Source of the DNA: a virus
IMG/VR virus record: IMGVR_UViG_3300037483_000443
Span: 71,655-135,654 of that record
Length of the DNA: 64,000 nucleotides
Direction: 5' to 3' (one strand)
Part shown: positions 1 to 64,000 of the stretch, piece by piece
Position numbering within the stretch: position 1 is the stretch's first letter
Layout: every line of letters starts with the position of its first letter
Position numbers and translations under genes: made by a program
The notes under the pieces: generated by a model
The model's database searches: none
The model's input: the letters and a program-made list of their open reading frames with translations, nothing else
What the model was told of the DNA's origin: nothing

Positions 1-173
1 TCTTTAGCTTCAGACATGATGTCTTTAACGCCCAGCTGATGTGTCTTGATGTGTCCCTTGTGCAACAGGATCTCCTCGATGAAGCCCTCTAATTGAGATT
101 TTGTCACGGGATTGTTCACGATGGTATCGAGGCTGAACTGGATCTTGGTCTTCTTGCCGGTTGCATCTTTCAT
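1..173 (-). CDS. T4 DsbA-like dsDNA-binding protein, 5' part (runs off window)
   Basis: ATG at 173 reads MKDATGKK...FIEEILLHKGHIKTHQLGVKDIMSEAK, resembling the T4 DsbA HKLKI...IKDIRIRAKD segment; not in ORF track. Confidence 0.5.
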   Translation of the reverse strand, partial: MKDATGKKTKIQFSLDTIVNNPVTKSQLEGFIEEILLHKGHIKTHQLGVKDIMSEAK

Positions 174-265
174 TTGGTATTTCTCCGTAGTTGATTATCA
201 GGAAGAGTCATTTTAACATACATGACTTTGGAAGGACATTTACTAAGCAGTTAGCTTCAACAGAT

Positions 266-298
266 AAAAATGCCCCGGTCTTTTGGCGACCGAGGCAG
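266..298 (-). terminator. probable intrinsic terminator
   Basis: TGCCCCGGTC/GACCGAGGCA stem with A-run on the left (U-tract on minus strand). Confidence 0.55.
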
Positions 299-328
299 AG
301 CCATGTTCCAGAGCCTTAGGCAGAGGTA

Positions 329-841
329 CTAGTGATAGGTTGAAGAGAATTGGGTGCGAGGAATGTTCATTGGCTCAAATGCGAAGTCACCGTTTCCAGA
401 TAGTTCGATCGCGTCATCGGAGTAGAAGATCTCATATTTGACTAGCCACGAGTTTGCATTTAATGCTGCGATCTCTTCGCCTTCTGAGTTATCTGCGAAG
501 AATAATACACTACAACAGTTGTCATCCCAGCCACTAAGATACTTTGCTCCAAACTTCGCGGTAAGAGCTTCTATTGAATCAGCATCTTGGATCATAATTG
601 ATGGGTTAGCAATCATGAATTGACTGATGAAGTGTTCACCTTTGGTGTAAAAGGCCAGAGCTTTCTGTTCAAAGTCACCGTTTGCGGCTGATAATGCTTC
701 ACCATATGACATGAATAGCTTTGAGCGCATCTTGAAATCGACTATAGGTCCTGTGACAGCAGAAACACCCTTCATGTCCATCATCGTTTTGACGATTGGG
801 TTGGTGAGGTTGAAAGAGGTAACGAAGTAGAAGTTGCGCAA
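329..841 (-). CDS. hypothetical protein
   Basis: 170 aa ORF directly downstream of the structural gene. Confidence 0.7.
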   Translation of the reverse strand: MRNFYFVTSFNLTNPIVKTMMDMKGVSAVTGPIVDFKMRSKLFMSYGEALSAANGDFEQKALAFYTKGEHFISQFMIANPSIMIQDADSIEALTAKFGAKYLSGWDDNCCSVLFFADNSEGEEIAALNANSWLVKYEIFYSDDAIELSGNGDFAFEPMNIPRTQFSSTYH

Positions 842-853
842 CTTTAGATTCCT

Positions 854-2413
854 TTATGTAGGTCCAAGAACATATTTGTGAGTAACCACTGTAACGGCAG
901 GAGTTCCAGTGATGGTAGGTACATTAAAGAGCGCTGGATCGCTAGGATCTGATGGTGTTAACGGGTGAAGCAATTGAGTAAGTCTTGATTGAGCAGTTGA
1001 AAACTCATAGAGTCCTGTAAACGGTTCTTGTGCATAAGTAAAGGTGAAAGTAGAATCTATCACGCTTCCAGACAAATAGACGTTGAGATCCTTATCTTGA
1101 AAGTTGTAAGGGTCTTTTGCCACGACAAAGAAGATCTCGCTCAACGAGATGTCGATGGGAACGACTGCTATTGTAGCGGTACCTGTTCCTGTACCGGCTC
1201 CAGTAGCAGTAAATTCGATTCCGATCGTGTTAGAATTAGCTCCGATCGCAGTAAAGTCAGTAGTGCCAATTGAAGTGATTTGATACGTCGTCCCGACGAC
1301 AAAGCTTCCTGCATTTATCGTGACGGCTCCGATTACAACTTGAGCTCCCTTGACTCCATAACTGTAATCGTTTATCAAAGCATCAAGCTGTGAACAATAC
1401 ATCAAGTATCGCGTTCCAACGGTTGGAATTGTCACTGCATTATAGTTACCCCAAGCATCTCCGCTTAATAAGGTTAGCGGAGATGTTCCATTAGAGGTGG
1501 TAATTGACGGATCTAACACAACAAATTCAAGAGGGATGATGCTGCTATCAAGTACATTTGCTGTTAAGTCGTTGTAAACTATGACATTAACTACATTGTT
1601 AGATTCAAAGATCGCAGGTGTAAAAGTAATGCTTTGGTTTGTAATCGAAATTATGTACTGAGTATCAGGAACCAGAACGCCGTTGACGTAAACACTGATC
1701 TTGTTGCTGATAGAAAATCTCAAGGTATTTGAATTTGGGCTATCATCTGGTCCACTGATAACAGCAACTGCTCCAGATACAAGGTATGTAAAGTTCATGC
1801 TCTGGAGTAGATCTGGAGAGATCGGGAATACGTTCAATAAAATTTTGACATTTTGGGCCAGATGGAACGTATTATTTTGGGTGTCTACTGTAATCACCGT
1901 AGTTGTTGCAGTTCCTGAACCTGCTCCTGGACCAGTCGCGATGAAAGTTGAACCGACTATGTTAATATCAGCCCCAATCAACGTAAAATCAGTATTTCCC
2001 AAAGTTTCAATTACATATTCTACACCAGTAATGAAATTTCCGGCTGGTACAGAACTGGGAGTTGTACCGTTTATGTAATAAGAGTGCTCCGTACTAGAAG
2101 TTGCTCCTTTTTGCAGCACAGCCATCGTCATCATACCAATTTCAGAAGTAGACAATGGGATTAAAGGGTCTGTCGTGATCGTTGGGGACGATAGAATCAC
2201 TGTCCCCCGTGGAATGAAATCTTGAAGTCCCTGGACCGGTGGAGTAAAGAGAAACTTCTTGTTTGTTCTCTCACCTACTCGTGATAACTTTCCGCGGCAT
2301 TTGAGAGTTATGTTACAACGCAGGGGATCAGGACGACGGCTGTCGATCTGAATCTCAGTCTGTCGATTGCATGTATCACATTGAAAGACGATGTATTTGT
2401 TTAGAGTGCTCAT
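854..2413 (-). CDS. virion structural protein (baseplate/tail-associated)
   Basis: 519 aa, T/S/V/G rich, two copies of AG(N/S)F..G..Y.I...G.TDFT.IGA..N..G..F.ATG.G.G.GTAT repeat, N-terminal CxxC...C...C. Confidence 0.6.
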   Translation of the reverse strand: MSTLNKYIVFQCDTCNRQTEIQIDSRRPDPLRCNITLKCRGKLSRVGERTNKKFLFTPPVQGLQDFIPRGTVILSSPTITTDPLIPLSTSEIGMMTMAVLQKGATSSTEHSYYINGTTPSSVPAGNFITGVEYVIETLGNTDFTLIGADINIVGSTFIATGPGAGSGTATTTVITVDTQNNTFHLAQNVKILLNVFPISPDLLQSMNFTYLVSGAVAVISGPDDSPNSNTLRFSISNKISVYVNGVLVPDTQYIISITNQSITFTPAIFESNNVVNVIVYNDLTANVLDSSIIPLEFVVLDPSITTSNGTSPLTLLSGDAWGNYNAVTIPTVGTRYLMYCSQLDALINDYSYGVKGAQVVIGAVTINAGSFVVGTTYQITSIGTTDFTAIGANSNTIGIEFTATGAGTGTGTATIAVVPIDISLSEIFFVVAKDPYNFQDKDLNVYLSGSVIDSTFTFTYAQEPFTGLYEFSTAQSRLTQLLHPLTPSDPSDPALFNVPTITGTPAVTVVTHKYVLGPT

Positions 2414-2465
2414 ATAGATATTTACACATCTCTCAATTATTTTCTACTTCAAGAGAGCCTCAATA

Positions 2466-2702
2466 TTATTGCACTGTGACCGTGATATACTTGCGCAACG
2501 TCACGTCCTTGTCTTGGCACGAGAACGCATCACCGTTCTTATAGTTTACTACCTTAAGACATGCCCCGTTGCTTACATGAACTTTTGGTAGATCCAGATA
2601 ATCAGTGAGGGTCTTCATGAACCACATGGTTGCTGCGACTGTCATGCAGATCGCAGCAACCGTCGAGACTAATTGCTTAGTAGTGACTGCGTAGTAAGCC
2701 AT
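2466..2702 (-). CDS. small membrane-anchored protein
   Basis: N-terminal hydrophobic helix, GGAG RBS. Confidence 0.6.
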   Translation of the reverse strand: MAYYAVTTKQLVSTVAAICMTVAATMWFMKTLTDYLDLPKVHVSNGACLKVVNYKNGDAFSCQDKDVTLRKYITVTVQ

Positions 2703-2710
2703 GATCGCTC

Positions 2711-3313
2711 CTAAAGAGAAGACGCAACACCGAGGATAAAGAATTCCTTGATGCGCTTAACTGACTCGAGAGTATATTGAATGTCTTCAAGAGAGTTGTG
2801 CTTACCTCGTGGAGGTAATCCCAACGTCGCAAAGATATCTTCGGAATATGTCAGCTCCATGAGAGCAGTTGCGATCGCACAGCTGTCAATAGACGTCGGG
2901 TGATAGGTGAACGCCAATCCAGCAGCGTCAAGCAACTGGATAGTAAACGCCTTGTCAAAGTGCACACGATGTCCCAACAACATAACTTCACTGGTTCCCA
3001 TATATTTACTGACCATTCCGACCAACTCAAACGCAGCTTCCTCTTGAGTAATTCCGTTCTTCTCTAGGTGTTCTTGGGTGATCCCGTGGATATTCTGTGC
3101 GCCCATGTTCCACTGGTACTTAGGATCAAATTTGATCTCGCGGTAGAGCTGCTCGATCGGTTTCAACGTTCTCACGTCAAAGATGATCGCTCCGAAAGAG
3201 ATACCTTGGTGTTTAGCCGCATAGTTGGGGAGGGAGTATCCAGACGTCTCCCAGTCGATCGCCAGGCCGAAACTAGGGAGTCTGTTGAGGTCTTTCTTCT
3301 TAGGTTCAGCCAT
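2711..3313 (-). CDS. DEDDh 3'-5' exonuclease (DnaQ/RNase T-like)
   Basis: ExoI IDWETSG, ExoII GHRVHFD, ExoIII HNSLED motifs. Confidence 0.85.
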   Translation of the reverse strand: MAEPKKKDLNRLPSFGLAIDWETSGYSLPNYAAKHQGISFGAIIFDVRTLKPIEQLYREIKFDPKYQWNMGAQNIHGITQEHLEKNGITQEEAAFELVGMVSKYMGTSEVMLLGHRVHFDKAFTIQLLDAAGLAFTYHPTSIDSCAIATALMELTYSEDIFATLGLPPRGKHNSLEDIQYTLESVKRIKEFFILGVASSL

Positions 3314-3320
3314 AGCTATC

Positions 3321-3596
3321 TCACTTAACTTCAGCGGGTGTGTCACCCTGAGTTTTCAGCTGAGCAATGAGCTTGCTGACGATGTTCGACGCACGGTCAA
3401 ACATCTTACCCTTCATGTAGGTAGGAGCCTGAGAAATCTCATTGAGAGCGTATGCAAACTGCACCTCATAGTTGTAACGATCTGTGCCTTTTTTGTTGTT
3501 AGCACCGAAGTTCTTGATGAGGCGAGAGAAACGCTCGTTCAGTTCCTTGACGTGAACTTCTGCGTTGAAGAGAGTAGAGGTATTAGATTTTGTCAT
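3321..3596 (-). CDS. hypothetical protein
   Basis: 91 aa ORF in the minus-strand gene run. Confidence 0.6.
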   Translation of the reverse strand: MTKSNTSTLFNAEVHVKELNERFSRLIKNFGANNKKGTDRYNYEVQFAYALNEISQAPTYMKGKMFDRASNIVSKLIAQLKTQGDTPAEVK

Positions 3597-3676
3597 GATG
3601 TAATTCCCAAGACTAGTTGATCGGATGATTTCATTTACTACTTGATCATTGTATCAAACTAGCCCCGGTAAGTACA

Positions 3677-4390
3677 TTAATCTCCTACTCTGATACGACG
3701 ACGAACGTCTTCTACCTGTCCAGGACCCTCTAGGTGGCGCAGCATCTTCTCGATCAAAGGATTTCGCACGATGTGACCTGATGAGAACTCAACTGTAGCG
3801 ATCTCTCCATCAACTGCGCTGAGACGATCAGTTGCCCACTTCAAGCCGTTCTCAAGACGATCTGGAAGATCTGACTGTGCACAGTCACCGGTGATGACGA
3901 TCTTCGAATCATATCCGATTCGAGTCAAGAACATCTTCATCTGCTCTTTGGTTGTGTTCTGGGCTTCATCAAGAATCATGAAAGCTCGATTTAGACTGCG
4001 TCCACGCATGTAAGCTAGAGGGAGGATTTGGATGCGGTTCTCACTGAACAGCATCTCCGAACGTTGAATTCCGACGTGACTCTCAATCGCGTCAAACAAA
4101 GGCATCAAGTAAGGGTGAATCTTTTCGTTCATGTCACCCGGTAAGTAGCCGATGTCTTCGGTAGCCACGAGCGGACGAGTCAGGATGATCTTGTCAACTT
4201 CGCCTGCGAGCAATGCTTCGAGCGCAACGTACGTGGCAAGGTGAGTCTTACCTGTACCAGCGGGTCCGGTGCAGAAGGTGACAGTTGACTCTTTGATCGT
4301 TTGGACGTAGTACTCTTGAGTTGAGTTGCATGCAGTGAGGGGCTTGATGAAGGTATCAGGGAGTTTCTTCGGGTAGTTCTTCTTGGCCAT
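3677..4390 (-). CDS. phoH: PhoH-family ATPase
   Basis: GPAGTGKT Walker A, IGYLPG, YMRGRS, ILDEAQN, TGD..QSD, HIVRN. Confidence 0.95.
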   Translation of the reverse strand: MAKKNYPKKLPDTFIKPLTACNSTQEYYVQTIKESTVTFCTGPAGTGKTHLATYVALEALLAGEVDKIILTRPLVATEDIGYLPGDMNEKIHPYLMPLFDAIESHVGIQRSEMLFSENRIQILPLAYMRGRSLNRAFMILDEAQNTTKEQMKMFLTRIGYDSKIVITGDCAQSDLPDRLENGLKWATDRLSAVDGEIATVEFSSGHIVRNPLIEKMLRHLEGPGQVEDVRRRIRVGD

Positions 4391-4438
4391 GTGCGGCTCC
4401 TGGTTGGGTTGCTTGTGCTACTATGGTATTAGAAAGTA

Positions 4439-4470
4439 AAAAGGGCAACCGATAATATCGGTTGCCCTTT
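4439..4470. terminator. hairpin terminator
   Basis: AAAGGGCAACCGAT-aat-ATCGGTTGCCCTTT perfect inverted repeat. Confidence 0.7.
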
Positions 4471-4493
4471 CATAACTCAAGATAGAAATCTCG

Positions 4494-4739
4494 TCACTTT
4501 TGAGAGTGAAAAATCTTAGCTTCTGCTTCAATATATTGATCAAATTTCTTGCCAAACTTTTTCTTGAGATAGTTTTGAATATCTGTTTCTTTGCCAAGAT
4601 GAACATGAGAAAGTTTCTTCCCTAGTTCTTTTTCAAGATCTTTGGTTTTCATCGAGTACAATCGATCCCACTCAGCTTCAATCTTTTCAAAATCTGTTTT
4701 GCTGAGTGATTCTGACATTTGAAGAAGTTCTTTAAGCAT
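4494..4739 (-). CDS. putative internal head protein
   Basis: N-terminus MLKELLQMSES resembles cleavable capsid-targeting leader. Confidence 0.5.
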   Translation of the reverse strand: MLKELLQMSESLSKTDFEKIEAEWDRLYSMKTKDLEKELGKKLSHVHLGKETDIQNYLKKKFGKKFDQYIEAEAKIFHSQK

Positions 4740-4741
4740 AA

Positions 4742-5044
4742 TCACAATTGTTTCAAGAATTCTTCAACTTTTGGAGGAAGCGTGTAATCTCTAGGAAGCT
4801 GTTTCTTGAAGTAAGCTTTTGCTGCATCTCTCTTGCTCTTATCAAAGAACTTACTGTCGTCTGGCTTGTTACCAAATCCACCCTTAACTTTACCTACTTC
4901 AATTTCCCTTGAATCAAATGCAACGATTCTGAGGTCTAACTTATCATTCGACAAAACGTACGGCTTACCAGTCTCGATAAAGTCACATCTCCAACCATCA
5001 ATCTTCATACTAGATTCTGCTAATATCAGGAGCTCTTTAAGCAT
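4742..5044 (-). CDS. putative internal head protein
   Basis: N-terminus MLKELLILAES, paralogous leader to neighbour. Confidence 0.5.
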   Translation of the reverse strand: MLKELLILAESSMKIDGWRCDFIETGKPYVLSNDKLDLRIVAFDSREIEVGKVKGGFGNKPDDSKFFDKSKRDAAKAYFKKQLPRDYTLPPKVEEFLKQL

Positions 5045-5046
5045 GA

Positions 5047-5436
5047 TCAGTCGTTAGCCTCACGTGATTGAAGGAACTTCAGATACTCAAGATATTCTTG
5101 CGTAGGATTGCGAAGCGCGTAGAGAGCATCGCGATCCTTAGTCTGAAGCAGATCGTACAATCTGATAGCTAACGCAGTCATCTCTGCCGGAGGCAGAGCT
5201 CTAAGCATGTCAATCACTTCCTTAGAGGTAGAGACATTGCTGTCGAAGAGCGGGTTGGAGTTCTTGTAGAACTCTCCCATCTTGAGGAACTGGAGGAGAC
5301 GAGCTACCACCATGTACTCAAAGTGATTATCTGCTCGTCCTCGACGAATGATGTTAGCGACAGACATCATCACATTCGGCTCAACTACTCCACCTTCATT
5401 GATGAGTCTTGCTTGTGCGATTTCATGTATCTTCAT
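5047..5436 (-). CDS. putative late/virion protein
   Basis: MKIHEI...LINE leader; ATAAATA late motif at ~5464-5470. Confidence 0.5.
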   Translation of the reverse strand: MKIHEIAQARLINEGGVVEPNVMMSVANIIRRGRADNHFEYMVVARLLQFLKMGEFYKNSNPLFDSNVSTSKEVIDMLRALPPAEMTALAIRLYDLLQTKDRDALYALRNPTQEYLEYLKFLQSREAND

Positions 5437-5490
5437 GGAAGCTTCCCTAGACAGGTTTGAAGTTATTTATCACTTAGAGTCCTGAAACTC

Positions 5491-6123
5491 TTAGCTCCAA
5501 GGATCGCGAACTTCGTCACACATGCCGTACTTCAAGGCTTCTTTCGCGGAGATCCACTTGTCAGAGCTACCTAACAGAACGTCTTGAATCTGTTTCTCAG
5601 ACATCTTGGTATGACGTTGGAAGTGCTCAACGAAGCGCTTGTGGATGTCATCATCATGATTACGTTGAGCGATGAACTCATGGTACTTTCCTTCCATTCC
5701 CTGATAGAACTGGTGGGTCATGATGAAGGAGTTGCGAGACATGATGCGCTTACCCTTGGTGCCGGCAGTAAAGATCAAGGACGCCATCGAGGCAACCATG
5801 CCGATTCCAACGGTTTGAATCTGGAGGCGGCTGCTCTCCATCAAATCAATAATACCGAAGCCGTCATAGACTCCGCCACCGGGAGAGTTGATGAGCAGCG
5901 TAAGAGGTTGTTCTTCAGGGAAGATGTAGTTAGCTTTGATGATGAACTGACAGAGATCTTCAGCTGATTCTTCATCGATCGGCCTGAACAGCATGTAGGC
6001 TCCGATTGACTGTAGTGAGAACTTGTCGATGGAGATGATCTCTCCTTCATCGCCTGTACGATCTGTGGCTTTAGCCGTCTTTTTAATTGGTTTCTTGGTA
6101 GTTGGAGAGGAATTTAACGCCAT
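5491..6123 (-). CDS. clpP: ClpP-family protease
   Basis: INSPGG, ASMAS (Ser), MTHQ (His), DKWISAKEALKYGMCDEV. Confidence 0.9.
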   Translation of the reverse strand: MALNSSPTTKKPIKKTAKATDRTGDEGEIISIDKFSLQSIGAYMLFRPIDEESAEDLCQFIIKANYIFPEEQPLTLLINSPGGGVYDGFGIIDLMESSRLQIQTVGIGMVASMASLIFTAGTKGKRIMSRNSFIMTHQFYQGMEGKYHEFIAQRNHDDDIHKRFVEHFQRHTKMSEKQIQDVLLGSSDKWISAKEALKYGMCDEVRDPWS

Positions 6124-6179
6124 GAAGAACCTTTGATGTGAATTTAGATCTTGCGACCTTTACTACTTCTGCCAATTAG

Positions 6180-6782
6180 TCATATTCTTGAAAACAAATA
6201 GACTCGATCAAAATCCTTCAGCTTACTGCCTTGCTTTCCGTACTCAACCTTAACAGTGTACAGAGTCTTGTACATGTCACGACCCCCGTCGGAGAGCCCC
6301 AGTTGGAAGCGAATCTCATCATGGTCACGAAGAATCTTGAACCACGGAGTAGCTCTTCCCTTCTTCTCAATGCGAAAGATCTCACTCCAAGCATCAGTAA
6401 CATGCTTGATCGCAGCCTCAGCACCGTCAAGCAATTGCCTGATCATGATCTCACGTTCTTCACGCTTGTAGAGCAGAGGAACCTTCGCGGAGGGAGAGAC
6501 CTCAACAGCTTCACGATGGCTTGAAGAGACGAGTTTTTCATCTTTCGTCTCGACTGAGAGCTTACCTGTTGCCTTGGGATTGTTCAACAAAGCAAACTCA
6601 AGGTGATCATCTGCGATTGGGTGTATTTTTGACAGAGAGTTGATGTCACGGGTCCACTCTTTCTCCAATGCCTTCTTCAGGTCAAGGAGAACTTGAGTGT
6701 GGTAGCGCTCTTGAAACAATATGTAGCGTTCAGCATGTTCGCTGCGGAGTGCTTCTTGAATGATGAAGTTCTTCAGTGCCAT
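6180..6782 (-). CDS. hypothetical protein
   Basis: 200 aa ORF, translationally coupled to upstream gene. Confidence 0.7.
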   Translation of the reverse strand: MALKNFIIQEALRSEHAERYILFQERYHTQVLLDLKKALEKEWTRDINSLSKIHPIADDHLEFALLNNPKATGKLSVETKDEKLVSSSHREAVEVSPSAKVPLLYKREEREIMIRQLLDGAEAAIKHVTDAWSEIFRIEKKGRATPWFKILRDHDEIRFQLGLSDGGRDMYKTLYTVKVEYGKQGSKLKDFDRVYLFSRI

Positions 6783-7285
6783 TAGCTCTTTCGCTTCAGC
6801 CCGATGGGGAGGTAATCTTGATAGTACTTCTTGAAGCGAGCTTCGTCGAAGCCTTCCTTGAATCCCTTGTGAACGACGTCTCGAAGATCACCGAGAGTGA
6901 ACTCACCCTCTTTAGTGATCACCAACAAGCCGCGACCAGCTCCGTACTTCTTTGAGTGAAGACGAAGGCTAGTCACTTCAAGTTCTTCTAGATCATCTCT
7001 GTAGGGAACGTCGATGAGCTTGACTTTGATAGTATCCTTGGGTTGAGGGAGGTTGAAGCGACGCTTCAAGGGTCCCAGAGCATCAAAGACCTTGCTGTCG
7101 GAGTTATACTCAACGCTTACACCATTGATCTCAATGATGTCAGAGAAGTATACGTAGTTGTCAGAACCACCTGGTTTTGTATAAACAGCTGGCTCATCTT
7201 TCAGCGACGAAAAAGAACTAACGACGCGCGAGTCACCGCTGTCTTTAGTTCTGATTCGATCTCCGGAAACGGGTACTACTAGCAT
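6782..7285 (-). CDS. hypothetical protein
   Basis: 167 aa ORF. Confidence 0.7.
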   Translation of the reverse strand: MLVVPVSGDRIRTKDSGDSRVVSSFSSLKDEPAVYTKPGGSDNYVYFSDIIEINGVSVEYNSDSKVFDALGPLKRRFNLPQPKDTIKVKLIDVPYRDDLEELEVTSLRLHSKKYGAGRGLLVITKEGEFTLGDLRDVVHKGFKEGFDEARFKKYYQDYLPIGLKRKS

Positions 7286-7291
7286 GGATCT

Positions 7292-7513
7292 TTACTCTTT
7301 TGCTGCAAGGCGTTCAGCTTCAGCAGCAGCCTCTTCCTCAGCAGCAATTCGTGCGGCAGTCTCGTCTTCAGTTTCTACCGGTGTTGGGTTGACTCTCTCA
7401 CGCATCTTTGCAGACAAAACGGCATGCAAATTCTGATTAGCGGTTTCTGGGTCATCCTTGATGAAGCTGCTGATCACGTCACGCAGCTGGGCTTTGATTT
7501 CGTCTTGATCCAT
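7292..7513 (-). CDS. small acidic late protein, possibly prohead-core (gp67-like)
   Basis: TATAAATA at 7562-7569 and AAGGAG RBS upstream; helical N-part plus E/A-rich tail. Confidence 0.45.
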   Translation of the reverse strand: MDQDEIKAQLRDVISSFIKDDPETANQNLHAVLSAKMRERVNPTPVETEDETAARIAAEEEAAAEAERLAAKE

Positions 7514-7561
7514 CTTGATCTCCTTTGGTATAATGAAGTGATCGCCTCGCGATCTACCTTC

Positions 7562-7569
7562 TATTTATA
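7562..7569 (-). promoter_or_regulatory. T4-type late promoter TATAAATA
   Basis: exact TATAAATA on minus strand upstream of 7513 start. Confidence 0.65.
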
Positions 7570-7606
7570 CTTCCAGAGACCTTGATGTTTTGCAACTAAG
7601 CTCTAC

Positions 7607-7801
7607 TTAGACACTTTGCGTTTCCTCTAACAGGTGCAAGTCACAATCTAGCACCTCACACCACACGACCCCCGGCTCTTCGATCTTCTCAAACTGATGC
7701 CAGAACCGATGATCACCTGGGTAGCGTTCACGTCCCATGTAAGCCAAGCGTTCTGGTTGGTTTCTCCAGTTGTACTTTCCGCCAATCTTCATTTCATGCA
7801 T
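7607..7801 (-). CDS. hypothetical protein
   Basis: MHEMKIGG... with AGGAG RBS. Confidence 0.6.
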   Translation of the reverse strand: MHEMKIGGKYNWRNQPERLAYMGRERYPGDHRFWHQFEKIEEPGVVWCEVLDCDLHLLEETQSV

Positions 7802-7826
7802 GTTCTGTCTCCTTATAGAGGCTGCG

Positions 7827-8300
7827 TTAGCTTGGAAGTTTGTACAATACTTTCTTGAAGTCATCACCGATCGTCTCGTCGATGATCGTGCTGATGATCT
7901 TCCAGTTGCCACCGCCGAGGCCAGCTCCGATCATCGGGAAGATGATGTCAAGCTTCTTGCAGTCTTTTTCACGGTTAAGGTGGACACTTCTTGCAATCTC
8001 TTTGACTTTTTCAAAACATTTAGCGACAGCTTCATAGTCAACATGGCGTTTATCGGTACCGTATTGAATTTGTGTCATAGCGTTGACGATGATCTTGTTT
8101 GGAGCTACTTCACAGTCAATGATGTTTCCTGACGTCAAACCATAGCGAGTGAAACATTCTCTGTAGACCCGGAAGGCTTCTGGAAAGCGTCTCTTTACCT
8201 CAGCTGCGATACCTGAGCCCATTACACCCTGACAATTACATCCATGTACGATGATCCCTTCGGGGACGTCGAGGGCGTTGCCGAAACGTTCTTCGATCAT
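7827..8300 (-). CDS. macrodomain (Appr-1-p processing) protein
   Basis: IVHGCNCQGVMGSGIA and PMIGAGLGGGNW motifs. Confidence 0.9.
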   Translation of the reverse strand: MIEERFGNALDVPEGIIVHGCNCQGVMGSGIAAEVKRRFPEAFRVYRECFTRYGLTSGNIIDCEVAPNKIIVNAMTQIQYGTDKRHVDYEAVAKCFEKVKEIARSVHLNREKDCKKLDIIFPMIGAGLGGGNWKIISTIIDETIGDDFKKVLYKLPS

Positions 8301-8480
8301 TTTAGTACTCCCATTATCAATTTAGTTCCTGCTGTCTCTTTCGAGCCGACTTGTCGGCCTGGAACGTGTCCCAGATCGGCTCGTACTCTTCCCAAGTCAA
8401 CTCCGGCTTTATGTGCTTGCATATGTCGAACCATTCAACCTTGTCGAATTCATGCAGTTTGGCATCGTCTTTTGTGTTCA

Positions 8481-8762
8481 TTAAATACTTCCTTCGGTGG
8501 AGTCCTTCACAGGGAAGACCTTGTATGCCCGAATGTTGACTTTGTCAGAATCTTGAGACCAAGTCTTTTCGAATGGTTGACCGTAGAGGAAGTTTTGTAC
8601 TTTCTCCACGGAGAGAGACAACAAGTTTTTAGGTGTGAACTTCACTGCTCGCCCCACGACAGTTCGATCATGTCCATCCGAGCTGGTAGAGTATCCGTAG
8701 AGTTGACCCATGATGATCTCATTTCCGAGAGCATCAACCGATCCATACTTTTCTTCGCTCAT
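8481..8762 (-). CDS. hypothetical protein
   Basis: coupled small ORF. Confidence 0.6.
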   Translation of the reverse strand: MSEEKYGSVDALGNEIIMGQLYGYSTSSDGHDRTVVGRAVKFTPKNLLSLSVEKVQNFLYGQPFEKTWSQDSDKVNIRAYKVFPVKDSTEGSI

Positions 8763-9069
8763 TTCTGCTCCCATTTCAAGTCATTATCATCGTTGACTGT
8801 GTAAACACCCTTACCCTGTGCATCGTAGATATACGGAGATCCGCAGCAACCACATCCACCAATCACGATACCATGCTTCTCCGAGAGCTTACCCAGCTCT
8901 TCAAGAAACTTTTTTGTATTTGCTGCTTTTTGCTGTTGATCATTCATGATTTCTCCTTAACGTAAACTTGTTGAATGTTGCGAACGAATCCAGCTTTCTC
9001 ATCCACGTCTAAACGGCTAGGTCTCCGCAAATGTCGTTCCGCCACAACGTGCAATATCAAATGGCAGGC

Positions 9070-9420
9070 TCATACCTGCTCCTTACGCTTGGATGCGGCA
9101 AGACGGAGTTCTTCTTCCATTTGCAGTTTGAGTTGGATTAAATCTTCTTCGTTTGAGCCAGCATGTATTGCAGTAATTGCCAATGCCATAGATGAGATTC
9201 TTGCCTCTGCAATCTTTTCTTCCAGCCATTGCGTAGCCAATGGCTCTGTGGCAGAGAGTGCTAATTCAAATTTCCTGCTGCTCTTCCCTATATTCCGCTG
9301 ATCGTCTTTCTCTCTACGCAGGAAGTCTGTTATAAGATCAACCAGCATCGCCCTCTCACGCTTGAGAGATTCGTTCTCCAAGTAAAGTGCATCAGCAAAA
9401 TTCCGATTTGGGTCACTCAT
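9070..9420 (-). CDS. hypothetical coiled-coil protein
   Basis: 116 aa ORF with AAGGAG RBS. Confidence 0.6.
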   Translation of the reverse strand: MSDPNRNFADALYLENESLKRERAMLVDLITDFLRREKDDQRNIGKSSRKFELALSATEPLATQWLEEKIAEARISSMALAITAIHAGSNEEDLIQLKLQMEEELRLAASKRKEQV

Positions 9421-9535
9421 GCTTTATTCTCCTTGGTGGTGATTGGTGTGGATGGGCGGATGATGAGTGGCTTTTCATATCGAGACATTTTGCAACCGCG
9501 ATGCGGGTATCCGTCCGCACCAATCGGTCTTACGT

Positions 9536-10021
9536 TCATGCTTTGCTCCAATCAAAATCAGATCGAAAGTCAGAATCAACTACAGGTTGAGGGTTAGCTA
9601 CCTTCGGCTGCCAGTCATATTGCCGCCCTACTGTAATGTGCAGCCTGTAGTCAAGACGCAGACCGAGCTCTTTGCGGATCTCGATGAGGCGAGGAGATTC
9701 AACAGTCAGAGACCAGAACTGCCAGTGACGTTCCAAGCGAGACGGATCATACATGAGCTCGATTTCATGCCCGGCATACTTCTTCCAGAGGTTAAGTCGA
9801 TCTTTAGAGATACGCTCATCGCCCTTGACCACAGTGCAGTGAACGCCGAACATCGGACGTTGAAGAGTCAGCCACTGACCGTACTTCTTAGTGAGGAACC
9901 ATTGGTAGTAGAGGTCAAGCTGATCACGTGGCAATTGCACGATGAGAGTGCGTTGCTTGTGAGTTTTCTTGAAGTCCTGACGAACAGGATCGTAAACGAG
10001 CTTGCCTTTAACTTTGATCAC
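9536..10021 (-). CDS. 2H-phosphoesterase-like protein
   Basis: two HxT-type motifs (HCTVV, HITVG) about 70 aa apart; first gene after the suppressor tRNA. Confidence 0.55.
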   Translation of the reverse strand: MIKVKGKLVYDPVRQDFKKTHKQRTLIVQLPRDQLDLYYQWFLTKKYGQWLTLQRPMFGVHCTVVKGDERISKDRLNLWKKYAGHEIELMYDPSRLERHWQFWSLTVESPRLIEIRKELGLRLDYRLHITVGRQYDWQPKVANPQPVVDSDFRSDFDWSKA

Positions 10022-10037
10022 TTTGTGATCTCCTGTT

Positions 10038-10114
10038 TGGTGCGACTGGGGAGGATCGAACTCCCGTTGACGCGGATTTAGAGTCCGCCGCTAAAACCAC
10101 TCAGCTACAATCGC
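10038..10114 (-). tRNA. tRNA-Sup(CUA), amber suppressor
   Basis: acceptor GCGATTG/CAGTCGC-A-CCA, anticodon arm GCGGA-CTCTAAA-TCCGC, T arm GGGAG-TTCGATC-CTCCC; own promoter at 10131-10159. Confidence 0.9.
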
Positions 10115-10130
10115 GTTATTTGATAAGAGA

Positions 10131-10159
10131 ATTATATCATGTGCATCTAGAAAGTAAAC
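10131..10159 (-). promoter_or_regulatory. early promoter
   Basis: GTTTAC-N17-TATAAT with extended -10 TG. Confidence 0.8.
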
Positions 10160-10163
10160 ACTT

Positions 10164-10493
10164 TTACCACCGGCTCAAAACATCTTTGTCAGTTTCATCG
10201 ATCTCCGGGAGCAACGGCAGAAACCGATCTTTGTTGTCGATGATCCACTGACAAGTATCTACCCAGCCGTGATCTGTTTCACGGACTTCCGCCGAGTACG
10301 GGCGTAGATATGTGATCAAGTATATTGCAACCCCGTGAGGAAATTCTATTCCAGCTTCCTCAAAGTCCGGTTTGTAGGAATAGCACTTATCACCGTGAGC
10401 TCCGATGATTCCGGCATTTAGCTCCCAATCGAGATTGAGCTTCGCAAAGAATGCCGGAAGATGCTTCTCAAGCCATTTGTAGTGATCGATCAT
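10164..10493 (-). CDS. hypothetical protein
   Basis: 109 aa, last of a coupled early run (10490-10678, 10678-10929, 10932-11183). Confidence 0.65.
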   Translation of the reverse strand: MIDHYKWLEKHLPAFFAKLNLDWELNAGIIGAHGDKCYSYKPDFEEAGIEFPHGVAIYLITYLRPYSAEVRETDHGWVDTCQWIIDNKDRFLPLLPEIDETDKDVLSRW

Positions 10494-11333
10494 GATGCCT
10501 TCCCACGGTGAGTAACTTGAAATCCGGCGCGACGTGCAGCATCAATTACATCGTTGACACTGTGTTCATATTTGCGCCTACAGTCACGATGGCCCTTCAT
10601 GTAGCCGATTATGAATCCTGTCGTTCCTCCAATAGTACCGAAGAATAACCATCCCATCAGCAAAGCGTGGTCGTTCATTACTTGACTCCCTTAGAGATCG
10701 TGGCGAAGCAGCGTCCGGGGATGAACGAAGCTGAGAAGTCAGTTCTGCGAATTTCGTTTCGTTCTTTGATCGACTTTTTGTCCCATGCAACACAGCGAAT
10801 GAGGGTTTCAGGATCGGGAGTGTACGGAGTAGAGATACCCCAGACTTTCTTACCTTCTACTTGGGTGATGAAGTGTCCAGCGATAACTTCACCGACTTTG
10901 GGACGAGCATTCAGGATGACGTCGGTCATTTCTACCTCGCGATGTACATGATGGCTACAACTTCTTCGATGTTATCAACCGGGTGAAACACCCCGACGAC
11001 ATCGCCTTGGTCTAAACGTTGGAATCCCATCGGATAGTTGGGGTCGGATGAGATGACTTCATCGACCAGATCGGCAATGTCGTCGCCTGCATAGTCGATT
11101 GAGTTCAGACGTTCTTCACCGACGTAGAAGTCTCCCTCGACTCCGTTGAACGTCACCAGATATTTGCCGGATGGAGTCTTCATCTCAGTATGCTCCCAGA
11201 GCGAGTTGTTTACCGCGGGCTCGGCTTACATGCTTTCCAAATTTTGCTTTGTGGCGACCGGTACCAGAAGATTTTGAGTGCTTTGCGACGAAATTATTTG
11301 TTTTCATATTACCTCCGTTGATTTAATGGAGTA

Positions 11334-11362
11334 ATTATATCAAAGCACTCAAGAAAGTAAAC
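11334..11362 (-). promoter_or_regulatory. early promoter
   Basis: GTTTAC-N17-TATAAT. Confidence 0.8.
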
Positions 11363-11562
11363 AACTTTGTTCAGTCTTTTGACCAACCGCCACCGGAAAG
11401 TTTAGTTCTCCATTGCGGAGATTGACAGTGAGTACATTGTCGATGTTGAATGTTATTGAAGTGAATGCTACTGCGACCTTTAGTAGAGACCCAACTACCG
11501 TAAGTGTGAAAACCGAGTTTGCAAAGAATCTTGTCAAGCATCTTTCCCTCCGTTAATACTCG

Positions 11563-11595
11563 TCAGCTCTGTTCACTACTTAGTGAACAGAGCTG
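11563..11595. repeat. perfect inverted repeat/hairpin
   Basis: CAGCTCTGTTCACTA-ct-TAGTGAACAGAGCTG downstream of thg1. Confidence 0.7.
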
Positions 11596-11651
11596 CATCT
11601 TCCATCGCGAGAAAGCTCTCACGGATGAATTTATAGATGCAGCTCCAAACG

Positions 11652-12431
11652 TTAGAAAAGATCTTCAACGGTTAGATCAGACATATATGGCAGTTCAACC
11701 GGCTTCACCGGTCGACGCGTCACTAACTCAGTGGTACGGTGCTTCTCGGGAATCTTTGCTAGCTCAAGCTCAGTGAGAGGGCGCTTCTCCTCAACGCGAC
11801 GGAAGTAAGTCCCCTTCCGGTAGCAAGAAGCATAGTTCTCCCACGGATCACCGATCTCACGCAGCATCTGCTTCTTTGCTTCACTGCTAGCTCCATGCAG
11901 CACTCTGTCAGAGAAGTGTGCTTGGGCTACCATCGAGATAGAGTTCTTGATCGCATCTTTCTCACGCCACAGTAAGCACTGGTAAGCTTCATGTAGCGTA
12001 GGAACTTGCCATACTCGTGCATCAAACAGCGGCAGAGCATCTGCTTTTTCAGGTAAGACAGCTGCCAAGTGTTTGTTGAAGTACGCAGTGGCAGTTGCCG
12101 AGAGAATCGAGCAGATCTTTTGGTAGCGTCCGTCAAAAATGTACTCTTGAACTGCGTCTGCTGGAAAGAACCAAACAAGAGTTATCTCATCTGATTGAGT
12201 GTAACCGATTAAGGCACAAGTTTGCTCGACGAGGTACTTTGTGGTGTCTTGCATCAGCTTCGTCAGATTCTCATCAAAAGGGCGCTTCAACCCCTTCGTG
12301 AAGGTGTGAAATGCTCGCCCGTCAAGCCTAGCAATCATCGGCATCCCGATCATGGCTTTACGAGAACCTTCTACTCCCTCGAGAGCTTTCATCTTGTCGC
12401 CGAGGGTATCGTTCTTTGCTATGTTTGTCAT
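11652..12431 (-). CDS. tRNA(His) guanylyltransferase Thg1-like protein
   Basis: RLDGRAFHTFT, YTQSDEI, FDGRYQK, FDARV, WRE.DA.KNSI motifs. Confidence 0.92.
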   Translation of the reverse strand: MTNIAKNDTLGDKMKALEGVEGSRKAMIGMPMIARLDGRAFHTFTKGLKRPFDENLTKLMQDTTKYLVEQTCALIGYTQSDEITLVWFFPADAVQEYIFDGRYQKICSILSATATAYFNKHLAAVLPEKADALPLFDARVWQVPTLHEAYQCLLWREKDAIKNSISMVAQAHFSDRVLHGASSEAKKQMLREIGDPWENYASCYRKGTYFRRVEEKRPLTELELAKIPEKHRTTELVTRRPVKPVELPYMSDLTVEDLF

Positions 12432-13735
12432 TTTCTCTTGTTCCAAAGTGCGATTGCAGAATACACTGCTTCGTTCCCAACGATCGCGCCAGACCCTGTT
12501 CGACCCCCTGTATCACTCGGTCCGCAAGCCCCGCAGTTGCATGAGACATATACTGAAGTTGCCGGTTGACCAGAGTACGAGATTCCGTTCGGCTGTGATC
12601 CACAGAATGGGCAGGATTTCAGCTCTCCGATGAAAGCATTCCGGACGATCTCAGATTTCGTCTTTAAGACAAAGCTCTTGATCTCTGACGGCTTCAGGCC
12701 TTTCACCATCTCTGTAAAGTCCAACTCCAACAAATCGTTGAAAGTGTTCTCAAGATTGGTGAAGAAGTCTTTTGCTTTATCGTCGAATCGATCCAACTTT
12801 TCCAACTTTTTCGTCAACGTGATCATGTTATACAGGTCGCCGTTCTTGATTTCTTCACGAAACGCATCGAAGACCTTAACGATCTGCTCAATCTCTGGCT
12901 CGCCAGACAACCGAACGATTTGAAAGATCTCGTCAACTTTCTGCATGAACTTGCAATAACGTGCTACGTCGCTCGGAACGCGGAACTTTTCCAGCTGTTC
13001 CTTGGTCATAGTGCCTACTTCCAAGAACAAGAACTGCTTCTCATCTAGTGAGAGAATTTCCTCTACCTCATCGGTGTATAGACAGGGAATGACTAGTCCC
13101 TTCAGACGTTCAACCAAGTGCAGAGCACCGATGCTTAGCAAGAAGTTGATACCGATACTAGGACGTTTCTCCGACAACAGCTTGGTCATCTCCGTCCAAA
13201 TCCGGTCAGCAGACAGGGCGTCCAGTTCACCGCTCTCTACTAGCTTACGGCAGAGCTCGACAGTTTCGGGAGCGATCTTGAACCTGTAGCGAGAAGCGAA
13301 GCGAGCAACGCGGATGACCCGCAGAGGATCTTCGGCGAAGGCTTCACTCGTGTGACGGATGATGCCGTCCTTCAGATCCTGACGACCATGCCAAGGATCG
13401 ATGTACTCACCGGTCTCCAAGTTGTAAGCGATCGCGTTGATCGTCAGATCACGACGCAGCAGGTCGTCGTTGATGATGATGTGCGGTCCGAACTCGAACT
13501 CAAAGCCTTGGTAGCCAGCAGCGACTTTCTTTTCACGACGAGCAAGAGCATACTCATCACCGGTTTCAGGATGGAGGAAGACGGGGAATGAAGCTCCGAC
13601 CTGCTTGAAACCTTGGTCGAGCATGTATTGAACGTCGGCCCCGACTACGACGTAATCAAGATCTTTCGGCTCATTGCCGAGAAGCTTGTCTCTTACTGCG
13701 CCGCCAACGAGCAGGCATTGAACTTTTTTAGTCAT
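12428..13735 (-). CDS. cca: CCA-adding tRNA nucleotidyltransferase with C-terminal Lar-like Zn finger
   Basis: VGGAVRD, DLDYVVVG, RRDLTINA, EDPLRVIRVARF; tail LKSCPFCG...CNCGA.G...AIALWNKR. Confidence 0.92.
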   Translation of the reverse strand: MTKKVQCLLVGGAVRDKLLGNEPKDLDYVVVGADVQYMLDQGFKQVGASFPVFLHPETGDEYALARREKKVAAGYQGFEFEFGPHIIINDDLLRRDLTINAIAYNLETGEYIDPWHGRQDLKDGIIRHTSEAFAEDPLRVIRVARFASRYRFKIAPETVELCRKLVESGELDALSADRIWTEMTKLLSEKRPSIGINFLLSIGALHLVERLKGLVIPCLYTDEVEEILSLDEKQFLFLEVGTMTKEQLEKFRVPSDVARYCKFMQKVDEIFQIVRLSGEPEIEQIVKVFDAFREEIKNGDLYNMITLTKKLEKLDRFDDKAKDFFTNLENTFNDLLELDFTEMVKGLKPSEIKSFVLKTKSEIVRNAFIGELKSCPFCGSQPNGISYSGQPATSVYVSCNCGACGPSDTGGRTGSGAIVGNEAVYSAIALWNKRK

Positions 13736-13768
13736 CTTGATAAATACTTGAAAGTGAAAGGGATTTCA

Positions 13769-14503
13769 ATGTTTCTTCAAAACAAATATACAAAGTGGTA
13801 CATGAACATTATAACACAAGCTAAGCTTGATGTAAACAACAGAAGTGAAGGGTATTTTGAGAAGCATCACATCATTCCAAAATCTCTTGATGGATCTGAT
13901 TCAAAAGATAATTTGGTGAAGCTAACAGCAAGAGAGCATTTCATCTGTCATACACTTCTTATTAAGATGTTAGAAGGAAAAGCAAGACAAAAGATGGCGT
14001 ATGCAATGTACTTTTTAATGAATAGAAAGAATAGAAAAGAGCAATTGAAGATCAACTCTAGAATTTTTCTCTTCTTAAGAGAAGAACATTCAAAAGCAAT
14101 TTCTATGGCTTTGACTGGATTAGAGAGATCTGAAGAGCATTGTAAGAATCTTTCTCTAGTTGCTAAGAAACGAGTAGATTCTGGAACTTGGAATAATCCT
14201 TGGGCGGGAGAGAAAGGATCCGAGATGTCATCTCGACAGAATAAAGAAAGGGTGCTGAAGGGTACTAACCCATGGGCAGGAAAGAAGGGTTCTGAACTTT
14301 CTAAGAAGATCTGTGCAGAACAAATCAAGAAAGGAACTCATCCGTTTCAAGATCGAGAGAAGGCAAGAGAAAGAACATTGAAACAAGTTGAAAATGGGAC
14401 ACACATGACCCAAGTTGAGCATACATGCCCTCATTGTGGAAAGACGGGAACTGGATGGACGATGTTCAGGTGGCACTTCAAGAATTGCAAAACTTTAAAA
14501 TGA
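13769..14503 (+). CDS. HNH homing endonuclease
   Basis: EKHHIIPKSLDGSD...NLVKLTAREHFICH; GT(N/H)P(W/F) repeats; C-terminal CPHCG..WHF.NCK; GATAAATA upstream. Confidence 0.88.
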   Translation: MFLQNKYTKWYMNIITQAKLDVNNRSEGYFEKHHIIPKSLDGSDSKDNLVKLTAREHFICHTLLIKMLEGKARQKMAYAMYFLMNRKNRKEQLKINSRIFLFLREEHSKAISMALTGLERSEEHCKNLSLVAKKRVDSGTWNNPWAGEKGSEMSSRQNKERVLKGTNPWAGKKGSELSKKICAEQIKKGTHPFQDREKARERTLKQVENGTHMTQVEHTCPHCGKTGTGWTMFRWHFKNCKTLK

Positions 14504-14728
14504 AGTTACCACCAGGCAAATTCGAGGCATGGTTTGTGATACATGCCAATAAATGTACTGCACCCATTCTCAAAACCACGACAATCACGACAAGTTATCT
14601 TACATTGTCTCTTTGCTTCTTTTTCATCATGATTCTCCATGGCAGCAAAACGGGTTCCCGCTCTCTTTGTAGAATGAATTTGGGAGGTGAACTCATGCTT
14701 ATTTTCTTTTGTAGTTTTGCGTGGCATG

Positions 14729-15043
14729 TTATCTTCGATTCGAAGAAAAGTTGCGAATTGCTTCTGCTGTTGAAGTCATTGAAGAGATTCCTCTCTTTTT
14801 ATCTTGCTCTTCAGCGTAAGAGATGTAACCCTTGCTTTCGAGGATGGGAAGAGGGCTGAGATGCTTCGCTCTCTCTGTGAAGTATTCTTCGGGAGTGAAG
14901 TTGGTGATAAGAAATTTTACGAAATGTCGCGCTGATCGTGTTGGACTAACGTGTTTGAAACGAGCAACAAACTCTTGATCATGATATACCCAAACTTCTT
15001 GAGGATGAGCATCAACACTGATATTCCATTCTTTAGATCTCAT
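14729..15043 (-). CDS. hypothetical protein
   Basis: GGAGG RBS behind early promoter 15064-15092. Confidence 0.65.
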   Translation of the reverse strand: MRSKEWNISVDAHPQEVWVYHDQEFVARFKHVSPTRSARHFVKFLITNFTPEEYFTERAKHLSPLPILESKGYISYAEEQDKKRGISSMTSTAEAIRNFSSNRR

Positions 15044-15063
15044 ATCTTCCTCCTTAAAGGGTA

Positions 15064-15092
15064 ATTATATCACAGTGCTCAAGAAAGTAAAC
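15064..15092 (-). promoter_or_regulatory. early promoter
   Basis: GTTTAC-N17-TATAAT. Confidence 0.8.
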
Positions 15093-15094
15093 AC

Positions 15095-15487
15095 TTATGC
15101 GATAAAATCTGAAGAGTCTTCTGAGAATAGATCTGGAAGATCCATCGTTTGATTGGCAAGAGAATGGGTGCAATCACCCAAGAACTGAATTCGACCGTCG
15201 GTGACGAAGCTGTGGCAACGATCATCTACGTACTCACCTTTCCAACCCACTGGAGCTGGATTGTCATTAGAGTAACCTTTGGGATGCCGGTAAGTCACCA
15301 GAACGCTAGGGGAAAAGGTAGGTTTCTCGATGTTACCATTCCAACCCCAGTTGCTATTGCCTCCCTCGATCATCACCTGATGAAGCCCATGTCCTGTTTT
15401 GGCGCACCCTGGGCATCGAAAGTATAGAAAGCGATGGGTTTCAGTTCGAATTTCTCCGAGAACTTTAGAGATTTGGTTTATCTTCAT
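15095..15487 (-). CDS. Cys/His metal-binding protein (DUF6527-like)
   Basis: CPGC...H...WNG...PTFSPSVL...RCHSFVTDGRIQFLGDCTH. Confidence 0.65.
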   Translation of the reverse strand: MKINQISKVLGEIRTETHRFLYFRCPGCAKTGHGLHQVMIEGGNSNWGWNGNIEKPTFSPSVLVTYRHPKGYSNDNPAPVGWKGEYVDDRCHSFVTDGRIQFLGDCTHSLANQTMDLPDLFSEDSSDFIA

Positions 15488-15673
15488 TACTTTGGCTTCT
15501 CGTAGTATATAGATCGATGCTCAGAAAGATGATTGCTACGGTTGTGTTGAGAATTGGTATGAGAGTGATCGCAAGAGCGAAGGCCCATTCTTGGGAATCT
15601 TTCACACATCTATAAGTCACATCTACGTATGCATAGTAGACACAAATGAAGAATGAAACCCAATAGACGTACA

Positions 15674-16330
15674 TCATTTGAAGAGCACCTTGTAAGTAGT
15701 GTAGACAGAAATTCCAATCCACAGACAGGCCCAGACAACCGCTGGAATTCCGGTAGAATTCTGCATGTTGAGAGCATCAGTTGCAGTCCCAGTCCCTGAA
15801 AGAACGAAGAGAGTCTTCAGGTCATAGAACGCGTTGAGGAGAAGCTGAATTGAAATGAATGCTGCAATGAACTCGATGACTCTCTTGGAAAAATAGACGA
15901 TCGTCACCAAGATTGCAGCAGAGATTGCCATTCCCCAGATAGTACCGAACAAGTTGTGAAACCCGGTGTACAACATCGTGATGAAAGAAAAAGCCAAGAA
16001 CACCGATAAGATCCCAGATGCGTTCACGTTCTTTCTCAGGAGATAGATGCTGAAAACTCCAACGAGCATCGTTCCAAGATAACCAGCAAAGTTGATGATC
16101 CATTGGATTCCACCTGACGTCATTGTAGTTCCAGACATGTCAGGATTGATGTTGATCTCATAGACTCGCCCTCCTGTTACAAGAGCAGCAAGAGCATGGC
16201 ACATCTCATGAACGTAGGTGACAAAGAGCTTGATCGGATAGATCAGCGTATCCGCACCAGGAACCATCGAGATCATGAAGCATACGATCGTAGTGAACAA
16301 CATCATGAGTGACATTCTAGAAGTCATCAT
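15674..16330 (-). CDS. M50B-like membrane metalloprotease
   Basis: HEMCH, AGY, TDA motifs and multiple TM helices. Confidence 0.8.
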   Translation of the reverse strand: MMTSRMSLMMLFTTIVCFMISMVPGADTLIYPIKLFVTYVHEMCHALAALVTGGRVYEININPDMSGTTMTSGGIQWIINFAGYLGTMLVGVFSIYLLRKNVNASGILSVFLAFSFITMLYTGFHNLFGTIWGMAISAAILVTIVYFSKRVIEFIAAFISIQLLLNAFYDLKTLFVLSGTGTATDALNMQNSTGIPAVVWACLWIGISVYTTYKVLFK

Positions 16331-16623
16331 TTCTTACCTAGAAACTCGTCAAGGGCTGCACAGAATTTGTTGTAGTCAAGCTTGTACTTTTCAGCAATTT
16401 CTTGAGCATGAAAATAGTTTGTGCTTGTTTCTTTTCTGAATGAAATGCTGATTTCTGGTAAGCTTTCATCTTGTTCATCCCAAGTAATCTCAAAGTTTTC
16501 AAGTCTTGAGATTGCATCCTTGTCCTGAAATAGAGGCTGTAGACCGTATAACAAGACTGCAAGTTTGTCAGTAGCTTTAGATTCAGAATTTTCAACGATG
16601 AATTTCAAATCAAAATTGTTCAT
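16327..16623 (-). CDS. hypothetical protein
   Basis: 98 aa ORF. Confidence 0.6.
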   Translation of the reverse strand: MNNFDLKFIVENSESKATDKLAVLLYGLQPLFQDKDAISRLENFEITWDEQDESLPEISISFRKETSTNYFHAQEIAEKYKLDYNKFCAALDEFLGKK

Positions 16624-16705
16624 GATCTTCTTTCTCTTCTATAAATAAAATGTCTATCGCGAGACTGGAATCTCCATAGACTCTAACGCTTTTGGGAGCA
16701 TCAGC

Positions 16706-17320
16706 ATGTCTATTTATCCTTCAACTAAGGTCTTACCTTACGTCTACTGGCTTAATCACAAGATAACTGGCCAGTTCTACATCGGCTATCGTGAAGCTAA
16801 CAAACTTCCAGCTGATCAAGATCTTCCTATCTATCAAACTTCATCAAAGAAAATCAAAGAGCTAGGGTTTGAAAATTTTGACTGGAAAATCGTTGCTGAA
16901 TTCTTTGATGGAGACTCAGCATATAATTTTGAAAATCATTTAATAGAATCTTACATAAAAGATCCTCTTTGTATAAATGGACATTATCGTAAAAATGGTA
17001 GCAATCATTTTAAACGTACTGGACCACATTCAGCTGAAACTAAAATCAAAATATCACTTGCAGCTAAATTTATCTCACAAGAGACTAGAGATAAATTAGC
17101 AACGGCTGGTCGAAATCAATCTCCTGAAAAGAGAGCTAAACTTTCGATTGCACAAACTGGCAGAATTTATTCTGAACAATCAAAACAAAAGATGTCAGCA
17201 GCTAAACTTAACAAGAAACGCAACCCATTATCAGAAGAAACAAAAGCTAAAATATCATTAGCTAGAAAGAATTATTGGGAAAAGAAACACGCGGAGTACC
17301 TGGCAAATTTTGCCAGTTGA
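16706..17320 (+). CDS. GIY-YIG homing endonuclease with NUMOD3-type repeats
   Basis: YVY...FYIG; HSAETKIKIS / SEETKAKIS repeats; TATAAATA at 16640-16647. Confidence 0.85.
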   Translation: MSIYPSTKVLPYVYWLNHKITGQFYIGYREANKLPADQDLPIYQTSSKKIKELGFENFDWKIVAEFFDGDSAYNFENHLIESYIKDPLCINGHYRKNGSNHFKRTGPHSAETKIKISLAAKFISQETRDKLATAGRNQSPEKRAKLSIAQTGRIYSEQSKQKMSAAKLNKKRNPLSEETKAKISLARKNYWEKKHAEYLANFAS

Positions 17321-18212
17321 GCTTCTCGCGAAGCGTGTGATAGTAGCTGTAAGTCAGATCGTCTAACTTTGGGTGCATAAAGTCAACGGCTGAAATAGAC
17401 TTCTTGATGATGAGGCTGTCACGAGCATTCTTCGCGTTCATGTTAGCAACTTTTGTACCGTCAACGAAAACTTCAGCTTCTCCGTTAATCAGCTTGAACC
17501 TGACTTGAGAGTTGTCATTGATGATCAGCGGACGGCAGGACAGGGTTTGTGGAAGAATCGGAACGATCTCAATGACGCGAGCTGTCGGGTGGATGATCGG
17601 GCCTCCAGCAGACATCGCGTAAGCAGTAGAGCCAGTGGGTGTGGAGATCATGAGCCCATCTCCGCGAGCATGGTATGCATACTCAAAGTCGATGTAGACT
17701 TCAAACTCGATCACCTTGCCAGTAGATCGAGAGATCACGACTTCATTCAGCGCAAGGTAGCGACTTTTCTCACTCTCACCAAGAGTCCAATCATCCTTGA
17801 TGTCAAGCATATTTCTCCGCTCGATGGTGTACTTTTGCTTGTCTTCAATCATGTCGATGACTGCATCGTAGTCAAAGTCATGAGGGACATCAGTGATGAA
17901 ACCAAGCCGCCCAAGATTGACACCGAGGAGTGGGATGCCGATTGACATCTCTTTAGCGACAAAGAGCATCGTACCGTCTCCACCGAAGACAACGGCGACG
18001 TTAGCAACAATCCCTAAATCACTGAGACTCTCAATCTTAGTATCATGGGCAAGAGCACGATCTTTGAAAAAGTTCTCAGCCGTCTCTTTGTCAAACATCA
18101 CTGTATGACCTTGACGATGGACAGTAGCTGCAAAAGTTTCTAACATTGTCAGGATGTTAGAGTGAGCAGAATCGTTCTGTCCAGTCTTACGACCGATAAT
18201 AGCGATGATCAT
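17262..18212 (-). CDS. nadK: NAD+ kinase
   Basis: GGDGT, GRLGF, LNE, GDG..ISTPTGSTAYAMSAGGP. Confidence 0.93.
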   Translation of the reverse strand: MIIAIIGRKTGQNDSAHSNILTMLETFAATVHRQGHTVMFDKETAENFFKDRALAHDTKIESLSDLGIVANVAVVFGGDGTMLFVAKEMSIGIPLLGVNLGRLGFITDVPHDFDYDAVIDMIEDKQKYTIERRNMLDIKDDWTLGESEKSRYLALNEVVISRSTGKVIEFEVYIDFEYAYHARGDGLMISTPTGSTAYAMSAGGPIIHPTARVIEIVPILPQTLSCRPLIINDNSQVRFKLINGEAEVFVDGTKVANMNAKNARDSLIIKKSISAVDFMHPKLDDLTYSYYHTLREKLNWQNLPGTPRVSFPNNSF

Positions 18213-18487
18213 CCATCCCTCATTGAAGTAGTTAGTGAGTTTACGTGTTTAATGAACCTTTGCCAGAGCGTAGGCGGCTTTTGTTCAAAGAAGTCTCCGC
18301 TCGGACCACAAGCACCAAACCGACCACGATTCGACTCGCAGAAAGAGCTCCACTTGGAGCCACTATCTGTTAGCTCACCGTTGACCGGGCTTGGATTGAA
18401 CGCATCTGACTCTGGATGATGACAAGCATGCTTTGTTCCCATGCTTGTCATCATATGATGTTTACAATCTATGCAAAGCTTCATCAT
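18209..18487 (-). CDS. small Cys-rich hypothetical protein
   Basis: CIDCKH...C...C...CG. Confidence 0.6.
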   Translation of the reverse strand: MMKLCIDCKHHMMTSMGTKHACHHPESDAFNPSPVNGELTDSGSKWSSFCESNRGRFGACGPSGDFFEQKPPTLWQRFIKHVNSLTTSMRDG

Positions 18488-18984
18488 AGTCTCTTCACGG
18501 TATTAAGATCAACTCCGTTTCGCAGGAGCTTGCGTAGTTTCATCAAACGGCTACAGAATTCAACTTGAGTTAGCACCGTCTTACTTTCACTAGTGCGACC
18601 GATTCGGTGTGTCAAGATCAAGTCGCCAGTGTCCAAGATCGCCTGGCGAAACTTCTCATTAGCCTTAGCTAACTCCAGATATGCCCGGTCGATCAAAAGC
18701 TGGTATTCATCACTCTTTCGACAAAAGATTTCACCGTTCCACCAAAGAGCTTGCTTTGTCTTCCATTGTACGTTTCGCTCTTTACCGCGATGTTTTGCTT
18801 GAACTCCCGTCAGCTTACAAACCTCAACTTGAATGTGAGGTTTGTCAAACTTAAGAGCTTGGAGGAAGCCCTCCATAGAAGCGCACTCTACACCGTCAAG
18901 CGTAAACTTGAATGCTGTAAAGTTACTCAAATCACCGGCTGGGTAAGAACTCTTCGTACCGATGTCAAGCATATTTGCGCTCAT
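18484..18984 (-). CDS. NADAR-like protein (T4 gp30.3-like)
   Basis: LSNF...SMEGFLQALKF...LWWNG...F..A...TG. Confidence 0.7.
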   Translation of the reverse strand: MSANMLDIGTKSSYPAGDLSNFTAFKFTLDGVECASMEGFLQALKFDKPHIQVEVCKLTGVQAKHRGKERNVQWKTKQALWWNGEIFCRKSDEYQLLIDRAYLELAKANEKFRQAILDTGDLILTHRIGRTSESKTVLTQVEFCSRLMKLRKLLRNGVDLNTVKRL

Positions 18985-19514
18985 TTTGCTGTTCCGTATA
19001 GTTTGATGAGTGACTTTACTTCATCCCAGTTCGAGGCGTGATGGTCTCGCGGAGGTTTGTAAGTCGTTTGGTAACGTCTTGGTTCCCATCCGTGAGTAGG
19101 TGAGTTACCGAAACGAATCACTGTCCCCTCGAACTGATGAGCATTTGCCCATGCAGGAAAATCGTCGATTAGAAAGTCGCGGTGGGTTCCCACACAACCT
19201 TTGTCAGGAGAAATGATGATGTGGTCTTCCATGAAGGGAGCATGTTCGTACAACCACTGAATCTTTTCTGTAGCTGCGAGAGGGTTCTCCGATGGAATTT
19301 TTGTTAACATCATTGGGAAGTAACCGTTATCGAGCAACCACTTCAAACCGTCTATCGCTCCGGGAATAGGTTTCAAATCACGATAGATTCCAGGAAGCTT
19401 CTTGAACTCAGTAGCAGTCATGCCAACAGACTTGAAGCCGCCTTCAAAGTCAGCAACTACGCCATCCATGTCAACATAGACACGAATCAAGTCAGGATAT
19501 TCACGGATGCTCAT
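18981..19514 (-). CDS. HAD 5'(3')-deoxyribonucleotidase
   Basis: DMDGVVADF, EK..WL, K...LIDD motifs. Confidence 0.85.
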   Translation of the reverse strand: MSIREYPDLIRVYVDMDGVVADFEGGFKSVGMTATEFKKLPGIYRDLKPIPGAIDGLKWLLDNGYFPMMLTKIPSENPLAATEKIQWLYEHAPFMEDHIIISPDKGCVGTHRDFLIDDFPAWANAHQFEGTVIRFGNSPTHGWEPRRYQTTYKPPRDHHASNWDEVKSLIKLYGTAK

Positions 19515-19549
19515 AAAGATTCCTAGTGATGTCTTTGTAATTACCGGCT

Positions 19550-19936
19550 CTAATCTGCCATGAGCTTGTTATGTTCAACAACGTCTTTAAGGTTTGAACC
19601 TTTGAGCACTTTTGGGCAAAAAGAAACAACTTCCGGTACAAGTGTTGTTTTGTTGATGATGTCTTGAACCGATTGAGAGATCTGTTTGGTGGCTGTGGGG
19701 AGAGGTATGCTAAAGAGAGGTATGCTCTTGAAATCACCATTCACCATTTGAACCATTTCTTTGACAGTTCTTGCGATTTCATCTTCTCTCTCATCACCAG
19801 TCATTACGTTGACTTTAGCAAGCCAATCTTCATTCCAAGTAATGCCAAACTTCACAAGTCCACTCTCGGCTTTGACATGAGAGATGACCTCATCTCTCAG
19901 AGCGACGTACGGCATGATGAATGCACCTACAGGCAT
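19550..19936 (-). CDS. hypothetical protein
   Basis: MPVGAF start with AAGGAG RBS. Confidence 0.6.
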   Translation of the reverse strand: MPVGAFIMPYVALRDEVISHVKAESGLVKFGITWNEDWLAKVNVMTGDEREDEIARTVKEMVQMVNGDFKSIPLFSIPLPTATKQISQSVQDIINKTTLVPEVVSFCPKVLKGSNLKDVVEHNKLMAD

Positions 19937-20395
19937 GACATCACTCCTTGTCAGCCGAACCGCGTTGAATAGATTGGCGACGCTTAAGCGCCAACATAGA
20001 AGCATGGGCTTCCAGCATACCGCGACGCTGAGATTTGGACTGGCCGATCAGCATGATCTTGAGAGACTTTGGGCACTTGAAGTGTTTGTCGAGCATTTTT
20101 GTTTCTCCGGTTGGATTGATCTATTGAAATAACATTTTAACACATACATCTGTGAAAGTAAACAAGAAAGTGAAACGGCGTTGATCAATTAAGACCGACG
20201 CCGTCATGTCATTGAAGCACAAGTCCTGCAGTCAATTACTACTTAAGACTAATGGATTACCTTAATCAGCAGCATTGATGAATGTAGCACCGATGATCGT
20301 ACAGAGCAAGACAGTGACTTATTAAACCTGAGGACTTTGACAAGTACCTCAGGCTTGGTTGGACGTTTAGATCTTAAGACCTTTTATAGCATCTC

Positions 20396-21031
20396 TTAAC
20401 CGATTTTTTCACCGGTGACATGGTTTGTTACAATGTCATCTTGGCTACGATATGTTTTAATCTTATCACCACGCATCCCAGCTCCTCGAAGATCTCTCTT
20501 TTCATCGTTCTTTCGTTTCTGCTCTTGATTAGAAAAATAACTTCTAACTTTTGCTTCAAGAAGAGATCTAGCATTTTTCTTGTTGGTATGTTGACAACGC
20601 TCTCTAGCAATTGCTTCTATTCCAGTAGGAATGTGCCGCATGACAACACATGAGTCTGTTGTATTAACATGTTGTCCACCCGGACCGCTAGATTTCTTGG
20701 TGAAGACCGTGATGTCACGATCGTTCAACTTCCACTCAGCTTCTTCTGGAACGATCATTGCTACTACCGTCACTGTTGAAGTGTGAACTCGTCCTTTACG
20801 TTCAGTGGGTGGGATTCGTTGCCACCGGTGACCGCCCGACTCTTGGAGCAATCCCCGGACGAGATTGTCTGGCCCATCGATCGTTAGATTGATTCAGCCG
20901 TGTTGCTCTTCAAAGTCAACTCGAGCGTTGATCCGCTCTGCAAATCGTGCGTAGATGGTAGCTTGGTCATTGACCAAGAGCTTTGCGTCTTCTCCGCCCT
21001 CACCTGGGCGGATCTCTAAACTGATCTTCAT
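20396..21031 (-). CDS. short RF1-type peptide chain release factor with in-frame UGA at codon 46 (20894-20896)
   Basis: ATG 21031 with AGGAG RBS: MKISLEIRPGEGGEDAK...EEQHG*INLTIDG...ESGGHRWQRIPPTERKGRVHTS...GPGGQHVNTTDS; both parts in one frame. Confidence 0.85.
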
Positions 21032-21083
21032 GTCTTTCTCCTAGTTGTGTTGTTTTCTTGAACTTCAAGTGAACATATCAACG

Positions 21084-22070
21084 CTAGGAGTCTTTCTTTC
21101 CAACAAGGTGTCCTGTTCCATTGCAACAAGAACATTCTGAGATTGGTTGATTTAGATGAAACATTAGCTCGTTAAGATAAAGCCTTACATTCTCGATCAA
21201 GTCTTCAAGAGAATTACCCTTGAAACCTTCGATCGGAGTGTAGCCTTTGTACTTGTTGATGTTGTCTGTCATCTCGAAAATCTCAACTAATTTCGTGGTG
21301 ACAGTACGATTAGTGATGCGAGGGCGAGCGTATGATTTCCCATTTGGCTTCTTCTCTTCGTAAGTGTTCACGATCGGTTTGATCTGAATCTTTTTCTTGA
21401 CAGTAAAGCAGAAGTCATAGTCACTCGTAACTTCAGCATACATGCGATCAAGGTTCTCCTTGACATATTGACGCACAATCTTGTATGATTGTGCTGAAGT
21501 GATGTAACATGGACGCTTGTGCAAGAGCAAGTCGGGGATCAACATCTTCTCAAGTTCGTACCAATTCACGACCGTGCTCAAGTCAAGTTCTTTAACCTTC
21601 TCCCATGCTCCGTCGTTCTTGATTCGAATCTTCATGTCTGATATGCTTCCAGGCAACTCGACTTCGATTTCGCCACAGTACTTGAATTCTGCAGGGTTGG
21701 TTACCCACTTGGAGGGTTCTTGATCAAATTCAGAACGATACAGTGACTGGAGCGTTGCGTGTTTTCCAGTCCATTCTCCGTCGTTATCATTGACCTCGGC
21801 TGGCCAGAGAACTGGCTGGAACCTATCTGCTAGAGATTCATCGATCAAAATGTACCGCTTGTTGATGAAACTACCGGTAGTGAACACTTCGTAAGATGAA
21901 GCTTCAGTTTCACCGGGGACAAAGTACCAAGACTGGTGAAAAGTAGGCATGATCGTCTGACCATTGATGCGGTGGCGATTTACGTCAAATACTTTCTGCC
22001 GTTCGCTTCCGTAGAACACAGAAGAAGCAACGTAGATGCCATTTGCTGACTTGTACCAATCAATTTTCAT
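21084..22070 (-). CDS. hypothetical protein with C-terminal CxxCxGxG
   Basis: 328 aa, AGGAG RBS before MKIDWY. Confidence 0.75.
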   Translation of the reverse strand: MKIDWYKSANGIYVASSVFYGSERQKVFDVNRHRINGQTIMPTFHQSWYFVPGETEASSYEVFTTGSFINKRYILIDESLADRFQPVLWPAEVNDNDGEWTGKHATLQSLYRSEFDQEPSKWVTNPAEFKYCGEIEVELPGSISDMKIRIKNDGAWEKVKELDLSTVVNWYELEKMLIPDLLLHKRPCYITSAQSYKIVRQYVKENLDRMYAEVTSDYDFCFTVKKKIQIKPIVNTYEEKKPNGKSYARPRITNRTVTTKLVEIFEMTDNINKYKGYTPIEGFKGNSLEDLIENVRLYLNELMFHLNQPISECSCCNGTGHLVGKKDS

Positions 22071-22081
22071 GTCTTCTCCTC

Positions 22082-22411
22082 TCAGAGGAACGAGATACTT
22101 GCTTTTGCCTTGAAAGTTCCAGCTTTCTGAACTTCCGGCCAATATTTAATGACGTCTTCGATCAGGTCAAGTGACGTTCTAAAGTCGGCTTCGATCGTCT
22201 GAATGCCTGCGCTGTACGCAAGAGGGTCTCCCTCTTCAGTGATGAACGTCACACTATTATCGCCAATCAAATCTTTTTCAGTGGACTTTGCGAACGTCAT
22301 CATGATACGTCCACAAAGTGTATAGGTACGAAGCACGGTGTCTCCGAACTGTCCGCTCATTCCGCGAACGTTGCAGGCCTCGATGATGTCAAACAGACCT
22401 TTGCGGTACAC
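22082..22411 (-). CDS. hypothetical protein, start uncertain
   Basis: frame stays open upstream to a TAG at ~22481-22483. Confidence 0.5.
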   Translation of the reverse strand: MYRKGLFDIIEACNVRGMSGQFGDTVLRTYTLCGRIMMTFAKSTEKDLIGDNSVTFITEEGDPLAYSAGIQTIEADFRTSLDLIEDVIKYWPEVQKAGTFKAKASISFL

Positions 22412-22489
22412 ATGTCGCAGAAACTTGTCAAATGTTTGTTGAAGTACGTACTTTTGAGCGTTGCAGTATCGTTCATTTGACTACAGTTT

Positions 22490-22730
22490 TCTGTCCTCCC
22501 CGGGTTTCAATCCGGATCAACGGTGCACCAACCCAACCGTATAAGTGAGAAGTTCCCACGATCTGTTTGGCTTGCTGCCTATATCACGGTAGTAGTAACG
22601 AACATGTGTTAGTTTCCAAAACTATGAGCTTATGCCCTTTATTACTTTTGCACTTCTTCTACACGCTTCTCACGGCAGTCCCGAACTTCCTCTACACAAC
22701 ATAAGTGTGCAGCGATAGGCCGGACGTTAA
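22490..22730 (-). ncRNA. RNase P RNA-like gene (compact, divergent 3' end)
   Basis: ATCGCTGC-P3(ACAC/GTGT)-AGAGGAAGTTCGGG; P5 CTGCC/GGCAG-CAAG; P6 GTGAGAAG/CTTCTCAC; AGTGCAAAAG; P15 GCCAA/TTGGT. Confidence 0.65.
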
Positions 22731-22732
22731 AC

Positions 22733-22807
22733 TGGTCTCTCTACCCAGACTTGAACTGGGATCTAAAACTTAGGAGGTTCTTATGCTATCCATTGCACTA
22801 TAGAGAG
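22733..22807 (-). tRNA. tRNA-Arg(CCU)
   Basis: cloverleaf, loop CTCCTAA, CCA encoded. Confidence 0.85.
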
Positions 22808-23778
22808 ATTGACCTTCTTATATCACGCTCACCTCTAGGGCTCTTTGCCCAAACTGTCATTCACAAACTTCAACTTGGAGAAAAGCAAAATCTCATCCAA
22901 ACTGGAACTGAGCTACGAGGGCTATGTTACGACTCAAGAACCTTATTACGATAGAAAGAGATCATCATGTAATCTGGGAAGGGTTTGAGAACTTCAGAAA
23001 GAAAGTTCATCTCGTCTGAACGATAACCACTCAGTTTGTGATCTTGAATACACGCCATGTAGATCTTTTCAGCATCAACACGTGCTGTTTTATCTCCTTC
23101 GGCAAAACGCCGAACTACATTCTTTTCTTCGTTCGTCAACATTTCATTACCTCCACATCTATTTAATGCGTTTGGTCCAGCGATAAACTCTCTTCTCACC
23201 ATTGTCATTCACTGTGATAGGGTATCCACAAGATTAACGAACTGGTCAATCTTCCAGAATTTAAGGACACCATTCAGGTGGACAACACTTTAACTACACC
23301 AAGCTATTTGATTGTATATAGTGAGAACTTTACTAACCGTGAAGCATTCCTGTCCAAAGTGGAAGAGTTCTATTCAAAGAACAGTTAATGGTGATCCCGC
23401 CCAATTATAATTAGGGCAACGCCGCACAAGATGGCAATTATGCTAGGAATAAAATGTCCCCACGAATGTTGGTTTGGTGTGGATGTCAAGAGGCAAAAAA
23501 GAATGGTGTTACTCACTACCAACAATATTCCAAAAATTGTATTGTTCATGTCAGATCCTTCAGGATAAACCTTAAACACCAGTTGATATGATGCACTTCA
23601 TACCAAGCACATCACCGTGCTTGTTGGTATACGTTTCACTTTGAATTCCGGCAGCGTTGCACTTTGCAGATCAGCCAGACAAACAGGCCTTGCAAGATGA
23701 ACGCAATTACGATAATCATGATCCATGAAATATAGAAAATGATGAACGCAATGATCGCAATGAACTTCAAGAAAGTTT

Positions 23779-24177
23779 TCATATTAAGACCTTGTGCAAC
23801 AATGCGTAAACGTCTTTTGGATCCAACTTGTAGAGCTTGTTGTCACCAGAGATAAGCTTTCCGATCACGGTAACACGACCCTTCATACCCATGATCTCGT
23901 AGGTACGAGTACCGAAGACTACTTTCTTACCGATGTCATCGGTCGACAAGCCTTGAGAGAATCCATTGCGTTGCATGTCACGGAAGAACGTCGGATCAAC
24001 GTCGCCCATGACGTCTTTACTGAGAAACTCGATCTGTTTCAACTTGAAACCAGTTCCGTTGGCATCATACGTGATGTTGCTACTACCGAGGCTCAGATTA
24101 TGCTTCTTTGCAACAGCTTCCAATGCTTCTCTGATGTCTTTGTGAATGATCGCGATGTTTTGTTTGGTGATTGCCAT
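23779..24177 (-). CDS. hypothetical early protein
   Basis: GGAGG RBS behind promoter 24202-24230. Confidence 0.7.
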   Translation of the reverse strand: MAITKQNIAIIHKDIREALEAVAKKHNLSLGSSNITYDANGTGFKLKQIEFLSKDVMGDVDPTFFRDMQRNGFSQGLSTDDIGKKVVFGTRTYEIMGMKGRVTVIGKLISGDNKLYKLDPKDVYALLHKVLI

Positions 24178-24434
24178 GTTACCTCCGATTGCGATAGTGA
24201 AATTATATCACCTTGCACCGGAAAGTAAACACTTTATCAACGTTTTGATGCGTTGAAAACGATGATTTGTTCAGCTTGAGTCTTACAAGCTTTCAATTTC
24301 TTGGCTAACTCGGACTTTGGATTTTGGCGGATGAACTCTGCCATGATCAAACAGAGCTCGTACTGGTTAGTAACGGGTTGGGTCATTTCTTTCTCCTAAA
24401 ATGACATTCTATCCCATTGCGAGATAGAAGTAAA

Positions 24435-24977
24435 TTAGTCTCGGATCTTGAACACCGGCACTTCTTCGATGCCGTAGTGAACTTCTTTTTTGTAGAGATA
24501 GCCGTCAGTGCAGAGCTTATGCGTCTCATGATACCCGAGAGACAACGCCAGTTTCTTCTGAGCTGCCATCTGAACTTCAAAACGAGCACCTTGACGTGCC
24601 TTGTTACGAGCGTTGATCTGCTGAGTAAGCAGCTTGATCTTTGTGCGCTCATCCATCATGGCTTGTGTAATCTGAGCTTTTCCGATACCCGCCGGCCAAC
24701 GAGGATAATCAGGAGTATTCTCATACTCTACCGGTCCTAACTCTGCGTCGATCTTCTCTCTTTGAGCTTTGATCAGCTTGATTGCATCGTTGCACTTTTG
24801 TTGCTTGGCATAGAGCTGGTTGACCATCTTCTCAGCGTCTTCTCTCTCGAAAGCAACACCCTTGTTGCAGTGTCCCCTGTCTTCAAACTCACCCCAGGAA
24901 GCAGTTACTAGGAAGATAGTTTGGGTTACCACGAAATCATCAGCCATGCGATGCTCCTGTAAGACTATCGAGGACAT
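24435..24977 (-). CDS. hypothetical protein
   Basis: 180 aa ORF. Confidence 0.65.
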   Translation of the reverse strand: MSSIVLQEHRMADDFVVTQTIFLVTASWGEFEDRGHCNKGVAFEREDAEKMVNQLYAKQQKCNDAIKLIKAQREKIDAELGPVEYENTPDYPRWPAGIGKAQITQAMMDERTKIKLLTQQINARNKARQGARFEVQMAAQKKLALSLGYHETHKLCTDGYLYKKEVHYGIEEVPVFKIRD

Positions 24978-25088
24978 TGACTGCCCAATCAGCTACTTTA
25001 TGTCCACGCTTTACGCCGAGAATGATCTCAGAGATCATACACACGATCACCGAGAAGAAAACAGCTAGCAGAAGCTTTGCGAATCGCA

Positions 25089-25448
25089 TCATACTACCTT
25101 GTTGAGTTCCAGGAAACGGTCAGTCCGCATGACGGCCGTTGCGTTCGGCAGCTTCACGAAGTGTCCTGCAGCGTTGCGGTACATACCGTCGCGGTCTGTT
25201 GCAGCGACCAGTTCGATCTTGCGAGGGCCTTTGACGTCTGTCAGCTCGCGAACCAGGTACTTCATCACCACACCGAGGGTACGATCGGCGTTGTAACGCT
25301 TGGTCTTGCGGACGTCGGCAGCGCCGATCAGGCTTTCCTTCAGGATCTTCACGGAGTGACTAGCGTTACCGATAATCACGATCTTCTTGGTTTTGCCGGA
25401 ACCTTCAACCAGAATGTTTTTAACGAAAGAAGCGGTGTCTGCGTACAT
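25089..25448 (-). CDS. hypothetical early protein
   Basis: GGAGG RBS behind promoter 25484-25512. Confidence 0.7.
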   Translation of the reverse strand: MYADTASFVKNILVEGSGKTKKIVIIGNASHSVKILKESLIGAADVRKTKRYNADRTLGVVMKYLVRELTDVKGPRKIELVAATDRDGMYRNAAGHFVKLPNATAVMRTDRFLELNKVV

Positions 25449-25519
25449 GATTACCTCCAGTTTTGTTTAGTTGCGATAGAGTAATTATATCAAAGTGCTC
25501 AAGAAAGTAAACAACTTTG

Positions 25520-26200
25520 TTAGTAATTGATCAACTTTTCTCGGATATCTGCACGGTTCCACTGCTTTACCGGAAGAAGCGGATTCTGAGTATTATCATC
25601 ACTCTCGATGGCAATGGGAACGAACGACAGGCGGAAGAACGATCGAACATGACCAGCGCTAGCCGGATCACGACGATGAACAACGTAAGGATCAATGACG
25701 TAGATGTGGTTGGGCTTCACCGTCACATAATCAGTCTGTCGAGAGTCAAAGAAGTTGTGCAGATTGTGCTTCATCGGGTCAAAGTCAGATGGTACTGGTG
25801 TATTTGTTGTTGAGACTTGGGTTGGGAAGTTGTTTGACCAGATGTAATTCTGTTCGGGAACGTGTGGATACCGCATGGAGAAGCCGTCAACGTGCCAAAC
25901 ATCGTCGGTCTTGCTGGTAACTTCACCACTTCTTACCGTGAGGTAGACGAAGGGATGATACGTGAAGTGAGTCTTCTGGAACTCACAGCACTTCTCGATC
26001 GTTTCGCGCATCCACTCAAGCTCTGGTGGAATCATGAGCTCAGAACCATCAAAGCGAAGAGCCATCCGGAGAATGTATTGACGGTGATCAGGTGGAGTTA
26101 GAAAGTGTTCTCCGAGGTCTAGAGATTCAAGAGTGTCTGCCTGTGTTCCGTAGAGAGACAGCGTCAGGTTCTTGTCAAAGCGATTGAAAACTGTGCTCAT
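25520..26200 (-). CDS. possible 2OG-Fe(II) dioxygenase-fold protein
   Basis: WHVDG (HxD) plus distal VVHR and R.FFRLSF. Confidence 0.5.
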   Translation of the reverse strand: MSTVFNRFDKNLTLSLYGTQADTLESLDLGEHFLTPPDHRQYILRMALRFDGSELMIPPELEWMRETIEKCCEFQKTHFTYHPFVYLTVRSGEVTSKTDDVWHVDGFSMRYPHVPEQNYIWSNNFPTQVSTTNTPVPSDFDPMKHNLHNFFDSRQTDYVTVKPNHIYVIDPYVVHRRDPASAGHVRSFFRLSFVPIAIESDDNTQNPLLPVKQWNRADIREKLINY

Positions 26201-26211
26201 GAGAATCCCGG

Positions 26212-26514
26212 TTAGAAATCAAAGAAATCAACGTCATAGCTGATGACCAACTCAGTTGGAACTTCATCGATGAGAATCGGGGAGTACCAATCCGGACAAT
26301 CACCAAAAGAAAATTTACGAGATGTGCTGAACACCATCCGTCCTTCTTTAGTAGCAGCTTCGATCAGGTGAGCAATGTAGCGATATTCATGCTCAAAGTC
26401 TTTTGCAAACTGTTTGACTTTGTCCAAATCTACACAGAAAGATTCACTGGAGTATTCTACTTCGTCAAATTCGTTGAAGTGCTGATGAGTTTCTACGAAG
26501 AGGATAGGAGTCAT
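26212..26514 (-). CDS. hypothetical acidic protein
   Basis: behind promoter 26545-26573. Confidence 0.6.
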   Translation of the reverse strand: MTPILFVETHQHFNEFDEVEYSSESFCVDLDKVKQFAKDFEHEYRYIAHLIEAATKEGRMVFSTSRKFSFGDCPDWYSPILIDEVPTELVISYDVDFFDF

Positions 26515-26619
26515 ATCGATCTCAGTTTGATTTGCGATGGAATAATTATATCAAAGTGCTCAAGAAAGTAAACAAGTTTGTGGGAATTTTCGTCAAGAAT
26601 TTGACGTTTGAGGAGTGGG

Positions 26620-26688
26620 TACCCTGCCGCCGAGTCGAACGGCGCATTTAACTTTCGGAGAGTCAAAGCTAATTCCCTTAGGCAGGAT
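26620..26688 (-). tRNA. atypical tRNA-Arg(CCG), reduced D arm
   Basis: ATCCTGC/GCAGGGT acceptor, CTAA-GGGAA-TTAG mini D arm, loop CTCCGAA, T arm CGCCG-TTCGACT-CGGCG. Confidence 0.65.
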
Positions 26689-26781
26689 AAAGACGCTGTT
26701 AGCGACCTCGAATCTTCTCACAGCGGCCACCGAGATTGCTAGTGGACTTCAGCCTGATGCTTGTGCAGAGCGGGGACAAAA

Positions 26782-27372
26782 TTATTCGCCGTCAGGTTCA
26801 AGACCCTGAACAAATAGACGATCGTAGTAAGCCTTCGTCTTGATCTTCACCATGAAGTCATCACCCTTGGCGATAACTCCCTCGAAGACTGGATACTTAC
26901 CCTCACGCACGTCCAAGATGAACTGCTTATTGAGGTTGCCTTGGTAGATCACTTCGGCAGCTTGCGGTAAGTCTCCGTAGACATCAACGAATTGCTTCGG
27001 AGGGACAAAACCCTTCTTGAAGAGAAATACGTCGAACAGCTTCAATTCTTTCTGTTCAGTCTCATCGTGCTGTCCGGCAAAGCTTAATGGTCCGAAGAAT
27101 TCCGTAAATGCAGTGATGCGTTCTGGATTCCTGACGATCTGCTTCGTGCGGCGAACGATCTCATCTCCAAGGGTGTCCATGAAGAGCGGAATCGCTTCTC
27201 GATAGACCGGAGTAGAGGCATCAAACATCTGACGGCGAGTGCCAAACTTGTTCCATCCCTTCTTAGGAGACCACTCCCATCGAAGATTGGATCCGTCGTA
27301 CTTGTAGAAAGCGATGCATTGCTTTCCGATTGGAGCTTTACTAGCTCCGAGGATGCTGGGATACTGTAACAT
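26782..27372 (-). CDS. RNA ligase (adenylyltransferase domain only)
   Basis: motif I KYDGSN, III FTEFFG, IIIa FDV, IV EGVIAK, V VKIKT. Confidence 0.8.
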   Translation of the reverse strand: MLQYPSILGASKAPIGKQCIAFYKYDGSNLRWEWSPKKGWNKFGTRRQMFDASTPVYREAIPLFMDTLGDEIVRRTKQIVRNPERITAFTEFFGPLSFAGQHDETEQKELKLFDVFLFKKGFVPPKQFVDVYGDLPQAAEVIYQGNLNKQFILDVREGKYPVFEGVIAKGDDFMVKIKTKAYYDRLFVQGLEPDGE

Positions 27373-27400
27373 AACTGCCTTTCGGTGAAAGGCGAAGAGG

Positions 27401-27673
27401 TCAAACGCTAAGAGGGTCTTGAATCTCAGCTCGGTAAGTTCCGTCTGGTAGAGGAACTGCTACTGCTACTTTCTCAAGAGGTGAGAAAGGGTGCCGATTG
27501 GAGATTTCGAGGGCTCTCTGCTTTGCATCTTTGATCGCTTCTGCCTGTTTAATCTTTTCTTTCAATACCTTGACGGCATCGACAAAATCGGCTTCACTCT
27601 TGAAGTCAACGAATTGGCCGAAGATCTGAGTTGCTTCATCCGACGTGATCGGAACTTCTAAACAGGCTTCCAT
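27401..27673 (-). CDS. hypothetical protein
   Basis: 90 aa ORF with AGGAG RBS. Confidence 0.6.
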   Translation of the reverse strand: MEACLEVPITSDEATQIFGQFVDFKSEADFVDAVKVLKEKIKQAEAIKDAKQRALEISNRHPFSPLEKVAVAVPLPDGTYRAEIQDPLSV

Positions 27674-27699
27674 GATAGTTGATCTCCTATGATAATGTT

Positions 27700-27774
27700 T
27701 GGTGCCCTGATGCGGACTCGAACCGCAATAACCGGATTACAAAACCGGAGTAATAGCCTTTATACGATCAGGGC
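27700..27774 (-). tRNA. tRNA-Thr(UGU)
   Basis: cloverleaf, loop TTTGTAA, CCA. Confidence 0.85.
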
Positions 27775-27840
27775 AGTGGAGACTGGCATGAGGCTCTTAG
27801 CTTTTCATGCAAGAAGGTAATTAGCCTTCCGCCGCAGTCA

Positions 27841-27914
27841 GGGGTGACGTACGGGGTTCGAACCCGTGAGACAAGATTCACAGTCTTGGATGTTACCACT
27901 ACATTAACGCCACC
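27841..27914 (-). tRNA. tRNA-His(GUG)
   Basis: loop CTGTGAA, G-1/C73, ends CC-T. Confidence 0.85.
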
Positions 27915-27987
27915 GGTGCTCATTGTCAGAATCGAACTGACGTCTAATGCTTACGAAACATTTGTACTACCATTATACTAAACGAGC
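27915..27987 (-). tRNA. tRNA-Thr(CGU)
   Basis: loop TTCGTAA, ends CC-G. Confidence 0.85.
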
Positions 27988-27992
27988 AATTG

Positions 27993-28165
27993 ATCGGAGA
28001 GTTTAAGCACACTTTTCGGAATTCATCTGGAGATCGTATCAAAGTCCGATTCTTCGATCTCCTGTGCTGCGGGTTTCGCCGTGACGCATAGCAGTTAGCT
28101 GCGAGCTGGGACTTACCAGCTTCTCTCCGTAACCCACTCACCTTTCGGTGACCTCAAGTCACGAT
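27993..28165 (-). ncRNA. unassigned multi-hairpin RNA between tRNAs
   Basis: CGGAGAG/CTCTCCG closing helix; TCACC-GAAA-GGTGA, AGCTGG/CCAGCT, GGAGATCG/CGATCTCC. Confidence 0.45.
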
Positions 28166-28166
28166 C

Positions 28167-28239
28167 GGTGCTCCTACCGGGAATCGAACCCAGGACTAAT
28201 CCCTACCATGGATTTATTATGCCACTTAACTATAGGAGC
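28167..28239 (-). tRNA. tRNA-Thr(GGU)
   Basis: loop ATGGTAG, ends CC-G. Confidence 0.85.
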
Positions 28240-28530
28240 TTTGTTTTGAGCTCATCTATTTGAGAATAGAGAGCTTTTCTTGCAATTTCTGAAACTGGGT
28301 TGTACCACTTTATGCGAACTACTTCATATCCACTTTCACGTAGCTTTGAGTCTTTTCTTGCATCTTTTGCAGCAATTTCAAGAGCGATCTTTCCAGGGAG
28401 AAGAAAGTCTATGAAATATCTACCAACTTTAACCTCGCGTTGAAACTCTATCTTTTCTTTTTCAAACAATGAGATAAAATATTGCTCTGGATAACTAGGA
28501 ATAAGCTTAAATCTTGTCTTCCAACCAATC
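28230..28530 (-). pseudogene. truncated DUF559/Vsr-like endonuclease remnant
   Basis: SYPEQYF...GRYFIDF...IALEI...D..L...GYEVVRIKW, lacks the DG..H segment and a proper start. Confidence 0.6.
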
Positions 28531-28552
28531 GTTTAGAAGTTAAAAGTTCAAT

Positions 28553-28626
28553 TGGTAACTCCTAACAGAATCGAACTGTTGTATTCGCGATGTCGACGCG
28601 ACGCTCTACCATTGAGCTAAGGAGTT
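28553..28626 (-). tRNA. tRNA-Val(GAC)
   Basis: loop TCGACAT (C33), CCA. Confidence 0.8.
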
Positions 28627-28699
28627 GGTGCCGACGCCCAGAATCGAACTGGAGGTCCATGCTTACAAGGCATGTGTTATACCACTTAACTAAGCCGGC
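28626..28699 (-). tRNA. tRNA-Thr(UGU)
   Basis: loop CTTGTAA, CCA. Confidence 0.85.
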
Positions 28700-28703
28700 A
28701 ATT

Positions 28704-28778
28704 TGGTGGGCCGTGCTGGGGTTGAACCAGCGACCTTAGAATTATGAGTTCTCTACTCTACCGTTGAGTTAACGGCCC
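28704..28778 (-). tRNA. tRNA(CAU), probably Ile2
   Basis: loop CTCATAA, GGGCCGT acceptor, CCA. Confidence 0.8.
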
Positions 28779-28782
28779 AGGT

Positions 28783-28851
28783 TGGTAACTCCTACAGGAA
28801 TCGAACCGTGTATCTGTCGGTCGACAATGCTCTACCATGAGCTAAGGAGTC
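28783..28851 (-). ncRNA. tRNA-Val paralogue with collapsed anticodon loop
   Basis: acceptor/D arm nearly identical to 28553-28626 but arm is TGTC-GACC-GACA; CCA kept. Confidence 0.65.
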
Positions 28852-28920
28852 GGAAGGGAGAATCGAACTCACCGTCTGAGATTTTGCAGATCTCCGCATA
28901 AGCCACTTTGCTATTCCGAC
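28848..28920 (-). tRNA. tRNA-Cys(GCA)
   Basis: loop CTGCAAA, U73; 3' end overlaps next tRNA-like gene. Confidence 0.85.
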
Positions 28921-28928
28921 GTGTTATT

Positions 28929-29021
28929 TGGTACTCCTGCTGGGTAACGCTCCCAGTACTTGCCCTCATCTAGAGCCTTGGCGGGGTATAAAGCCGCTTG
29001 TTTTCTTTAAACTACAGGAGC
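28929..29021 (-). tRNA. tRNA-Ile(UAU)-like with long variable arm
   Basis: GCGG/CCGC stem with loop TTTATAC, variable hairpin GCTCT/AGGGC, T loop AGCGTTA, CCA. Confidence 0.65.
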
Positions 29022-29047
29022 AAAGCTTGAATCCCATTCTAGAGCAA

Positions 29048-29122
29048 GGTCCCGCCATTCGGAATCGAACCGACGCCTTCTGCTCTTCAGGCAGACGTAC
29101 ACACCAGATATACGATAGCGGG
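29048..29122 (-). tRNA. tRNA-Phe(GAA)
   Basis: loop CTGAAGA, ends CC-T. Confidence 0.8.
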
Positions 29123-29208
29123 ATGATAAGGGACTTTCACCCTCTCATTGACGTGGCTCCGGTCTCTAACGACCACTTGAATACCTTAAGTACCGGCTCT
29201 CTTCAATT

Positions 29209-29284
29209 TGGCAGGGGGTGGGAGACTCGAACTCGCCTAACCTGGTTTCAAAGACCAGTATGCATACCCTTGCATCTACCCCCA
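29209..29284 (-). tRNA. tRNA-Gln(UUG)
   Basis: loop CTTTGAA, G73, CCA. Confidence 0.8.
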
Positions 29285-29318
29285 ATTGTAAATACTCGAA
29301 ACATTCTGAGGAATCATC

Positions 29319-29756
29319 ATGTCTCTACTAAACGAAATGCTCATCATCTCTCAGCTGAAAGAATCTGCTGGTAGTGATACAACAACTCTTACTAATCTTC
29401 CAGAGTTCAAGGAACTTGCAAAAGCAGACCCTGCTTTTGCAAAGAACCTCATTCTTGCTTGGAAGGGCGACTCGGCAGTTTATGCTAAGTCAGCAGGAAA
29501 GACCAAAGATCTTTTGTTCCCTTTGCTGTTCAAGAAAGATTACTTGGACAAGAAAGGTCAAAAGTTTGCAGAACTGCCACACTTTAAGCAGATCATCAGT
29601 GCTCTTGCTAAGGTCTACGCGAAAACTTTTCCACAGATCCCAGAAGATGCCCGAATCGACGTGGGTGTCTGGCACGACGTAAAGTGGAAACGAGCATACG
29701 AATCAGCTGAAGAACAGGCTGAGTATGATATGCTTCGCGAAGAACTTCTCAGTTAA
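29319..29756 (+). CDS. putative internal head protein inserted in the tRNA array
   Basis: MSLLNEM...LKES leader; TAAATA just upstream. Confidence 0.6.
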   Translation: MSLLNEMLIISQLKESAGSDTTTLTNLPEFKELAKADPAFAKNLILAWKGDSAVYAKSAGKTKDLLFPLLFKKDYLDKKGQKFAELPHFKQIISALAKVYAKTFPQIPEDARIDVGVWHDVKWKRAYESAEEQAEYDMLREELLS

Positions 29757-29994
29757 TCATTATCTTCATTGAAGAGCGTTACGATCGGACCAAGGTTCCA
29801 TACCTCATCAGTTTGGTAACGTTGTTGCAGCAAGTATCTCTGCTTCTGCAGTTCACGGTTGCTTGAATCTTTAAGCTTGATGATGCGCAGCTTGAAGAGC
29901 ATCCTTGCACCGAAGCGATCCTTGCCGAAGTTCAATGCGCAAAACGTTTCTAACTTCAACTTCTTATACTTCAACCACTCTCTCAGAGTCAGAT

Positions 29995-30210
29995 TCATAG
30001 TTCAAACGCGTTGTAGACGTGAACAATAACCTGTTTACCAGAAGGCAGAACCGCGTCAAGCTTATAGTGATTGATCGATTCACGTTTGGCAGCAAATTCT
30101 TTCTCAACGTTTGATTCGAGAAACTCTTTGTTCTCTTTTGTCATGAATCCGAAGGGAAACTTTCCTGCAGCTTCGATACCGTGTTGAATTTTAACTTTTA
30201 CTGTAGACAT
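29995..30210 (-). CDS. hypothetical early protein
   Basis: AAGGAGG RBS behind promoter 30234-30261. Confidence 0.65.
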   Translation of the reverse strand: MSTVKVKIQHGIEAAGKFPFGFMTKENKEFLESNVEKEFAAKRESINHYKLDAVLPSGKQVIVHVYNAFEL

Positions 30211-30271
30211 AATTGCCTCCTTTTGATGGAGTAATTATATCATGAGCATCCAGAAAGTAAATAACTTTGTG

Positions 30272-30346
30272 TGGCAGCACCGGAGGGAATCGAACCCTCT
30301 AACTCTGGTTCAAAGCCAGATATCCATGCCATTGGATCTCGGTGCG
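30272..30346 (-). tRNA. tRNA-Gln(UUG)
   Basis: loop CTTTGAA, CCA. Confidence 0.8.
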
Positions 30347-30347
30347 G

Positions 30348-30422
30348 TGGCAGCCCCTCCCAGGGTCGAACTGGGGTCTACTGAGTCAGAGTCAGTCATC
30401 TTAGCCGTTAGACGAAGAGGCA
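30348..30422 (-). tRNA. tRNA-Gln(CUG)
   Basis: loop CTCTGAC, CCA. Confidence 0.85.
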
Positions 30423-30426
30423 ATTG

Positions 30427-30497
30427 AAGCAGAGAAGAAATCACGGTGGGTGTTAGTCGATTAAAAGGCGAAGTAACCCATTGCTACACATCTGCTT
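30427..30497 (-). ncRNA. WUACUUCG-core RNA, copy 1 (minimal)
   Basis: AAGCAGA/TCTGCTT stem, TGTGTAG, TGGG-TTACTTCG...CCCA. Confidence 0.7.
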
Positions 30498-30571
30498 GGT
30501 GCTTGGAAAGGGAATCGAACCCTAGGTCTGAGAGTTATCGGCTCTCTGTTCTACCATTGAACTATCCAAGC
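30497..30571 (-). tRNA. tRNA-Ile(GAU)
   Basis: loop CCGATAA (C33), CCA. Confidence 0.8.
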
Positions 30572-30573
30572 AT

Positions 30574-30647
30574 TGGGGTGAATCGGGGAATCGAACCCTC
30601 GCTTTCTGATTCACAGTCAGAAGTGCTACCACTACATCAGATCCACC
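30574..30647 (-). tRNA. tRNA-His(GUG)
   Basis: loop CTGTGAA, G-1, CCA. Confidence 0.85.
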
Positions 30648-30657
30648 GTTGAACAAC

Positions 30658-30734
30658 TGGTAGCCCCTACTGGATTCGAACCAGTGACCTATGCCTTATC
30701 AAGACACCGCTCTGGCCAACTGAGCTAAGAGGCT
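30658..30734 (-). tRNA. tRNA-Ile(GAU)
   Basis: loop TTGATAA, CCA. Confidence 0.88.
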
Positions 30735-30742
30735 ATTGAATA

Positions 30743-30869
30743 ACGATCGAATCGATATGACGGGAATCGAACCCGCGTCTCCCTCATCAAGAGGGCGCCT
30801 GATCCACTAGGCTACATGTCTCTTCATTCATCAAAGGATTGCCGTCCCTCTCAAACCAAAGTCGATCGT
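30743..30869 (-). ncRNA. tRNA-like RNA with 5-nt anticodon loop inside an outer helix
   Basis: D arm, CCCTC-TTGAT-GAGGG, T arm GCGGG-TTCGATT-CCCGT, no CCA; ACGATCGA/TCGATCGT closes the unit. Confidence 0.55.
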
Positions 30870-30925
30870 GGGCTACTGAAACATTCCAAATAGTCGGCAA
30901 ACGTCAGAGGGTGCTTTTCGTAACT

Positions 30926-31001
30926 TGGTGGGAGCACACGGTGACGATCCGTGACTCTTAGGGTAAAAGCCTAATGTGCAGAGCCGCTACACTATACTCC
31001 C
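30926..31001 (-). tRNA. tRNA-Lys(UUU)
   Basis: loop CTTTTAC, T loop ATCGTCA, CCA. Confidence 0.8.
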
Positions 31002-31033
31002 ATTTCATAATAGAAATAATTTCTGTTACTTTT

Positions 31034-31109
31034 TGGTGGGTGCCGAGAGAATCGAACTCTCATCTGGCGGATTAAGAGTCCGCTGTAATGGCCGTTATAC
31101 GAGGCACCC
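31034..31109 (-). tRNA. tRNA-Lys(CUU)
   Basis: GCGGA-CTCTTAA-TCCGC, CCA. Confidence 0.88.
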
Positions 31110-31112
31110 AAA

Positions 31113-31234
31113 TGGTAGAGATAAAATTGTCAGAGGTAACACTGCTTTCGCAGTTTGATGGGCTTGAACCATCTCATAATCGGGATATCTTCCCGGTCAC
31201 TTTTCCGAAGTAACTCTAAACGTTGCAACTACCA
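31113..31234 (-). ncRNA. WUACUUCG-core RNA, copy 2 (cargo with T-arm)
   Basis: TGGTAG/CTACCA stem, TAGAG-TTACTTCG...CTCTG, cargo GATGG-TTCAAGC-CCATC. Confidence 0.7.
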
Positions 31235-31235
31235 A

Positions 31236-31312
31236 GGTCTCTCGTGAAGGATTTGAACCTTCATTGTTCTACGTCCCAAACGTAGTGCCATACCAGGTTA
31301 GGCGAACGAGAG
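31236..31312 (-). tRNA. tRNA-Pro(UGG)
   Basis: loop TTTGGGA, ends CC-T. Confidence 0.85.
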
Positions 31313-31335
31313 ATAACTACTGCAATTTCCTGTGT

Positions 31336-31410
31336 TGGAACTCCCAACCGGATTCGAACCGGTATCTTCACGCTGAGAACGTAACGACCTAGCCGTTAGT
31401 CGATGAGAGT
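31336..31410 (-). tRNA. tRNA-Glu(CUC)
   Basis: loop TTCTCAG, CCA. Confidence 0.8.
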
Positions 31411-31462
31411 ATGGTGTCTATGTACTTCGGTTTGAGCAAACTGGCCCATAGACATGCATAAC

Positions 31463-31537
31463 TGGTCAGGACGGAGGGACTCGAACCCTCATCGTCTTCG
31501 TTCCGAACAAAGTAGCCAACCTTTGACCCACGTCCTG
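31463..31537 (-). tRNA. tRNA-Pro(CGG)
   Basis: loop TTCGGAA (A37), CCA. Confidence 0.8.
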
Positions 31538-31545
31538 ATGTAAAG

Positions 31546-31618
31546 TCCGACGTCCTAAGCCACTATGACGACAGTCAGCATTACCTGGACCGCCGGGATT
31601 CGAACCCGGGTTTTCGGA
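31546..31618 (-). ncRNA. circularly permuted tRNA module (T arm - closed acceptor - D arm)
   Basis: TCCGA..CCGGG-TTCGAAT-CCCGG-CGGTC..GACTG-TCGTCATAGTGGCTTAGGACG-TCGGA. Confidence 0.7.
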
Positions 31619-31619
31619 A

Positions 31620-31693
31620 GGTGGAGGCCCACGGTATCGCACCGTTGTAGTCAAAAATCTTGCAAGGATTTTCCGCAGCCTTCTGCTGCCCCC
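31620..31693 (-). tRNA. atypical tRNA-Ala(UGC), reduced D arm
   Basis: G3-U70 acceptor, GCAG-AAGG-CTGC mini D arm, loop CTTGCAA, T loop TGCGATA; overlapped by endonuclease stop. Confidence 0.65.
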
Positions 31694-32370
31694 AATTGTT
31701 TGATAACTCTTCCCTTTCGCCACCCTTCAGGAATAGAGTCAGTTTTATTGATACATTTACTTTCTACTTCATTTGTGATCCACATCAGACCAAAACGTGA
31801 ATTCTTTTCACCCTGTTGATGGTTATTCTGTTTGAAGGATTCTTTTCTCTTGATCATCGTTTCAGGAGAAGACAAAGCTTTAAGACCGGATTGACAACCT
31901 TTAACTCTTGCTTCTCGATTTGTAATCCAAGATCTTTTAATATGTCCACTCTTACTAACTGCTTTGCCGAACTTTTGCTTAAATTCAGGATCTTTCATTC
32001 TCTCTAAGAATTTAAGCTTGCATTTATCGTTGCGCATTTTATACTGCTCTTTGGTAAGACGTATGTCTCCACCACCAAGAGACAAATTCATGCACATTGA
32101 ATCTCTCAGCATCTTTTCTGTGATCACTTCAGCTTCTCTCTTCTTAAGAGATTCACGATCAGGGAGAAACTCCAAGATCTCTAACTTGAAGTTCTCACGA
32201 CCATGCTTCTTGATCGAATGCCACAAACGAGTTCCCGATCCGACATAACCATCTTCAAGAGAATCTGTTGAGTGCATCCCGTAGTAGAACTTACCGTTCA
32301 CCTGACATGTTGTTTTATAGATGAAGTGGTACTTCTTGGGATTAGTGTACCAGTTCTGTTTCTTTGACAT
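31651..32370 (-). CDS. GIY-YIG (Seg-like) homing endonuclease
   Basis: FIYKTT...FYYGMHST...YVGSG...HG.ENF; C-terminal G..WITN...IPEGWRKGR; ATAAATA at 32392-32398. Confidence 0.88.
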   Translation of the reverse strand: MSKKQNWYTNPKKYHFIYKTTCQVNGKFYYGMHSTDSLEDGYVGSGTRLWHSIKKHGRENFKLEILEFLPDRESLKKREAEVITEKMLRDSMCMNLSLGGGDIRLTKEQYKMRNDKCKLKFLERMKDPEFKQKFGKAVSKSGHIKRSWITNREARVKGCQSGLKALSSPETMIKRKESFKQNNHQQGEKNSRFGLMWITNEVESKCINKTDSIPEGWRKGRVIKQLGAAEGCGKSLQDF

Positions 32371-32422
32371 CTCACTATACTCCTTTGAGAGTATTTATGT
32401 GAGAGCATCAAAAAAAAATTAC

Positions 32423-32497
32423 GGTGGAGGTAGGGAGGATCGAACTCCCGACATTATGCTTGCAAAGCATACGCTCTCCCAGCTGAGCTAATCCCCC
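32423..32497 (-). tRNA. tRNA-Ala(UGC)
   Basis: G3-U70, loop TTTGCAA, ends CC-G. Confidence 0.85.
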
Positions 32498-32503
32498 ATA
32501 TGA

Positions 32504-32570
32504 CGGCGCTCTACCATTGAGCTACACCTAGTTACCTAAGCGCTGGGAATCGAACCCAGAGTCTCCGCCG
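32504..32570 (-). ncRNA. circularly permuted tRNA module
   Basis: CGGCG..CTGGG-TTCGATT-CCCAG-CGCTTAG-GTAA-CTAGGTG-TAGCTCAATGGTAGAG-CGCCG. Confidence 0.78.
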
Positions 32571-32646
32571 GTCTCTCATGGCAGATTCGAACTGCCGTTA
32601 TGCTTGCACCCCATGCAAGTGCCATACCAGACTAGGCGAATGAGAG
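32570..32646 (-). tRNA. tRNA-Pro(GGG)
   Basis: loop ATGGGGT, ends CC-G. Confidence 0.82.
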
Positions 32647-32654
32647 ATAGACGT

Positions 32655-32736
32655 TCCAGTGCTCTGCCGTTGAGCTACCGCTAGGACGGCTTTAAACCGT
32701 TTCCCGGCAGTCTGGGATCGAACCAGAATCGCTGGA
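32655..32736 (-). ncRNA. circularly permuted tRNA module
   Basis: TCCAG..TCTGG-TTCGATC-CCAGA, extended closed acceptor, TAGCTCAACGGCAGAGCA-CTGGA. Confidence 0.75.
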
Positions 32737-32811
32737 GGTGCGCCCGGTCGGAATCGAACCGACATCTACGGTTTTTCAAACCGTCACCTGAACCATCACG
32801 GTCACAGACGC
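32737..32811 (-). tRNA. tRNA-Phe(GAA)
   Basis: loop TTGAAAA, ends CC-T. Confidence 0.8.
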
Positions 32812-32815
32812 ATGT

Positions 32816-32921
32816 AAGTAGAGTTAAAGTTACTGAGAGAGTTGCCACCAAGCGGCGTCCTCGGGATGGCCCAAGGATTGGAGTCGAACCAACGAAGTAT
32901 CTCTTAGCTACGCAGCTACTT
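32816..32921 (-). ncRNA. WUACUUCG-core RNA, copy 3 (cargo with T-arm)
   Basis: AAGTAG/CTACTT stem, TGCGTAG, AAGAG-ATACTTCG-TTGG-TTCGACT-CCAA...CTCT. Confidence 0.72.
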
Positions 32922-32995
32922 GGTCGCGATCCCCGGTTACGATCCGAGTATTAGTCCTTATGAGAGACCCGTGATAGCCAGTTCACTAGATCGCG
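32921..32995 (-). tRNA. tRNA-Met(CAU)
   Basis: loop CTCATAA, T loop ATCGTAA, CCA. Confidence 0.75.
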
Positions 32996-32996
32996 A

Positions 32997-33071
32997 TGGT
33001 CCGCCCACCTGGAATCGAACCAGGGTTACAAGTTTAGAAGACTCGTGTATTTTCCACTATACGATGGACGG
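32997..33071 (-). tRNA. tRNA-Arg(UCU)
   Basis: loop CTTCTAA, CCA. Confidence 0.85.
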
Positions 33072-33073
33072 AT

Positions 33074-33146
33074 TGGTTGCGGTCGCCGGTGACGCTCCGG
33101 TTCTAGGGGATATGAACCCCTCGTGGCACTTTTCCACTACCCCGCG
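33074..33146 (-). tRNA. initiator tRNA-fMet(CAU)
   Basis: C1:A72 mismatch, GGG/CCC in anticodon stem, loop TTCATAT, CCA. Confidence 0.8.
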
Positions 33147-33219
33147 GTCAGTGCGACAGGACTCGAACCTGCATCGTCTTCGTTCCAAACAAAGTGATCA
33201 ACCTTTGACCCACACACTG
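33146..33219 (-). tRNA. tRNA-Pro(UGG)
   Basis: loop TTTGGAA (A37); paralogue of 31463-31537; ends CC-G. Confidence 0.8.
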
Positions 33220-33230
33220 ATAGTTACTGC

Positions 33231-33306
33231 TGGCGCTCCTAGGGGGAGTCGAACCCCTCTTTGCTGAGTTGAAAGCCCAGTGTCCTAACCGGTAGACGAT
33301 AGGAGC
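33231..33306 (-). tRNA. tRNA-Glu(UUC)
   Basis: loop CTTTCAA, CCA. Confidence 0.88.
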
Positions 33307-33311
33307 ATAAT

Positions 33312-33386
33312 TGGCGACCCGTGCGAGACTCGAACTCGCTTCCGATGCTAGACAGGCATCTATAATACCCTATATACGAACAGGCC
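33312..33386 (-). tRNA. tRNA-Asp(GUC)
   Basis: loop CTGTCTA, G73, CCA. Confidence 0.85.
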
Positions 33387-33388
33387 AT

Positions 33389-33472
33389 AATCAGAGAAAA
33401 GATCGGCAAGAGTGACTGGCTTTCGCCAAGTTTTCCATAAACGAAGTAACTCTCATTCCTACGCATCTGATT
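33389..33472 (-). ncRNA. WUACUUCG-core RNA, copy 4
   Basis: AATCAGA/TCTGATT stem, TGCGTAG, GAGAG-TTACTTCG...TTGGC-GAAA-GCCAG..CTCTT. Confidence 0.72.
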
Positions 33473-33545
33473 GGTACTGCGTACGGGAATCGAACCCGTC
33501 TCGTCGGCTTGAAGGGCCGCGGATCTCCCAGAAATCCAACGCAGT
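33472..33545 (-). tRNA. tRNA-Glu(UUC) with C33
   Basis: CGGC-CCTTCAA-GCCG, CCA. Confidence 0.7.
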
Positions 33546-33594
33546 ATGGTTCACTTGAATTTGTATAGACGCGCAAGTGATGTTCGCGCCGTTG

Positions 33595-33669
33595 TGGCGG
33601 GCTAGAGGGGAGTCGAACCCCCTTGTTGTGATAGACAGTCACACATAATAACCGGTATATGACTAACCC
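33595..33669 (-). tRNA. tRNA-Asp(GUC)
   Basis: loop CTGTCTA, CCA. Confidence 0.85.
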
Positions 33670-33674
33670 ATGTT

Positions 33675-33751
33675 TGGCTCCCCAGGCTGGATTCGAACCA
33701 ACGACCTAGTGATTAACAGTCACTCGCTACTACCGACTGAGCTACTGGGGA
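33675..33751 (-). tRNA. tRNA-Asn(GUU)
   Basis: loop CTGTTAA, CCA. Confidence 0.9.
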
Positions 33752-33827
33752 ATTGTTTGGCGGTGTTCGTGTGAATCTTGACCGTAGTCAAGAACCATGC
33801 TTAACTAGTCGCATGTCATGTAACACC

Positions 33828-33920
33828 GGGCTCCCCAGGCAGGAGTCGAACCTGCATACCGTTCAAGACGGACTACGGCTGATTAACAGTCAGCTCTCTT
33901 ACCACACAGAGTCCCGGGGA
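33828..33920 (-). tRNA. tRNA-Asn(GUU) with long variable arm
   Basis: loop CTGTTAA, variable region with CCGT-CTTGA-ACGG, ends CC-C. Confidence 0.75.
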
Positions 33921-33947
33921 ATTGTATTACTACTGCTTATTGCAGTT

Positions 33948-34022
33948 TGGACCCCCGTACAGGAATCGAACCTGTGTCTTGGCGTTCGTAGCACCACGCA
34001 TTTTCCACTATACGAACGGGAG
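33948..34022 (-). tRNA. tRNA-Arg(ACG)
   Basis: loop CTACGAA, CCA. Confidence 0.85.
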
Positions 34023-34026
34023 TTAT

Positions 34027-34103
34027 TGGTGCCTGGTGAAGGACTCGAACCTTCATAATCCACTTTGTAAGAGTGGTGGCTAACCTCTCACCGTCAACCA
34101 GGC
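34027..34103 (-). tRNA. tRNA-Val(UAC)
   Basis: loop CTTACAA, CCA. Confidence 0.82.
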
Positions 34104-34340
34104 AAAAATTTGATGACAGAAAAATCGTCATCGAACGTTCCTTTTATCACCCTCGGTGGGGATCAATCCAGATAAATGAAGACCATCGTCTTCAACCACG
34201 CCCTCATTATGGAGTCCTTTATTTTGAGTGCCGGACGCGATCGCGTTCCGCATTAGCACTTTACTACGTACAGCTTTGAAAATGATCAAGGGACCTTTTA
34301 AGGTCCCTCGCAGTTGGATTCTACTTCTTGTTAGATCTAG

Positions 34341-34493
34341 TTAATCACCGGATCCAGCTCCAATTGCGAGGACTTTTGCATTTCTTGCATCATTATCCAT
34401 CACTTCAGGTCGATTTGTTCGTTCAAAGCAAATCTCTACCTGCTTAGGTGTTGGTGTTGGTTGATGCGCAAATTTTATTGCAAAAGTTTTCAT
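34341..34493 (-). CDS. 50 aa ORF ahead of the tRNA array
   Basis: MKTFAIKFAHQPTPTPKQ...GAGSGD*, ATAAATA immediately upstream, hairpin AGGGACCTT/AAGGTCCCT at 34289-34308 downstream. Confidence 0.4.
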   Translation of the reverse strand: MKTFAIKFAHQPTPTPKQVEICFERTNRPEVMDNDARNAKVLAIGAGSGD

Positions 34494-34652
34494 AATGTTA
34501 TTTATGGTTGAGCAATCTTTTCCAAAAAGTTAGTTCCACGAGGGAGCATTAAGAGTGGGACGTCAACCCGAAGGTATCAGTACGACCACTTTCAATATTT
34601 CCTCAGTGTAAGAGTATTGTATCACAGACTCTTACAAAAGTAAACATATTTG

Positions 34653-34809
34653 TTGAAGATGTAAAGCACGATAATCTCTCCGCTTTACCGCTAAGCTACC
34701 AGTCCACTATTGTGTCCCAGGTCGGGGTTGAACCGACGACTGACTCTGATCTCTTATCGTCCGCGCGAACTTTAAGAAACTGCAAGATTGTCGTGCTTTA
34801 CATCTTCAA
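34653..34809 (-). ncRNA. permuted tRNA module closed by a 25-bp helix
   Basis: TTGAAGATGTAAAGCACGA(C/T)AATCT inverted repeat enclosing GTCGG-TTCAACC-CCGAC and TAGCTTAGCGGTAAAGC; promoter at 34829-34858. Confidence 0.7.
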
Positions 34810-35022
34810 TTTCGTTTACCGTAAGAGAATTGTAACATAAGTCTCTTCAAAAGTAAACATATTTGTTGCTTAGTTCTTGGTACCGTTGAGCAAGAGTTTT
34901 CACTCTCTTCTTTATCCGGAACTCCGACGAATCGGCTCCGCGCTACTGCGTACTCGGTTTGTGGGTAAGGACTCGAACCTCACTATACATTACACCTACC
35001 GTAGGTGTCATACCACAAAATT

Positions 35023-35170
35023 TGGGTCGACATTACGGAATCGAACCGTCCAGCTTCGTTAGTTCGGTACTCTCTAGCAGTCTTATCTGCTCCGTAGGCT
35101 TACCGCTACGTTGAAGTCTCTATCGCCGCCTGGAACCACCTGTCTCGGTATTTCCTTTCGGATCCACCGT
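35023..35170 (-). ncRNA. Y RNA-like transcript with T arm
   Basis: 5' TGGATCCGAAAGG pairs with 3' TCGACCCA leaving a bulged C; ACGG-TTCGATT-CCGT; promoter at 35177-35205. Confidence 0.45.
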
Positions 35171-35218
35171 TTGAACATTATATCAGGAAGTACCAAAAAG
35201 TAAACAACTTTGTTGAGT

Positions 35219-35722
35219 CTACTGAAACTTTTTTCGTTTGATCAAGTATTCTTTGAAGTCATTCCAAGCTTCGTCTGGAATTTGCTTACTAAGCAAAACT
35301 GTCATCATCCCACCAGCTGGGAGCTTAACATTCTCAATAATCTTGGGAAAACTTCCCTTATTGAATTTTCGCGCAATCCAGTTATAGATCTTCATTCGCT
35401 TTTCTGCATGATCAGCAGCCATGAAGATGATTGCGTCTAGATCATATTCATGAATCTTAGATGAGACTCCGTTAATAACGGCGCCTAATACTTTTGCAGA
35501 ATTTTTGTTGTTCCCTGTAAGTTCAAGACTATCAATCTCTCCCTTGGATTTCAGGAACCCAACGTTAGCGATGTTGTAAGTCTTTTGATTGAACTCATAA
35601 GTTCCAGCTTCAATTCGAATTTTGTAATTCTCATCTTCAACTGTAAACTTTCCAATTGCAGTCGATCGATCAGCAGACCAGTCAACTTGAACTGTAGAGT
35701 CAAAAATTTCGTTTATCAGCAT
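35219..35722 (-). CDS. putative late/virion protein
   Basis: MLINEIFDS leader, 167 aa. Confidence 0.65.
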   Translation of the reverse strand: MLINEIFDSTVQVDWSADRSTAIGKFTVEDENYKIRIEAGTYEFNQKTYNIANVGFLKSKGEIDSLELTGNNKNSAKVLGAVINGVSSKIHEYDLDAIIFMAADHAEKRMKIYNWIARKFNKGSFPKIIENVKLPAGGMMTVLLSKQIPDEAWNDFKEYLIKRKKFQ

Positions 35723-35728
35723 GTTTGT

Positions 35729-35775
35729 CTCATTGAGAAGAGCATGAGTTGTATGCTTATGCTCTTCTCAATGAG
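35729..35775. repeat. 17-bp inverted repeat downstream of tmRNA
   Basis: CTCATTGAGAAGAGCAT...ATGCTCTTCTCAATGAG. Confidence 0.7.
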
Positions 35776-35799
35776 GAGTGGATCATTATCACCACCCTC

Positions 35800-36095
35800 A
35801 CCTATCCGCCTATTCCGGGTCTGTACGGTTACAAAGAGTCTATTGCTAGACTAGGCGGAACTTCAGCTTAGGCTGCGAGAGCCAGAGCACCATTTGCGTC
35901 ATTAGCACTTATGGTTTTGCTACGCTTAGGGCGTTCGCCTTACCCGTTGACTTTTCATTCTATCTCACCCAATCAAATCCAGGTACACCCCCATGATGGA
36001 TCTTATTGCTCGGTGGAGGTGGCGGGAATCGAACCCGCGTCTTGAGCGCCTTACCTTAAAAGGTGTCCTTTCGGACTACAACGATATTCATACAA
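35800..36095 (-). ncRNA. ssrA: two-piece (circularly permuted) tmRNA
   Basis: T arm+CACCTCC-A-CC (36041-36012) lies upstream of 5' end GGGGGTG (35992); G3-U70; tag GCT..TAA 35906-35868 = ANDANGALALAA*; promoter 36103-36131. Confidence 0.9.
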
Positions 36096-36222
36096 CAGAA
36101 GCATTATATCACAGTCTACAATAAAGTAAACATTTGGATGATTGCGAAGGAATCAACCTAGACGCAATCATTACTACTATTTATTGGCGCCTGCTCTACC
36201 AGCTGAGCTACATCGAAGATTA

Positions 36223-36403
36223 CTGAATGCTGTTAGATAGACGGATCGGATTCGAACCGATGCTTCACCTGCGCGGAGGCACCTCGCGGATCTCTTAAGC
36301 CCTTCAAATCCAATATCTGATAGCAACATTGGAATTATTCAGGCGACTAGCCTCCAGGTGTGTTTTAGGCCGCTAAACTACCGACCGTCTAAGCAGCATC
36401 CAG
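36223..36403 (-). ncRNA. tRNA-like RNA with ~90-nt insertion in the anticodon arm
   Basis: extended acceptor helix, D arm TAGTTTAGCGGCCTAAAAC, CACCTG-GAGGC...GCCTC..CAGGTG, T arm ATCGG-TTCGAAT-CCGAT; promoter 36411-36439. Confidence 0.65.
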
Positions 36404-36449
36404 TTTGATCATTATATCAGGATACTCAAGAAAGTAAACAACTTTGTTG

Positions 36450-36728
36450 CTATTTTTGACGCTTCGGCATCAATTTATCATGCACATACATTGCACAATT
36501 GATGCCGATTGCACCACCCGCAGCAAAGAACAAGAACTGTTCTAGTTGTAATCCACCTGTGGGTAATAGCTTGAAGATTACGTAGTTGAATCCTGCGATA
36601 CCGATCGAAGTGATCGTTGACAGTAGATACTTACGATGCTCGACGTTGAGCTGTTGAAATCCGGCCAAGAAGACCAGAAGGAAAGATGAAGCAAAGAGAA
36701 GTAAATTATTGAACACAACTAGCTCCAT
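36450..36728 (-). CDS. small membrane protein
   Basis: three hydrophobic helices. Confidence 0.65.
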   Translation of the reverse strand: MELVVFNNLLLFASSFLLVFLAGFQQLNVEHRKYLLSTITSIGIAGFNYVIFKLLPTGGLQLEQFLFFAAGGAIGINCAMYVHDKLMPKRQK

Positions 36729-36942
36729 GACGAACGATTTTCACGATCTCACGAGTTGTAACGAGTCTACACTTCGCGGCAATCTCTGGGATCCGGTGCT
36801 TCGGAACATCATAGTGATCTTTGTGAAACCAACAAGACTTGATCTTGAGCTGTCGAGCCATCTCATGAAGATTCTCGATTGAGTAAGGAACGCAGATGAG
36901 GTGCCGTCCTGGACCGTCGGTCAGGAATTCAAGGGTAAACAT
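36706..36942 (-). CDS. DUF4031-like protein
   Basis: HL....LHEMA..L.IK..WFH.DHYDVP. Confidence 0.55.
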   Translation of the reverse strand: MFTLEFLTDGPGRHLICVPYSIENLHEMARQLKIKSCWFHKDHYDVPKHRIPEIAAKCRLVTTREIVKIVRHGASCVQ

Positions 36943-36949
36943 AAAGTCA

Positions 36950-37384
36950 TTATATTACAGGTTGAGAAGTCTGTAAACTAAGACTGTATTTGAGAAAAGT
37001 AACGTCGCTGACTAAGATGTGGTGAGTCAACCAGTCAAACAGAAATTGCTGAAGTTCTATCGAGATGTCTTCGCCTTCTTTGAAACGATCAAGATATTTT
37101 TCAGCGTCTTCAAGTAGCATTCGGTGAGCATTGACGTGATCTTCATACTCTGGAAATTTAATCTTGAGCATCTCTTGCTCTTCAGAAGAAAAGTGATCTA
37201 CTGTTTGTTGAATCAACCGCCTAACGATCGAGATGATTCGGTCTTCTGAAGATCCGTCAAAACGAGCTTCATAGAGATCATTGATTGAATTAATGAGGGC
37301 TCTATGCTGCTCGTCTAGAACGCGAGAGCCAAGCATAAAATCATCAGGATTAAGTTGGAGTGGACGTGATAATTTCAAGTTCAC
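36950..37384 (-). CDS. bacteriohemerythrin
   Basis: LDEQH, HFSSEE, HVNAH, WLTHHILVSD di-iron motifs. Confidence 0.9.
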   Translation of the reverse strand: MNLKLSRPLQLNPDDFMLGSRVLDEQHRALINSINDLYEARFDGSSEDRIISIVRRLIQQTVDHFSSEEQEMLKIKFPEYEDHVNAHRMLLEDAEKYLDRFKEGEDISIELQQFLFDWLTHHILVSDVTFLKYSLSLQTSQPVI

Positions 37385-37386
37385 GA

Positions 37387-39195
37387 TCAGATCACTTCAT
37401 TTGATTCATTGAAAATTTGCTTTACTGTCCAAGTAGGAGCAACCGTGTAAGTTACTGTGATCGTATCTGAGGGAGATAAGACAAAAGTACCTGAAGTCAA
37501 CCCTGTAGAGGCTCCTCCGATTGAGATTGCAGACACTGTGCCCCCTCCAACCGTCACCTGTTGATCACAGAACGAGTTGTTTGTGTAAGCTACTCCTGAT
37601 GAAGGGAGAGCGAACCCAGCAGCAGTGAGTGGGGTTGTGATGTATTTGACTCTGTGAACTTGAGGGTTGTACACTCTTAATCTAATGGTGATGCCTGGAG
37701 TTCTTCCTTCTATGCTCACGATGCAAGCAAGGCCTGCGCCTTGAGCCGGGTCTGCAACTGTACTTGCAGTTATGTTACTCAACTTAGGAGTAACTGATCG
37801 AATATCTACTTTCTCTGTGAAGTTTGCTTCATTGAGAGATGTAGTTGTAGGAGCTGACCAATTTGAAACGATTGACCCCGTGAAGAATTGCTGCTTAACG
37901 CTAACGTTGTAGATAAATGGTGCACCGTTAGCTCCATCATCTACAACTACTTTTGCAACTCCTTGCAAAACTTCATTACCATCTAGAGCCGTGTAAGGAG
38001 GAGAAGCCGTTTGAAAGTTTGCTGATAGCTGCAAGGTAGCTCGCCACATATCTCCTGCTGTGCCGCCTAAGCTCATCGGCACTAACAAACACTCATAGAA
38101 ATAGCCGTTTGCATCAAATCCTTGAGTTTGTGTTGCGTTAACAGTCCCAACTTCTGACGTGTAGAAGTGTGAAGTTATGGGAGAAGGAGATGTCAAATTG
38201 ACATAATTTTGTGTAGAAAATCCACTACCAAAAAAACCAATCTTCTTGGGTAACAGAGCTCTAACAGACGACGCAATAGATTTTCCGATGTAGTAAGCAC
38301 CGAGCTTTGACGGGTTAATACTATCTGCAGCATAGAAACCAAGACCTAAATTTGCAAATCCATTCACGTCTTTGAGTAAGATAGTAGTATCTACGTATAG
38401 AGACTGTGCCTTGAAATTTAACAACCATGATTCTATTGAAGAATTTACCGAGTCGATCAGAGCTTGAACTGCTGCATGGCTCGCAACTGGGGCATTAACA
38501 GGATTGATCGATTCAAAGACCACATACTTTCCAGCTTTGAATATCTCAAGGATGAGATGCTGCAAATTTGCAACAGTTGTCGCGGCTGGTGTCAGTGCGA
38601 TGCAATCATTGACACCATATTGAATGAATACGACTTGAACATCTGATTTGATCAGGTCAAGATATGTTTTTCCGTTGGTTCTTGAAGTAGAAGCCCAAAG
38701 TGCAGCCGTATCTCCGTCTACTGCGTAAGACCGAGAATACTCTGCATCTTGCATGTGAGCGACAGTCCACATCGAGGAACGATTGTTAGCAAATGATGTA
38801 CCAGTGCCACTACATTCTGGTGTAGTTCCGCTAAATGAATTGTAACGACTATCACCCCAGAACGCACATTCGTAGGGTGTAAGAGACGATTTTTGTAGAT
38901 TTAGAGCTGTAGTTCCTGTAGGACTGATGAGATTGATCAAGTCACCGTTTACATCATGGGTGTAGATCTCATTGATCAACGTTTGAATAGCTAAAAGCAA
39001 CTGAGCATTGTTTTGTGGGTCAAGATTGACTCCAGTTGCTTCAATTACTCTTGAAATTTCTTCTTGAACTGCGTTAAAGAAAGTAGCATCGGCGACCGTG
39101 CCGCGCACGTTCAAAGATGCAAAAGCATCTTTGAACCCGTCTTTACCTGTTCCAAACATGTTGGGCACGCGATTTGCAGTATCAATTCTTTTCAT
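37387..39195 (-). CDS. tail fibre/spike with SGNH hydrolase-like domain
   Basis: N-terminus like Mu tail fibre (MKRIDT...FG.GK.GF...NAVQEE); GDS, GVND, DSINP blocks. Confidence 0.75.
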   Translation of the reverse strand: MKRIDTANRVPNMFGTGKDGFKDAFASLNVRGTVADATFFNAVQEEISRVIEATGVNLDPQNNAQLLLAIQTLINEIYTHDVNGDLINLISPTGTTALNLQKSSLTPYECAFWGDSRYNSFSGTTPECSGTGTSFANNRSSMWTVAHMQDAEYSRSYAVDGDTAALWASTSRTNGKTYLDLIKSDVQVVFIQYGVNDCIALTPAATTVANLQHLILEIFKAGKYVVFESINPVNAPVASHAAVQALIDSVNSSIESWLLNFKAQSLYVDTTILLKDVNGFANLGLGFYAADSINPSKLGAYYIGKSIASSVRALLPKKIGFFGSGFSTQNYVNLTSPSPITSHFYTSEVGTVNATQTQGFDANGYFYECLLVPMSLGGTAGDMWRATLQLSANFQTASPPYTALDGNEVLQGVAKVVVDDGANGAPFIYNVSVKQQFFTGSIVSNWSAPTTTSLNEANFTEKVDIRSVTPKLSNITASTVADPAQGAGLACIVSIEGRTPGITIRLRVYNPQVHRVKYITTPLTAAGFALPSSGVAYTNNSFCDQQVTVGGGTVSAISIGGASTGLTSGTFVLSPSDTITVTYTVAPTWTVKQIFNESNEVI

Positions 39196-39620
39196 AATTT
39201 ATCGGTAGTAATGATGTTGAAGATGACGTCTTCATTGCGATCTTTTGCCTGACGAAGCGCGCTCTTGACATCAGCGAGACCGCCGTTCTTCTCGTTAATG
39301 GCAGCATTCGTGAGGTCAGAAACTTTGGTATTCATCCCAGAGCGAACTGCGGCGAAGATCGCATTTTGCACCATTCCATCTTCTTCAATGATGGCCAAGA
39401 TTGCAACACGTCCTTCAGTAAAGCGCTTGAACGCTTTACTCGGGTCGCTAGATTGATTGGAGCTTTGAGAGAGAAGAGCAAGCTTCTCTGAGTTAAGATC
39501 AAGCCCTACCGTCTTACCAATTGATTCAAAGACTGGATCTAGCTGATCTTGAGGAACTCCGGCAGAATCCTCGGTGAAGAAGGACTCGATGATACTGCTT
39601 TTGATTTCTGCTAATTTCAT
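39192..39620 (-). CDS. putative late/virion protein
   Basis: MKLAEI...IIES leader; ATAAATA at 39652-39658. Confidence 0.6.
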   Translation of the reverse strand: MKLAEIKSSIIESFFTEDSAGVPQDQLDPVFESIGKTVGLDLNSEKLALLSQSSNQSSDPSKAFKRFTEGRVAILAIIEEDGMVQNAIFAAVRSGMNTKVSDLTNAAINEKNGGLADVKSALRQAKDRNEDVIFNIITTDKL

Positions 39621-39683
39621 TCACAATTCCTCTCGGTCAGTGTTCCGAGAGTATTTATTTCATCATCAAACGATGTTTGATTT

Positions 39684-40742
39684 TTATTGCTTGGTTGAAT
39701 CTTGCAGCCAAGTTGCAGCTGTTTGACCATTACTGAAACGGTCTTCGGTGAACTCGGTCAACTCTAGAGTTGAGAGTCCTAAGTCCATCGCAACATCTAG
39801 CAGAATTTGGGTGACAACGGACGTGTCGAGACGCTGATGATTCATCATGTGCGTCTTAAGAGTAGAAGTAACCTGCGAGAAGATCTTTTTCTTATCTTCA
39901 GACGTTTTATTCGTCTTTTTGACATCTTCAAGTTCTCCTGTAAGTTCTTGAATCCGAATCTTGGCTGCATCTGCGTACGTCGAAAGTCCTTTCTTCACCC
40001 CATCAACCATGAATAGTTCATGGTCAAGTTTTTCTTTCTCGCGAGCCAGATTCACGTACTTTCGTGTAAAGCCGATCTGCAGCTTCATCTTCAGAGTGAT
40101 CATTTGATATGCCTGAAGCAGTTCTGGGAAGAGCTTCGAAGCAGTCTTGAGCATCGGGAGGAAGACATCTTCAGCTTCATCAGCATAGCTATCCATCTTG
40201 GAGATAGAGAAAACGTCAATCATCGTGGAGAGGTTGTCGTTGCGATCAAGACCTTTGACGATCGAAGCGATCAAGTCCTGGCCGATCTCGCGAATGTACT
40301 CTTCCTTGTTCTTGTGTTGTCCGACGAACTTCTTTGTCAACTTCCAGCAGATCTCAGCGATCTTTTTGCCGAAGTTATTGTAGATCTCTTCATATGAGAT
40401 GCTGTGGTCTTCTTGAACGTCATGCAACAAAGCCGCAACAATGCAAAGTTCTTCTTGCTTGTCAGTCAGACCCTTCAGTTGAGTAACAGACAGAGCAATG
40501 CGAATCTGGTGGTGGAGGCTTGGAGTGACCTTGTCTTTACGGAAACGCTCTTCAGCCGGAATTCTGAACTCGATGCGTTCGATGTATCCGAGAGCCTTGA
40601 TCGCCTTGTTGTATCCCTTCCCGATCAGGTAATACTTCAAAGCGGTCTTTTCGCGCTCATACTGAAGAGCATTCTTGAGACGCTGTTGTTTAAGGCTATC
40701 TATGTCAACACCGGATTGATCGAGAAGAGTAAAGTCAGTCAT
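39684..40742 (-). CDS. HD-domain hydrolase (SpoT/Mesh1-like) with coiled-coil tail
   Basis: RKD...P...H, ALLHDVQED, LTK, KGLDRNDN. Confidence 0.8.
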   Translation of the reverse strand: MTDFTLLDQSGVDIDSLKQQRLKNALQYEREKTALKYYLIGKGYNKAIKALGYIERIEFRIPAEERFRKDKVTPSLHHQIRIALSVTQLKGLTDKQEELCIVAALLHDVQEDHSISYEEIYNNFGKKIAEICWKLTKKFVGQHKNKEEYIREIGQDLIASIVKGLDRNDNLSTMIDVFSISKMDSYADEAEDVFLPMLKTASKLFPELLQAYQMITLKMKLQIGFTRKYVNLAREKEKLDHELFMVDGVKKGLSTYADAAKIRIQELTGELEDVKKTNKTSEDKKKIFSQVTSTLKTHMMNHQRLDTSVVTQILLDVAMDLGLSTLELTEFTEDRFSNGQTAATWLQDSTKQ

Positions 40743-40979
40743 GACAAGAAGACCTTTGCTGTGTTAGAAAAGACGTGAAGTTCAACGTTGTAGACTTTGC
40801 CACAATCACCTATATTGTCACTCCAACATACGTTATCTCCGATACGAGGAACAAAGATAGGCGTACGGGCGTCATTAGCACGAACCGTTTTGACCAGTTC
40901 ATTTTTAAAGTAGTATGTAACAACAAAGACTTGCATTTGACCTCCAATTCCAGAAAATTCATTATAACACAAGTCCCAG

Positions 40980-41013
40980 AAAAAAGAAAGGAGAGATTAC
41001 TCTCTCCTCTTTT
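40980..41013. terminator. probable terminator
   Basis: AGGAGAGA-ttac-TCTCTCCT flanked by A and T runs. Confidence 0.6.
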
Positions 41014-41027
41014 AAGCTAAGCCATGA

Positions 41028-41732
41028 TCATGGCTTAGGTGGAACTGCAGCTGCTGTGGCGTACATCTTCGACATGTCGAGACCAGAACCATCAGTAGAA
41101 GTACCGTCAGCATAGAACATGTCAACTCCTCGAGTAGCGGATGCCGCGCAGTTTAGGGTAGTGAACGCATCCTTTGCTCCTTTGCTATCATAGGTGAAGT
41201 TTACTGCATTTGAAGCCTTGATTCCCATCTGAGTAGCTACTGCCTGTGCATTCATGTTTGCCCCGATGAATAGAACTTCCCAACCGTGCTCGCGCTCGAC
41301 GTCCTTGATCATCTTTTGCAAATTTGTGTAATTGTACTCTTTACTGGAGTTCTCTTGTCCGTCAGTCAAGATCGCGACGATCGTCTTCGTATTCTTCGGA
41401 TTGTCGTTCTTGAAGCGAGATATCGTCATCCCGACGGCGTCATACAGAGCGGTCATACCTCGAGGCACGAAGGTCTTGGAGTCAAGAGCCGATACTTCAT
41501 TGAGTGGAACGTTGTTATGGACAACCAGATACTCATGGTCAAACTGCACCAGAGATAGCGTCGCCTTGCCGGGAACTGCTTTCTGTGATTCTAGGAACGA
41601 ATTAAAGCCGCCAATTGTTTCGTCTTTGATGCTATCCATTGAACCGGAACGGTCGAGGATGAAGAAGATGCGAGCATTCTGAGGCTTGGTCTTCTTGGTA
41701 ACTTTCTTCTTAGGTGTAATCATTTGTGTCAT
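41028..41732 (-). CDS. vWA-domain protein
   Basis: DRSGSM MIDAS, GMTALYDA, ILTDGQENSS, FIGAN. Confidence 0.88.
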   Translation of the reverse strand: MTQMITPKKKVTKKTKPQNARIFFILDRSGSMDSIKDETIGGFNSFLESQKAVPGKATLSLVQFDHEYLVVHNNVPLNEVSALDSKTFVPRGMTALYDAVGMTISRFKNDNPKNTKTIVAILTDGQENSSKEYNYTNLQKMIKDVEREHGWEVLFIGANMNAQAVATQMGIKASNAVNFTYDSKGAKDAFTTLNCAASATRGVDMFYADGTSTDGSGLDMSKMYATAAAVPPKP

Positions 41733-41743
41733 GTCGTCTCTCC

Positions 41744-42529
41744 TTAGTCTATGATTTGCAGCGATGTGCCACATTGTGAGCAGAATTTTGCTGCGGTTGA
41801 TCTACTGCGGTGTCCGCAAGTAGTGCATGAAGTTCTGTTACGAGTTGTTACCGTCTTTGAAACTGTCTTACCGTCGTGTTCACCCATCAGTTTCAAGATG
41901 ATCACATACTTCTGACTCTCCAGTGGAAAGTTAGTTACATTGTTGAACCCTTGATCTGAGATTGAACCCGGCGCAGTAATTCCAGAAGATGACGTGAAGA
42001 CTCCGTTGACTGTAGGATAAGACCCTACTGAAGAGCTTCCGCAATATCCACCAATCGTAGTATTGTTGTAGTAATGTGGACCAGGATCACCAGTCCCACC
42101 GCTTCTTAACAACCACTTATCACGATTCCACGGGTCATTTGGATAAGGTAACGGTGCATAGATGTTGTGGAACATCTGAATCTTCTCGTATTGGAACTCA
42201 ATGCGAACGAGACCGTCATCTACGCGAATACCTCGGTGACTTGCAACCTCAGCAGTGCGCTTGATGAACTTGAACTTATGGCCTCGATCAAGGTTGCCAC
42301 CCTTGATGAAGCGCTCTAGCTCGATGCCATCGTTAGGATTGACGACGAGTGACACTCCCTCAGTCGCATCAACGCCGTCGATTTCAACCTTAACGGAAGC
42401 ACGAACAGAATTTTTGTTCTTGATAAAGAGACTATACTCTGTGCTGAAAGGCAAGTACACTTGATCTTCAAACTCTCGAAGAACTTTTCCGTCAGCCTTG
42501 ATAGCTACTGCCAATTTGTTACTATACAT
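41744..42529 (-). CDS. hypothetical protein with C-terminal double Zn ribbon
   Basis: MYSNKL start with AAGGAG RBS; CTTCG...FCSQCG. Confidence 0.8.
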   Translation of the reverse strand: MYSNKLAVAIKADGKVLREFEDQVYLPFSTEYSLFIKNKNSVRASVKVEIDGVDATEGVSLVVNPNDGIELERFIKGGNLDRGHKFKFIKRTAEVASHRGIRVDDGLVRIEFQYEKIQMFHNIYAPLPYPNDPWNRDKWLLRSGGTGDPGPHYYNNTTIGGYCGSSSVGSYPTVNGVFTSSSGITAPGSISDQGFNNVTNFPLESQKYVIILKLMGEHDGKTVSKTVTTRNRTSCTTCGHRSRSTAAKFCSQCGTSLQIID

Positions 42530-42609
42530 TTTACTTCTCCTTAGACGCACAGGCCAAGCGTCGTGATTAAGCCTGTTTCCACGATCTGCCAACACGGTTA
42601 TTATTGATA

Positions 42610-42736
42610 GCAGATTGATGTGAGATAACCATTTTGTCCCAGAACCTGTATAATTCTTAAGATTCTTAGATATGGTCTTACCGAAATAGAGTTTTCCGGT
42701 GATAGAGTGTTGCTTTATGTAAAGATATGTAGGCAT
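42610..42736 (-). pseudogene. GIY-YIG endonuclease N-terminal remnant
   Basis: [21 protein letters not shown]...Y.GSG..W..H, near copy of the 44446 gene N-terminus. Confidence 0.7.
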
Positions 42737-43097
42737 AAAAGCTCTCATATCATGCTCCCATGGTCGACTGACTGGCAACCAAGACATAAGTCAGTTAAAG
42801 TTCGGTACTGCTACTACAAGAACACGTTGAACCAGTCCATGTTCTTTCTTATTTATGATGTCAATTTCCTGGGTAGAGCCAGTTCATAACGATCTCAATA
42901 CCGATCAAGACGATCGCGATGATTCCAACCCACTGGAGTAAGCTGTCAAAGCTGATGGTGATTGTCATCTTTGCTCCAATGCTGGAATTCAGGATTGCTC
43001 TCTATGTCTAGATCTTCTTGTGGTTGACCCACACAGATCGCGTCATTAGGACACTTCTCAAGTATCTTCATGAGCCATTCTTTGGTGATATTGAACT

Positions 43098-43394
43098 TCA
43101 TAGAAGTATGTTCTTTCCTGAGATGATTCCAGAGAGGACGCTGTCTAACCACCAGTGTGGAAACTTTTCATCGAGGTAGAGCTCATACTTGATCAGAACC
43201 CCAGCTTCAATGTCTTCTTTCCACATTGCAACATTGACGTTCAGCCATTTCTTGCCGTGGTAGAATCCGTTGTTACTTTTGGGAGTTGAGCCACCGTATG
43301 ACTCATAGTTGTATAGCTCGATGAGAGCTTCATCAGAAAAGTCTAGATTAGAGTTCTCTTCTGGATGAGCGAACATCCGATAGAGCTCGGACAT
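43098..43394 (-). CDS. hypothetical protein, start uncertain
   Basis: frame open a further 31 codons upstream to a TAA. Confidence 0.55.
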   Translation of the reverse strand: MSELYRMFAHPEENSNLDFSDEALIELYNYESYGGSTPKSNNGFYHGKKWLNVNVAMWKEDIEAGVLIKYELYLDEKFPHWWLDSVLSGIISGKNILL

Positions 43395-43563
43395 TCGAAG
43401 AAATTTACCGGAACACCCTTTTACAGAGTGACGTGGTTCACCGTTGTGGTGCTTGCGTTTAGCGATGACATAGACAACCTCCCTGAATTAAGCGGTTGGC
43501 GCCTTTTCAAGCGCCTTCCGAACTCTTTCTACCTCGGTTGGTAGATGAGATATTACTCGTTCA

Positions 43564-43767
43564 TCAAACGGCCTGGATGTTTGATGCTTGTTTGCCCTTC
43601 GGACCGGTAGTCACGTCAAACGAGACTTTCTGACCTTCCTTGAGGGATTTGAATCCGTTCATATTGATCGCAGAGAAGTGTGCGAAGAGATCATCGCTGC
43701 CATTGTCGGGCGTAATAAAGCCGAAACCCTTAGCGTCATTGAACCACTTACAAATTCCTGTTGCCAT
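43564..43767 (-). CDS. cspA: cold-shock protein
   Basis: [12 protein letters not shown] (RNP1), LFAHFSAI (RNP2), [10 protein letters not shown]. Confidence 0.95.
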
Positions 43768-44446
43768 TTTCTATTTCCTTAAAATTAACAGCTTGCACGA
43801 TTGCTTGCCGTTTCTTACATCTATCAAAGTGATAATGTTTCATAGCACTTTTTCCGCCTTTAAGACCGCAATGAGGGCACATAATTAACTCTTGCGGACC
43901 TTTCATTTTACCTTTCAATGAAGCAGAAATTTTTGCTTTTTGTTCTGCTGATTTAGGGATTCCTAATTGATTTCCCTTACCAGCAATAGATCTTATTCTT
44001 TTGCCTTCTTCAGACATTGGTCCTTTGGGTTTCCTCATTTTCTGCTTATCTTCTTCAGATCTGAGTTTACCTTTAAGGGCTGCTGATTTCTTAGCTTTGG
44101 TCTCTTCAGAATCAGGCCCACGCCGATTCACGACCGTGTGTTTCAAACCAAGAACTCCACCACCTTCAAGACCATCTTCTGGCTTTAAATTTGCCCAAGA
44201 ATCTGATTCAACAATTTCCCACATGCTAGAACACATGAGAGCAAATTCTTTGATACTGTCTTCATCAAAGAAGAGACAATACCAAATAGTCTCTACGTGT
44301 TCATATCCGTGAACTTTTAGATGACTATTCCAATAGGTTCCAGACCCATTGTACTCAAGCAGGTGTTGTTCAATCAGAGTAGATTTGCCAAAGTATAGCA
44401 AACCGGTAATTGCATGCTGTTTGATGTAAAGATAGGTTGGTTTCAT
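43748..44446 (-). CDS. GIY-YIG homing endonuclease with NUMOD3 repeats
   Basis: [29 protein letters not shown] repeats, CPHCG...HFDRCK; TATAAATA at 44452-44459. Confidence 0.85.
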
Positions 44447-44532
44447 GAAGCTATTTATAGCTTCACTACTTTACCTTTTGCTTCTTGGTTCCACCAAGTC
44501 AGAGTCAACTGACAAGATGAAGTGGTAATGCA

Positions 44533-44873
44533 GTAAACTAGAGATGAGGTCGAACAGCGCCTTACCGGCCCTCTCGGGTAAATTCTACACCTCTAGCGTA
44601 GAATCGGTATCTTGGATTAACCTTTGTCCCCAAGCTTAGGGCCACATAACCAATGGCGAGGACATACTATACCAGCATGCTCAGTTCCGGAATTATCTGG
44701 AATCAAGTTGACTTTTTCTCAGTCAACTAATGAGAGATGCTAGTTTCGAAGTGAGCTCCTACTAGGGGCCAAAATCTATTTCGAGGTTTCCCTCTTGAAG
44801 TCCAAGATTTCTCTTGGCAAGCATCATACTTCCTCAGTAGTCGAAGTATCGCTATCCAATGCAGCTAGTTTAC
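44533..44873 (-). ncRNA. WUACUUCG-core RNA, copy 5 (large ~290-nt cargo)
   Basis: GTAAACTAG/CTAGTTTAC stem, TGCATTG, TAGCG-ATACTTCG...CGCTG; multiple inner hairpins. Confidence 0.68.
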
Positions 44874-44918
44874 CGGATTCACGTAAGGGAATCGAACCCT
44901 CATCAACTGTTCGTGAAC

Positions 44919-45287
44919 TTACAACTCTTCTATCCTGACGTAGATCTTTTCGGGTGGTACCTGAAAGTACAGCAAAAAGCTTGGACAGAGCCAACCTTCT
45001 TGATTTAGAAGATCACACCAGTACTTATGCCAGATCTCAGTTTCAAGAGGTCCTAATGTATCTGACTTAATGTAATCAAGAACTACTGCGCCGTCGATCG
45101 GCTCATCGGAGATCGTCAATTGAACAGGACCTACAAATTTGTAGGTTAGCTTGTCAAGCATTTTGTCGATACCGTTGATTAGACCCTCTTTAAGAAGACC
45201 ATGAACTGGATCGTCAAATACCCACTCTTTATAAGAGAAGGCATTCATGATCTTGTATGGAAAGAGGACAAATTGTCTTATGTACAT
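44919..45287 (-). CDS. hypothetical protein
   Basis: WVFDD...L.KE..I.GID...GWLCP....YF..PP..IY; promoter 45294-45323. Confidence 0.7.
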   Translation of the reverse strand: MYIRQFVLFPYKIMNAFSYKEWVFDDPVHGLLKEGLINGIDKMLDKLTYKFVGPVQLTISDEPIDGAVVLDYIKSDTLGPLETEIWHKYWCDLLNQEGWLCPSFLLYFQVPPEKIYVRIEEL

Positions 45288-45331
45288 GGAATCATTGTAT
45301 CACAAACTCATGAGTTTGTAAACAACTTTGT

Positions 45332-45403
45332 TGGAAGCGACGTGTGGAGTCGAACCACAGGAGATAGGCTTATGAGACCTATTTGAATCCCATTCTCATC
45401 GCA
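45332..45403 (-). tRNA. atypical tRNA(CAU), reduced D arm
   Basis: GAAT-GGG-ATTC mini D arm, loop CTCATAA, 1:72 mismatch, CCA. Confidence 0.7.
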
Positions 45404-45445
45404 GGACCTACAAGTCAGAATCAACCAAACTTGTAGATGAATAGC

Positions 45446-45599
45446 TTGATGAGAAGGGTGTCGGTATGAGCTTTCAGTGCCGCTGTTTTACCATTAAACT
45501 ACACCCTCACAGTAAAGCATTACATCGGAGAGGGCACCGGGAATCGAACCACGGAACCGCGGCTTGGGATCGAAGTATCTCAAGCCTACGCAACATCAA
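45446..45599 (-). ncRNA. WUACUUCG-core RNA, copy 6, carrying a full permuted tRNA module (YrlA-like)
   Basis: TTGATG/CATCAA stem, TGCGTAG, TGAG-ATACTTCG; GCCGC-T arm-TGCCCTC..GAGGGTG-D arm-GCGGC. Confidence 0.78.
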
Positions 45600-45815
45600 A
45601 CGGATCTACAGAGCTAGAGTCAACCAACTCTGTAGACAGGGGCGTCTCACGACGTTAAACCGTTACCGCGGGGATACCGGGGTCCTACAGCATGCTGTAG
45701 GAGATTTTAAGCCGGAACTGTTGATACAAGTTGGATTCAACACTACCAGCGTATCAACCGATAGCTCCACCAACCTTGTCACTTCTTACGGCGAATGCGA
45801 AAGTGACGCAGATTC

Positions 45816-45890
45816 GGAGCGGCAGACCGGGTACGATCCGGCAACCTTGACGTTGGCAACGTCACGCTCTACCAATTGAGCTACTGCCGC
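45816..45890 (-). tRNA. tRNA-Gly(GCC)
   Basis: loop TTGCCAA, T loop ATCGTAC, ends CC-G. Confidence 0.88.
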
Positions 45891-46027
45891 ATAATGGGTT
45901 GTCACCGAACTCTTTCTTTACACTCTGAACGAATTTCTCCGGGAATGCACTTGTAAGTCACAAGATTACTTTCGGCTTCACTTACAACAACTACACACAG
46001 AATGTGCACACACTCTGCTATCACGAC

Positions 46028-46100
46028 GGTGCGGGCTAGGAGAATCGAACTCCTGACGTCTGGTTGGAAGCCAGTGGTTTTGCCATTAAACTAAGCACGC
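46028..46100 (-). tRNA. tRNA-Gly(UCC)
   Basis: loop CTTCCAA, ends CC-G. Confidence 0.85.
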
Positions 46101-46654
46101 ATTGGAGAATTTCTTCTATAGGCTACTCCGTACCTACCATCATAATGTTTGTCAATGAATCGTTTTGCCTGAGTTGAACTAAAATTCAAAATCTCTGCAA
46201 CTTGACCAACCCAACCAATCTTAGTAAAATCTATTCTTGAAAGTAATTTCAATCTTGATTCCACTACTTCATGCGTCAATGTTTTATGATTATCTAATCC
46301 GCTTCTCCCAGCCCTAAATCTCAGTTTCTTAAGAGCTTCAGGATCGTTTTTATACTTATCCAGCGTAAGTTCATAAAGATTTTTTCTTGCACCGCTTTTG
46401 ATGGCATCTTTAAGATTTTCTGAATAAGTACCCCAATACAAATGTTTTGGATTAGAACATTTTGCATTGTGACAAGCATGGCAAAGCAAAATTTTCTGGT
46501 TAGAAGCTGGTATCGTTGTTCTTAGAAAGTGAGCAAGCAATGCTCTAAAATCTTTAGAACCTCCACCAATTTCAATACACTCAGATTCAAGATCTAAATG
46601 TTTCTGTCTTTCTTCCTGTGATAACAGGATGTACACATCTAACTTCTGATACAT
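46091..46654 (-). CDS. HNH (His-Cys box-like) endonuclease
   Basis: LCHACHNAKCSNPKHLYWGTYSEN; stop lies inside tRNA-Gly. Confidence 0.8.
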   Translation of the reverse strand: MYQKLDVYILLSQEERQKHLDLESECIEIGGGSKDFRALLAHFLRTTIPASNQKILLCHACHNAKCSNPKHLYWGTYSENLKDAIKSGARKNLYELTLDKYKNDPEALKKLRFRAGRSGLDNHKTLTHEVVESRLKLLSRIDFTKIGWVGQVAEILNFSSTQAKRFIDKHYDGRYGVAYRRNSPMRA

Positions 46655-46655
46655 A

Positions 46656-46732
46656 GGTGATCAAGGATGGAATCGAGCCATCATCACCTATTTCTACAAA
46701 GAAACAGTGCTCTGCCATTGAGCTACATGATC
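46656..46732 (-). ncRNA. tRNA-like RNA with over-long anticodon stem and 4-nt loop
   Basis: normal D arm, CTGTTTCT-TTGT-AGAAATAG, T loop CTCGATT. Confidence 0.6.
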
Positions 46733-46734
46733 AT

Positions 46735-46824
46735 TGATGGAGTAAAAGTTGGCAAGAGTAACTGGCCTGAGGCCAAGTTGACGTGGAAGGTTAACGAAGT
46801 AACTCTTATCCTATGCAACCATCA
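46735..46824 (-). ncRNA. WUACUUCG-core RNA, copy 7
   Basis: TGATGG/CCATCA stem, TGCATAG, AAGAG-TTACTTCG...TTGGCC-TCA-GGCCAG..CTCTT. Confidence 0.72.
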
Positions 46825-46909
46825 GGAGCGGGTGAACGGAATCAAACCGTCATACGACTTTCGTCTGCTTGCTTGGAAGGCAAGTGCCCTATCAATGGAC
46901 CACACCCGC
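46825..46909 (-). tRNA. tRNA-Gly(UCC) with long variable arm
   Basis: loop CTTCCAA, variable hairpin GAC-GAAA-GTC, ends CC-T. Confidence 0.75.
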
Positions 46910-47047
46910 ATTATCGATAAATCTCAGAATCTTCCGGTAGATACCGAAGTTCGTAAATCAGTATCGATTTTGATATTGTAACACAGACTCACTCAAAAGT
47001 AAACATATTTGTTGAGTCGGTTGAATTATTTATCGTTGAGCATCTTT

Positions 47048-47575
47048 TCAATTCTCTTCTGGAATATCTCTTGGGATGTACTTGAAGGAAGACGGCGCAT
47101 CTCCAGAGAAAACTTTTGACAACAGACGATACACCCTTTTGTTCATACAAGAAGTATCACACCAGTCACGGTCAAGAGCTGCGCCGTACTTGTCAGTGAT
47201 GAATTGTGCAACGGCTGCTGACCTACTAACACCAGCGTGGCAGTGAACGATCACATGGTCACAGTCAAGAGAGTTCAGGTACTCGATGATCTCTCTTGCA
47301 TGGTTGTAGTTAGCTAACTGCAGACCATGCCACATTACTCTACACTGAGGGTTACTCGGATCAAGATCAGGAATCGCTCCTACTTTCTCCTTTATATTTT
47401 CTTCGTAGAGATCGTCAAACTGTAGCCTCAGGATCGAGTGAAAGCCATCCTTGATTCTTGCAGGATCATCACCGGGTGTAGTCAGTGAGATGACAGCAAC
47501 GTTAGCATCAGGCTCAATCCGTTCTTCAACCATGATCTGGCTGCGAAACTTGACGGTCTTGAAGATATTGGTCAT
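47048..47575 (-). CDS. Cys-dependent (dual-specificity) phosphatase
   Basis: VHCHAGVSRS CX5R motif, LQFDD. Confidence 0.88.
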   Translation of the reverse strand: MTNIFKTVKFRSQIMVEERIEPDANVAVISLTTPGDDPARIKDGFHSILRLQFDDLYEENIKEKVGAIPDLDPSNPQCRVMWHGLQLANYNHAREIIEYLNSLDCDHVIVHCHAGVSRSAAVAQFITDKYGAALDRDWCDTSCMNKRVYRLLSKVFSGDAPSSFKYIPRDIPEEN

Positions 47576-47928
47576 CCGAGGTTACCAGACTTACGATCTG
47601 TTTCATTCAGGGCGCTGAGAAATGCATCAATCACTTCGATCTTGCTCTTCACCATCTGCAGAGCAGTGTGTCCACGTCCTGTGTCGTAGTATTCATTAGG
47701 ATATGCATAGTTAATGTCACTGCGCAACTCAGACATCGTTTTCTTCATGAACTTAATCGTGTCAAGATTTATGTTGTTAGCAAACATTTGAAGTCTTTCG
47801 TAAGGTATGAGATATTGTATCTTAGCTTAATTGCCTTGTACATTAAACTGGAAGAGAGAAATCTCTTCCAGTTTAATACGATACCATTAGAATGAGGCCC
47901 AAATTTAGCTCAGGACTTTGTGGTAACC

Positions 47929-48351
47929 TCAATCAACCAGGTTGATCTTACCGGCTTTCTCTGCAATAGCTTCCACGGAGTTACCAGACAGCTCGATCAG
48001 CTGACGAGCTAGCGGATCATTCTTCAGGTAGCGGTGTACATGCATCGTAGCAACAGAAAGACCTTGCCAACGGGTTTGACCGTTCATCAGCTTATTCTTG
48101 TTGGTGATTGGTGTGAAAGCGCTCTTCTTTGGGTCACGTCCCAGGATCAGATCATGAATCAGGAAGTAGCTAGAAGAAAGCTTTGCCTTGTCTGCTGTGA
48201 TCTCCTTCCAGAGCTTGAAGTATGCCTTCATGTCAGCGATCGGCTCTTCGATCTCAATCTTTTTCACTTCCATGATCGTTGGAGCTTTCACTTCAATTGG
48301 TGCAGTGGTCTTGTTCATGAACTTCTCGGTGATAGTCTTAATGATTTGCAT
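47929..48351 (-). CDS. hypothetical protein
   Basis: 140 aa, AAGGAG RBS. Confidence 0.7.
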   Translation of the reverse strand: MQIIKTITEKFMNKTTAPIEVKAPTIMEVKKIEIEEPIADMKAYFKLWKEITADKAKLSSSYFLIHDLILGRDPKKSAFTPITNKNKLMNGQTRWQGLSVATMHVHRYLKNDPLARQLIELSGNSVEAIAEKAGKINLVD

Positions 48352-48362
48352 GTTGTTTCTCC

Positions 48363-48818
48363 TTAAAATTTGATTTGGGCAAGTGCTGCATCTACTTTAG
48401 TCTTTACTTCACTAGCGATCGCTATCTTCACCAGACGATCAACTTCACTCTTTACACGCAATGCAATTGTAGCTTCTGCAGCTTTCATCTGAGCTTCGAT
48501 GCTGCTAGCAATTAAGCTTTCTATCTCTACGTTGGAAGCTTTGCATACCGCAGTCTTGATTTCATCTTTGAGAGTCTGTTTAAGCGTGATTGTTCTGCTC
48601 CAATTACCAGATTGATAAGAGCCGAAACTCTCGACAATTTTCGACTTTTCTGTTTCAGCTGCTTTCGACACAGCCGACTGGATGTCAGAGTCAACCCCTT
48701 TTACGAATCGACGAGCTATGTTTTCAAGCACACATTGTTGAATCTTGAGACGAAATTGTTCATCCTTCTCGATCAGTGATGCTAGTGCGTTAGTGTCTAA
48801 TTTAATCTCGATGCTCAT
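48363..48818 (-). CDS. hypothetical helical protein
   Basis: 151 aa, AAGGAG RBS. Confidence 0.7.
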   Translation of the reverse strand: MSIEIKLDTNALASLIEKDEQFRLKIQQCVLENIARRFVKGVDSDIQSAVSKAAETEKSKIVESFGSYQSGNWSRTITLKQTLKDEIKTAVCKASNVEIESLIASSIEAQMKAAEATIALRVKSEVDRLVKIAIASEVKTKVDAALAQIKF

Positions 48819-49023
48819 CGGTTTCTCCTTTAGATTGCTGCAATTTGGTCTGCAAAGTCATACATCTCTTTGTTCATTGATCTCATTCCTTCTTCATTAG
48901 AACGAGTCGTAATAAGATGATCGGTGTAATAGTCCCATTCACGATACAAAGTTTCACGAATGAAGAAGCGAATATCATCGAGCTCTTGTTGCGTCAAAGC
49001 AATAGTGTCATCATCAATTCGTT

Positions 49024-49356
49024 TCATGCTGTCTTCTCCTGGTTAAAAGTGATCCATGCTTCACAAAGTGTACGGCTTTCATCTTCAGCGTACAGCTCTG
49101 CGGTTTCTTTGATGAGGCTAATGCGAAGAGCAATTCCCTTCCTCTTAGACATGATGCCGTAGAGACCGCTCTTGCTGATTTCTCCTCTCTGCAGAGGACG
49201 TCCGAGGTGAAAGGTTACTCGCTCTGGACGATACTGTGGCTTATCTTTGCAGATGAAGTGAGCCAGATCTCGACTAAACGTGAGACGGTAGAGCTTCTTG
49301 TCATCACGAACTGCCCAGATCTTCTCAGATAGCTTACAGCTTCCAGAGCAGCTCAT
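49024..49356 (-). CDS. hypothetical protein
   Basis: MSCSGS start overlaps (ATGA) the stop of the Pth2-like gene. Confidence 0.65.
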   Translation of the reverse strand: MSCSGSCKLSEKIWAVRDDKKLYRLTFSRDLAHFICKDKPQYRPERVTFHLGRPLQRGEISKSGLYGIMSKRKGIALRISLIKETAELYAEDESRTLCEAWITFNQEKTA

Positions 49357-49715
49357 GATTGTTCTCCTGCCTTGTAGAGACGATACTTCTTGAAGTGATG
49401 ACGCTGCTCTGCCGTGAGGGGCACGGTAGCAAAAGAAGTATGGCTTGGTAGATAGCCTAGATTGTCGTCGGGCTCGTAGAAGAGAGCACAATCGATACCT
49501 TGTGAGGCTATGTGATCATGAGCTTTGAGGAGATGTTCCTCATCGCGAGCTTCGAGTAGAATGAGAGAAGTAGTCTCGTTGAACTTCTTACCAGCGAGAC
49601 CGGCTTTGAGACCTGCTTCAAGAGTTGCGTGCGCAGCTTGAACGATTTGCTGTGCAGCTGGGAGATCCTTGCGAATGAATGTGTAGCAGTAAGTCTTATC
49701 AGAAATCTACAGCAT
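49353..49715 (-). CDS. Pth2-like peptidyl-tRNA hydrolase family protein with UAG at codon 3
   Basis: AAGGAG-N5-ATG CTG TAG ATT...; downstream 117 open codons YTFIRKDLPAAQQIVQAAHA...FYEPD...TVPL; absent from ORF track. Confidence 0.8.
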
Positions 49716-49768
49716 GATTACTCCTTGGTTGGTTGAACTACAAAATTATTTATCGTTTAAGAAGATTC

Positions 49769-49798
49769 ATTATAACACAGTTGTCTTAGAAAGTAAAC
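49769..49798 (-). promoter_or_regulatory. early promoter of the Pth2-like gene
   Basis: GTTTAC-N18-TATAAT; late-type GATAAATA at ~49747-49754. Confidence 0.75.
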
Positions 49799-49807
49799 AA
49801 CTATGTA

Positions 49808-51217
49808 TTACAACATCGCGTGAACTTCACCCTTGTCGCAGTCCACACACACATCCATAAATTTTGTGTAGATTTTTGTTGCATTATCAAGCCGTAAGAT
49901 CTTAACGTTGAATTCACGTCCTACAGTAGCAAGGTGACATAGCTTACCACCAACCTCAGTGATCACAGCACCCTTTCCGTTTTTGCATGCAGATAGCATC
50001 GCGATCTCATAATCGGGGCTTGCCGAAGGAATAACGATGATAGATCCTTCAGGGACTGATTCTCCAGGTTTTGGCAGAACAACCCGCCCGATTGTAGTAC
50101 CCTTACCTGCAAGCACTGTACACTCAAAGCCGAGAAGCTCACGCTGAAGTTCATGCATTGCGTCGTACGCAGAACTAACGATTGGATTGCGATCGCCACC
50201 AATCATATCATACCACGTTTCGATCTCTAAACCAGCGCCGAGCAACCAATCAGTATGATATGGGTCATCATTGTACATCTTCCAACCGCTGGAAGATACA
50301 ACACTCCACGGTACGGTCATCATGTGACGGCTTCTAATTTGAAGCGCCCAACCTTCAAAAGCTCCTCGTGGAACACGAAGTTCACTTGTTTTGTTTCCGT
50401 TCTTGTCTTTGAGAGATAGAGTCATCCAACCCCTATCTCCGAGAGAATTTGCTTGTTCGATGATTTCTTTGCGAGCAGCTTCTATTCGAGCTTCATGTAT
50501 CTTCTTCATGACAGCTGCGACTCGCTCGACGCGTTCTGAATCTGAACGCTCTTCATCAAGAGCGACAATTGAAACGACTTCTTCCGTGATCTCATTATCT
50601 TCGGCTTCCCACCCACGACGATAGAAGAAGTGTCCAAACTTCAATGCATTATCTACCGATTCTTGTGGAGTGGTATTTTTTGTCATCCAAAGAGGGGGAA
50701 GACCTTCTGCTATCTTGAATAGAACGATGGTGTCTACATTTCCGTACTTCACGGTAAGCGCAAGATCTTTGAATTGATTATCAGCGTAAAATAGACTGCG
50801 TTTATAGCTGAATTCTTGTAGATCTTTACGATCCAGGCATGGGAGAGACCCACTGTTCAAGTATTCTGCTGCCCAGAGAGCATCTTCACGACCCCAGCGA
50901 TCGACGATTGCGTATGGTATGTAGCACTTGTGATCAGTGTGTTCATAGAAGTGGCCGTAAGCATAGCCTAGACGCTCGAGATATTCTTCAGCATCGTCAT
51001 CGACTAACTGGATTCCTTCTGGATCTTCAAATGATTGAATTCCAGTAAGACGCTTGGACCCACTAAGAATCGAGATTGCGATATCATGAGTCATACCATC
51101 AACATCGCGAATGAGGGCATTCAGTGAATAATCCCAACGCCCTTCCACGACGAGGTCTCGAAAGAAATCGGTCAAAAAATCGCCTGAAATAGAGAAGTGA
51201 ACAACTGTTTGTGTCAT
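49808..51217 (-). CDS. protein with C-terminal PEP-utilising swivelling phosphohistidine domain
   Basis: GAVITEVGGKLCHLATVGREFNV matches the GG..SHAAIVARE signature. Confidence 0.7.
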   Translation of the reverse strand: MTQTVVHFSISGDFLTDFFRDLVVEGRWDYSLNALIRDVDGMTHDIAISILSGSKRLTGIQSFEDPEGIQLVDDDAEEYLERLGYAYGHFYEHTDHKCYIPYAIVDRWGREDALWAAEYLNSGSLPCLDRKDLQEFSYKRSLFYADNQFKDLALTVKYGNVDTIVLFKIAEGLPPLWMTKNTTPQESVDNALKFGHFFYRRGWEAEDNEITEEVVSIVALDEERSDSERVERVAAVMKKIHEARIEAARKEIIEQANSLGDRGWMTLSLKDKNGNKTSELRVPRGAFEGWALQIRSRHMMTVPWSVVSSSGWKMYNDDPYHTDWLLGAGLEIETWYDMIGGDRNPIVSSAYDAMHELQRELLGFECTVLAGKGTTIGRVVLPKPGESVPEGSIIVIPSASPDYEIAMLSACKNGKGAVITEVGGKLCHLATVGREFNVKILRLDNATKIYTKFMDVCVDCDKGEVHAML

Positions 51218-51279
51218 GATGACTCCAATCTTGGAATGGAGTAATTATATCATGAGCATCTAAAAAGTAAACAACTTTG

Positions 51280-51594
51280 TTATTTTCTATGAAGCTTTCG
51301 TTTAATGACTCGTTGTTTGTTATATGTGAGATCTACATCCCACTCACCGAAATAGTCTTGATGATAGAAGAATTCATAGACTACATTGACCCAAATCTTA
51401 TCACCTACCCTCAGTTTATAAGCCGCGTTTGGGAGTGGAAGAGATTTAGTACTGAGAAGATCAAAGTCATCTCTTGCGGCGTCTTTTCCTTCCAGTGAAT
51501 GACCAGTGAGTATGATTGCATTCACGTCAAACGGAACATACTCACTGTCAGTTCTCTCGATGATCAATAGAGCCTTACCTTTGAGACATCTCAT
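51280..51594 (-). CDS. hypothetical protein
   Basis: 104 aa in coupled run. Confidence 0.6.
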   Translation of the reverse strand: MRCLKGKALLIIERTDSEYVPFDVNAIILTGHSLEGKDAARDDFDLLSTKSLPLPNAAYKLRVGDKIWVNVVYEFFYHQDYFGEWDVDLTYNKQRVIKRKLHRK

Positions 51595-52463
51595 AGCATA
51601 TCCATGTCATAGTTCAAGCAGTTCTTCACACGCTTGATGTACTCAGACTCGGCAATCTCTTTAGCATCATCAAGATCAGGCCCAACCCCACCGAAGCCAC
51701 CCCAGGGAGTCTCGTCGATCGTAGGGTCATCAAACTGCTTCCAACCCTTCCAGGTGATCAAGAATCTGCCAAACGGCGTCTCAGCAGTAACGTGGTGATA
51801 CCTACACTCTTCGCACGGTTCTTTGACGTCAGACCACTCTAATGGCTTAATCATGGTGCTAACCAAGGCTGAAGAGTTAGATCCGGGTTGAAGACATCTC
51901 CGATCGATGGTAGCTTCTCTGTAACCGGAAAATAAAGGTGTCCCTTAATCGGAACATCTGCATGTAGTCCTGGGGTGAGAGCGATGTTTATGACGATGTC
52001 ATTTTGATCTGTGATTATACAACACATCTAAGCACCTCTCAACATATACCAAACACGAATCCCCATCGTACCAGGTTGATAACCACTTGTAGAAGACAGA
52101 TCATAAAAGAGAGTCTCGACGCTGATCACACTGACGATCTGCATGTCTTTCTCTTGCTGAGTCTTCCAGTCATTGAGGGCTTTGATCGACGCGACCAGGT
52201 CATATCGCGTTCCACCGTTCAAGATAGGATGACAGGAAACCTTTTCAGTGAAATCTTTGCACTGGATAGTAGTCATTGGAGCTTTCTCAGTTCGTTAGGG
52301 TAACATTCAGTAATCCACTTGCACCACATAGGTCTCACGTCAATGTAAGCTCCATTGACGTAAACGATGATTCCGTTCTTGTTCTTTTGATGCTTCAGAG
52401 GAGCAATCGTAGTCAAGATCTCGACACGGTCACCGACTTTGAGCGCTGAACGACGGTTCTTCT

Positions 52464-52952
52464 TCACAGCAGAGGTAGATGATCGCATATTCCTTTTACC
52501 TGGCTTGGGTATGCCGGACCGATGACTCCACAGGTCAAAGTTTTGACGCCGTTGAACTCGGTCAAGCCGTTGTCGATGATGAGCTTAGTATTGAGCCCTG
52601 CAAGCTCTGCTTTTGTGATGACGTCACGAAGCTCTTGTTCACTTGTAGCACTCAAACATATCTTGGTAAAGCTCCCCTTGACGAGCCACTCTTCCAGAAC
52701 CGGAGTAAGGGGGATCATCAAGTAGCAATCACCGGCATCGCCCATGAATTCGGTGTAGTTATTGAAGATAGCACCGACAACTCCGTGAGATCCTTGCGCA
52801 ACCATCTTACCCTTGCGCATGTTCAGATCCTTTCGAAGGATGATCCACTGCTTGGGAACTTCTTCAACAGAAGGTGTGTCTTCAGCGAGGACTTTCTCGA
52901 GAACTTTTGTGTCTACTTCGTTCTCTAGAGCAGCTTTCATGAGTTTATTCAT
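52464..52952 (-). CDS. peptidyl-tRNA hydrolase Pth2
   Basis: RKDLNMRKGKMVAQGSH, TKICL, DNGLTE, T.T...IGP, HLPLL. Confidence 0.92.
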   Translation of the reverse strand: MNKLMKAALENEVDTKVLEKVLAEDTPSVEEVPKQWIILRKDLNMRKGKMVAQGSHGVVGAIFNNYTEFMGDAGDCYLMIPLTPVLEEWLVKGSFTKICLSATSEQELRDVITKAELAGLNTKLIIDNGLTEFNGVKTLTCGVIGPAYPSQVKGICDHLPLL

Positions 52953-53139
52953 GAGAATTCCTTATGAAGTTGATTGAATCTTGCCAGTTGTGGCTATAGC
53001 GAGGTGGAGTGCTAGGTCCTGGAACTTTATCAGAGCATCGGTGAATACCCCACCACAAAACTCCATTACGAACCTCGGCATCCTTCTGACCACAAATCTG
53101 ACAAAACTTATAGACGTTGCGCTTGAGAGCCATGCTTAC

Positions 53140-53439
53140 TTAGTCTCCAGAGTCGATGTCATAACGATCTCCACAGTGAGGGCAATCATAGACAGTGTAG
53201 CAACGGCTCACATTTCGACCTTTGTACTCATGTACACAAGGTCGACCGTTGTCTTTGTGCAGACGAACGTAGCCGTACGTCTTTCCACCCATCGTCTGTC
53301 CTCCACAGTTTCTGCACTTGATCTCGGTAGGATTCTTCCAGTACTTCGCCGATTCTTCAGGAGTCAGCTTGTGAATGCCGGTGCCATGACAGATCGGACA
53401 TTCACCGTGTCCGGTTGGAATGTTGGTGTAGATCTTCAT
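53140..53439 (-). CDS. Zn-finger protein
   Basis: CPICHGTG, CRNCGG, CPHCG. Confidence 0.65.
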   Translation of the reverse strand: MKIYTNIPTGHGECPICHGTGIHKLTPEESAKYWKNPTEIKCRNCGGQTMGGKTYGYVRLHKDNGRPCVHEYKGRNVSRCYTVYDCPHCGDRYDIDSGD

Positions 53440-53706
53440 AGAAAGTCCTTGTCATATCTAGAGAATCCACTGTTTGTTCCACGTCCACGTTCCCCGTTGA
53501 GAGTGCACCAATCTGGCTGTATGTCTAGAAATTCTTCATCGGAAATCTCAAAGTAAACTTTATGACAGCTTTCACAATACTTACCCCAATCACCGTTAGC
53601 CTGAGAGCAACGATGATTCCACCCTCGTGCATAGTGGCTGTGAAGTTTTCGGTGACCACGGGACCCACAGCGAGGGCACTTTTCTCCGAAGATGAAGTCA
53701 AGCAAC

Positions 53707-54048
53707 TTAGCTAACATTAGTCACTCCTTGAGCTGTTCTGAAGATCACCTCACTGCTGATCTTGTAGCAGAGAACAGCTTCTTGTTCATAGTGTACAAGA
53801 GTCATGTCCATGACTTCCTCGATCTCTTGCTTAGACGCAACGATTCTCACTGGAATCATGCGCTCAACAAAGAGAGTGCCGTGAGGAGACAACCACTGTC
53901 CTTTGGTGGGCTGCATGATCGTGAGTCCACCGGTGATCTTGCGAACTTTCTCGTCCCAGACGCGGTGGAAGCGAGTCTTGAAGAACTTTTCCCCGTTAGT
54001 ATTTGGACGAACGGTCGGGATGAGGATTTCCCACATTGACTTCTTCAC
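53707..54048 (-). CDS. hypothetical protein
   Basis: GGLT......GQW...ERM...HYEQEAV. Confidence 0.65.
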   Translation of the reverse strand: MKKSMWEILIPTVRPNTNGEKFFKTRFHRVWDEKVRKITGGLTIMQPTKGQWLSPHGTLFVERMIPVRIVASKQEIEEVMDMTLVHYEQEAVLCYKISSEVIFRTAQGVTNVS

Positions 54049-54527
54049 TTGATCGGCTCCAGTGATTTCTTCATGATTCCGATGAACTGAGCCATCGTTG
54101 CATTTTTTCTACAAACGGTAACCCACTTGGGATCAAAGTGGTATCCAGGGACAACACTATCATTTACCCCAGAGATCTTCCGAACGAGAGTGCCAGCAGA
54201 ACAGCCAGGGTGTTCATCATCCTTGACCACATAAACCTCATTGCTCAAGTTCAGAGTACGTCGGTCAGAAGAATCTTTGATCGTCAGTTTCTCTTGTAGT
54301 TCCCAGCCAGTACTTTTGACATGCATGCGATTGATCGAAATCTTGATCTCACGATTACCACCATTTCGGCTCCCGAAGACATAACCGTCCATATCACACG
54401 GTAGCATGATCGCCTTGCCGTCACTGATATCTGTGACTTTACCATATCGGTTGGGCATGCGCTTGTCAAGATCTTTCCAAACCTGCCCGAGCATCACTTC
54501 GATGCCAGTTTTCGTGATGTTGTTCAT
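54045..54527 (-). CDS. hypothetical protein
   Basis: 160 aa in coupled run. Confidence 0.6.
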   Translation of the reverse strand: MNNITKTGIEVMLGQVWKDLDKRMPNRYGKVTDISDGKAIMLPCDMDGYVFGSRNGGNREIKISINRMHVKSTGWELQEKLTIKDSSDRRTLNLSNEVYVVKDDEHPGCSAGTLVRKISGVNDSVVPGYHFDPKWVTVCRKNATMAQFIGIMKKSLEPIK

Positions 54528-54991
54528 ACACCCAGAGCCTTTCTTTCTTCTTCTGTCAACTTTGCGACAGCATTCTTGCGAACATTAGCGAGACGTTCTT
54601 CTTCAGCAAGATGATCGCGATGCTGTTGAACCTCATCTTCAACGTTCTTAAGAGTCCAGAGATCATCTCTACCAGAGGGAACTACGTTGAAGGTGAAATG
54701 ATCTGTATCATTCCAGTGATGGCCTTTAGTCACCGTGAACTCTACTCTGTTGTTGGGCAGTCTCTTCACGGAGAAACCAGCATCCGAGAAACTTGCAAAA
54801 TCTAGAACTGCGTTCAGTAGGCGTTCATTCCAGTTTGCAGTATCCTTGCGAAACTGTTCGGCTTGCTCTGCAGCCATCTTCTCGTGGAGAGCGGCTTCAC
54901 GAGCTTCTCTTTCGAGGCGACGTTGAGTACGCAGCGCTTTCTTTTCAGCAGCAGACAGAACAGGTTTTGTATCAGCAACAGTCGCCATCAT
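54524..54991 (-). CDS. hypothetical early protein
   Basis: ends AKLTEEERKALGV; promoter 55020-55048. Confidence 0.7.
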   Translation of the reverse strand: MMATVADTKPVLSAAEKKALRTQRRLEREAREAALHEKMAAEQAEQFRKDTANWNERLLNAVLDFASFSDAGFSVKRLPNNRVEFTVTKGHHWNDTDHFTFNVVPSGRDDLWTLKNVEDEVQQHRDHLAEEERLANVRKNAVAKLTEEERKALGV

Positions 54992-55103
54992 TTTCTCCGG
55001 GATCGTTTATGATGGAGAAATTATATCATGTGCATCAAGAAAGTAAACAACTTTGTTGAGAAAAGAGGGTGAGCATTGCACTCACCCTCACAGCAAGCTC
55101 AGA

Positions 55104-56048
55104 TCAGAACTTACCGAAAGTCAACGCTGAAATCTTGTCGAAGGTTCCACCAAACAGTGACACGACACGCTCGATCAACTGTTTCACGACACGGTTCAAC
55201 AGCAACCACAGCAAAGTGATCGGCCAAGAGAAGCTGGCACCGATTACGAATGATTTGCAGGTCTTGAATCGAGGTGGCAGAATCTGAGCAACGGCATCAT
55301 CAAGCTGTTGCTTTGTCGGTGACTTGGAAATTTGAATACCGTTGATGAACTCTGCGTCGGATTCTCCCGTGTTATTGCGGTCCCTGGCGCTTGGGAACAC
55401 TTTAAGATCAGTAACGTTAAAGTTCAGCTCTCCGTGAACGTCATCAAAAATCTCTTTACGATTGCTTCCGTTGATGACAACGAGGTATTTTCGCAAGGAG
55501 TTTACATACTCATCTACTGGCGTCTCAAGAAAATGAGAGCCTGCAAATGAGATGCTCTTTGCCCAGTTTGGCAGATCTTGCTCATCTAGCAAGTTTTCGA
55601 AGCGCTCTTTTGCTTTCCAGTTGTAAAACACCCAAAAGATGAACGCCGTGATGATACCGGCAAAGATGTATCCTGCTGCAAAGTAAGCTATGGTAGCAAT
55701 TAGACCGATGCTTGTGAACATTTCAGCGATCTCGTTCCAGAAGTAAAGACCGACGCAAATGAACGACAGTGTCATTGTGAAAGTCGACTTACTGTAGTAC
55801 TTCGCATCCAAGAAGTAGAACGAAGAGAAGATGAAGAGAATTGCGAGCCACGGCGAGAGCAGAATCACAAATGGGAGAGCAGTCAGCATAAAGAATGCAG
55901 CTACTCCTTCAAGGAATGTTTGATCTGCTACGGGTGCAACTTGAGCGATTTGATCTGCATGCCCAAAAGTCACAGAGATGACTGGATCTGCTGCAAAGGC
56001 GCTAAACGTGACTAACAACAGAATAATACCGATGATAAGTTTCTTCAT
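55104..56048 (-). CDS. membrane protein
   Basis: signal peptide and several TM helices, downstream of the Ter cluster. Confidence 0.7.
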   Translation of the reverse strand: MKKLIIGIILLLVTFSAFAADPVISVTFGHADQIAQVAPVADQTFLEGVAAFFMLTALPFVILLSPWLAILFIFSSFYFLDAKYYSKSTFTMTLSFICVGLYFWNEIAEMFTSIGLIATIAYFAAGYIFAGIITAFIFWVFYNWKAKERFENLLDEQDLPNWAKSISFAGSHFLETPVDEYVNSLRKYLVVINGSNRKEIFDDVHGELNFNVTDLKVFPSARDRNNTGESDAEFINGIQISKSPTKQQLDDAVAQILPPRFKTCKSFVIGASFSWPITLLWLLLNRVVKQLIERVVSLFGGTFDKISALTFGKF

Positions 56049-56103
56049 GATGGGCCCTTAGTGAATGATGCCCTCCACGAGGGAGGGCAGTTGTTCTTGA
56101 TGC

Positions 56104-56883
56104 TTAAGCTTTCATCCAAGCAAGAAGCTCGTCATTGATCAGACGCTCGTTCAACTGATCATCTGGAAGTTCAACGAACTTCTTGTAGTCAGCAACGTGG
56201 TCAAAACTTACATTACTGAAACGATCGGCCAACTGCTTGATGTAGTTGAACTGGCTTGCATCGCGATTGACACCCAGGAAGATGATGTACATCTGGTCGC
56301 CATTCTTCTCGGATTGCTCCAAGAGACGAGTAGTCTCGGAACGATCAGAGTTCTCGCCGTCAGTTACGAACAGCACGAGACTCTTGCGCTTTACTGGAGC
56401 CGCCGGTGTAGCTACTTCTTTCTTGCTACCGAACAGACCGCCGAAGAAACCTTTCTTTTCCGGAGCAGCCGGAGCAGAGTCGTCGGGCAGATATCCGAAG
56501 AGTTGCAAAGCCTGACGAATCGGAGGGGTGTAGTTAGTGCCACCGTTCCATACATCACAGTCGATCACGTTCTTTGCAACAAAGTCTGTGTAGTTGGTCT
56601 CGGTGATAGCACCGACATGCTCGGAACGGTTTGAGAAAGCGATTGTGTCCAGTTTCTTGTCCGGGTCAAACAGCATACCCCAGGCAGTCAGACGCTCGAT
56701 TAACAGCTCGGTCAGAGCAGGTTCGCCGCGGCGAGCGATGTGAGCATCCACGAAGGAGCCAGAAACGTCAAGAGCAAAGCAGAGCTCCATAACGGGAGGT
56801 GTGGTAATCCCGGCCTTTGCCAAGCAGAGGGATAAAGACTTCTTGGTAGCTTCCAGCTTGTTCAGATTTAGTACTAGTGCCAT
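56104..56883 (-). CDS. Ter-associated vWA protein
   Basis: LDVSGSF, GGTNY, FVTDGEN, IIFLGV. Confidence 0.82.
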   Translation of the reverse strand: MALVLNLNKLEATKKSLSLCLAKAGITTPPVMELCFALDVSGSFVDAHIARRGEPALTELLIERLTAWGMLFDPDKKLDTIAFSNRSEHVGAITETNYTDFVAKNVIDCDVWNGGTNYTPPIRQALQLFGYLPDDSAPAAPEKKGFFGGLFGSKKEVATPAAPVKRKSLVLFVTDGENSDRSETTRLLEQSEKNGDQMYIIFLGVNRDASQFNYIKQLADRFSNVSFDHVADYKKFVELPDDQLNERLINDELLAWMKA

Positions 56884-56884
56884 G

Positions 56885-57799
56885 TTATATGACTCCTTTG
56901 ATAGTTGAACGAAATTCTTCCAGTTTGTTCTTGGCAAGGATTCGGTTAGAATCATCACTCAAGTAATGCAATGTTGTAACAGAAATCCAGCTTGGGATGG
57001 TAGTCAGCACAGTGTCAACTAACAGCGAGTTGATCCTTTGCATAGATTGAACCATCGCCGATGAGGTCATCTTCATTTCTAACAGATTGTTCCAGCTCTT
57101 AGTGAGAGAGACCAATCTGAGGTCAATCATGTCTTGCTCATCTTGAGGACGAATTTTAGACAAAACGTGGTTTGTGATCAGTAAAATCTTGATCTTTTTT
57201 TCCACATCAAAGGATTCATCACCAAGATCCGCTAACTCCTTAATGACTGGTTCTAACTGAGTGCTTACAAGCTTCAGAGTAGAAACACAGCTCTCGAGCT
57301 GTCTTACATTCTCTTGAAACTTTGCTTCAGTGTTCGAGAAGTTAAAGATTCCCTTCGGCTCGAACCACTCATGAAGTTGATCAACGAGTGTATTAACTCG
57401 AACCATCATTCCCTGAGCATCCACTAAAGCACGTTTCTTAGACATCTCTAAGAACTGGGAAGCCAACTTTGCAGCTTCCTTTTGCTCTGTCATCCCAAAG
57501 TCACTCCAATTACGACGAATCCCCTTTGCCGGAATGTTACGGATTAATACCTCTCTTACTGCTTCCAAGTCACCGTCATCTGCTGCCGGGTCAATCTTCT
57601 TCAGATCTGCCAGAGTAGGAAGATCTATCACCAGGCGCTCGCCTTTTAGAGCATTTGCTGGTGTAAAGGACTTCGCCGGAGTAGGAGTAACCACAGCTTC
57701 TGGTTGACGTCCCACAGTACCAGGAAGAGCAGAGGGTTTGAAATCTTTCTTAGTCTCTGCTTTCATCGAACCGGCGACAGATGTTGGAGTGAATACCAT
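56885..57799 (-). CDS. TelA-like helical protein
   Basis: coiled-coil, TTIPSW motif, position in Ter cluster. Confidence 0.55.
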   Translation of the reverse strand: MVFTPTSVAGSMKAETKKDFKPSALPGTVGRQPEAVVTPTPAKSFTPANALKGERLVIDLPTLADLKKIDPAADDGDLEAVREVLIRNIPAKGIRRNWSDFGMTEQKEAAKLASQFLEMSKKRALVDAQGMMVRVNTLVDQLHEWFEPKGIFNFSNTEAKFQENVRQLESCVSTLKLVSTQLEPVIKELADLGDESFDVEKKIKILLITNHVLSKIRPQDEQDMIDLRLVSLTKSWNNLLEMKMTSSAMVQSMQRINSLLVDTVLTTIPSWISVTTLHYLSDDSNRILAKNKLEEFRSTIKGVI

Positions 57800-57802
57800 G
57801 GC

Positions 57803-58447
57803 TTAGGAGAAGTGACCCAGAACTTCGTTGAAGTCTTGATCGAAACCAACAGCCACCGGGTAGAACGAGATGGTGTTAGAGGGATCGATGATGATGGAGC
57901 CCATCTGCACCCCGACGAAGTCACCGAACTGAGCCGACAGATTGGCATCAAATACAGACTTACCGTCGCCGTCCTCGATGATCACGCGAGGGTTAGTTAC
58001 GTTCTTGAACTTGTTCGGGCCACTTTGCGGGTGGATCATGGCGATCAGCGGAATTTCGATGGCGGCATTGGCCTTCGGAGTCAGCTTGCTTGGATCGATC
58101 ATGACGAACTCGTCATCAGCTCCGTCATCAGCACCACCGCTCAGTGCATCGGCGCTGTGAATCATCGCACCGCCGTGGATTGAGAAAGTACCATCAGCAG
58201 CTTTCACCAAGGTACCTACTTCACTACCGGCGATCTTGCGCTTCACGTTGTAGGTAGACAGGATGTCATCGAAGCTTTCGACCTTGGCCGCAGTTCCGTC
58301 GTTTATGCAATGAAATGCATGCAGGTCGAGGTCGGTATCACCGCCCCAGGACAGACGTACTTTGAAGCGTTCGGTCTTCTTCAGATTGAGCGACAGCTTG
58401 TTTGGCTTTGCATCGCCCGCCTTGGTCAAATTCATAGTTAATGCCAT
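57803..58447 (-). CDS. TerD-family stress protein
   Basis: LNLKK, W....DLDLHAF, HSAD...G...G.DDE. Confidence 0.8.
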   Translation of the reverse strand: MALTMNLTKAGDAKPNKLSLNLKKTERFKVRLSWGGDTDLDLHAFHCINDGTAAKVESFDDILSTYNVKRKIAGSEVGTLVKAADGTFSIHGGAMIHSADALSGGADDGADDEFVMIDPSKLTPKANAAIEIPLIAMIHPQSGPNKFKNVTNPRVIIEDGDGKSVFDANLSAQFGDFVGVQMGSIIIDPSNTISFYPVAVGFDQDFNEVLGHFS

Positions 58448-58458
58448 GGTAGATCTCC

Positions 58459-59652
58459 TTAGTTGTACTTCGAGGTGCTAGTGCGGGCACCCAAATCCGC
58501 AATGTTCTTGCGAGCTTCACCGAACACCTTGCGGGCTTCATCGAACGCGACTCGATTTGTAGCCTTTGCCTCATCCACGATCTTCATCAGCTCGGTCGTG
58601 TCTGACACGATCTGCTTGATCTGCTCTGCCTGCATCAACCGATTCTTGCCAGGTGCAGTAACAGCGTCGCTTACGACTTGTTGCATCAGCCTACCGCGAA
58701 CTGCTAACAGGTTATTGTCCAGGTCAGCAGATTGTGCAGACAGCTGTTGGACAGAGCGGATAGCCAGGGTGCTCTGCAGTGTGATCAAGGTCATCTTGAT
58801 GCTCGCGAAACGAGTAGCAGCAGTCGTAGTAGTTTCCTGTAGCGTGATGATGCCGGCATTTTGAAGTTGTCGTACAACCAGAGCATCAGCCGGGAGTCGT
58901 GTCAGAACACCTTCCATGGCTAGCACACGGCTTTCCATGGCTTGCAGCTTTTCTTCCCACTCACGCTTCTCGGCGATGTCCCAAGTACTGGTATCAACAG
59001 CCTTTGCTTTTGCCAAAGCTAGTTGACCTTGGTAGGTAGCACCGACGAACTGAACGTAGTTCAGAAAGTAAGCTTCACGCAGCTTATCCATCACCTTGAG
59101 TTCACTCTCGAGATTGATCTGCTCATTTCGCAGATCAGCTTCCATCTTGTTGATGACGGTAGTCAGAGACAGACTCTTACCGGCGATCAGAGTGCGAGTA
59201 CTTTCCAGGAAGTCGTTTTTCAGCTTGTTCAACTTCTTCTTAGAGAAGAAAACGCTGAAGACTCGTTGCCACAGAGGTAGTTTATCATCCAGAACCTTCG
59301 TGGCGAGAGCCGGCAAATCTTCCTTGCTAACCTGTTCGTTGAACGTAGAAACGAGGTTGAAGAGACGAGGAGAGTCAGCCCGGTTGATTCGGTCCAGGAA
59401 TCCATTCAGCGAGTGATTCAGATTCTGATCGACGTCGGCATGGAACAGAGCGATGTTCTGCAGCGTCATTTGCTGGACGTCAGGAATCTGCTGTTCGATC
59501 GAGGTGCGGTCATCGGGGTTGAGTAGTGAAGCTACCGAGATACCGGCAGTCAAGTCTTGAGCTTGAACAGCCGGTACTGGAGCCGACGTACCCAGCGACG
59601 ATGGAGTGAAGAAGTCGCGCTTGACCGGTGTAGTAACTGTAGTTGTGGTCAT
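58459..59652 (-). CDS. TelA-like toxic anion resistance protein
   Basis: long helical 397 aa protein between TerC-like and TerD genes. Confidence 0.6.
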   Translation of the reverse strand: MTTTTVTTPVKRDFFTPSSLGTSAPVPAVQAQDLTAGISVASLLNPDDRTSIEQQIPDVQQMTLQNIALFHADVDQNLNHSLNGFLDRINRADSPRLFNLVSTFNEQVSKEDLPALATKVLDDKLPLWQRVFSVFFSKKKLNKLKNDFLESTRTLIAGKSLSLTTVINKMEADLRNEQINLESELKVMDKLREAYFLNYVQFVGATYQGQLALAKAKAVDTSTWDIAEKREWEEKLQAMESRVLAMEGVLTRLPADALVVRQLQNAGIITLQETTTTAATRFASIKMTLITLQSTLAIRSVQQLSAQSADLDNNLLAVRGRLMQQVVSDAVTAPGKNRLMQAEQIKQIVSDTTELMKIVDEAKATNRVAFDEARKVFGEARKNIADLGARTSTSKYN

Positions 59653-59670
59653 GGTAGTCGGTCCTTTCAA

Positions 59671-60669
59671 TTACTGCTCGTTACGTTTCGCGATCACAGA
59701 AGAGACGATCGCGGCTACGATGAATGCAGCGCCGACGAGGCCGGTCACTACTTCAGGTATCTCATGGAAGGTTCCTACGAACATCAGCACTGCCAGAGAG
59801 CCGATAGCATAGAAAGCTCCGTGTTCCAAGTACTTGAATTCGTTCAGAGTCCCCTTGTCCACCATCATCAAGGTCAGAGACCGCACGAACATCGCACCGA
59901 TACCAAGACCTAGAGCGATCACGAAAATGTTGTTGGTCAAAGCGAAGGCTCCGATCACACCGTCGAACGAGAAGCTGGCATCCAGAACTTCAAGGTAGAC
60001 GAACGTACCGATTCCAGCCTTGGCAACAGTAGTAGTGGCTTCGTCTGCTTCAAAGAATTCACCAAACCATTCTACAATGATGAACGTAATGACACCCATC
60101 ATACCAGATACCAGGAAGCTGTTCACTTCTTCTACCGGCAGATACTTGGAGATCACGAAGATCAGACCGAGGGTAACTGCGATCTCGGTTGCCTCTAGGT
60201 GAGGAAGGTGTTTCTCGATGAAATCGACCCAGTGAACTTCCTTTTCCTTGTCGAAGAAGAACTTTAACGTCACCATCGTCAGGAAAGCACCACCGAAACC
60301 GGCAATCAAAACGTGGGCTGAAGTAAGAGTTTCAGCATACTTTGTCGGATCATACACGGCCATGTGCAGAGCAGCCCAAGGAGTGATAGCAGCGACGACA
60401 GAGACGATCAGCAATGGGAAGATAACCCTCATTCCGAAGACGGCGATGACCATACCCCAGGTCAGGAAGCGTTTACGCCAAACGTCGTCCATCGTTGCGA
60501 GATACTTGGCATTGACGACAGCGTTGTCGAAGGACAGAGAAACTTCCAGGACACCCAGAATCAGGACGATGAGAGCAGCCTTCCAACCACCCAACAGCAC
60601 AGCCGCAGTAACGATCGAAGCTAGTGTGAAGGCGAAAGAGCCTTTAAAGTAATGCAGAAGATTATTCAC
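59671..60669 (-). CDS. TerC-like DUF475 membrane protein
   Basis: LEVSLSFDNAVVNA, YLEVLDASFSFDGVIGAFA, YLEHGA. Confidence 0.9.
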   Translation of the reverse strand: MNNLLHYFKGSFAFTLASIVTAAVLLGGWKAALIVLILGVLEVSLSFDNAVVNAKYLATMDDVWRKRFLTWGMVIAVFGMRVIFPLLIVSVVAAITPWAALHMAVYDPTKYAETLTSAHVLIAGFGGAFLTMVTLKFFFDKEKEVHWVDFIEKHLPHLEATEIAVTLGLIFVISKYLPVEEVNSFLVSGMMGVITFIIVEWFGEFFEADEATTTVAKAGIGTFVYLEVLDASFSFDGVIGAFALTNNIFVIALGLGIGAMFVRSLTLMMVDKGTLNEFKYLEHGAFYAIGSLAVLMFVGTFHEIPEVVTGLVGAAFIVAAIVSSVIAKRNEQ

Positions 60670-60746
60670 AGATTTTCCTCTTGATGTTTCCGCCATTTTA
60701 CTAGTAGAGGTGGCGGAAAATCCTCTTTTGTGCAGCATGTAAGAGA

Positions 60747-60776
60747 ATTATAACCTAGATGAGGAGAAAAGTAAAC
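60747..60776 (-). promoter_or_regulatory. early promoter of Ter cluster
   Basis: GTTTAC-N18-TATAAT. Confidence 0.75.
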
Positions 60777-60793
60777 AACATTGTTGAGAAAAG

Positions 60794-60821
60794 AAAAAGG
60801 CTCCAAATTTGGAGCCTTTTT
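60794..60821. terminator. bidirectional-type terminator
   Basis: AAAAAGGCTCCAAATTTGGAGCCTTTTT palindrome. Confidence 0.75.
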
Positions 60822-60836
60822 GTGAAGTTTTGTACT

Positions 60837-61307
60837 TTACTTGATGCCGGTAGTATATGAAGTTGGTTTACCGGGGGCAAAGTGGGCTGTTAGTAATTGT
60901 TGTCGATTCTTTGGGTCAAAACTAATGTGGACCCACGTTCCCTCGTAGATGAGTTGATCAAACTTAACATGATGCTCTGCGATCGCCTTTGCAACTTCTC
61001 TGGGAGTACCAAAATCTGGGCAAACAAAATCAATTGCAAATCCATCCATGTGAGCAGAATGCTTTGCTCCTCCGATAGCAAGGTTCAGTGCTTCACATCT
61101 AAACCATGAATCAATGTAAATTGGTTTGCTATCAAGGATCATTCTAATGAGTTCCATACCCTTAGCAGCAATCACCATGTTTGTAATCTGTTTATCGTTT
61201 GGATTATTCGTAATTCCCTGACGAATCGCAGTAGAAGAGAACGTACCCTCTTCAACGGTAAAGTGAACAGAAAGCCGACGATTAGAAGTAGTTGGTGTAG
61301 TAGACAT
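60837..61307 (-). CDS. peptidase M15A endolysin
   Basis: HFTVEE, S.FRC..LN..IGG...SAH..G.A.D, FDQLIYE..WVHISF. Confidence 0.88.
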   Translation of the reverse strand: MSTTPTTSNRRLSVHFTVEEGTFSSTAIRQGITNNPNDKQITNMVIAAKGMELIRMILDSKPIYIDSWFRCEALNLAIGGAKHSAHMDGFAIDFVCPDFGTPREVAKAIAEHHVKFDQLIYEGTWVHISFDPKNRQQLLTAHFAPGKPTSYTTGIK

Positions 61308-61310
61308 AAT

Positions 61311-62987
61311 TTAGTACCCTGTGCAAGTGATGATAAGCACGGTAGATGCTGGCCAGGCCTGTGCCGCACCGGTGCTGTTCAAATAGTTAGTAAGTGTAAC
61401 AGAAGAAGTGGTAGATGCAGACACCGCTGTAGTGTCTAAGAAGTTTGCAGCAACAGGAGCAAAGACTTGAATGATTGCGTTCCAACCGTTTGTAGCAGTA
61501 GGAAGACCGATCACTCCGCTTGATGCAGTACCGCCCGTACCGACGTTCAATCTGAAGGTCAATGTACCATTTGCTGTAATCGATGCGCCTGTACCAAACC
61601 CGGATGAGACCGTTGGTGCAGTACCAGAGATCAATGTCTTGGGAGTTACTACTCCCAACGCGATACCTCCGAGATTTGTTGCAGTACCGATGTTGATAAA
61701 TCCAGCACCAGTTAATTGGAAAGTATTTGCTGGAACTACAGTACCCGTAGGAGTAAGGTTGATGTGAAGATCAGACGGAGTACTTGCTCCGGTAAAAGTA
61801 CCAGCTGCTACAACATCTAGTGAAGCAGAATAAGCCCAGTTAGTTTCTCCGTAACCGATGAAGTCTAAGTTACCGATCAAATCTCCTGACTGAGTCGCAG
61901 TTGGAGCGACAACGGTGCCTCTACATGATACGTAGGCGACAGAAGCTGTTGGAGAATTGCTAGCTCCGCTAGCTGCGACGTTTACCGATGAGAACCCTGA
62001 TGTAAATGAACCCAATGTTGCATTAACAGAAACCGGAATCGTAGTTGACGTTGATGATCCTAGTGTAACGTAGGCTCCGCGAAGTCGAAGGTCACCAGAG
62101 CTTTCAAGCGTTGCAGCGTTGATCGCCGTTAATGAGTTAACAGGAGTCAAGTTGAAATTGAAACGGGTTTCGGTTCCAGCACCTGAAAAGGTACTAGATG
62201 CTTGACATTCAATACCACCGCTATAGTTAAAAGTTGCTCCATTGTAACCGTAGAAGTCGATATCTCCTATGGAATCACCAACTTGGATTGCTGTAGGGAC
62301 GATAGAAGTACCGCGAGCATTTCTGAACGAAATGGTTGATTTTCCAGTTAATCCCACAACACCATACGCGGTCATTTCTACTGAATTTCCGTTTGCGTTG
62401 AGTCCAGATGTTGTTACAGATCCAGTAGAAAATAATCCTAGCGGCGCAGCACCTGTACCGATGTTAGATAGGGTAGCAACTTGATTAGAAGCGGTAGACC
62501 CAGCTGCACAGAGATTCCAACTGTAAGATGTAGGAGTGCTTCCAGCTGTCCAAGTTCCCGCTGCAACACAATCAAATGCGGCAGCGTATGAAAATATGTT
62601 TGAGTTGAATCCGTAAAAGTCAATGTTACCGATGACGTCACCGATGTTGGTCGTCAGGGGTGTAGCAAGAGTACCACGTGAAGTTTTGAGAGCGATTGAG
62701 GCTTTAGTTCCTCCGGCGCCATTGTACCAGATATATTCTGCTGAATAGTTACCACTTCCTGCAGGACCACTGGCAGGTGTATGACCGAAGTAATACGATC
62801 CACCGTTAGTAACGACAGTGTTGTCCAGTGTATTGAAAGACATCACGTCGGATGTAGTTGCGTTAGCATTACCAATAGACATATAGATCGTCCCAGTCTC
62901 AGGATTCCTGATCGTAATGTTGTTGGTTGCGGTCAAGCTTTGACCGAACTGTACGTTGTTGGTAATCAGAGTACTAGTTGTTGCCAT
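61311..62987 (-). CDS. tail fibre protein
   Basis: T/G/S rich; three RGT...PT....GD.IG..DF.G repeats. Confidence 0.75.
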   Translation of the reverse strand: MATTSTLITNNVQFGQSLTATNNITIRNPETGTIYMSIGNANATTSDVMSFNTLDNTVVTNGGSYYFGHTPASGPAGSGNYSAEYIWYNGAGGTKASIALKTSRGTLATPLTTNIGDVIGNIDFYGFNSNIFSYAAAFDCVAAGTWTAGSTPTSYSWNLCAAGSTASNQVATLSNIGTGAAPLGLFSTGSVTTSGLNANGNSVEMTAYGVVGLTGKSTISFRNARGTSIVPTAIQVGDSIGDIDFYGYNGATFNYSGGIECQASSTFSGAGTETRFNFNLTPVNSLTAINAATLESSGDLRLRGAYVTLGSSTSTTIPVSVNATLGSFTSGFSSVNVAASGASNSPTASVAYVSCRGTVVAPTATQSGDLIGNLDFIGYGETNWAYSASLDVVAAGTFTGASTPSDLHINLTPTGTVVPANTFQLTGAGFINIGTATNLGGIALGVVTPKTLISGTAPTVSSGFGTGASITANGTLTFRLNVGTGGTASSGVIGLPTATNGWNAIIQVFAPVAANFLDTTAVSASTTSSVTLTNYLNSTGAAQAWPASTVLIITCTGY

Positions 62988-62996
62988 TTTCTGTCC

Positions 62997-64000
62997 TTAA
63001 TAGATTTTCAGTACGGAATCTTGTGAGATCGTGACTATTACATCACTATTTATTGTGATCGGTCCGTCTACACTGGCATTTGAGTTAATTGGGATCGTCA
63101 AAGACACTGAAATTGAATTAAAATTCGACCAAATGTTACCTGAATAGATAGGAGTCTGCAGGGTATAAAGACCTGGGTTGTATGTCAGTGTAGTCGAAGC
63201 ATCTGGGCCAAAAGTTCCTGAAGTATTCGATACAAACACAGGGTAGTACGTAGCATCATTTCCAACTTCAGATACAGTAATGTTTGAAGTGATCGGACCT
63301 GTTGGACCAATCGGACCAGTAACCCCTACAGGACCGATGTGACCAGTTGGACCTGTAGCACCTGCGATACCAGTAGGGCCCGTAGCCCCGATTCCAGTCG
63401 GCCCGGTAACCCCCACACGCCCAGTAGGTCCAGTTGTACCAGTTGGGCCGGTAACACTTGGTCCAGTCGGTCCTACACTACCAGTTGGGCCGGTAACACT
63501 TGGTCCAGTTGGACCTGATGGCCCAAGAATGTTAGTTCCATAGTTCAAGAATGGATTGACGTTCAACAGGATCGTCGTTGCGTCAAGAATGACACCGATT
63601 GATTGAACTAGAATGTACGGATTAGAGATAGGCCGGTTTTGAGTTAGCTGACCTGTCGTGTCAACATAGACACTCTTCGAAATAGATAGATCCCAGTTCC
63701 ATGTTGGATTGTGAACTGCTCCGGTAGAAATGATCTGTGCACTATCACCAGGTTGAAGCGAAGTTCCTCCGATGATACCAACTGCAGCTTTTGCTGCTTG
63801 AGTTCCATCGGCAAGAGCGATCTCATCAAGACCGAATAGATAGACGGCCGAGTAAGCCGGAATAGATTGGATGGCAGTAGATTGGGTATTCAATGCTTCG
63901 AGACGAACAGGGGAAGAATATCCACCCTGCTGAACAAGAACATCGGTATCAGAAGTTAAAAAGTTTCCGTTTCCTGTTCTAATTCCCTTTTGATCATTTC
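62997..64000 (-). CDS. collagen-like (G-P-T repeat) fibre protein, 5' end outside window
   Basis: [12 protein letters not shown] repeats at ~63290-63525; frame open to window edge. Confidence 0.8.

Follow-up and report, generated by a model that had tools for sequence, protein, structure and literature searches.

The window analysed here is a 64,000-nt stretch (positions 71,655 to 135,654) of the giant-phage record IMGVR_UViG_3300037483_000443, which has 135,654 bases and is 37% complete. Seven small elements, e1 to e7, are spread through its tRNA cluster on the minus strand, at 30427-46824 of the window, all present where an earlier note on this DNA had placed them. Five elements have a tRNA gene on either side at a distance of 0-4 nt, so most indeed abut tRNA genes as that note had stated, while e6 has a tRNA 42 nt downstream and e5 lies between two ORFs. 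The same array contains two GIY-YIG homing endonuclease genes (31651-32370 and 43748-44446) and a His-Me homing endonuclease gene (46091-46654). Permuted tRNA-like modules that do not have the handle described below were also seen near the seven elements. The record ends 17 kb past the cluster.

All seven elements are composed of the same parts in the same order: a terminal helix (H1), a UGCRUAG-like word, a second helix (H2), WUACUUCG, a cargo, the H2 partner, a pyrimidine-rich strand and the H1 partner. H1 has at least 6 bp and always a G-C closing pair, and its sequence differs in each copy; the six aligned pairs, read off the alignment rows, are standard in 7/7, which bears out the earlier description of a terminal helix that is always paired and always changing. 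A single spacer nucleotide separates H1 from the UGCRUAG-like word, which matches TG[CT]RTAG exactly in five elements, the exceptions being e2 (UGCAACG) and e5 (UGCAUUG). WUACUUCG is exact in every element; the pattern has eight matches in the window, the eighth of which (62786-62793) coincides with no model match. The 3' strand of the internal loop reads CG..YUKUUYCU, pyrimidine-rich and ending in CU. The UG(C/U)RUAG-like motif, the (U/A)UACUUCG core and the pyrimidine-rich strand had all been recognized in the earlier note, and its cargo range of ~15 to ~290 nt agrees with the parsed lengths of 18-282 nt.

The covariance model proposed there was built with five of the seven elements in its training alignment. 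This model, R2, recovers all seven at E 1.5e-16 to 2.8e-7, and since e5 and e6 stood outside the training alignment, their recovery represents independent detections. On the whole 135,654-base record (E<=0.1), R2 gave seven matches, all at the seven elements, that at e5 being partial (E 0.024); on the whole of G010, a complete 345-kb relative collinear with the window at 30-49 kb (68-98% identity over aligned pieces), it gave six matches at the same cut-off.

The first element, e1 (71 nt, 30427-30497; R2 47.3 bits, E 1.1e-11), combines H1 AAGCAG/CUGCUU, UGUGUAG, H2 UGGG/CCCA and UUACUUCG with an 18-nt cargo of no evident structure; it shares the final base of tRNA-Ile (30497-30571) and stops 4 nt short of tRNA-Gln (30348-30422). 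Between tRNA-Pro (31236-31312) and tRNA-Lys (31034-31109) lies e2 (122 nt, 31113-31234; 41.6 bits, E 6.1e-10), with H1 UGGUAG/CUACCA, UGCAACG, H2 UAGAG/CUCUG, UUACUUCG and a 70-nt cargo of three hairpins, including a T-arm-like one (GAUGG UUCAAGC CCAUC). Similarly, e3 (106 nt, 32816-32921; 53.3 bits, E 1.7e-13), neighboured by tRNA-Met (32921-32995) and tRNA-Phe (32737-32811), has H1 AAGUAG/CUACUU, UGCGUAG, H2 AGAG/CUCU, AUACUUCG and a 51-nt cargo in which a T-arm-like hairpin (UUGG UUCGACU CCAA) is followed by two further hairpins; the relative has an ortholog at the corresponding position (L253 2712-2820). Element e4 (84 nt, 33389-33472; 63.3 bits, E 1.5e-16) sits between tRNA-Glu (33472-33545) and tRNA-Asp (33312-33386), and shows H1 AAUCAG/CUGAUU, UGCGUAG, H2 UGAGAG/CUCUUG, UUACUUCG and a 29-nt cargo with a GGC-GAAA-GCC hairpin; its ortholog (L058, L253 4548-4632) has G-C in place of A-U as the second H1 pair, a change on both sides. 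The longest element, e5 (341 nt, 44533-44873; R2 match 44536-44870, 32.8 bits, E 2.8e-7), has H1 AAACUAG/CUAGUUU, UGCAUUG, H2 GAUAGCG/CGCUGUU and AUACUUCG. Its 282-nt multi-hairpin cargo has a fold z-score of -4.29 and matched no family, with no Rfam overlap at E<=10; its ortholog in the relative retains the handle with a compensatory H2 change, and the two-sequence consensus fold contains 64 pairs, 10 of them changed on both sides. Element e6 (154 nt, 45446-45599; 36.9 bits, E 1.6e-8), whose downstream tRNA is tRNA-Met (45332-45403) and whose ortholog is L059 (L253 14145-14265), has H1 UUGAUG/CAUCAA, UGCGUAG, H2 UGAG/CUCA and AUACUUCG, and carries the only full tRNA mimic among the seven cargoes: 100 nt forming a permuted tRNA with closing stem GCCGC/GCGGC, T arm, closed acceptor-like hairpin and D arm. 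Finally, e7 (90 nt, 46735-46824; 58.9 bits, E 3.4e-15; ortholog L253 14817-14904) lies between tRNA-Gly (46825-46909) and a tRNA with a 4-letter anticodon call (46656-46732), and has H1 UGAUGG/CCAUCA, UGCAUAG, H2 UAAGAG/CUCUUG, UUACUUCG and a 36-nt cargo with a GGCC-UCA-GGCC hairpin. The cargoes listed in the earlier note stood in part: by sequence and fold, e2 and e3 contain T-arm-like hairpins, e4 and e7 have a hairpin of the UGGC/GCCA type, and e6 holds a permuted tRNA, on which the Rfam tRNA model scores only 21.1 bits, at 45453-45508.

Covariation was assessed in 62 copies from 15 sources, in an alignment that was fitted to the model and is biased toward the structure, and 93.1% of its 736 cells are standard pairs against 41-48% in slid controls. 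None of 500 shuffles reached the observed percentage paired or the covariation score, and all 12 pairs have changed on both sides, in line with the earlier claim that the helices covary around a constant loop. G-U pairs are tolerated in both H1 and H2. H2 is lengthened to 7-8 bp by an extra pair between the nucleotides that follow UAG and the H2 partner strand, and 60 of 61 copies have a standard pair here (A-U 22, G-C 21, U-A 5, C-G 5). The consensus over the 62 copies reads (U/G)GCG(U/a/c)AG, then H2, then (U/A)UAC; at the variable motif position U is the commonest letter, and A is found in 10 copies, giving CGAAG. That the elements are functionless debris of a fast-evolving tRNA array, made up of spacer and of decayed or permuted tRNA genes, could be suggested by the T-arm-like fragments in e2 and e3, the permuted tRNA in e6 and the handle-less modules close by. 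This is very improbable, as UACUUC is invariant or nearly so across the 62 copies from unrelated phages, compensatory change maintains both helices, and the orthologs, ~70-80% identical, show such changes in H1 and H2.

The handle is linked in other genomes to genes for Ro60 (Rsr/TROVE), the ring-shaped protein of RNA surveillance on which the small non-coding Y RNAs dock. The neighbour-gene tabulation suggested earlier showed a TROVE protein above the Pfam cut-off in 10/10 viral records tested with model matches, and in nine of them the gene is on the same strand and no more than about 2.5 kb away, mostly directly downstream, as read from locus coordinates and sequences. TROVE was found in 0/5 control records of near-complete giant phages with chance pattern matches only, and only 92 of 50,697 phage records matched in tblastn with one TROVE protein as query. 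Furthermore, eight R2 copies immediately precede the Ro60 gene in the Caulobacter phage CcrColossus, four lie upstream of it in the Xanthomonas phage Usaquen, and four surround it, interleaved with tRNAs, in the Arthrobacter phage Atuin. Neither a Ro60/TROVE gene nor an RtcB gene was found in the 135,654 bases of the record, and the absence of Ro60 from the window, stated in the earlier note, is thus real. In the relative G010, six R2 matches at 227-241 kb and the e5 ortholog are accompanied by a 516-aa TROVE ORF (89.9 bits) at 332 kb, 91 kb past its Y RNA cluster. A distance of this kind reaches beyond the point where the record ends, so the lack of Ro60 is attributed to the incompleteness of the record, and the partner of the seven is most likely encoded on the missing part of the genome, judging from the relative. 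Copy content differs between G010 and the window, and this, together with the three homing endonuclease genes of the array, would accord with DNA-level elements, namely inverted-repeat-bounded insertion or recombination modules or homing-endonuclease targets, whose conserved words are protein sites on DNA. Such a reading is highly unlikely: every copy has the same orientation as the tRNAs and the Ro60 gene, the G-U pairs in both helices fit RNA rather than DNA pairing, tRNA-like folds occur among the cargoes, and YrlA RNAs of the same design are described in passages of Chen et al. 2014 (PMC4201824) as expressed and Rsr-bound in bacteria.

In fact, three R2 matches in CcrColossus (L249 2561-2694, 2232-2396 and 2060-2198) coincide with three published putative YrlAs, given at 108824-108959, 109117-109288 and 109330-109457 in Table S2 of that paper. 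Its text, in excerpt, proposes a GNCGAAN0-1G motif near the 5' end for Rsr recognition and reports a conserved YUAY. On sequence comparison, UGCRUAG corresponds to this motif with one to two letters changed, and WUAC is the counterpart of YUAY; the motif spacing agrees with the Rfam YrlA consensus (GGCGAAUG, 2 nt, a 7-nt helix strand, CUAc). A full match to a described Rfam family, which the earlier note had set against its proposal, was formally absent in that no family reached threshold on the seven and YrlA gave no overlap even at E<=10, but related members with tRNA-like cargo have significant full-length YrlA matches below the gathering score of 69 (L045 44.5 bits; L250 50.0 and 39.6; L249 42.3; L199 36.7; L015 33.3). 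Strict GNCGAAN0-1G occurs in 0/7 elements. The absence of strict GNCGAA, the lack of TROVE in the 135-kb record, the TROVE gene of the relative lying 91 kb off rather than adjacent, and the silence of R2 in phage phiLo, whose Yrl RNAs bind Ro60, would fit a Ro60-independent family, in which the handle serves another phage or host protein or is a processing or stability cassette of tRNA-array transcripts, and the YrlA likeness reflects tRNA-like descent and not shared function. This is improbable, given that the handle adjoins TROVE in 9/10 metagenomic records and three reference phages and is carried by the published CcrColossus YrlAs, and that the control giant phages have no TROVE. Structure, covariation, family membership and Ro60-gene linkage together make it very probable that the phage encodes, in these seven elements, Y RNAs of the YrlA/YrlB type that dock on Ro60. 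Since their handle is that of already described Ro60-partner Y RNAs, they are not a new kind of RNA. The earlier interpretation survives in part, as a modular family with a constant handle and swappable cargo, and its comparison with the handle-plus-effector design of Ro60-bound Y RNAs was right; the novelty implied there, with the remark that the core does not match the canonical Y bulged helix, was not supported, in view of the three CcrColossus coincidences and the motif correspondence.

For these Y RNAs we infer a Ro60-binding module consisting of H1, the internal loop (5' N-UGCRUAG, 3' CG..YUKUUYCU), H2 and WUACUUCG, with the variable cargo as effector module: the tRNA mimic in e6, T-arm-like and other hairpins in e2 and e3, the small hairpin in e4 and e7, and the 282-nt domain in e5. 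Co-transcription of the genes with the surrounding tRNAs is probable, and release by tRNA-maturing enzymes, already proposed in the earlier note, is plausible in view of the 0-4 nt packing of five elements: RNase P, in cleaving the downstream tRNA at its 5' end, would free one side, and maturation of the upstream tRNA at its 3' end would free the other. In analogy to Yrn1 of Deinococcus and the phiLo Yrl RNAs, the Y RNAs would each act as a tether or gate of the phage Ro60, and distinct cargoes would steer Ro60 to distinct partners, for instance host PNPase or enzymes that recognise tRNA.

Small stable RNAs within a phage tRNA cluster, beside a GIY-YIG homing endonuclease gene, are found in phage T4 as species 1 and species 2 RNAs (rnaC and rnaD); both UGCRUAG and UACUUCG are absent from the T4 sequences examined, and T4 is not known to encode Ro60. 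Metazoan Y RNAs have the bulged helix GGUCCGA/UUGACU, which is absent from the seven, and Rfam Y_RNA gave no match to them at E<=10. Deinococcus radiodurans Yrn1 and metazoan Y RNAs (RF00019) are likewise modular, with a Ro60-binding stem and an effector loop tethering Ro60 to another protein, which is PNPase in Deinococcus. In the Thermus phage phiLo, phage-encoded Yrl1 and Yrl2 are described, in parts of the report (NAR 2025, PMC12135203), as having a stem-internal bulge-stem with a CGAA motif and lying directly upstream of the Ro60 gene, unlike the seven. The same parts state that they bind phage Ro60 in vitro, that complexes form with host PNPase, and that replacing the first A of CGAA by U weakens binding about four-fold. 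The last point counts against the Y RNA reading, as U is the commonest letter at that position in the present family. R2 found no copy in the whole record of phiLo, the only phage with measured Yrl-Ro60 binding, and the phiLo Yrl RNAs therefore represent a different handle subfamily; R2 likewise gave no match on the crAss001 Ro60 locus. YrlB of Salmonella Typhimurium and Mycobacterium smegmatis (Chen et al. 2013 and 2014) is short, Rsr-bound and in tandem with YrlA, with a GNCGAA-type motif, no full tRNA-like domain and, in M. smegmatis, a possible T arm; there YrlA and YrlB are cut from a common precursor, and RNase P acts on YrlA (PMC4201824). The resemblance of e1-e4 and e7 to YrlB, with e1 as a short, YrlB-like form, is one of architecture. 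YrlA (RF02553; PMC4201824; structure 10.1101/312249) shares with the seven the paired ends, a 5' purine-rich GNCGAA-type word, H2 followed by YUAY, and an effector; this effector is a permuted tRNA with T arm, closed acceptor and D arm, and the cargo layout of e6 is this YrlA design. Compared with YrlA, the motif of the seven is mostly CGUAG and not CGAAG, six of the seven have no full tRNA-like domain, and they sit inside a tRNA array, with no Ro60 gene in the surrounding 4 kb. In this respect, the methods of Chen et al. 2014 excluded candidates overlapping tRNA genes annotated in tandem, and only candidates no more than 4 kb from Ro60 were reported. In conclusion, the location in a tRNA array far from Ro60, the seven distinct cargoes and one member of 341 nt are the less usual features of these Y RNAs.

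Seven RNA elements were parsed on the minus strand of the window, e1 (30427-30497), e2 (31113-31234), e3 (32816-32921), e4 (33389-33472), e5 (44533-44873), e6 (45446-45599) and e7 (46735-46824), and all seven have the single order of parts that the earlier note had read from the sequence. Each begins with a G-C-closed terminal helix (H1), followed by a 1-nt spacer, a UGCRUAG-like word, a second G-C-closed helix (H2), WUACUUCG and a cargo of 18-282 nt; the 3' half consists of the H2 partner strand, a pyrimidine-rich strand ending in CU and the H1 partner strand. The parts outside the cargo are referred to here as the handle. Both helices are present in 7/7 elements, giving the paired ends, internal loop and second variable module of the general Y RNA architecture, and H1 was recovered in all seven by minimum-energy folds. 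WUACUUCG occurs eight times in the window, always on the minus strand, and seven of these occurrences belong to e1-e7.

Relatives were sought in IMG/VR by two exact-pattern scans, which returned at least 117 and at least 116 stretches, most among the matches listed being due to chance. A simple helix test was too lenient, passing 167 of 261 motif occurrences, and was replaced by a stricter structural parser and then by covariance models. By the parser, a minority of the pattern stretches had the full architecture, often as several tandem copies. MAFFT misplaced the 3' strands of copies with unlike cargo; the covariance model was seeded from four well-aligned copies and then iterated. Of loci L005-L204, on which the first model, R1, was run, just 10 (in 9 records) had matches at E<=0.01, and among loci L205-L237 only two were examined with a model, L207 with Rfam and L230 with both R1 and its successor R2. 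The latter was rebuilt from 28 aligned hits, with e5 and e6 absent from the training alignment. At E<=0.1, R2 matched the window's own whole record seven times, these matches being e1-e7, and six times the whole record of G010, a complete 345-kb phage; in a separate R2 run each of e1-e7 had E<=2.8e-7. In total, R2 found 62 copies across 15 sources, with 2-8 per locus.

The covariation claimed for the helices was borne out in these 62 copies: 93.1% of 736 cells are standard pairs, although the absolute numbers favour the structure, the alignment having been fitted to the model. Changes on both sides are seen in 12/12 modelled pairs, with four to six standard pair types per pair except at two closing G-C pairs. 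None of 500 shuffles matched the observed pairing or covariation score, and sliding the 3' partner by 1-3 columns lowered pairing to 41-48%; given the drop in the slid controls and the variety of pair types, a chance origin is implausible. One further pair, standard in 60/61 copies, emerged from mutual information and lengthens H2 to 7-8 bp. Pairing of the 5' CG with the 3' CG in the internal loop received no support from the alignment rows, nor is this column pair among the 15 with highest mutual information. By column counts, H1 ends in G (59/60), followed by N and then by the 5' word, U/G (45/15), G (61/62), C (54/62), G (55/62), a variable position (U 40, A 10, C 9, G 3 in 62 copies), A (55/62) and G (61/62). 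The H2 5' strand ends in G (58/62) and its partner starts with C (58/61). H2 is followed by U/A (31/25), U (62/62), A (60/62), C, U, U and C (each 62/62) and G (46/58), while the 3' loop after the H2 partner reads N, C (53/62), G (53/62), N-Y-U-K-U-U-Y, C (54/57) and U (41/46), and the H1 partner strand begins with C (59/60).

This handle can be compared with that of YrlA RNAs, which adjoin the gene of Ro60 (Rsr, the TROVE protein) in 254 bacteria and 22 phages according to Chen et al. 2014 (PMC4201824); the same paper describes a GNCGAAN0-1G motif near the YrlA 5' end as the proposed Rsr recognition site, and a conserved YUAY. The strict GNCGAAN0-1G was found in 0/7 elements, the aligned 5' words being UGCGUAG (e3, e4, e6), UGUGUAG (e1), UGCAUAG (e7), UGCAACG (e2) and UGCAUUG (e5), all at least one letter off. 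At the same position, the published YrlAs of Caulobacter phage CcrColossus have GGCGUAG. By position, the family word (U/G)GCG(U/A)AG appears to be a close variant of GNCGAAN0-1G, and WUAC would correspond to YUAY. This second motif is found after H2 as UUAC in four and AUAC in three of the seven elements, its U, A and C being present in 62, 60 and 62 of 62 copies. The spacing agrees with the Rfam YrlA consensus, in which GGCGAAUG is followed by two nucleotides, then by a helix strand of seven and then by CUAc. When Infernal aligned one copy to the YrlA model, the register was shifted and several pairs were mismatched.

Published members are found in CcrColossus, for which Table S2 of PMC4201824 lists three putative YrlAs. 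After coordinate conversion, these are the R2 matches at 2561-2694, 2232-2396 and 2060-2198 of the CcrColossus locus L249, the middle one being the YrlA at 109117-109288 of Chen 2014. Because all three are matched by R2, a model built from the window family, the handle of this family is that of published phage YrlAs. Copies like e1-e7 would have gone unlisted in that table because, as the methods of PMC4201824 state, candidates overlapping annotated tandem tRNA genes were dropped and only those <4 kb from Ro60 were kept. The separateness from described Rfam families on which the earlier note had staked its claim stood as regards scores, with 0/7 elements reaching the gathering score of 69 of YrlA (RF02553) and no YrlA overlap even at E<=10; it did not stand as regards class. 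Related copies with tRNA-like cargo do match Rfam YrlA significantly and at full length, at 30-50 bits versus the gathering score of 69, and many copies in Ro60-linked loci have as cargo a permuted tRNA made up of T arm, closed acceptor and D arm. As for the canonical Y bulged helix, which the core had been said not to match, no match to RF00019, the metazoan type with its GGUCCGA bulged helix, was found at E<=10 in either stretch. Known ribozymes, riboswitches and other Rfam families were dropped, as no family fell on e1-e7 at gathering thresholds over the whole window or at E<=10 over both stretches; the species 1 and 2 RNAs of phage T4 were also rejected as relatives, having no common motif with the elements. 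That e1-e7 are a real set of new members of the known Y RNA class is well supported.

Linkage to Ro60 genes was examined in the relatives. At several loci an ORF begins just past the last copy, and a TROVE gene above the Pfam cut-off was found in 10/10 whole records behind loci with model hits, adjacent to the copies in nine by coordinate reading, G010 being the tenth; in near-complete giant-phage records holding only chance pattern matches, TROVE was found in 0/5. Among reference phages, CcrColossus has eight R2 elements directly upstream of its Ro60 gene, five of them missing from the published table, Xanthomonas phage Usaquen has four R2 matches upstream, and Arthrobacter phage Atuin has four around the gene, interleaved with tRNAs. 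R2 found no match in the Ro60 locus of crAss001 or in the whole record of Thermus phage phiLo, so that the model gives no link to the sole phage with measured Ro60-Yrl binding. Y RNA annotation is absent from 4/4 reference-phage loci inspected. The RefSeq 'tRNA-Gln' of CcrColossus at L249 2236-2303 (record 109217-109284) lies within the R2 match 2232-2396, and so within a Y RNA, whose tRNA-like module it probably represents rather than a tRNA gene.

The absence of a Ro60/TROVE gene from the window, stated in the earlier note, was upheld and widened to the whole 135,654-base record, in which no TROVE match was found at E<=1; RtcB, suggested as a possible neighbour, is likewise missing from that record. 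With no TROVE in their record, e1-e7 lack the same-strand Ro60 gene at <4 kb that marks the YrlAs of Chen 2014. G010 is collinear with the window at 30-49 kb, with 68-98% identity over aligned pieces, and has six R2 matches between 227 and 241 kb whose tRNA surroundings are the same as here, together with one e5 ortholog. Its 516-aa TROVE ORF at ~332 kb (89.9 bits; minus strand, 862-2412 of locus L248) is located 91 kb past the Y RNA cluster on the same strand. Because the window's own record ends 17 kb beyond its Y RNA cluster, the absence of Ro60 is what is expected of an incomplete record. The two collinear phages differ in Y RNA content, which turns over: e2 lies between tRNA-Pro(tgg) and tRNA-Lys(ctt), a place where G010 has no R2 match, while an extra G010 copy adjoining tRNA-Gly, at 14608-14736 of locus L253 (G010 226500-242500), has no counterpart in the window. 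A 248-aa vWA protein (PHROG 7371; ORF 41028-41774, minus strand) forms a pair (41028-42787) with an upstream 347-aa protein that has a C-terminal zinc ribbon and belongs to no family, and the pair is conserved in G010 at ~70% identity. A split Ro60 encoded by these two ORFs was rejected on the grounds of no TROVE match, no similarity to the G010 Ro60, and the zinc-ribbon end.

Seven different cargoes are carried by e1-e7, which are dispersed in the tRNA array far from Ro60. The complete permuted tRNA reported earlier as cargo was found in e6 only, where T arm, closed acceptor-like stem and D arm are recognised by fold and by a tRNA model (21.1 bits), and the reported lone T arms are T-arm-like hairpins in e2 and e3. 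The tRNA-like domain of YrlA is not general among the seven, e1, e4 and e7 having none and the cargo of e5 matching no family. At 341 nt, e5 is longer than characterised Y RNAs, for which Chen 2014 (PMC4201824) gives 80-130 nt. Its 282-nt cargo folds better than shuffles (z -4.29) and has been kept in G010; the two-sequence consensus fold shows ten compensatory pairs, which is weak evidence because n = 2. A search for more orthologs through a conserved block returned only G010 and two unrelated chance matches.

What is shown is a conserved fold that is linked to Ro60 genes; a scheme of working can be proposed from analogy. The handle would dock Ro60, as in established work; a study of phiLo (PMC12135203) reports that the CGAA motif of the internal bulge adds three- to four-fold to affinity. 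The cargo may act as an effector module tethering Ro60 to other factors, as the Deinococcus Y RNA tethers Ro60 to PNPase and as phiLo Ro60 is tethered to host PNPase in vitro (PMC12135203). Most elements do abut tRNA genes, as had been noted, five of the seven lying between two tRNAs with gaps of 0-4 nt, and this packing suggests that the source of the RNAs is tRNA operon transcripts, from which RNase P and the 3' processing of tRNAs would free them. Such release fits M. smegmatis, in which, according to PMC4201824, a single precursor gives rise to both YrlA and YrlB, and RNase P acts on YrlA. A broader joint reading is advanced as tentative, and we hold it to be rather doubtful: the Y RNA genes of a ~350-kb phage clade would have left the Ro60 locus for tRNA operons, and one Ro60 would be loaded via tRNA co-processing with at least seven Y RNAs of differing effectors, including the 341-nt e5, whose conserved, structured 282-nt cargo matches no known RNA.

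The nature of seven conspicuous non-tRNA genes in a giant-phage tRNA array is settled by these results. Such Y RNAs are missed by standard tools, Rfam YrlA calling 0/7 and the reference annotations giving none, with one annotated as tRNA-Gln in CcrColossus. R2, or the motif (U/G)GCG(U/A)AG ... WUACUUCG ... CG..UUYCU, could serve phage Y RNA annotation; the model recovered 2-8 Y RNA genes per locus, with five in CcrColossus beyond the three published. Two additions, both modest, are made: Y RNA genes can sit ~90 kb from Ro60 in tRNA operons, a case that the survey of Chen 2014 excluded by design, and as many as seven distinct effector modules can occur in a single phage, one of them far above the quoted 80-130 nt. 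If the broader reading is true, the large cargo of e5 could be a new functional RNA domain, and through its Y RNAs the phage could link Ro60 with several different enzymes, its own or the host's, to survey or repair its tRNA pool. The context for this last idea is an RNase T-like exonuclease (2711-3346), a weak 2H phosphoesterase match (9536-10021), a Thg1-like tRNA-His guanylyltransferase (11652-12446), a CCA-adding/poly(A) polymerase head with a C-terminal Lar domain (12428-13735) and Pth2 (52464-52952).

The window is the final 64 kb of a 135,654-base IMG/VR virus record of 37% completeness (CheckV). RNA- and tRNA-handling genes are densely represented in it, and a homologue of the Gabija anti-defence protein Gad1 is encoded at 21084-22142. 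No close relative was found among 50,697 deposited phage genomes, in which the top blastn places span ~5% of the query and the best are tRNAs and a homing endonuclease gene. The genes called by ARAGORN, 43 for tRNAs and one for a tmRNA, are all on the minus strand, and tRNAs and the tmRNA are also all that Rfam finds in the window at gathering thresholds. The tmRNA (35772-36135, minus strand) scores 104.4 bits with the permuted and 87.8 bits with the beta-proteobacterial tmRNA model, and its tag is ANDANGALALAA (ARAGORN). Among the ARAGORN calls are a CUA-anticodon, amber-reading tRNA labelled Pyl (10038-10114) and a tRNA with a four-letter anticodon call, ttgt (46656-46732); along with a 151-aa ORF (20396-20851) that has RF-1 and partial PCRF domains, they hint that the phage may reassign a stop codon or suppress frameshifts.

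Other genes are embedded in the tRNA/Y RNA array. Two permuted tRNA-like modules without a handle (32498-32569 and 32651-32739, minus strand), each with T arm, closed acceptor hairpin, D arm and a short closing stem, are matched by Rfam YrlA with 30.1 bits (over model positions 23-86) and 16.6 bits; these modules may be either permuted tRNA genes or tRNA mimics that lack a handle. Three homing-endonuclease-like genes lie inside the array on the minus strand, a His-Me finger gene (46091-46654) and two GIY-YIG genes (31651-32370 and 43748-44446), of which one has NUMOD3. The GIY-YIG gene at 31651-32370 is ~75% identical over ~150 nt to homing endonuclease genes of T4-like phages, and in T4 itself the GIY-YIG homing endonuclease gene segB is located inside the tRNA cluster, as the GIY-YIG genes are here.

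What the first reader, a model, noticed from the sequence alone, without database searches (positions are those of the whole stretch)
49353..49715. Hidden Pth2-like gene beginning ATG-CTG-TAG
A strong RBS (AAGGAG, 5 nt spacer) and ATG at 49715 are followed by CTG then TAG (49707-49709), then 117 open codons with Pth2-family features (RKDL, QAAHA, FYEPD, TVPL) ending in a TGA that overlaps the next ATG. No ATG/GTG/TTG can start the domain after the stop, so gene callers miss it. It has an early and a late-type promoter. A stop at codon 3 is an economical switch: a dipeptide by default, enzyme on amber readthrough.
Basis: partly seen in the sequence, partly recalled or inferred. Interest (0 to 1): 0.88.

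Follow-up and report, generated by a model that had tools for sequence, protein, structure and literature searches.

The report
Amber-gated phage Pth2-like gene
A large phage hides a small tRNA-hydrolase-like gene behind a UAG stop at its third codon and also carries a tRNA that reads UAG, a lock-and-key layout shared by many distant phages, so the enzyme is probably made only when that tRNA overrides the stop.

Summary
The first in-frame canonical start lies 94 codons in. The product has a Pth2 fold.

The TAG is not decay. Of 96 homologous loci classified, 75 have ATG, 0-12 codons, then TAG in frame before the domain. One has TAA, none TGA, and 20 are ungated. On a tree the ungated forms nest inside gated clades.

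The window encodes a tRNA with anticodon CUA 39.6 kb away, behind the same promoter class. All 9 gated GenBank phages checked carry such a tRNA; ungated RaK2 showed none.

The contig is not TAG-recoded overall. The codon after TAG is usually not a start, so the ATT-start rival fails.

Best reading: programmed amber suppression by the phage's own tRNA gates this enzyme. This is inferred, not shown.

XacN1's authors reported no target for its suppressor tRNAs; its ORF364 has the same gate.

I found no publication of the gate. This scan has noted the same module before on other DNA.

The parts
49769..49797 (-). Sigma-70-type promoter: TTTACT, 17 nt, TATAAT, with TG before the -10 element
   Evidence: scores it 10 of 12. 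It belongs to a class of 16 such promoters in the window, all on the minus strand, against 0.02 expected by chance.
49721..49726 (-). Shine-Dalgarno AAGGAG, 5 nt before the ATG
   Evidence: An SD-like motif precedes the leader ATG in 47 of 57 gated clusters.
49710..49715 (-). Leader ATG-CTG (Met-Leu)
   Evidence: ATG plus one sense codon is the commonest leader: 38 of 57 gated clusters.
49707..49709 (-). In-frame TAG at codon 3: the gate
   Evidence: A TAG at the equivalent place is kept in 75 of 96 homologous loci.
49353..49706 (-). Pth2-like domain: 117 codons plus a TGA that overlaps the next gene's ATG
   Evidence: Pfam PTH2 E 9.6e-5. AlphaFold model pLDDT 88, pTM 0.82. The top Foldseek PDB matches are Pth2 structures, TM-score up to 0.80. 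In two distant runs, 11 of 12 differences are at third codon positions.
10038..10114 (-). tRNA with anticodon CUA (amber suppressor): loop CU-CUA-AA, A73, encoded CCA. This is the presumed key.
   Evidence: ARAGORN, (the program labels it 'Pyl'). Sequence read. It is the only CUA tRNA among 43 tRNAs in the contig.
10131..10158 (-). Promoter of the tRNA(CUA), same class as the one before the Pth2-like gene
   Evidence: TTTACTTTCTA-N-TATAAT occurs exactly twice in the window: here and at 49797-49769.

Best explanation
This is a real, selected gene for a Pth2-fold enzyme, most likely a hydrolase acting at tRNA 3' ends. Its translation is locked by a UAG at codon 3.

How I think it works:
1. Ribosomes start at the SD-led ATG and make fMet-Leu.
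2. They meet UAG. By default release factor 1 ends translation after a dipeptide.
3. When the phage's own tRNA(CUA), encoded 39.6 kb away behind the same promoter class, is made and charged, it inserts an amino acid at UAG.
4. The 120-residue enzyme is then completed.

So tRNA and gene form a key-and-lock pair, and enzyme output follows suppressor activity.

Shown here:
- the sequence layout;
- the Pth2 fold;
- conservation of TAG across deep divergence;
- co-occurrence with tRNA(CUA);
- absence of contig-wide recoding.

Inferred:
- that the tRNA is expressed and charged;
- that it reads this UAG;
- which amino acid it inserts;
- the enzyme's substrate.

Why the lock exists is open. My order of preference:
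(a) A feed-forward or timing gate: the enzyme appears only once phage tRNAs work.
(b) Output proportional to read-through: clean-up of peptidyl-tRNA scales with the trouble the suppressor causes.
(c) Negative feedback: an enzyme that strips charged tRNAs limits its own synthesis.
For: 1. Layout and lack of any canonical start.

2. Gate conservation.
- 9 of 10 GenBank phages inspected have SD-ATG-(1-2 codons)-TAG in frame before the domain: RsoM2USA, CBB, fHe-Yen9-03, BF, ME3, Arash, LR756511, XacN1 and Xoo-sp13. RaK2 does not.
- Over all 96 loci classified: TAG gate 75, TAA 1, TGA 0, ungated 20.
- Of the 88 loci that could be clustered, 70 clusters form at 90% identity: 57 TAG-gated, 8 plain, 4 fused without a gate, 1 TAA (with L163 relabelled by eye).

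3. Stop identity. Long ORFs of this contig end in TAA 66, TGA 47 and TAG 14 of 127. A gate that any stop could serve would not be TAG nearly every time.

4. The key.
- The window has a tRNA(CUA).
- All 9 gated GenBank phages have one.
- The complete 345-kb relative G001 has one about 40 kb from its gene, as here.
- Among gated loci of at least 6 kb, 17 of 24 hold a tRNA(CUA) within 3-4 kb. Among ungated loci of that size, 1 of 6 does.
- RaK2 (ungated) showed none by pattern plus ARAGORN.

5. Tree of 77 rows. Gated forms lie on both sides of the midpoint root. Ungated forms nest inside gated clades and need 5-6 changes. The one TAA-gated locus is sister to a TAG-gated one with 100/100 support.

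6. Sequence context. The base after TAG is G 31, A 23, C 3, T 0 of 57. From memory, a purine there favours amber suppression in E. coli (Bossi 1983), and the loop CU-CUA-AA fits Yarus's 'extended anticodon'.

7. The contig is not TAG-recoded overall. In-frame stops flanked by at least 100 open codons on both sides: TAA 9, TGA 3, TAG 0.

8. The frame is under purifying selection.
Against: - Nothing is experimental. No RNA run holds the stretch, and no proteome was available.
- TAG still ends about 11% of long ORFs here (14 of 127), so a strong suppressor would be costly.
- The same contig encodes an RF1-type release-factor-like gene. If functional, it would oppose suppression.
- The link between tRNA and gene is not only the gate. 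Six ungated lineages (L106, L150, L154, L155, L171, L173) sit beside a tRNA(CUA), and G005 has an ungated gene plus a tRNA(CUA).
- 7 of 24 gated loci of at least 6 kb show no tRNA(CUA) within the locus. It may lie further away, as it does here.
- In 5 of 57 gated clusters the codon right after TAG is itself ATG (2) or GTG (3). XacN1 and Xoo-sp13 have an ATG 4 codons after the TAG. In those phages initiation past the gate is possible.
- The catalytic Lys and Asp of Pth2 (recalled) align with Gln19 and Glu78, so the chemistry or substrate may differ.
Confidence: 0.78

Rival explanations
1. Termination-reinitiation. The SD-ATG-X-TAG unit is a minigene that loads ribosomes. After release at TAG the ribosome restarts at the next codon or nearby, without any suppressor tRNA.
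For: A strong SD and ATG sit right at the stop. In 5 of 57 gated clusters the next codon is ATG or GTG. XacN1 and Xoo-sp13 have an ATG 4 codons after the TAG. Restarts after termination are known in bacteria (recalled: Adhin and van Duin 1990).
Against: Any stop codon would serve this mechanism, yet the gate is TAG in 75 loci, TAA in 1 and TGA in 0. This holds although TAG is the rarest stop in this contig. The next codon is a non-start (GTT, GTA, GTC, AAC, ACN, CTG and others) in most clusters. In the window the first canonical start is 94 codons away. This rival does not explain the co-occurrence with tRNA(CUA).
Confidence: 0.1
2. Non-canonical initiation at the ATT (codon 4), independent of the upstream ATG and TAG.
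For: ATT follows the TAG in the window, RsoM2USA, fHe-Yen9-03 and ME3. AUU is a known rare start in E. coli, as in infC (recalled).
Against: ATT follows TAG in only 9 of 57 gated clusters. GTT (16), GTA (7), AAC (4), GTC (4) and others take its place. The SD is spaced for the ATG: 5 nt to ATG, 14 nt to ATT. This rival gives no reason to keep an in-frame ATG-X-TAG across about 57 diverged clusters.
Confidence: 0.04
3. A decaying pseudogene, a nonsense mutation, or an assembly error in this one contig.
For: There is a stop at codon 3, and the gene is not called by standard tools.
Against: The same stop sits at the same place in 75 of 96 loci, down to about 30% protein identity. There is no other stop or frameshift in 117 codons. 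Differences in relatives fall on third codon positions, 11 of 12. Two runs give identical contigs, though they may be the source of this DNA.
Confidence: 0.02
4. The phage reads TAG as a sense codon throughout (genetic code 15), and this gene is just one of many recoded genes.
For: A tRNA(CUA) is present. Code-15 phages with such tRNAs are known (bioRxiv 10.1101/2021.08.26.457843; search listing and abstract seen).
Against: No in-frame TAG is flanked by at least 100 open codons on both sides, against 9 for TAA and 3 for TGA. TAG ends 14 of 127 long ORFs. Only one other SD-ATG-leader-TAG-ORF candidate exists in the 135-kb contig, and it has a canonical start 10 codons in. The contig is only part of the genome.
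Confidence: 0.03

Closest known systems
Stop-codon-recoded phages with their own suppressor tRNAs (TAG read as Gln, 'code 15': crAss-like and Lak phages; Borges et al., bioRxiv 10.1101/2021.08.26.457843, search listing and abstract seen)
   Same: A phage-encoded tRNA(CUA) reads in-frame TAG codons in phage genes, and the recoding has been proposed to regulate when genes are translated.
   Different: In those phages many genes, often late ones, are recoded and code-11 gene calls fragment. Here the rest of the contig uses the standard code. One gene is locked, at its third codon. In some relatives a second gene for an HD-like partner is locked too. The search listing shows no occurrence of 'peptidyl-tRNA hydrolase' in that preprint.
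prfB (release factor 2) autoregulation through an early in-frame UGA (recalled from established knowledge)
   Same: An in-frame stop early in the mRNA of a translation-related protein serves as a sensor that sets how much full-length product is made.
   Different: prfB needs a +1 frameshift and senses its own product. Here the frame continues unchanged, and what is sensed is a separate tRNA gene. Feedback by the product is only a hypothesis.
Archaeal/eukaryotic peptidyl-tRNA hydrolase Pth2 (Pfam PF01981). Its presence in jumbo phages was noted by Iyer et al. 2021, PMC7824862 (passages read)
   Same: Same fold: Foldseek matches 2zv3, 1q7s, 1wn2, 3erj, 1rlk and 1xty at E 7.7e-7 to 6.8e-5, with 1rzw at 8.6e-4 and TM-score up to 0.80. 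It shares the R-x-D-L ... Q-x-x-H-A motif. Iyer et al. propose a role for phage PTH2 in ribosome rescue after tRNA cleavage.
   Different: Only borderline by sequence: 23.0 bits at a cut-off of 23, and far below the NCBIfam equivalog cut-offs. The positions of the Pth2 Lys and Asp hold Gln19 and Glu78. That paper has no occurrence of 'suppressor' or 'stop codon'.
Lambda bar minigenes and peptidyl-tRNA drop-off (recalled: Guarneros, Buckingham and Ehrenberg laboratories)
   Same: SD-ATG-one codon-stop is the classic minigene layout. Such minigenes release peptidyl-tRNA, the substrate of peptidyl-tRNA hydrolases.
   Different: bar minigenes are free-standing and end in other stops. Here the minigene is in frame with, and fused to, a hydrolase-like ORF. 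It always ends in TAG and travels with a tRNA(CUA).
Engineered amber-suppressor gates, for example the suppressor-tRNA feed-forward loop of PMC7969014 (search listing and abstract seen)
   Same: A gene carrying an early amber codon is expressed only when a suppressor tRNA is also expressed, which removes leaky expression.
   Different: That circuit is man-made. This one appears to be a natural counterpart kept across many phage lineages.

Membership tests
Pth2 peptidyl-tRNA hydrolase (PF01981) | Profile match at the curated threshold | tested here: inconclusive
   Pfam scores 23.0 bits against a cut-off of 23, E 9.6e-5. The NCBIfam Pth2 equivalogs score 18.1 against 126 and 14.4 against 82. 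It is related, but not an equivalog.
Pth2 peptidyl-tRNA hydrolase (PF01981) | Pth2 alpha/beta fold | tested here: met
   Model pLDDT 88, pTM 0.82. All 15 Foldseek PDB matches with E at or below 0.001 are Pth2 entries or Atu0240, with TM-score up to 0.80.
Pth2 peptidyl-tRNA hydrolase (PF01981) | Catalytic Lys (GK motif) and Asp (DAG-x-T motif). The residues are recalled from work on Sulfolobus Pth2 and were not checked in a paper here. | tested here: not met
   In the profile alignment to 2zv3, nearly invariant Gln19 falls at the Lys position and invariant Glu78 at the Asp position. D14, Q23 and H26 are shared. The alignment is weak (E 0.018), so this is provisional.
Pth2 peptidyl-tRNA hydrolase (PF01981) | Hydrolysis of peptidyl- or N-acyl-aminoacyl-tRNA | not testable with these tools
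   Needs an enzyme assay.
Programmed amber suppression by a cognate phage tRNA | In-frame TAG conserved among homologues at the same place | tested here: met
   75 of 96 loci, and 57 of 70 clusters at 90% identity.
Programmed amber suppression by a cognate phage tRNA | A tRNA with anticodon CUA in the same genome | tested here: met
   Window 10038-10114. Also present in 9 of 9 gated GenBank phages.
Programmed amber suppression by a cognate phage tRNA | No other way to start the ORF | tested here: met
   In the window the first canonical start is 94 codons in. This is not met in the minority of relatives that have ATG or GTG after the TAG.
Programmed amber suppression by a cognate phage tRNA | Full-length protein with a residue at the TAG position; the tRNA expressed and charged | not testable with these tools
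   No RNA holder was listed. No proteomics were available. The amino-acid identity of the tRNA is unresolved: its best match among the phage's own tRNAs is 69%.
Genome-wide TAG reassignment (code 15) | Many genes interrupted by in-frame TAG; TAG not used as a stop | tested here: not met
   on the 135-kb contig only.
prfB-type frameshift autoregulation | The ORF continues in the +1 frame after the stop | tested here: not met
   The domain continues in the same frame as the ATG.

The most novel reading that the evidence does not exclude
The tRNA(CUA) is not a general decoder. It is a dedicated reporter tRNA, and together with the UAG at codon 3 it forms a self-contained sensor-effector loop for tRNA-end enzymes. 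The amount of Pth2-like enzyme (and, in relatives, of the HD-like partner) is set by how much charged suppressor reaches the ribosome. The enzyme in turn acts on charged or peptidyl-tRNA.

That would be a natural translational homeostat, comparable in logic to prfB but built from a tRNA key. It would also name the long-sought target of the 'orphan' suppressor tRNAs of standard-code jumbo phages such as XacN1.
Probability: 0.25. Interest if true: 0.9.

Novelty: new variant of a known kind. Interest (0 to 1): 0.8.

Why it matters
1. It answers a question left open in print. The XacN1 paper reports two suppressor tRNA(CUA) genes. It says that read-through of 18 amber stops in silico revealed no target gene (PMC5852040, passage read). 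The RsoM2USA paper names no target either (PMC8504454, passage read). Both phages carry the gate described here, at the start of a gene rather than at its end.

2. It would be a natural case of single-gene control by a suppressor tRNA in phages that otherwise keep the standard code. Synthetic biologists have built the same logic by hand.

3. It corrects annotation. The gene is missing or truncated in at least six GenBank phage records.

4. It is directly testable. Several carriers are cultured: RsoM2USA, CBB, BF, ME3, Arash and XacN1.

Tried and rejected
- ATT start: rejected, because the codon after TAG is not conserved as a start.
- Decay or sequencing error: rejected.
- Contig-wide code 15: rejected for this contig.
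- A read-through-stimulating RNA structure around the TAG: none. The fold of 49740-49630 gives -18.6 kcal/mol, z +0.61.
- 'Late-type' promoter: its motif is not recurrent.
- Extra SD-ATG-(0-3 codons)-TAG minigenes in the contig: no excess. Distinct sites: TAG 6, TAA 4, TGA 7.
- HD-like partner gene: not found in this contig by tblastn (best E 0.072) or by HMM (best E 3.2). It was also not found in the complete relative G001; the same query finds RsoM2USA at E 9e-36.
- Covariation test with the opal-suppressor phage Atu_ph07: it has no homologue of this family at E up to 1, so there is no test.
- Amino-acid identity of the tRNA(CUA): unresolved. Its anticodon stem-loop equals that of the phage tRNA-Lys(CUU) except for position 36, but overall identity to any phage tRNA is at most 69%. 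The 54 distinct suppressor tRNAs from the loci (52 with anticodon CUA, 2 with UUA) are heterogeneous, with G1-C72/A73 commonest.
- Database proteins P0001-P0003, P0006, P0008, P0018 and P0019 show Q exactly at the TAG column.
- RNA evidence: no RNA holder was listed.
- Nearest DNA in GenBank phages: megablast of 49000-50200 found no match.
- The blastn search with the tRNA found only weak partial hits.
- Supplements were not opened. XacN1 Table S3 and RsoM2USA Table 6 list tRNAs and might bear on tRNA identity.
- Claim of no prior description. It rests (0 papers hold 'suppressor tRNA' + 'PTH2' + 'phage') and on passages read. Subscription journals are largely outside that library.

Full report
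**What is there**

On the minus strand the window reads as follows:
- AAGGAG at 49726-49721, then TAATC.
- ATG (49715-49713), CTG, TAG (49709-49707).
- 117 sense codons, 49706-49356.
- TGA (49355-49353), which overlaps the ATG of the next gene.

After the TAG the first in-frame ATG, GTG or TTG is 94 codons in. The domain therefore cannot be made from a canonical start.

A sigma-70-type promoter (TTTACT, 17 nt, TATAAT) lies at 49797-49769. It belongs to a class of 16 near-identical promoters in the window. All are on the minus strand, against 0.02 expected by chance.

**What the protein is**

- Pfam PTH2 matches at E 9.6e-5 with 23.0 bits, exactly at the cut-off.
- The NCBIfam Pth2 equivalogs score far below their cut-offs.
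- PHROGs places it in two families of unknown function.
- An AlphaFold model built on a 20-sequence alignment has pLDDT 88 and pTM 0.82.
- All 15 Foldseek matches in the PDB with E at or below 0.001 are Pth2 structures or Atu0240, with TM-score up to 0.80.
- In a profile alignment to MJ0051, the R-x-D-L and Q-x-x-H-A motifs are shared. The positions that I recall as the catalytic Lys and Asp of Pth2 hold nearly invariant Gln19 and invariant Glu78.

So it has a Pth2 fold and probably acts on tRNA 3' ends. It is not a plain Pth2 equivalog.

**The stop is conserved**

tblastn found homologues in 33 GenBank phage records, mostly jumbo phages. I inspected ten of them.

| Phage | Start of the gene |
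|---|---|
| RsoM2USA | ML* |
| CBB | MAQ* |
| fHe-Yen9-03 | MSH* |
| BF | MTH* |
| ME3 | MT* |
| Arash | ML* |
| LR756511 (uncultured, 595 kb) | MTH* |
| XacN1 | MK*TIKA-M..., before an HD-like + Pth2-like fusion |
| Xoo-sp13 | MKK*NFNL-M..., before the same fusion |
| RaK2 | plain ATG start, no gate |

Nine of the ten have an SD-led ATG, one or two codons, then TAG in frame before the domain. In these records the gene is unannotated or truncated.

A scan of IMG/VR gave 14 loci. A metagenome scan gave 68. A scan of one genome per prokaryotic species gave 3, all in MAGs.

Over all 96 loci, window included:
- 75 have the TAG gate;
- 1 has TAA;
- 0 have TGA;
- 20 are ungated: 14 plain, 4 fused to other domains, and 2 MAG loci (L163 relabelled by eye).

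Duplicates exist. Of the 88 loci that could be clustered, 70 clusters form at 90% identity. Of these, 57 are TAG-gated, 8 plain, 4 fused and 1 TAA-gated. Five GenBank loci fell outside the motif used for clustering.

Features of the 57 gated clusters:
- The leader is ATG plus one sense codon in 38. The range is 0-12 sense codons.
- An SD-like motif precedes the ATG in 47.
- The base after TAG is G 31, A 23, C 3, T 0.

A maximum-likelihood tree of 77 rows puts gated forms on both sides of the midpoint root. Ungated forms nest within gated clades and need 5-6 changes. The TAA-gated locus is sister to a TAG-gated one. The root is not known. Even so, the simplest reading is an old gate with several losses.

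**The key**

- ARAGORN finds 43 tRNAs and a tmRNA in the contig. Among them is one tRNA with anticodon CUA at window 10038-10114.
- That tRNA has the loop CU-CUA-AA, A73 and an encoded CCA. It has its own promoter of the same class, at 10158-10131.
- It lies 39.6 kb from the gene. The complete 345-kb relative G001 has the same spacing.
- All nine gated GenBank phages carry a tRNA(CUA), often within 0.5-8 kb of the gene.
- RaK2 showed none by the pattern I used. I estimate that this pattern would miss roughly 15% of such tRNAs, judging from the T-loops.
- In the DNA-scan loci of at least 6 kb, 17 of 24 gated clusters and 1 of 6 ungated clusters hold a tRNA(CUA) within the 3-4 kb flanks.

**Not a recoded genome**

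- No in-frame TAG in the contig is flanked by at least 100 open codons on both sides. TAA has 9 such cases and TGA 3.
- TAG ends 14 of 127 long ORFs.
- The layout SD-ATG-leader-stop-long ORF occurs twice with TAG. The second case has a canonical start 10 codons in.

**Mechanism**

The best-supported reading is programmed amber suppression. By default translation yields a dipeptide. When the phage tRNA(CUA) is made and charged, the full enzyme is made.

The evidence is comparative: the exclusive use of TAG, its deep conservation, the travelling tRNA, and the purine after the stop.

No RNA or protein data were available. No RNA structure stands out around the stop.

Points against are given in full in the Against line. 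The main ones are:
- the cost of suppression for genes that end in TAG;
- an RF1-type factor gene in the same contig;
- ungated relatives that still sit next to a tRNA(CUA);
- a minority of relatives with ATG or GTG just after the TAG.

**Wider module**

The N-terminal half of XacN1 ORF364 has no Pfam match but contains an H-D-I/C-G-K-P motif. In many relatives this HD-like domain is a separate gene just downstream of the Pth2-like gene.

That partner gene is itself TAG-gated in some of them:
- RsoM2USA (MKS*), L101 (MM*), L132 (ML*), L135 (MM*) and L137 (ML*);
- CBB, fHe-Yen9-03 and BF have an internal TAG at codon 34.

The partner is absent from this contig and from G001.

**Literature**

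- The XacN1 authors state that they could not identify genes targeted by its suppressor tRNAs (PMC5852040, passage read).
- The RsoM2USA paper notes the suppressor without naming a target (PMC8504454, passage read).
- Iyer et al. noted PTH2 in jumbo phages and proposed a role in ribosome rescue. Their text has no occurrence of 'suppressor' or 'stop codon' (PMC7824862, passages read).
- Searches found no description of the gate.

**Earlier notes of this scan**

This scan has noted the same module on other DNA several times. I reached the reading before that look-up. The earlier notes agree with it. One of them gave the lead to check the HD-like partner for its own gate.

**Verdict**

This is a new variant of known stop-codon recoding, and it can be tested directly in cultured phages.

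Noticed in passing
window 20396-21031 (-): A release-factor-like gene with one in-frame TGA at codon 46. PCRF-domain matches lie on both sides of the stop, and an RF-1 domain lies downstream. It has a PPT tripeptide where RF1 has its PxT motif, and GGQ is present. It is short at the N-terminus. The contig has no tRNA(UCA).
   Followed up: partly
window 35777-36103 (-): A phage-encoded tmRNA with tag peptide ANDANGALALAA. It sits in the same contig as the suppressor tRNA, the Pth2-like gene and the RF-like gene.
   Followed up: no
window 10131-60775 (-): Sixteen near-identical promoters with consensus about GTTTACTTTCTTGAG-N5-TGATATAAT, all on the minus strand. Expected by chance: 0.02.
   Followed up: partly
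window 46656-46732, 28929-29021, 33828-33921, 46825-46909 (-): Odd tRNA calls by ARAGORN: one with a four-base anticodon (ttgt), and three over-long ones (Ile-tat 93 nt, Asn-gtt 94 nt, Gly-tcc 85 nt) that may hold inserts.
   Followed up: no
L034 1-903 (XacN1 ORF364); L038 1-909 (Xoo-sp13_327): The HD-like + Pth2-like fusion genes are preceded in frame by SD-ATG-AAG-TAG (XacN1) and SD-ATG-AAG-AAG-TAG (Xoo-sp13), a few codons before the annotated ATG. This is a candidate target for XacN1's 'orphan' suppressor tRNAs.
   Followed up: yes
L001 2391-2975 (RsoM2USA_91); L002-L004 about 1863-2381; L101, L132, L135, L137: The HD-like partner gene downstream of the Pth2-like gene is itself TAG-gated in RsoM2USA and four metagenome loci (leaders MKS*, MM*, ML*, MM*, ML*). 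In CBB, fHe-Yen9-03 and BF it has an internal TAG at codon 34, where it is annotated as two small genes.
   Followed up: partly
L162 about 430-704; L160 about 3960-4237: One locus has the gate as TAA (MKKELDNQ-TAA) and is sister to a TAG-gated locus (MKKDLTTL-TAG). Its contig is only 1.4 kb, so a matching tRNA(UUA) could not be sought. tRNAs with anticodon TTA occur next to the family in L041 and L147.
   Followed up: partly
L150, L155, L171 (also L106, L154, L173): Ungated members that still lie directly beside a tRNA(CUA). Three of them (L150, L155, L171) carry a basic N-terminal extension of about 25-30 residues (MK[RH]V...) instead of the gate.
   Followed up: no
L042/L043 5305-5384: ARAGORN calls a tRNA with a four-base anticodon 'ctag' immediately after a tRNA(CUA).
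   Followed up: no
genome contig 10983-10966 (-), outside the window: A second SD-ATG-(4 codons)-TAG followed by 90 open codons, with a canonical start 10 codons in. It is probably an ordinary gene start.
   Followed up: no
window 49808-51217 (-): The gene upstream of the Pth2-like gene encodes a 469-residue protein with a C-terminal PEP-utilising-enzyme mobile domain (E 3.7e-9). The 110-residue gene downstream (49024-49356) has no Pfam match.
   Followed up: partly
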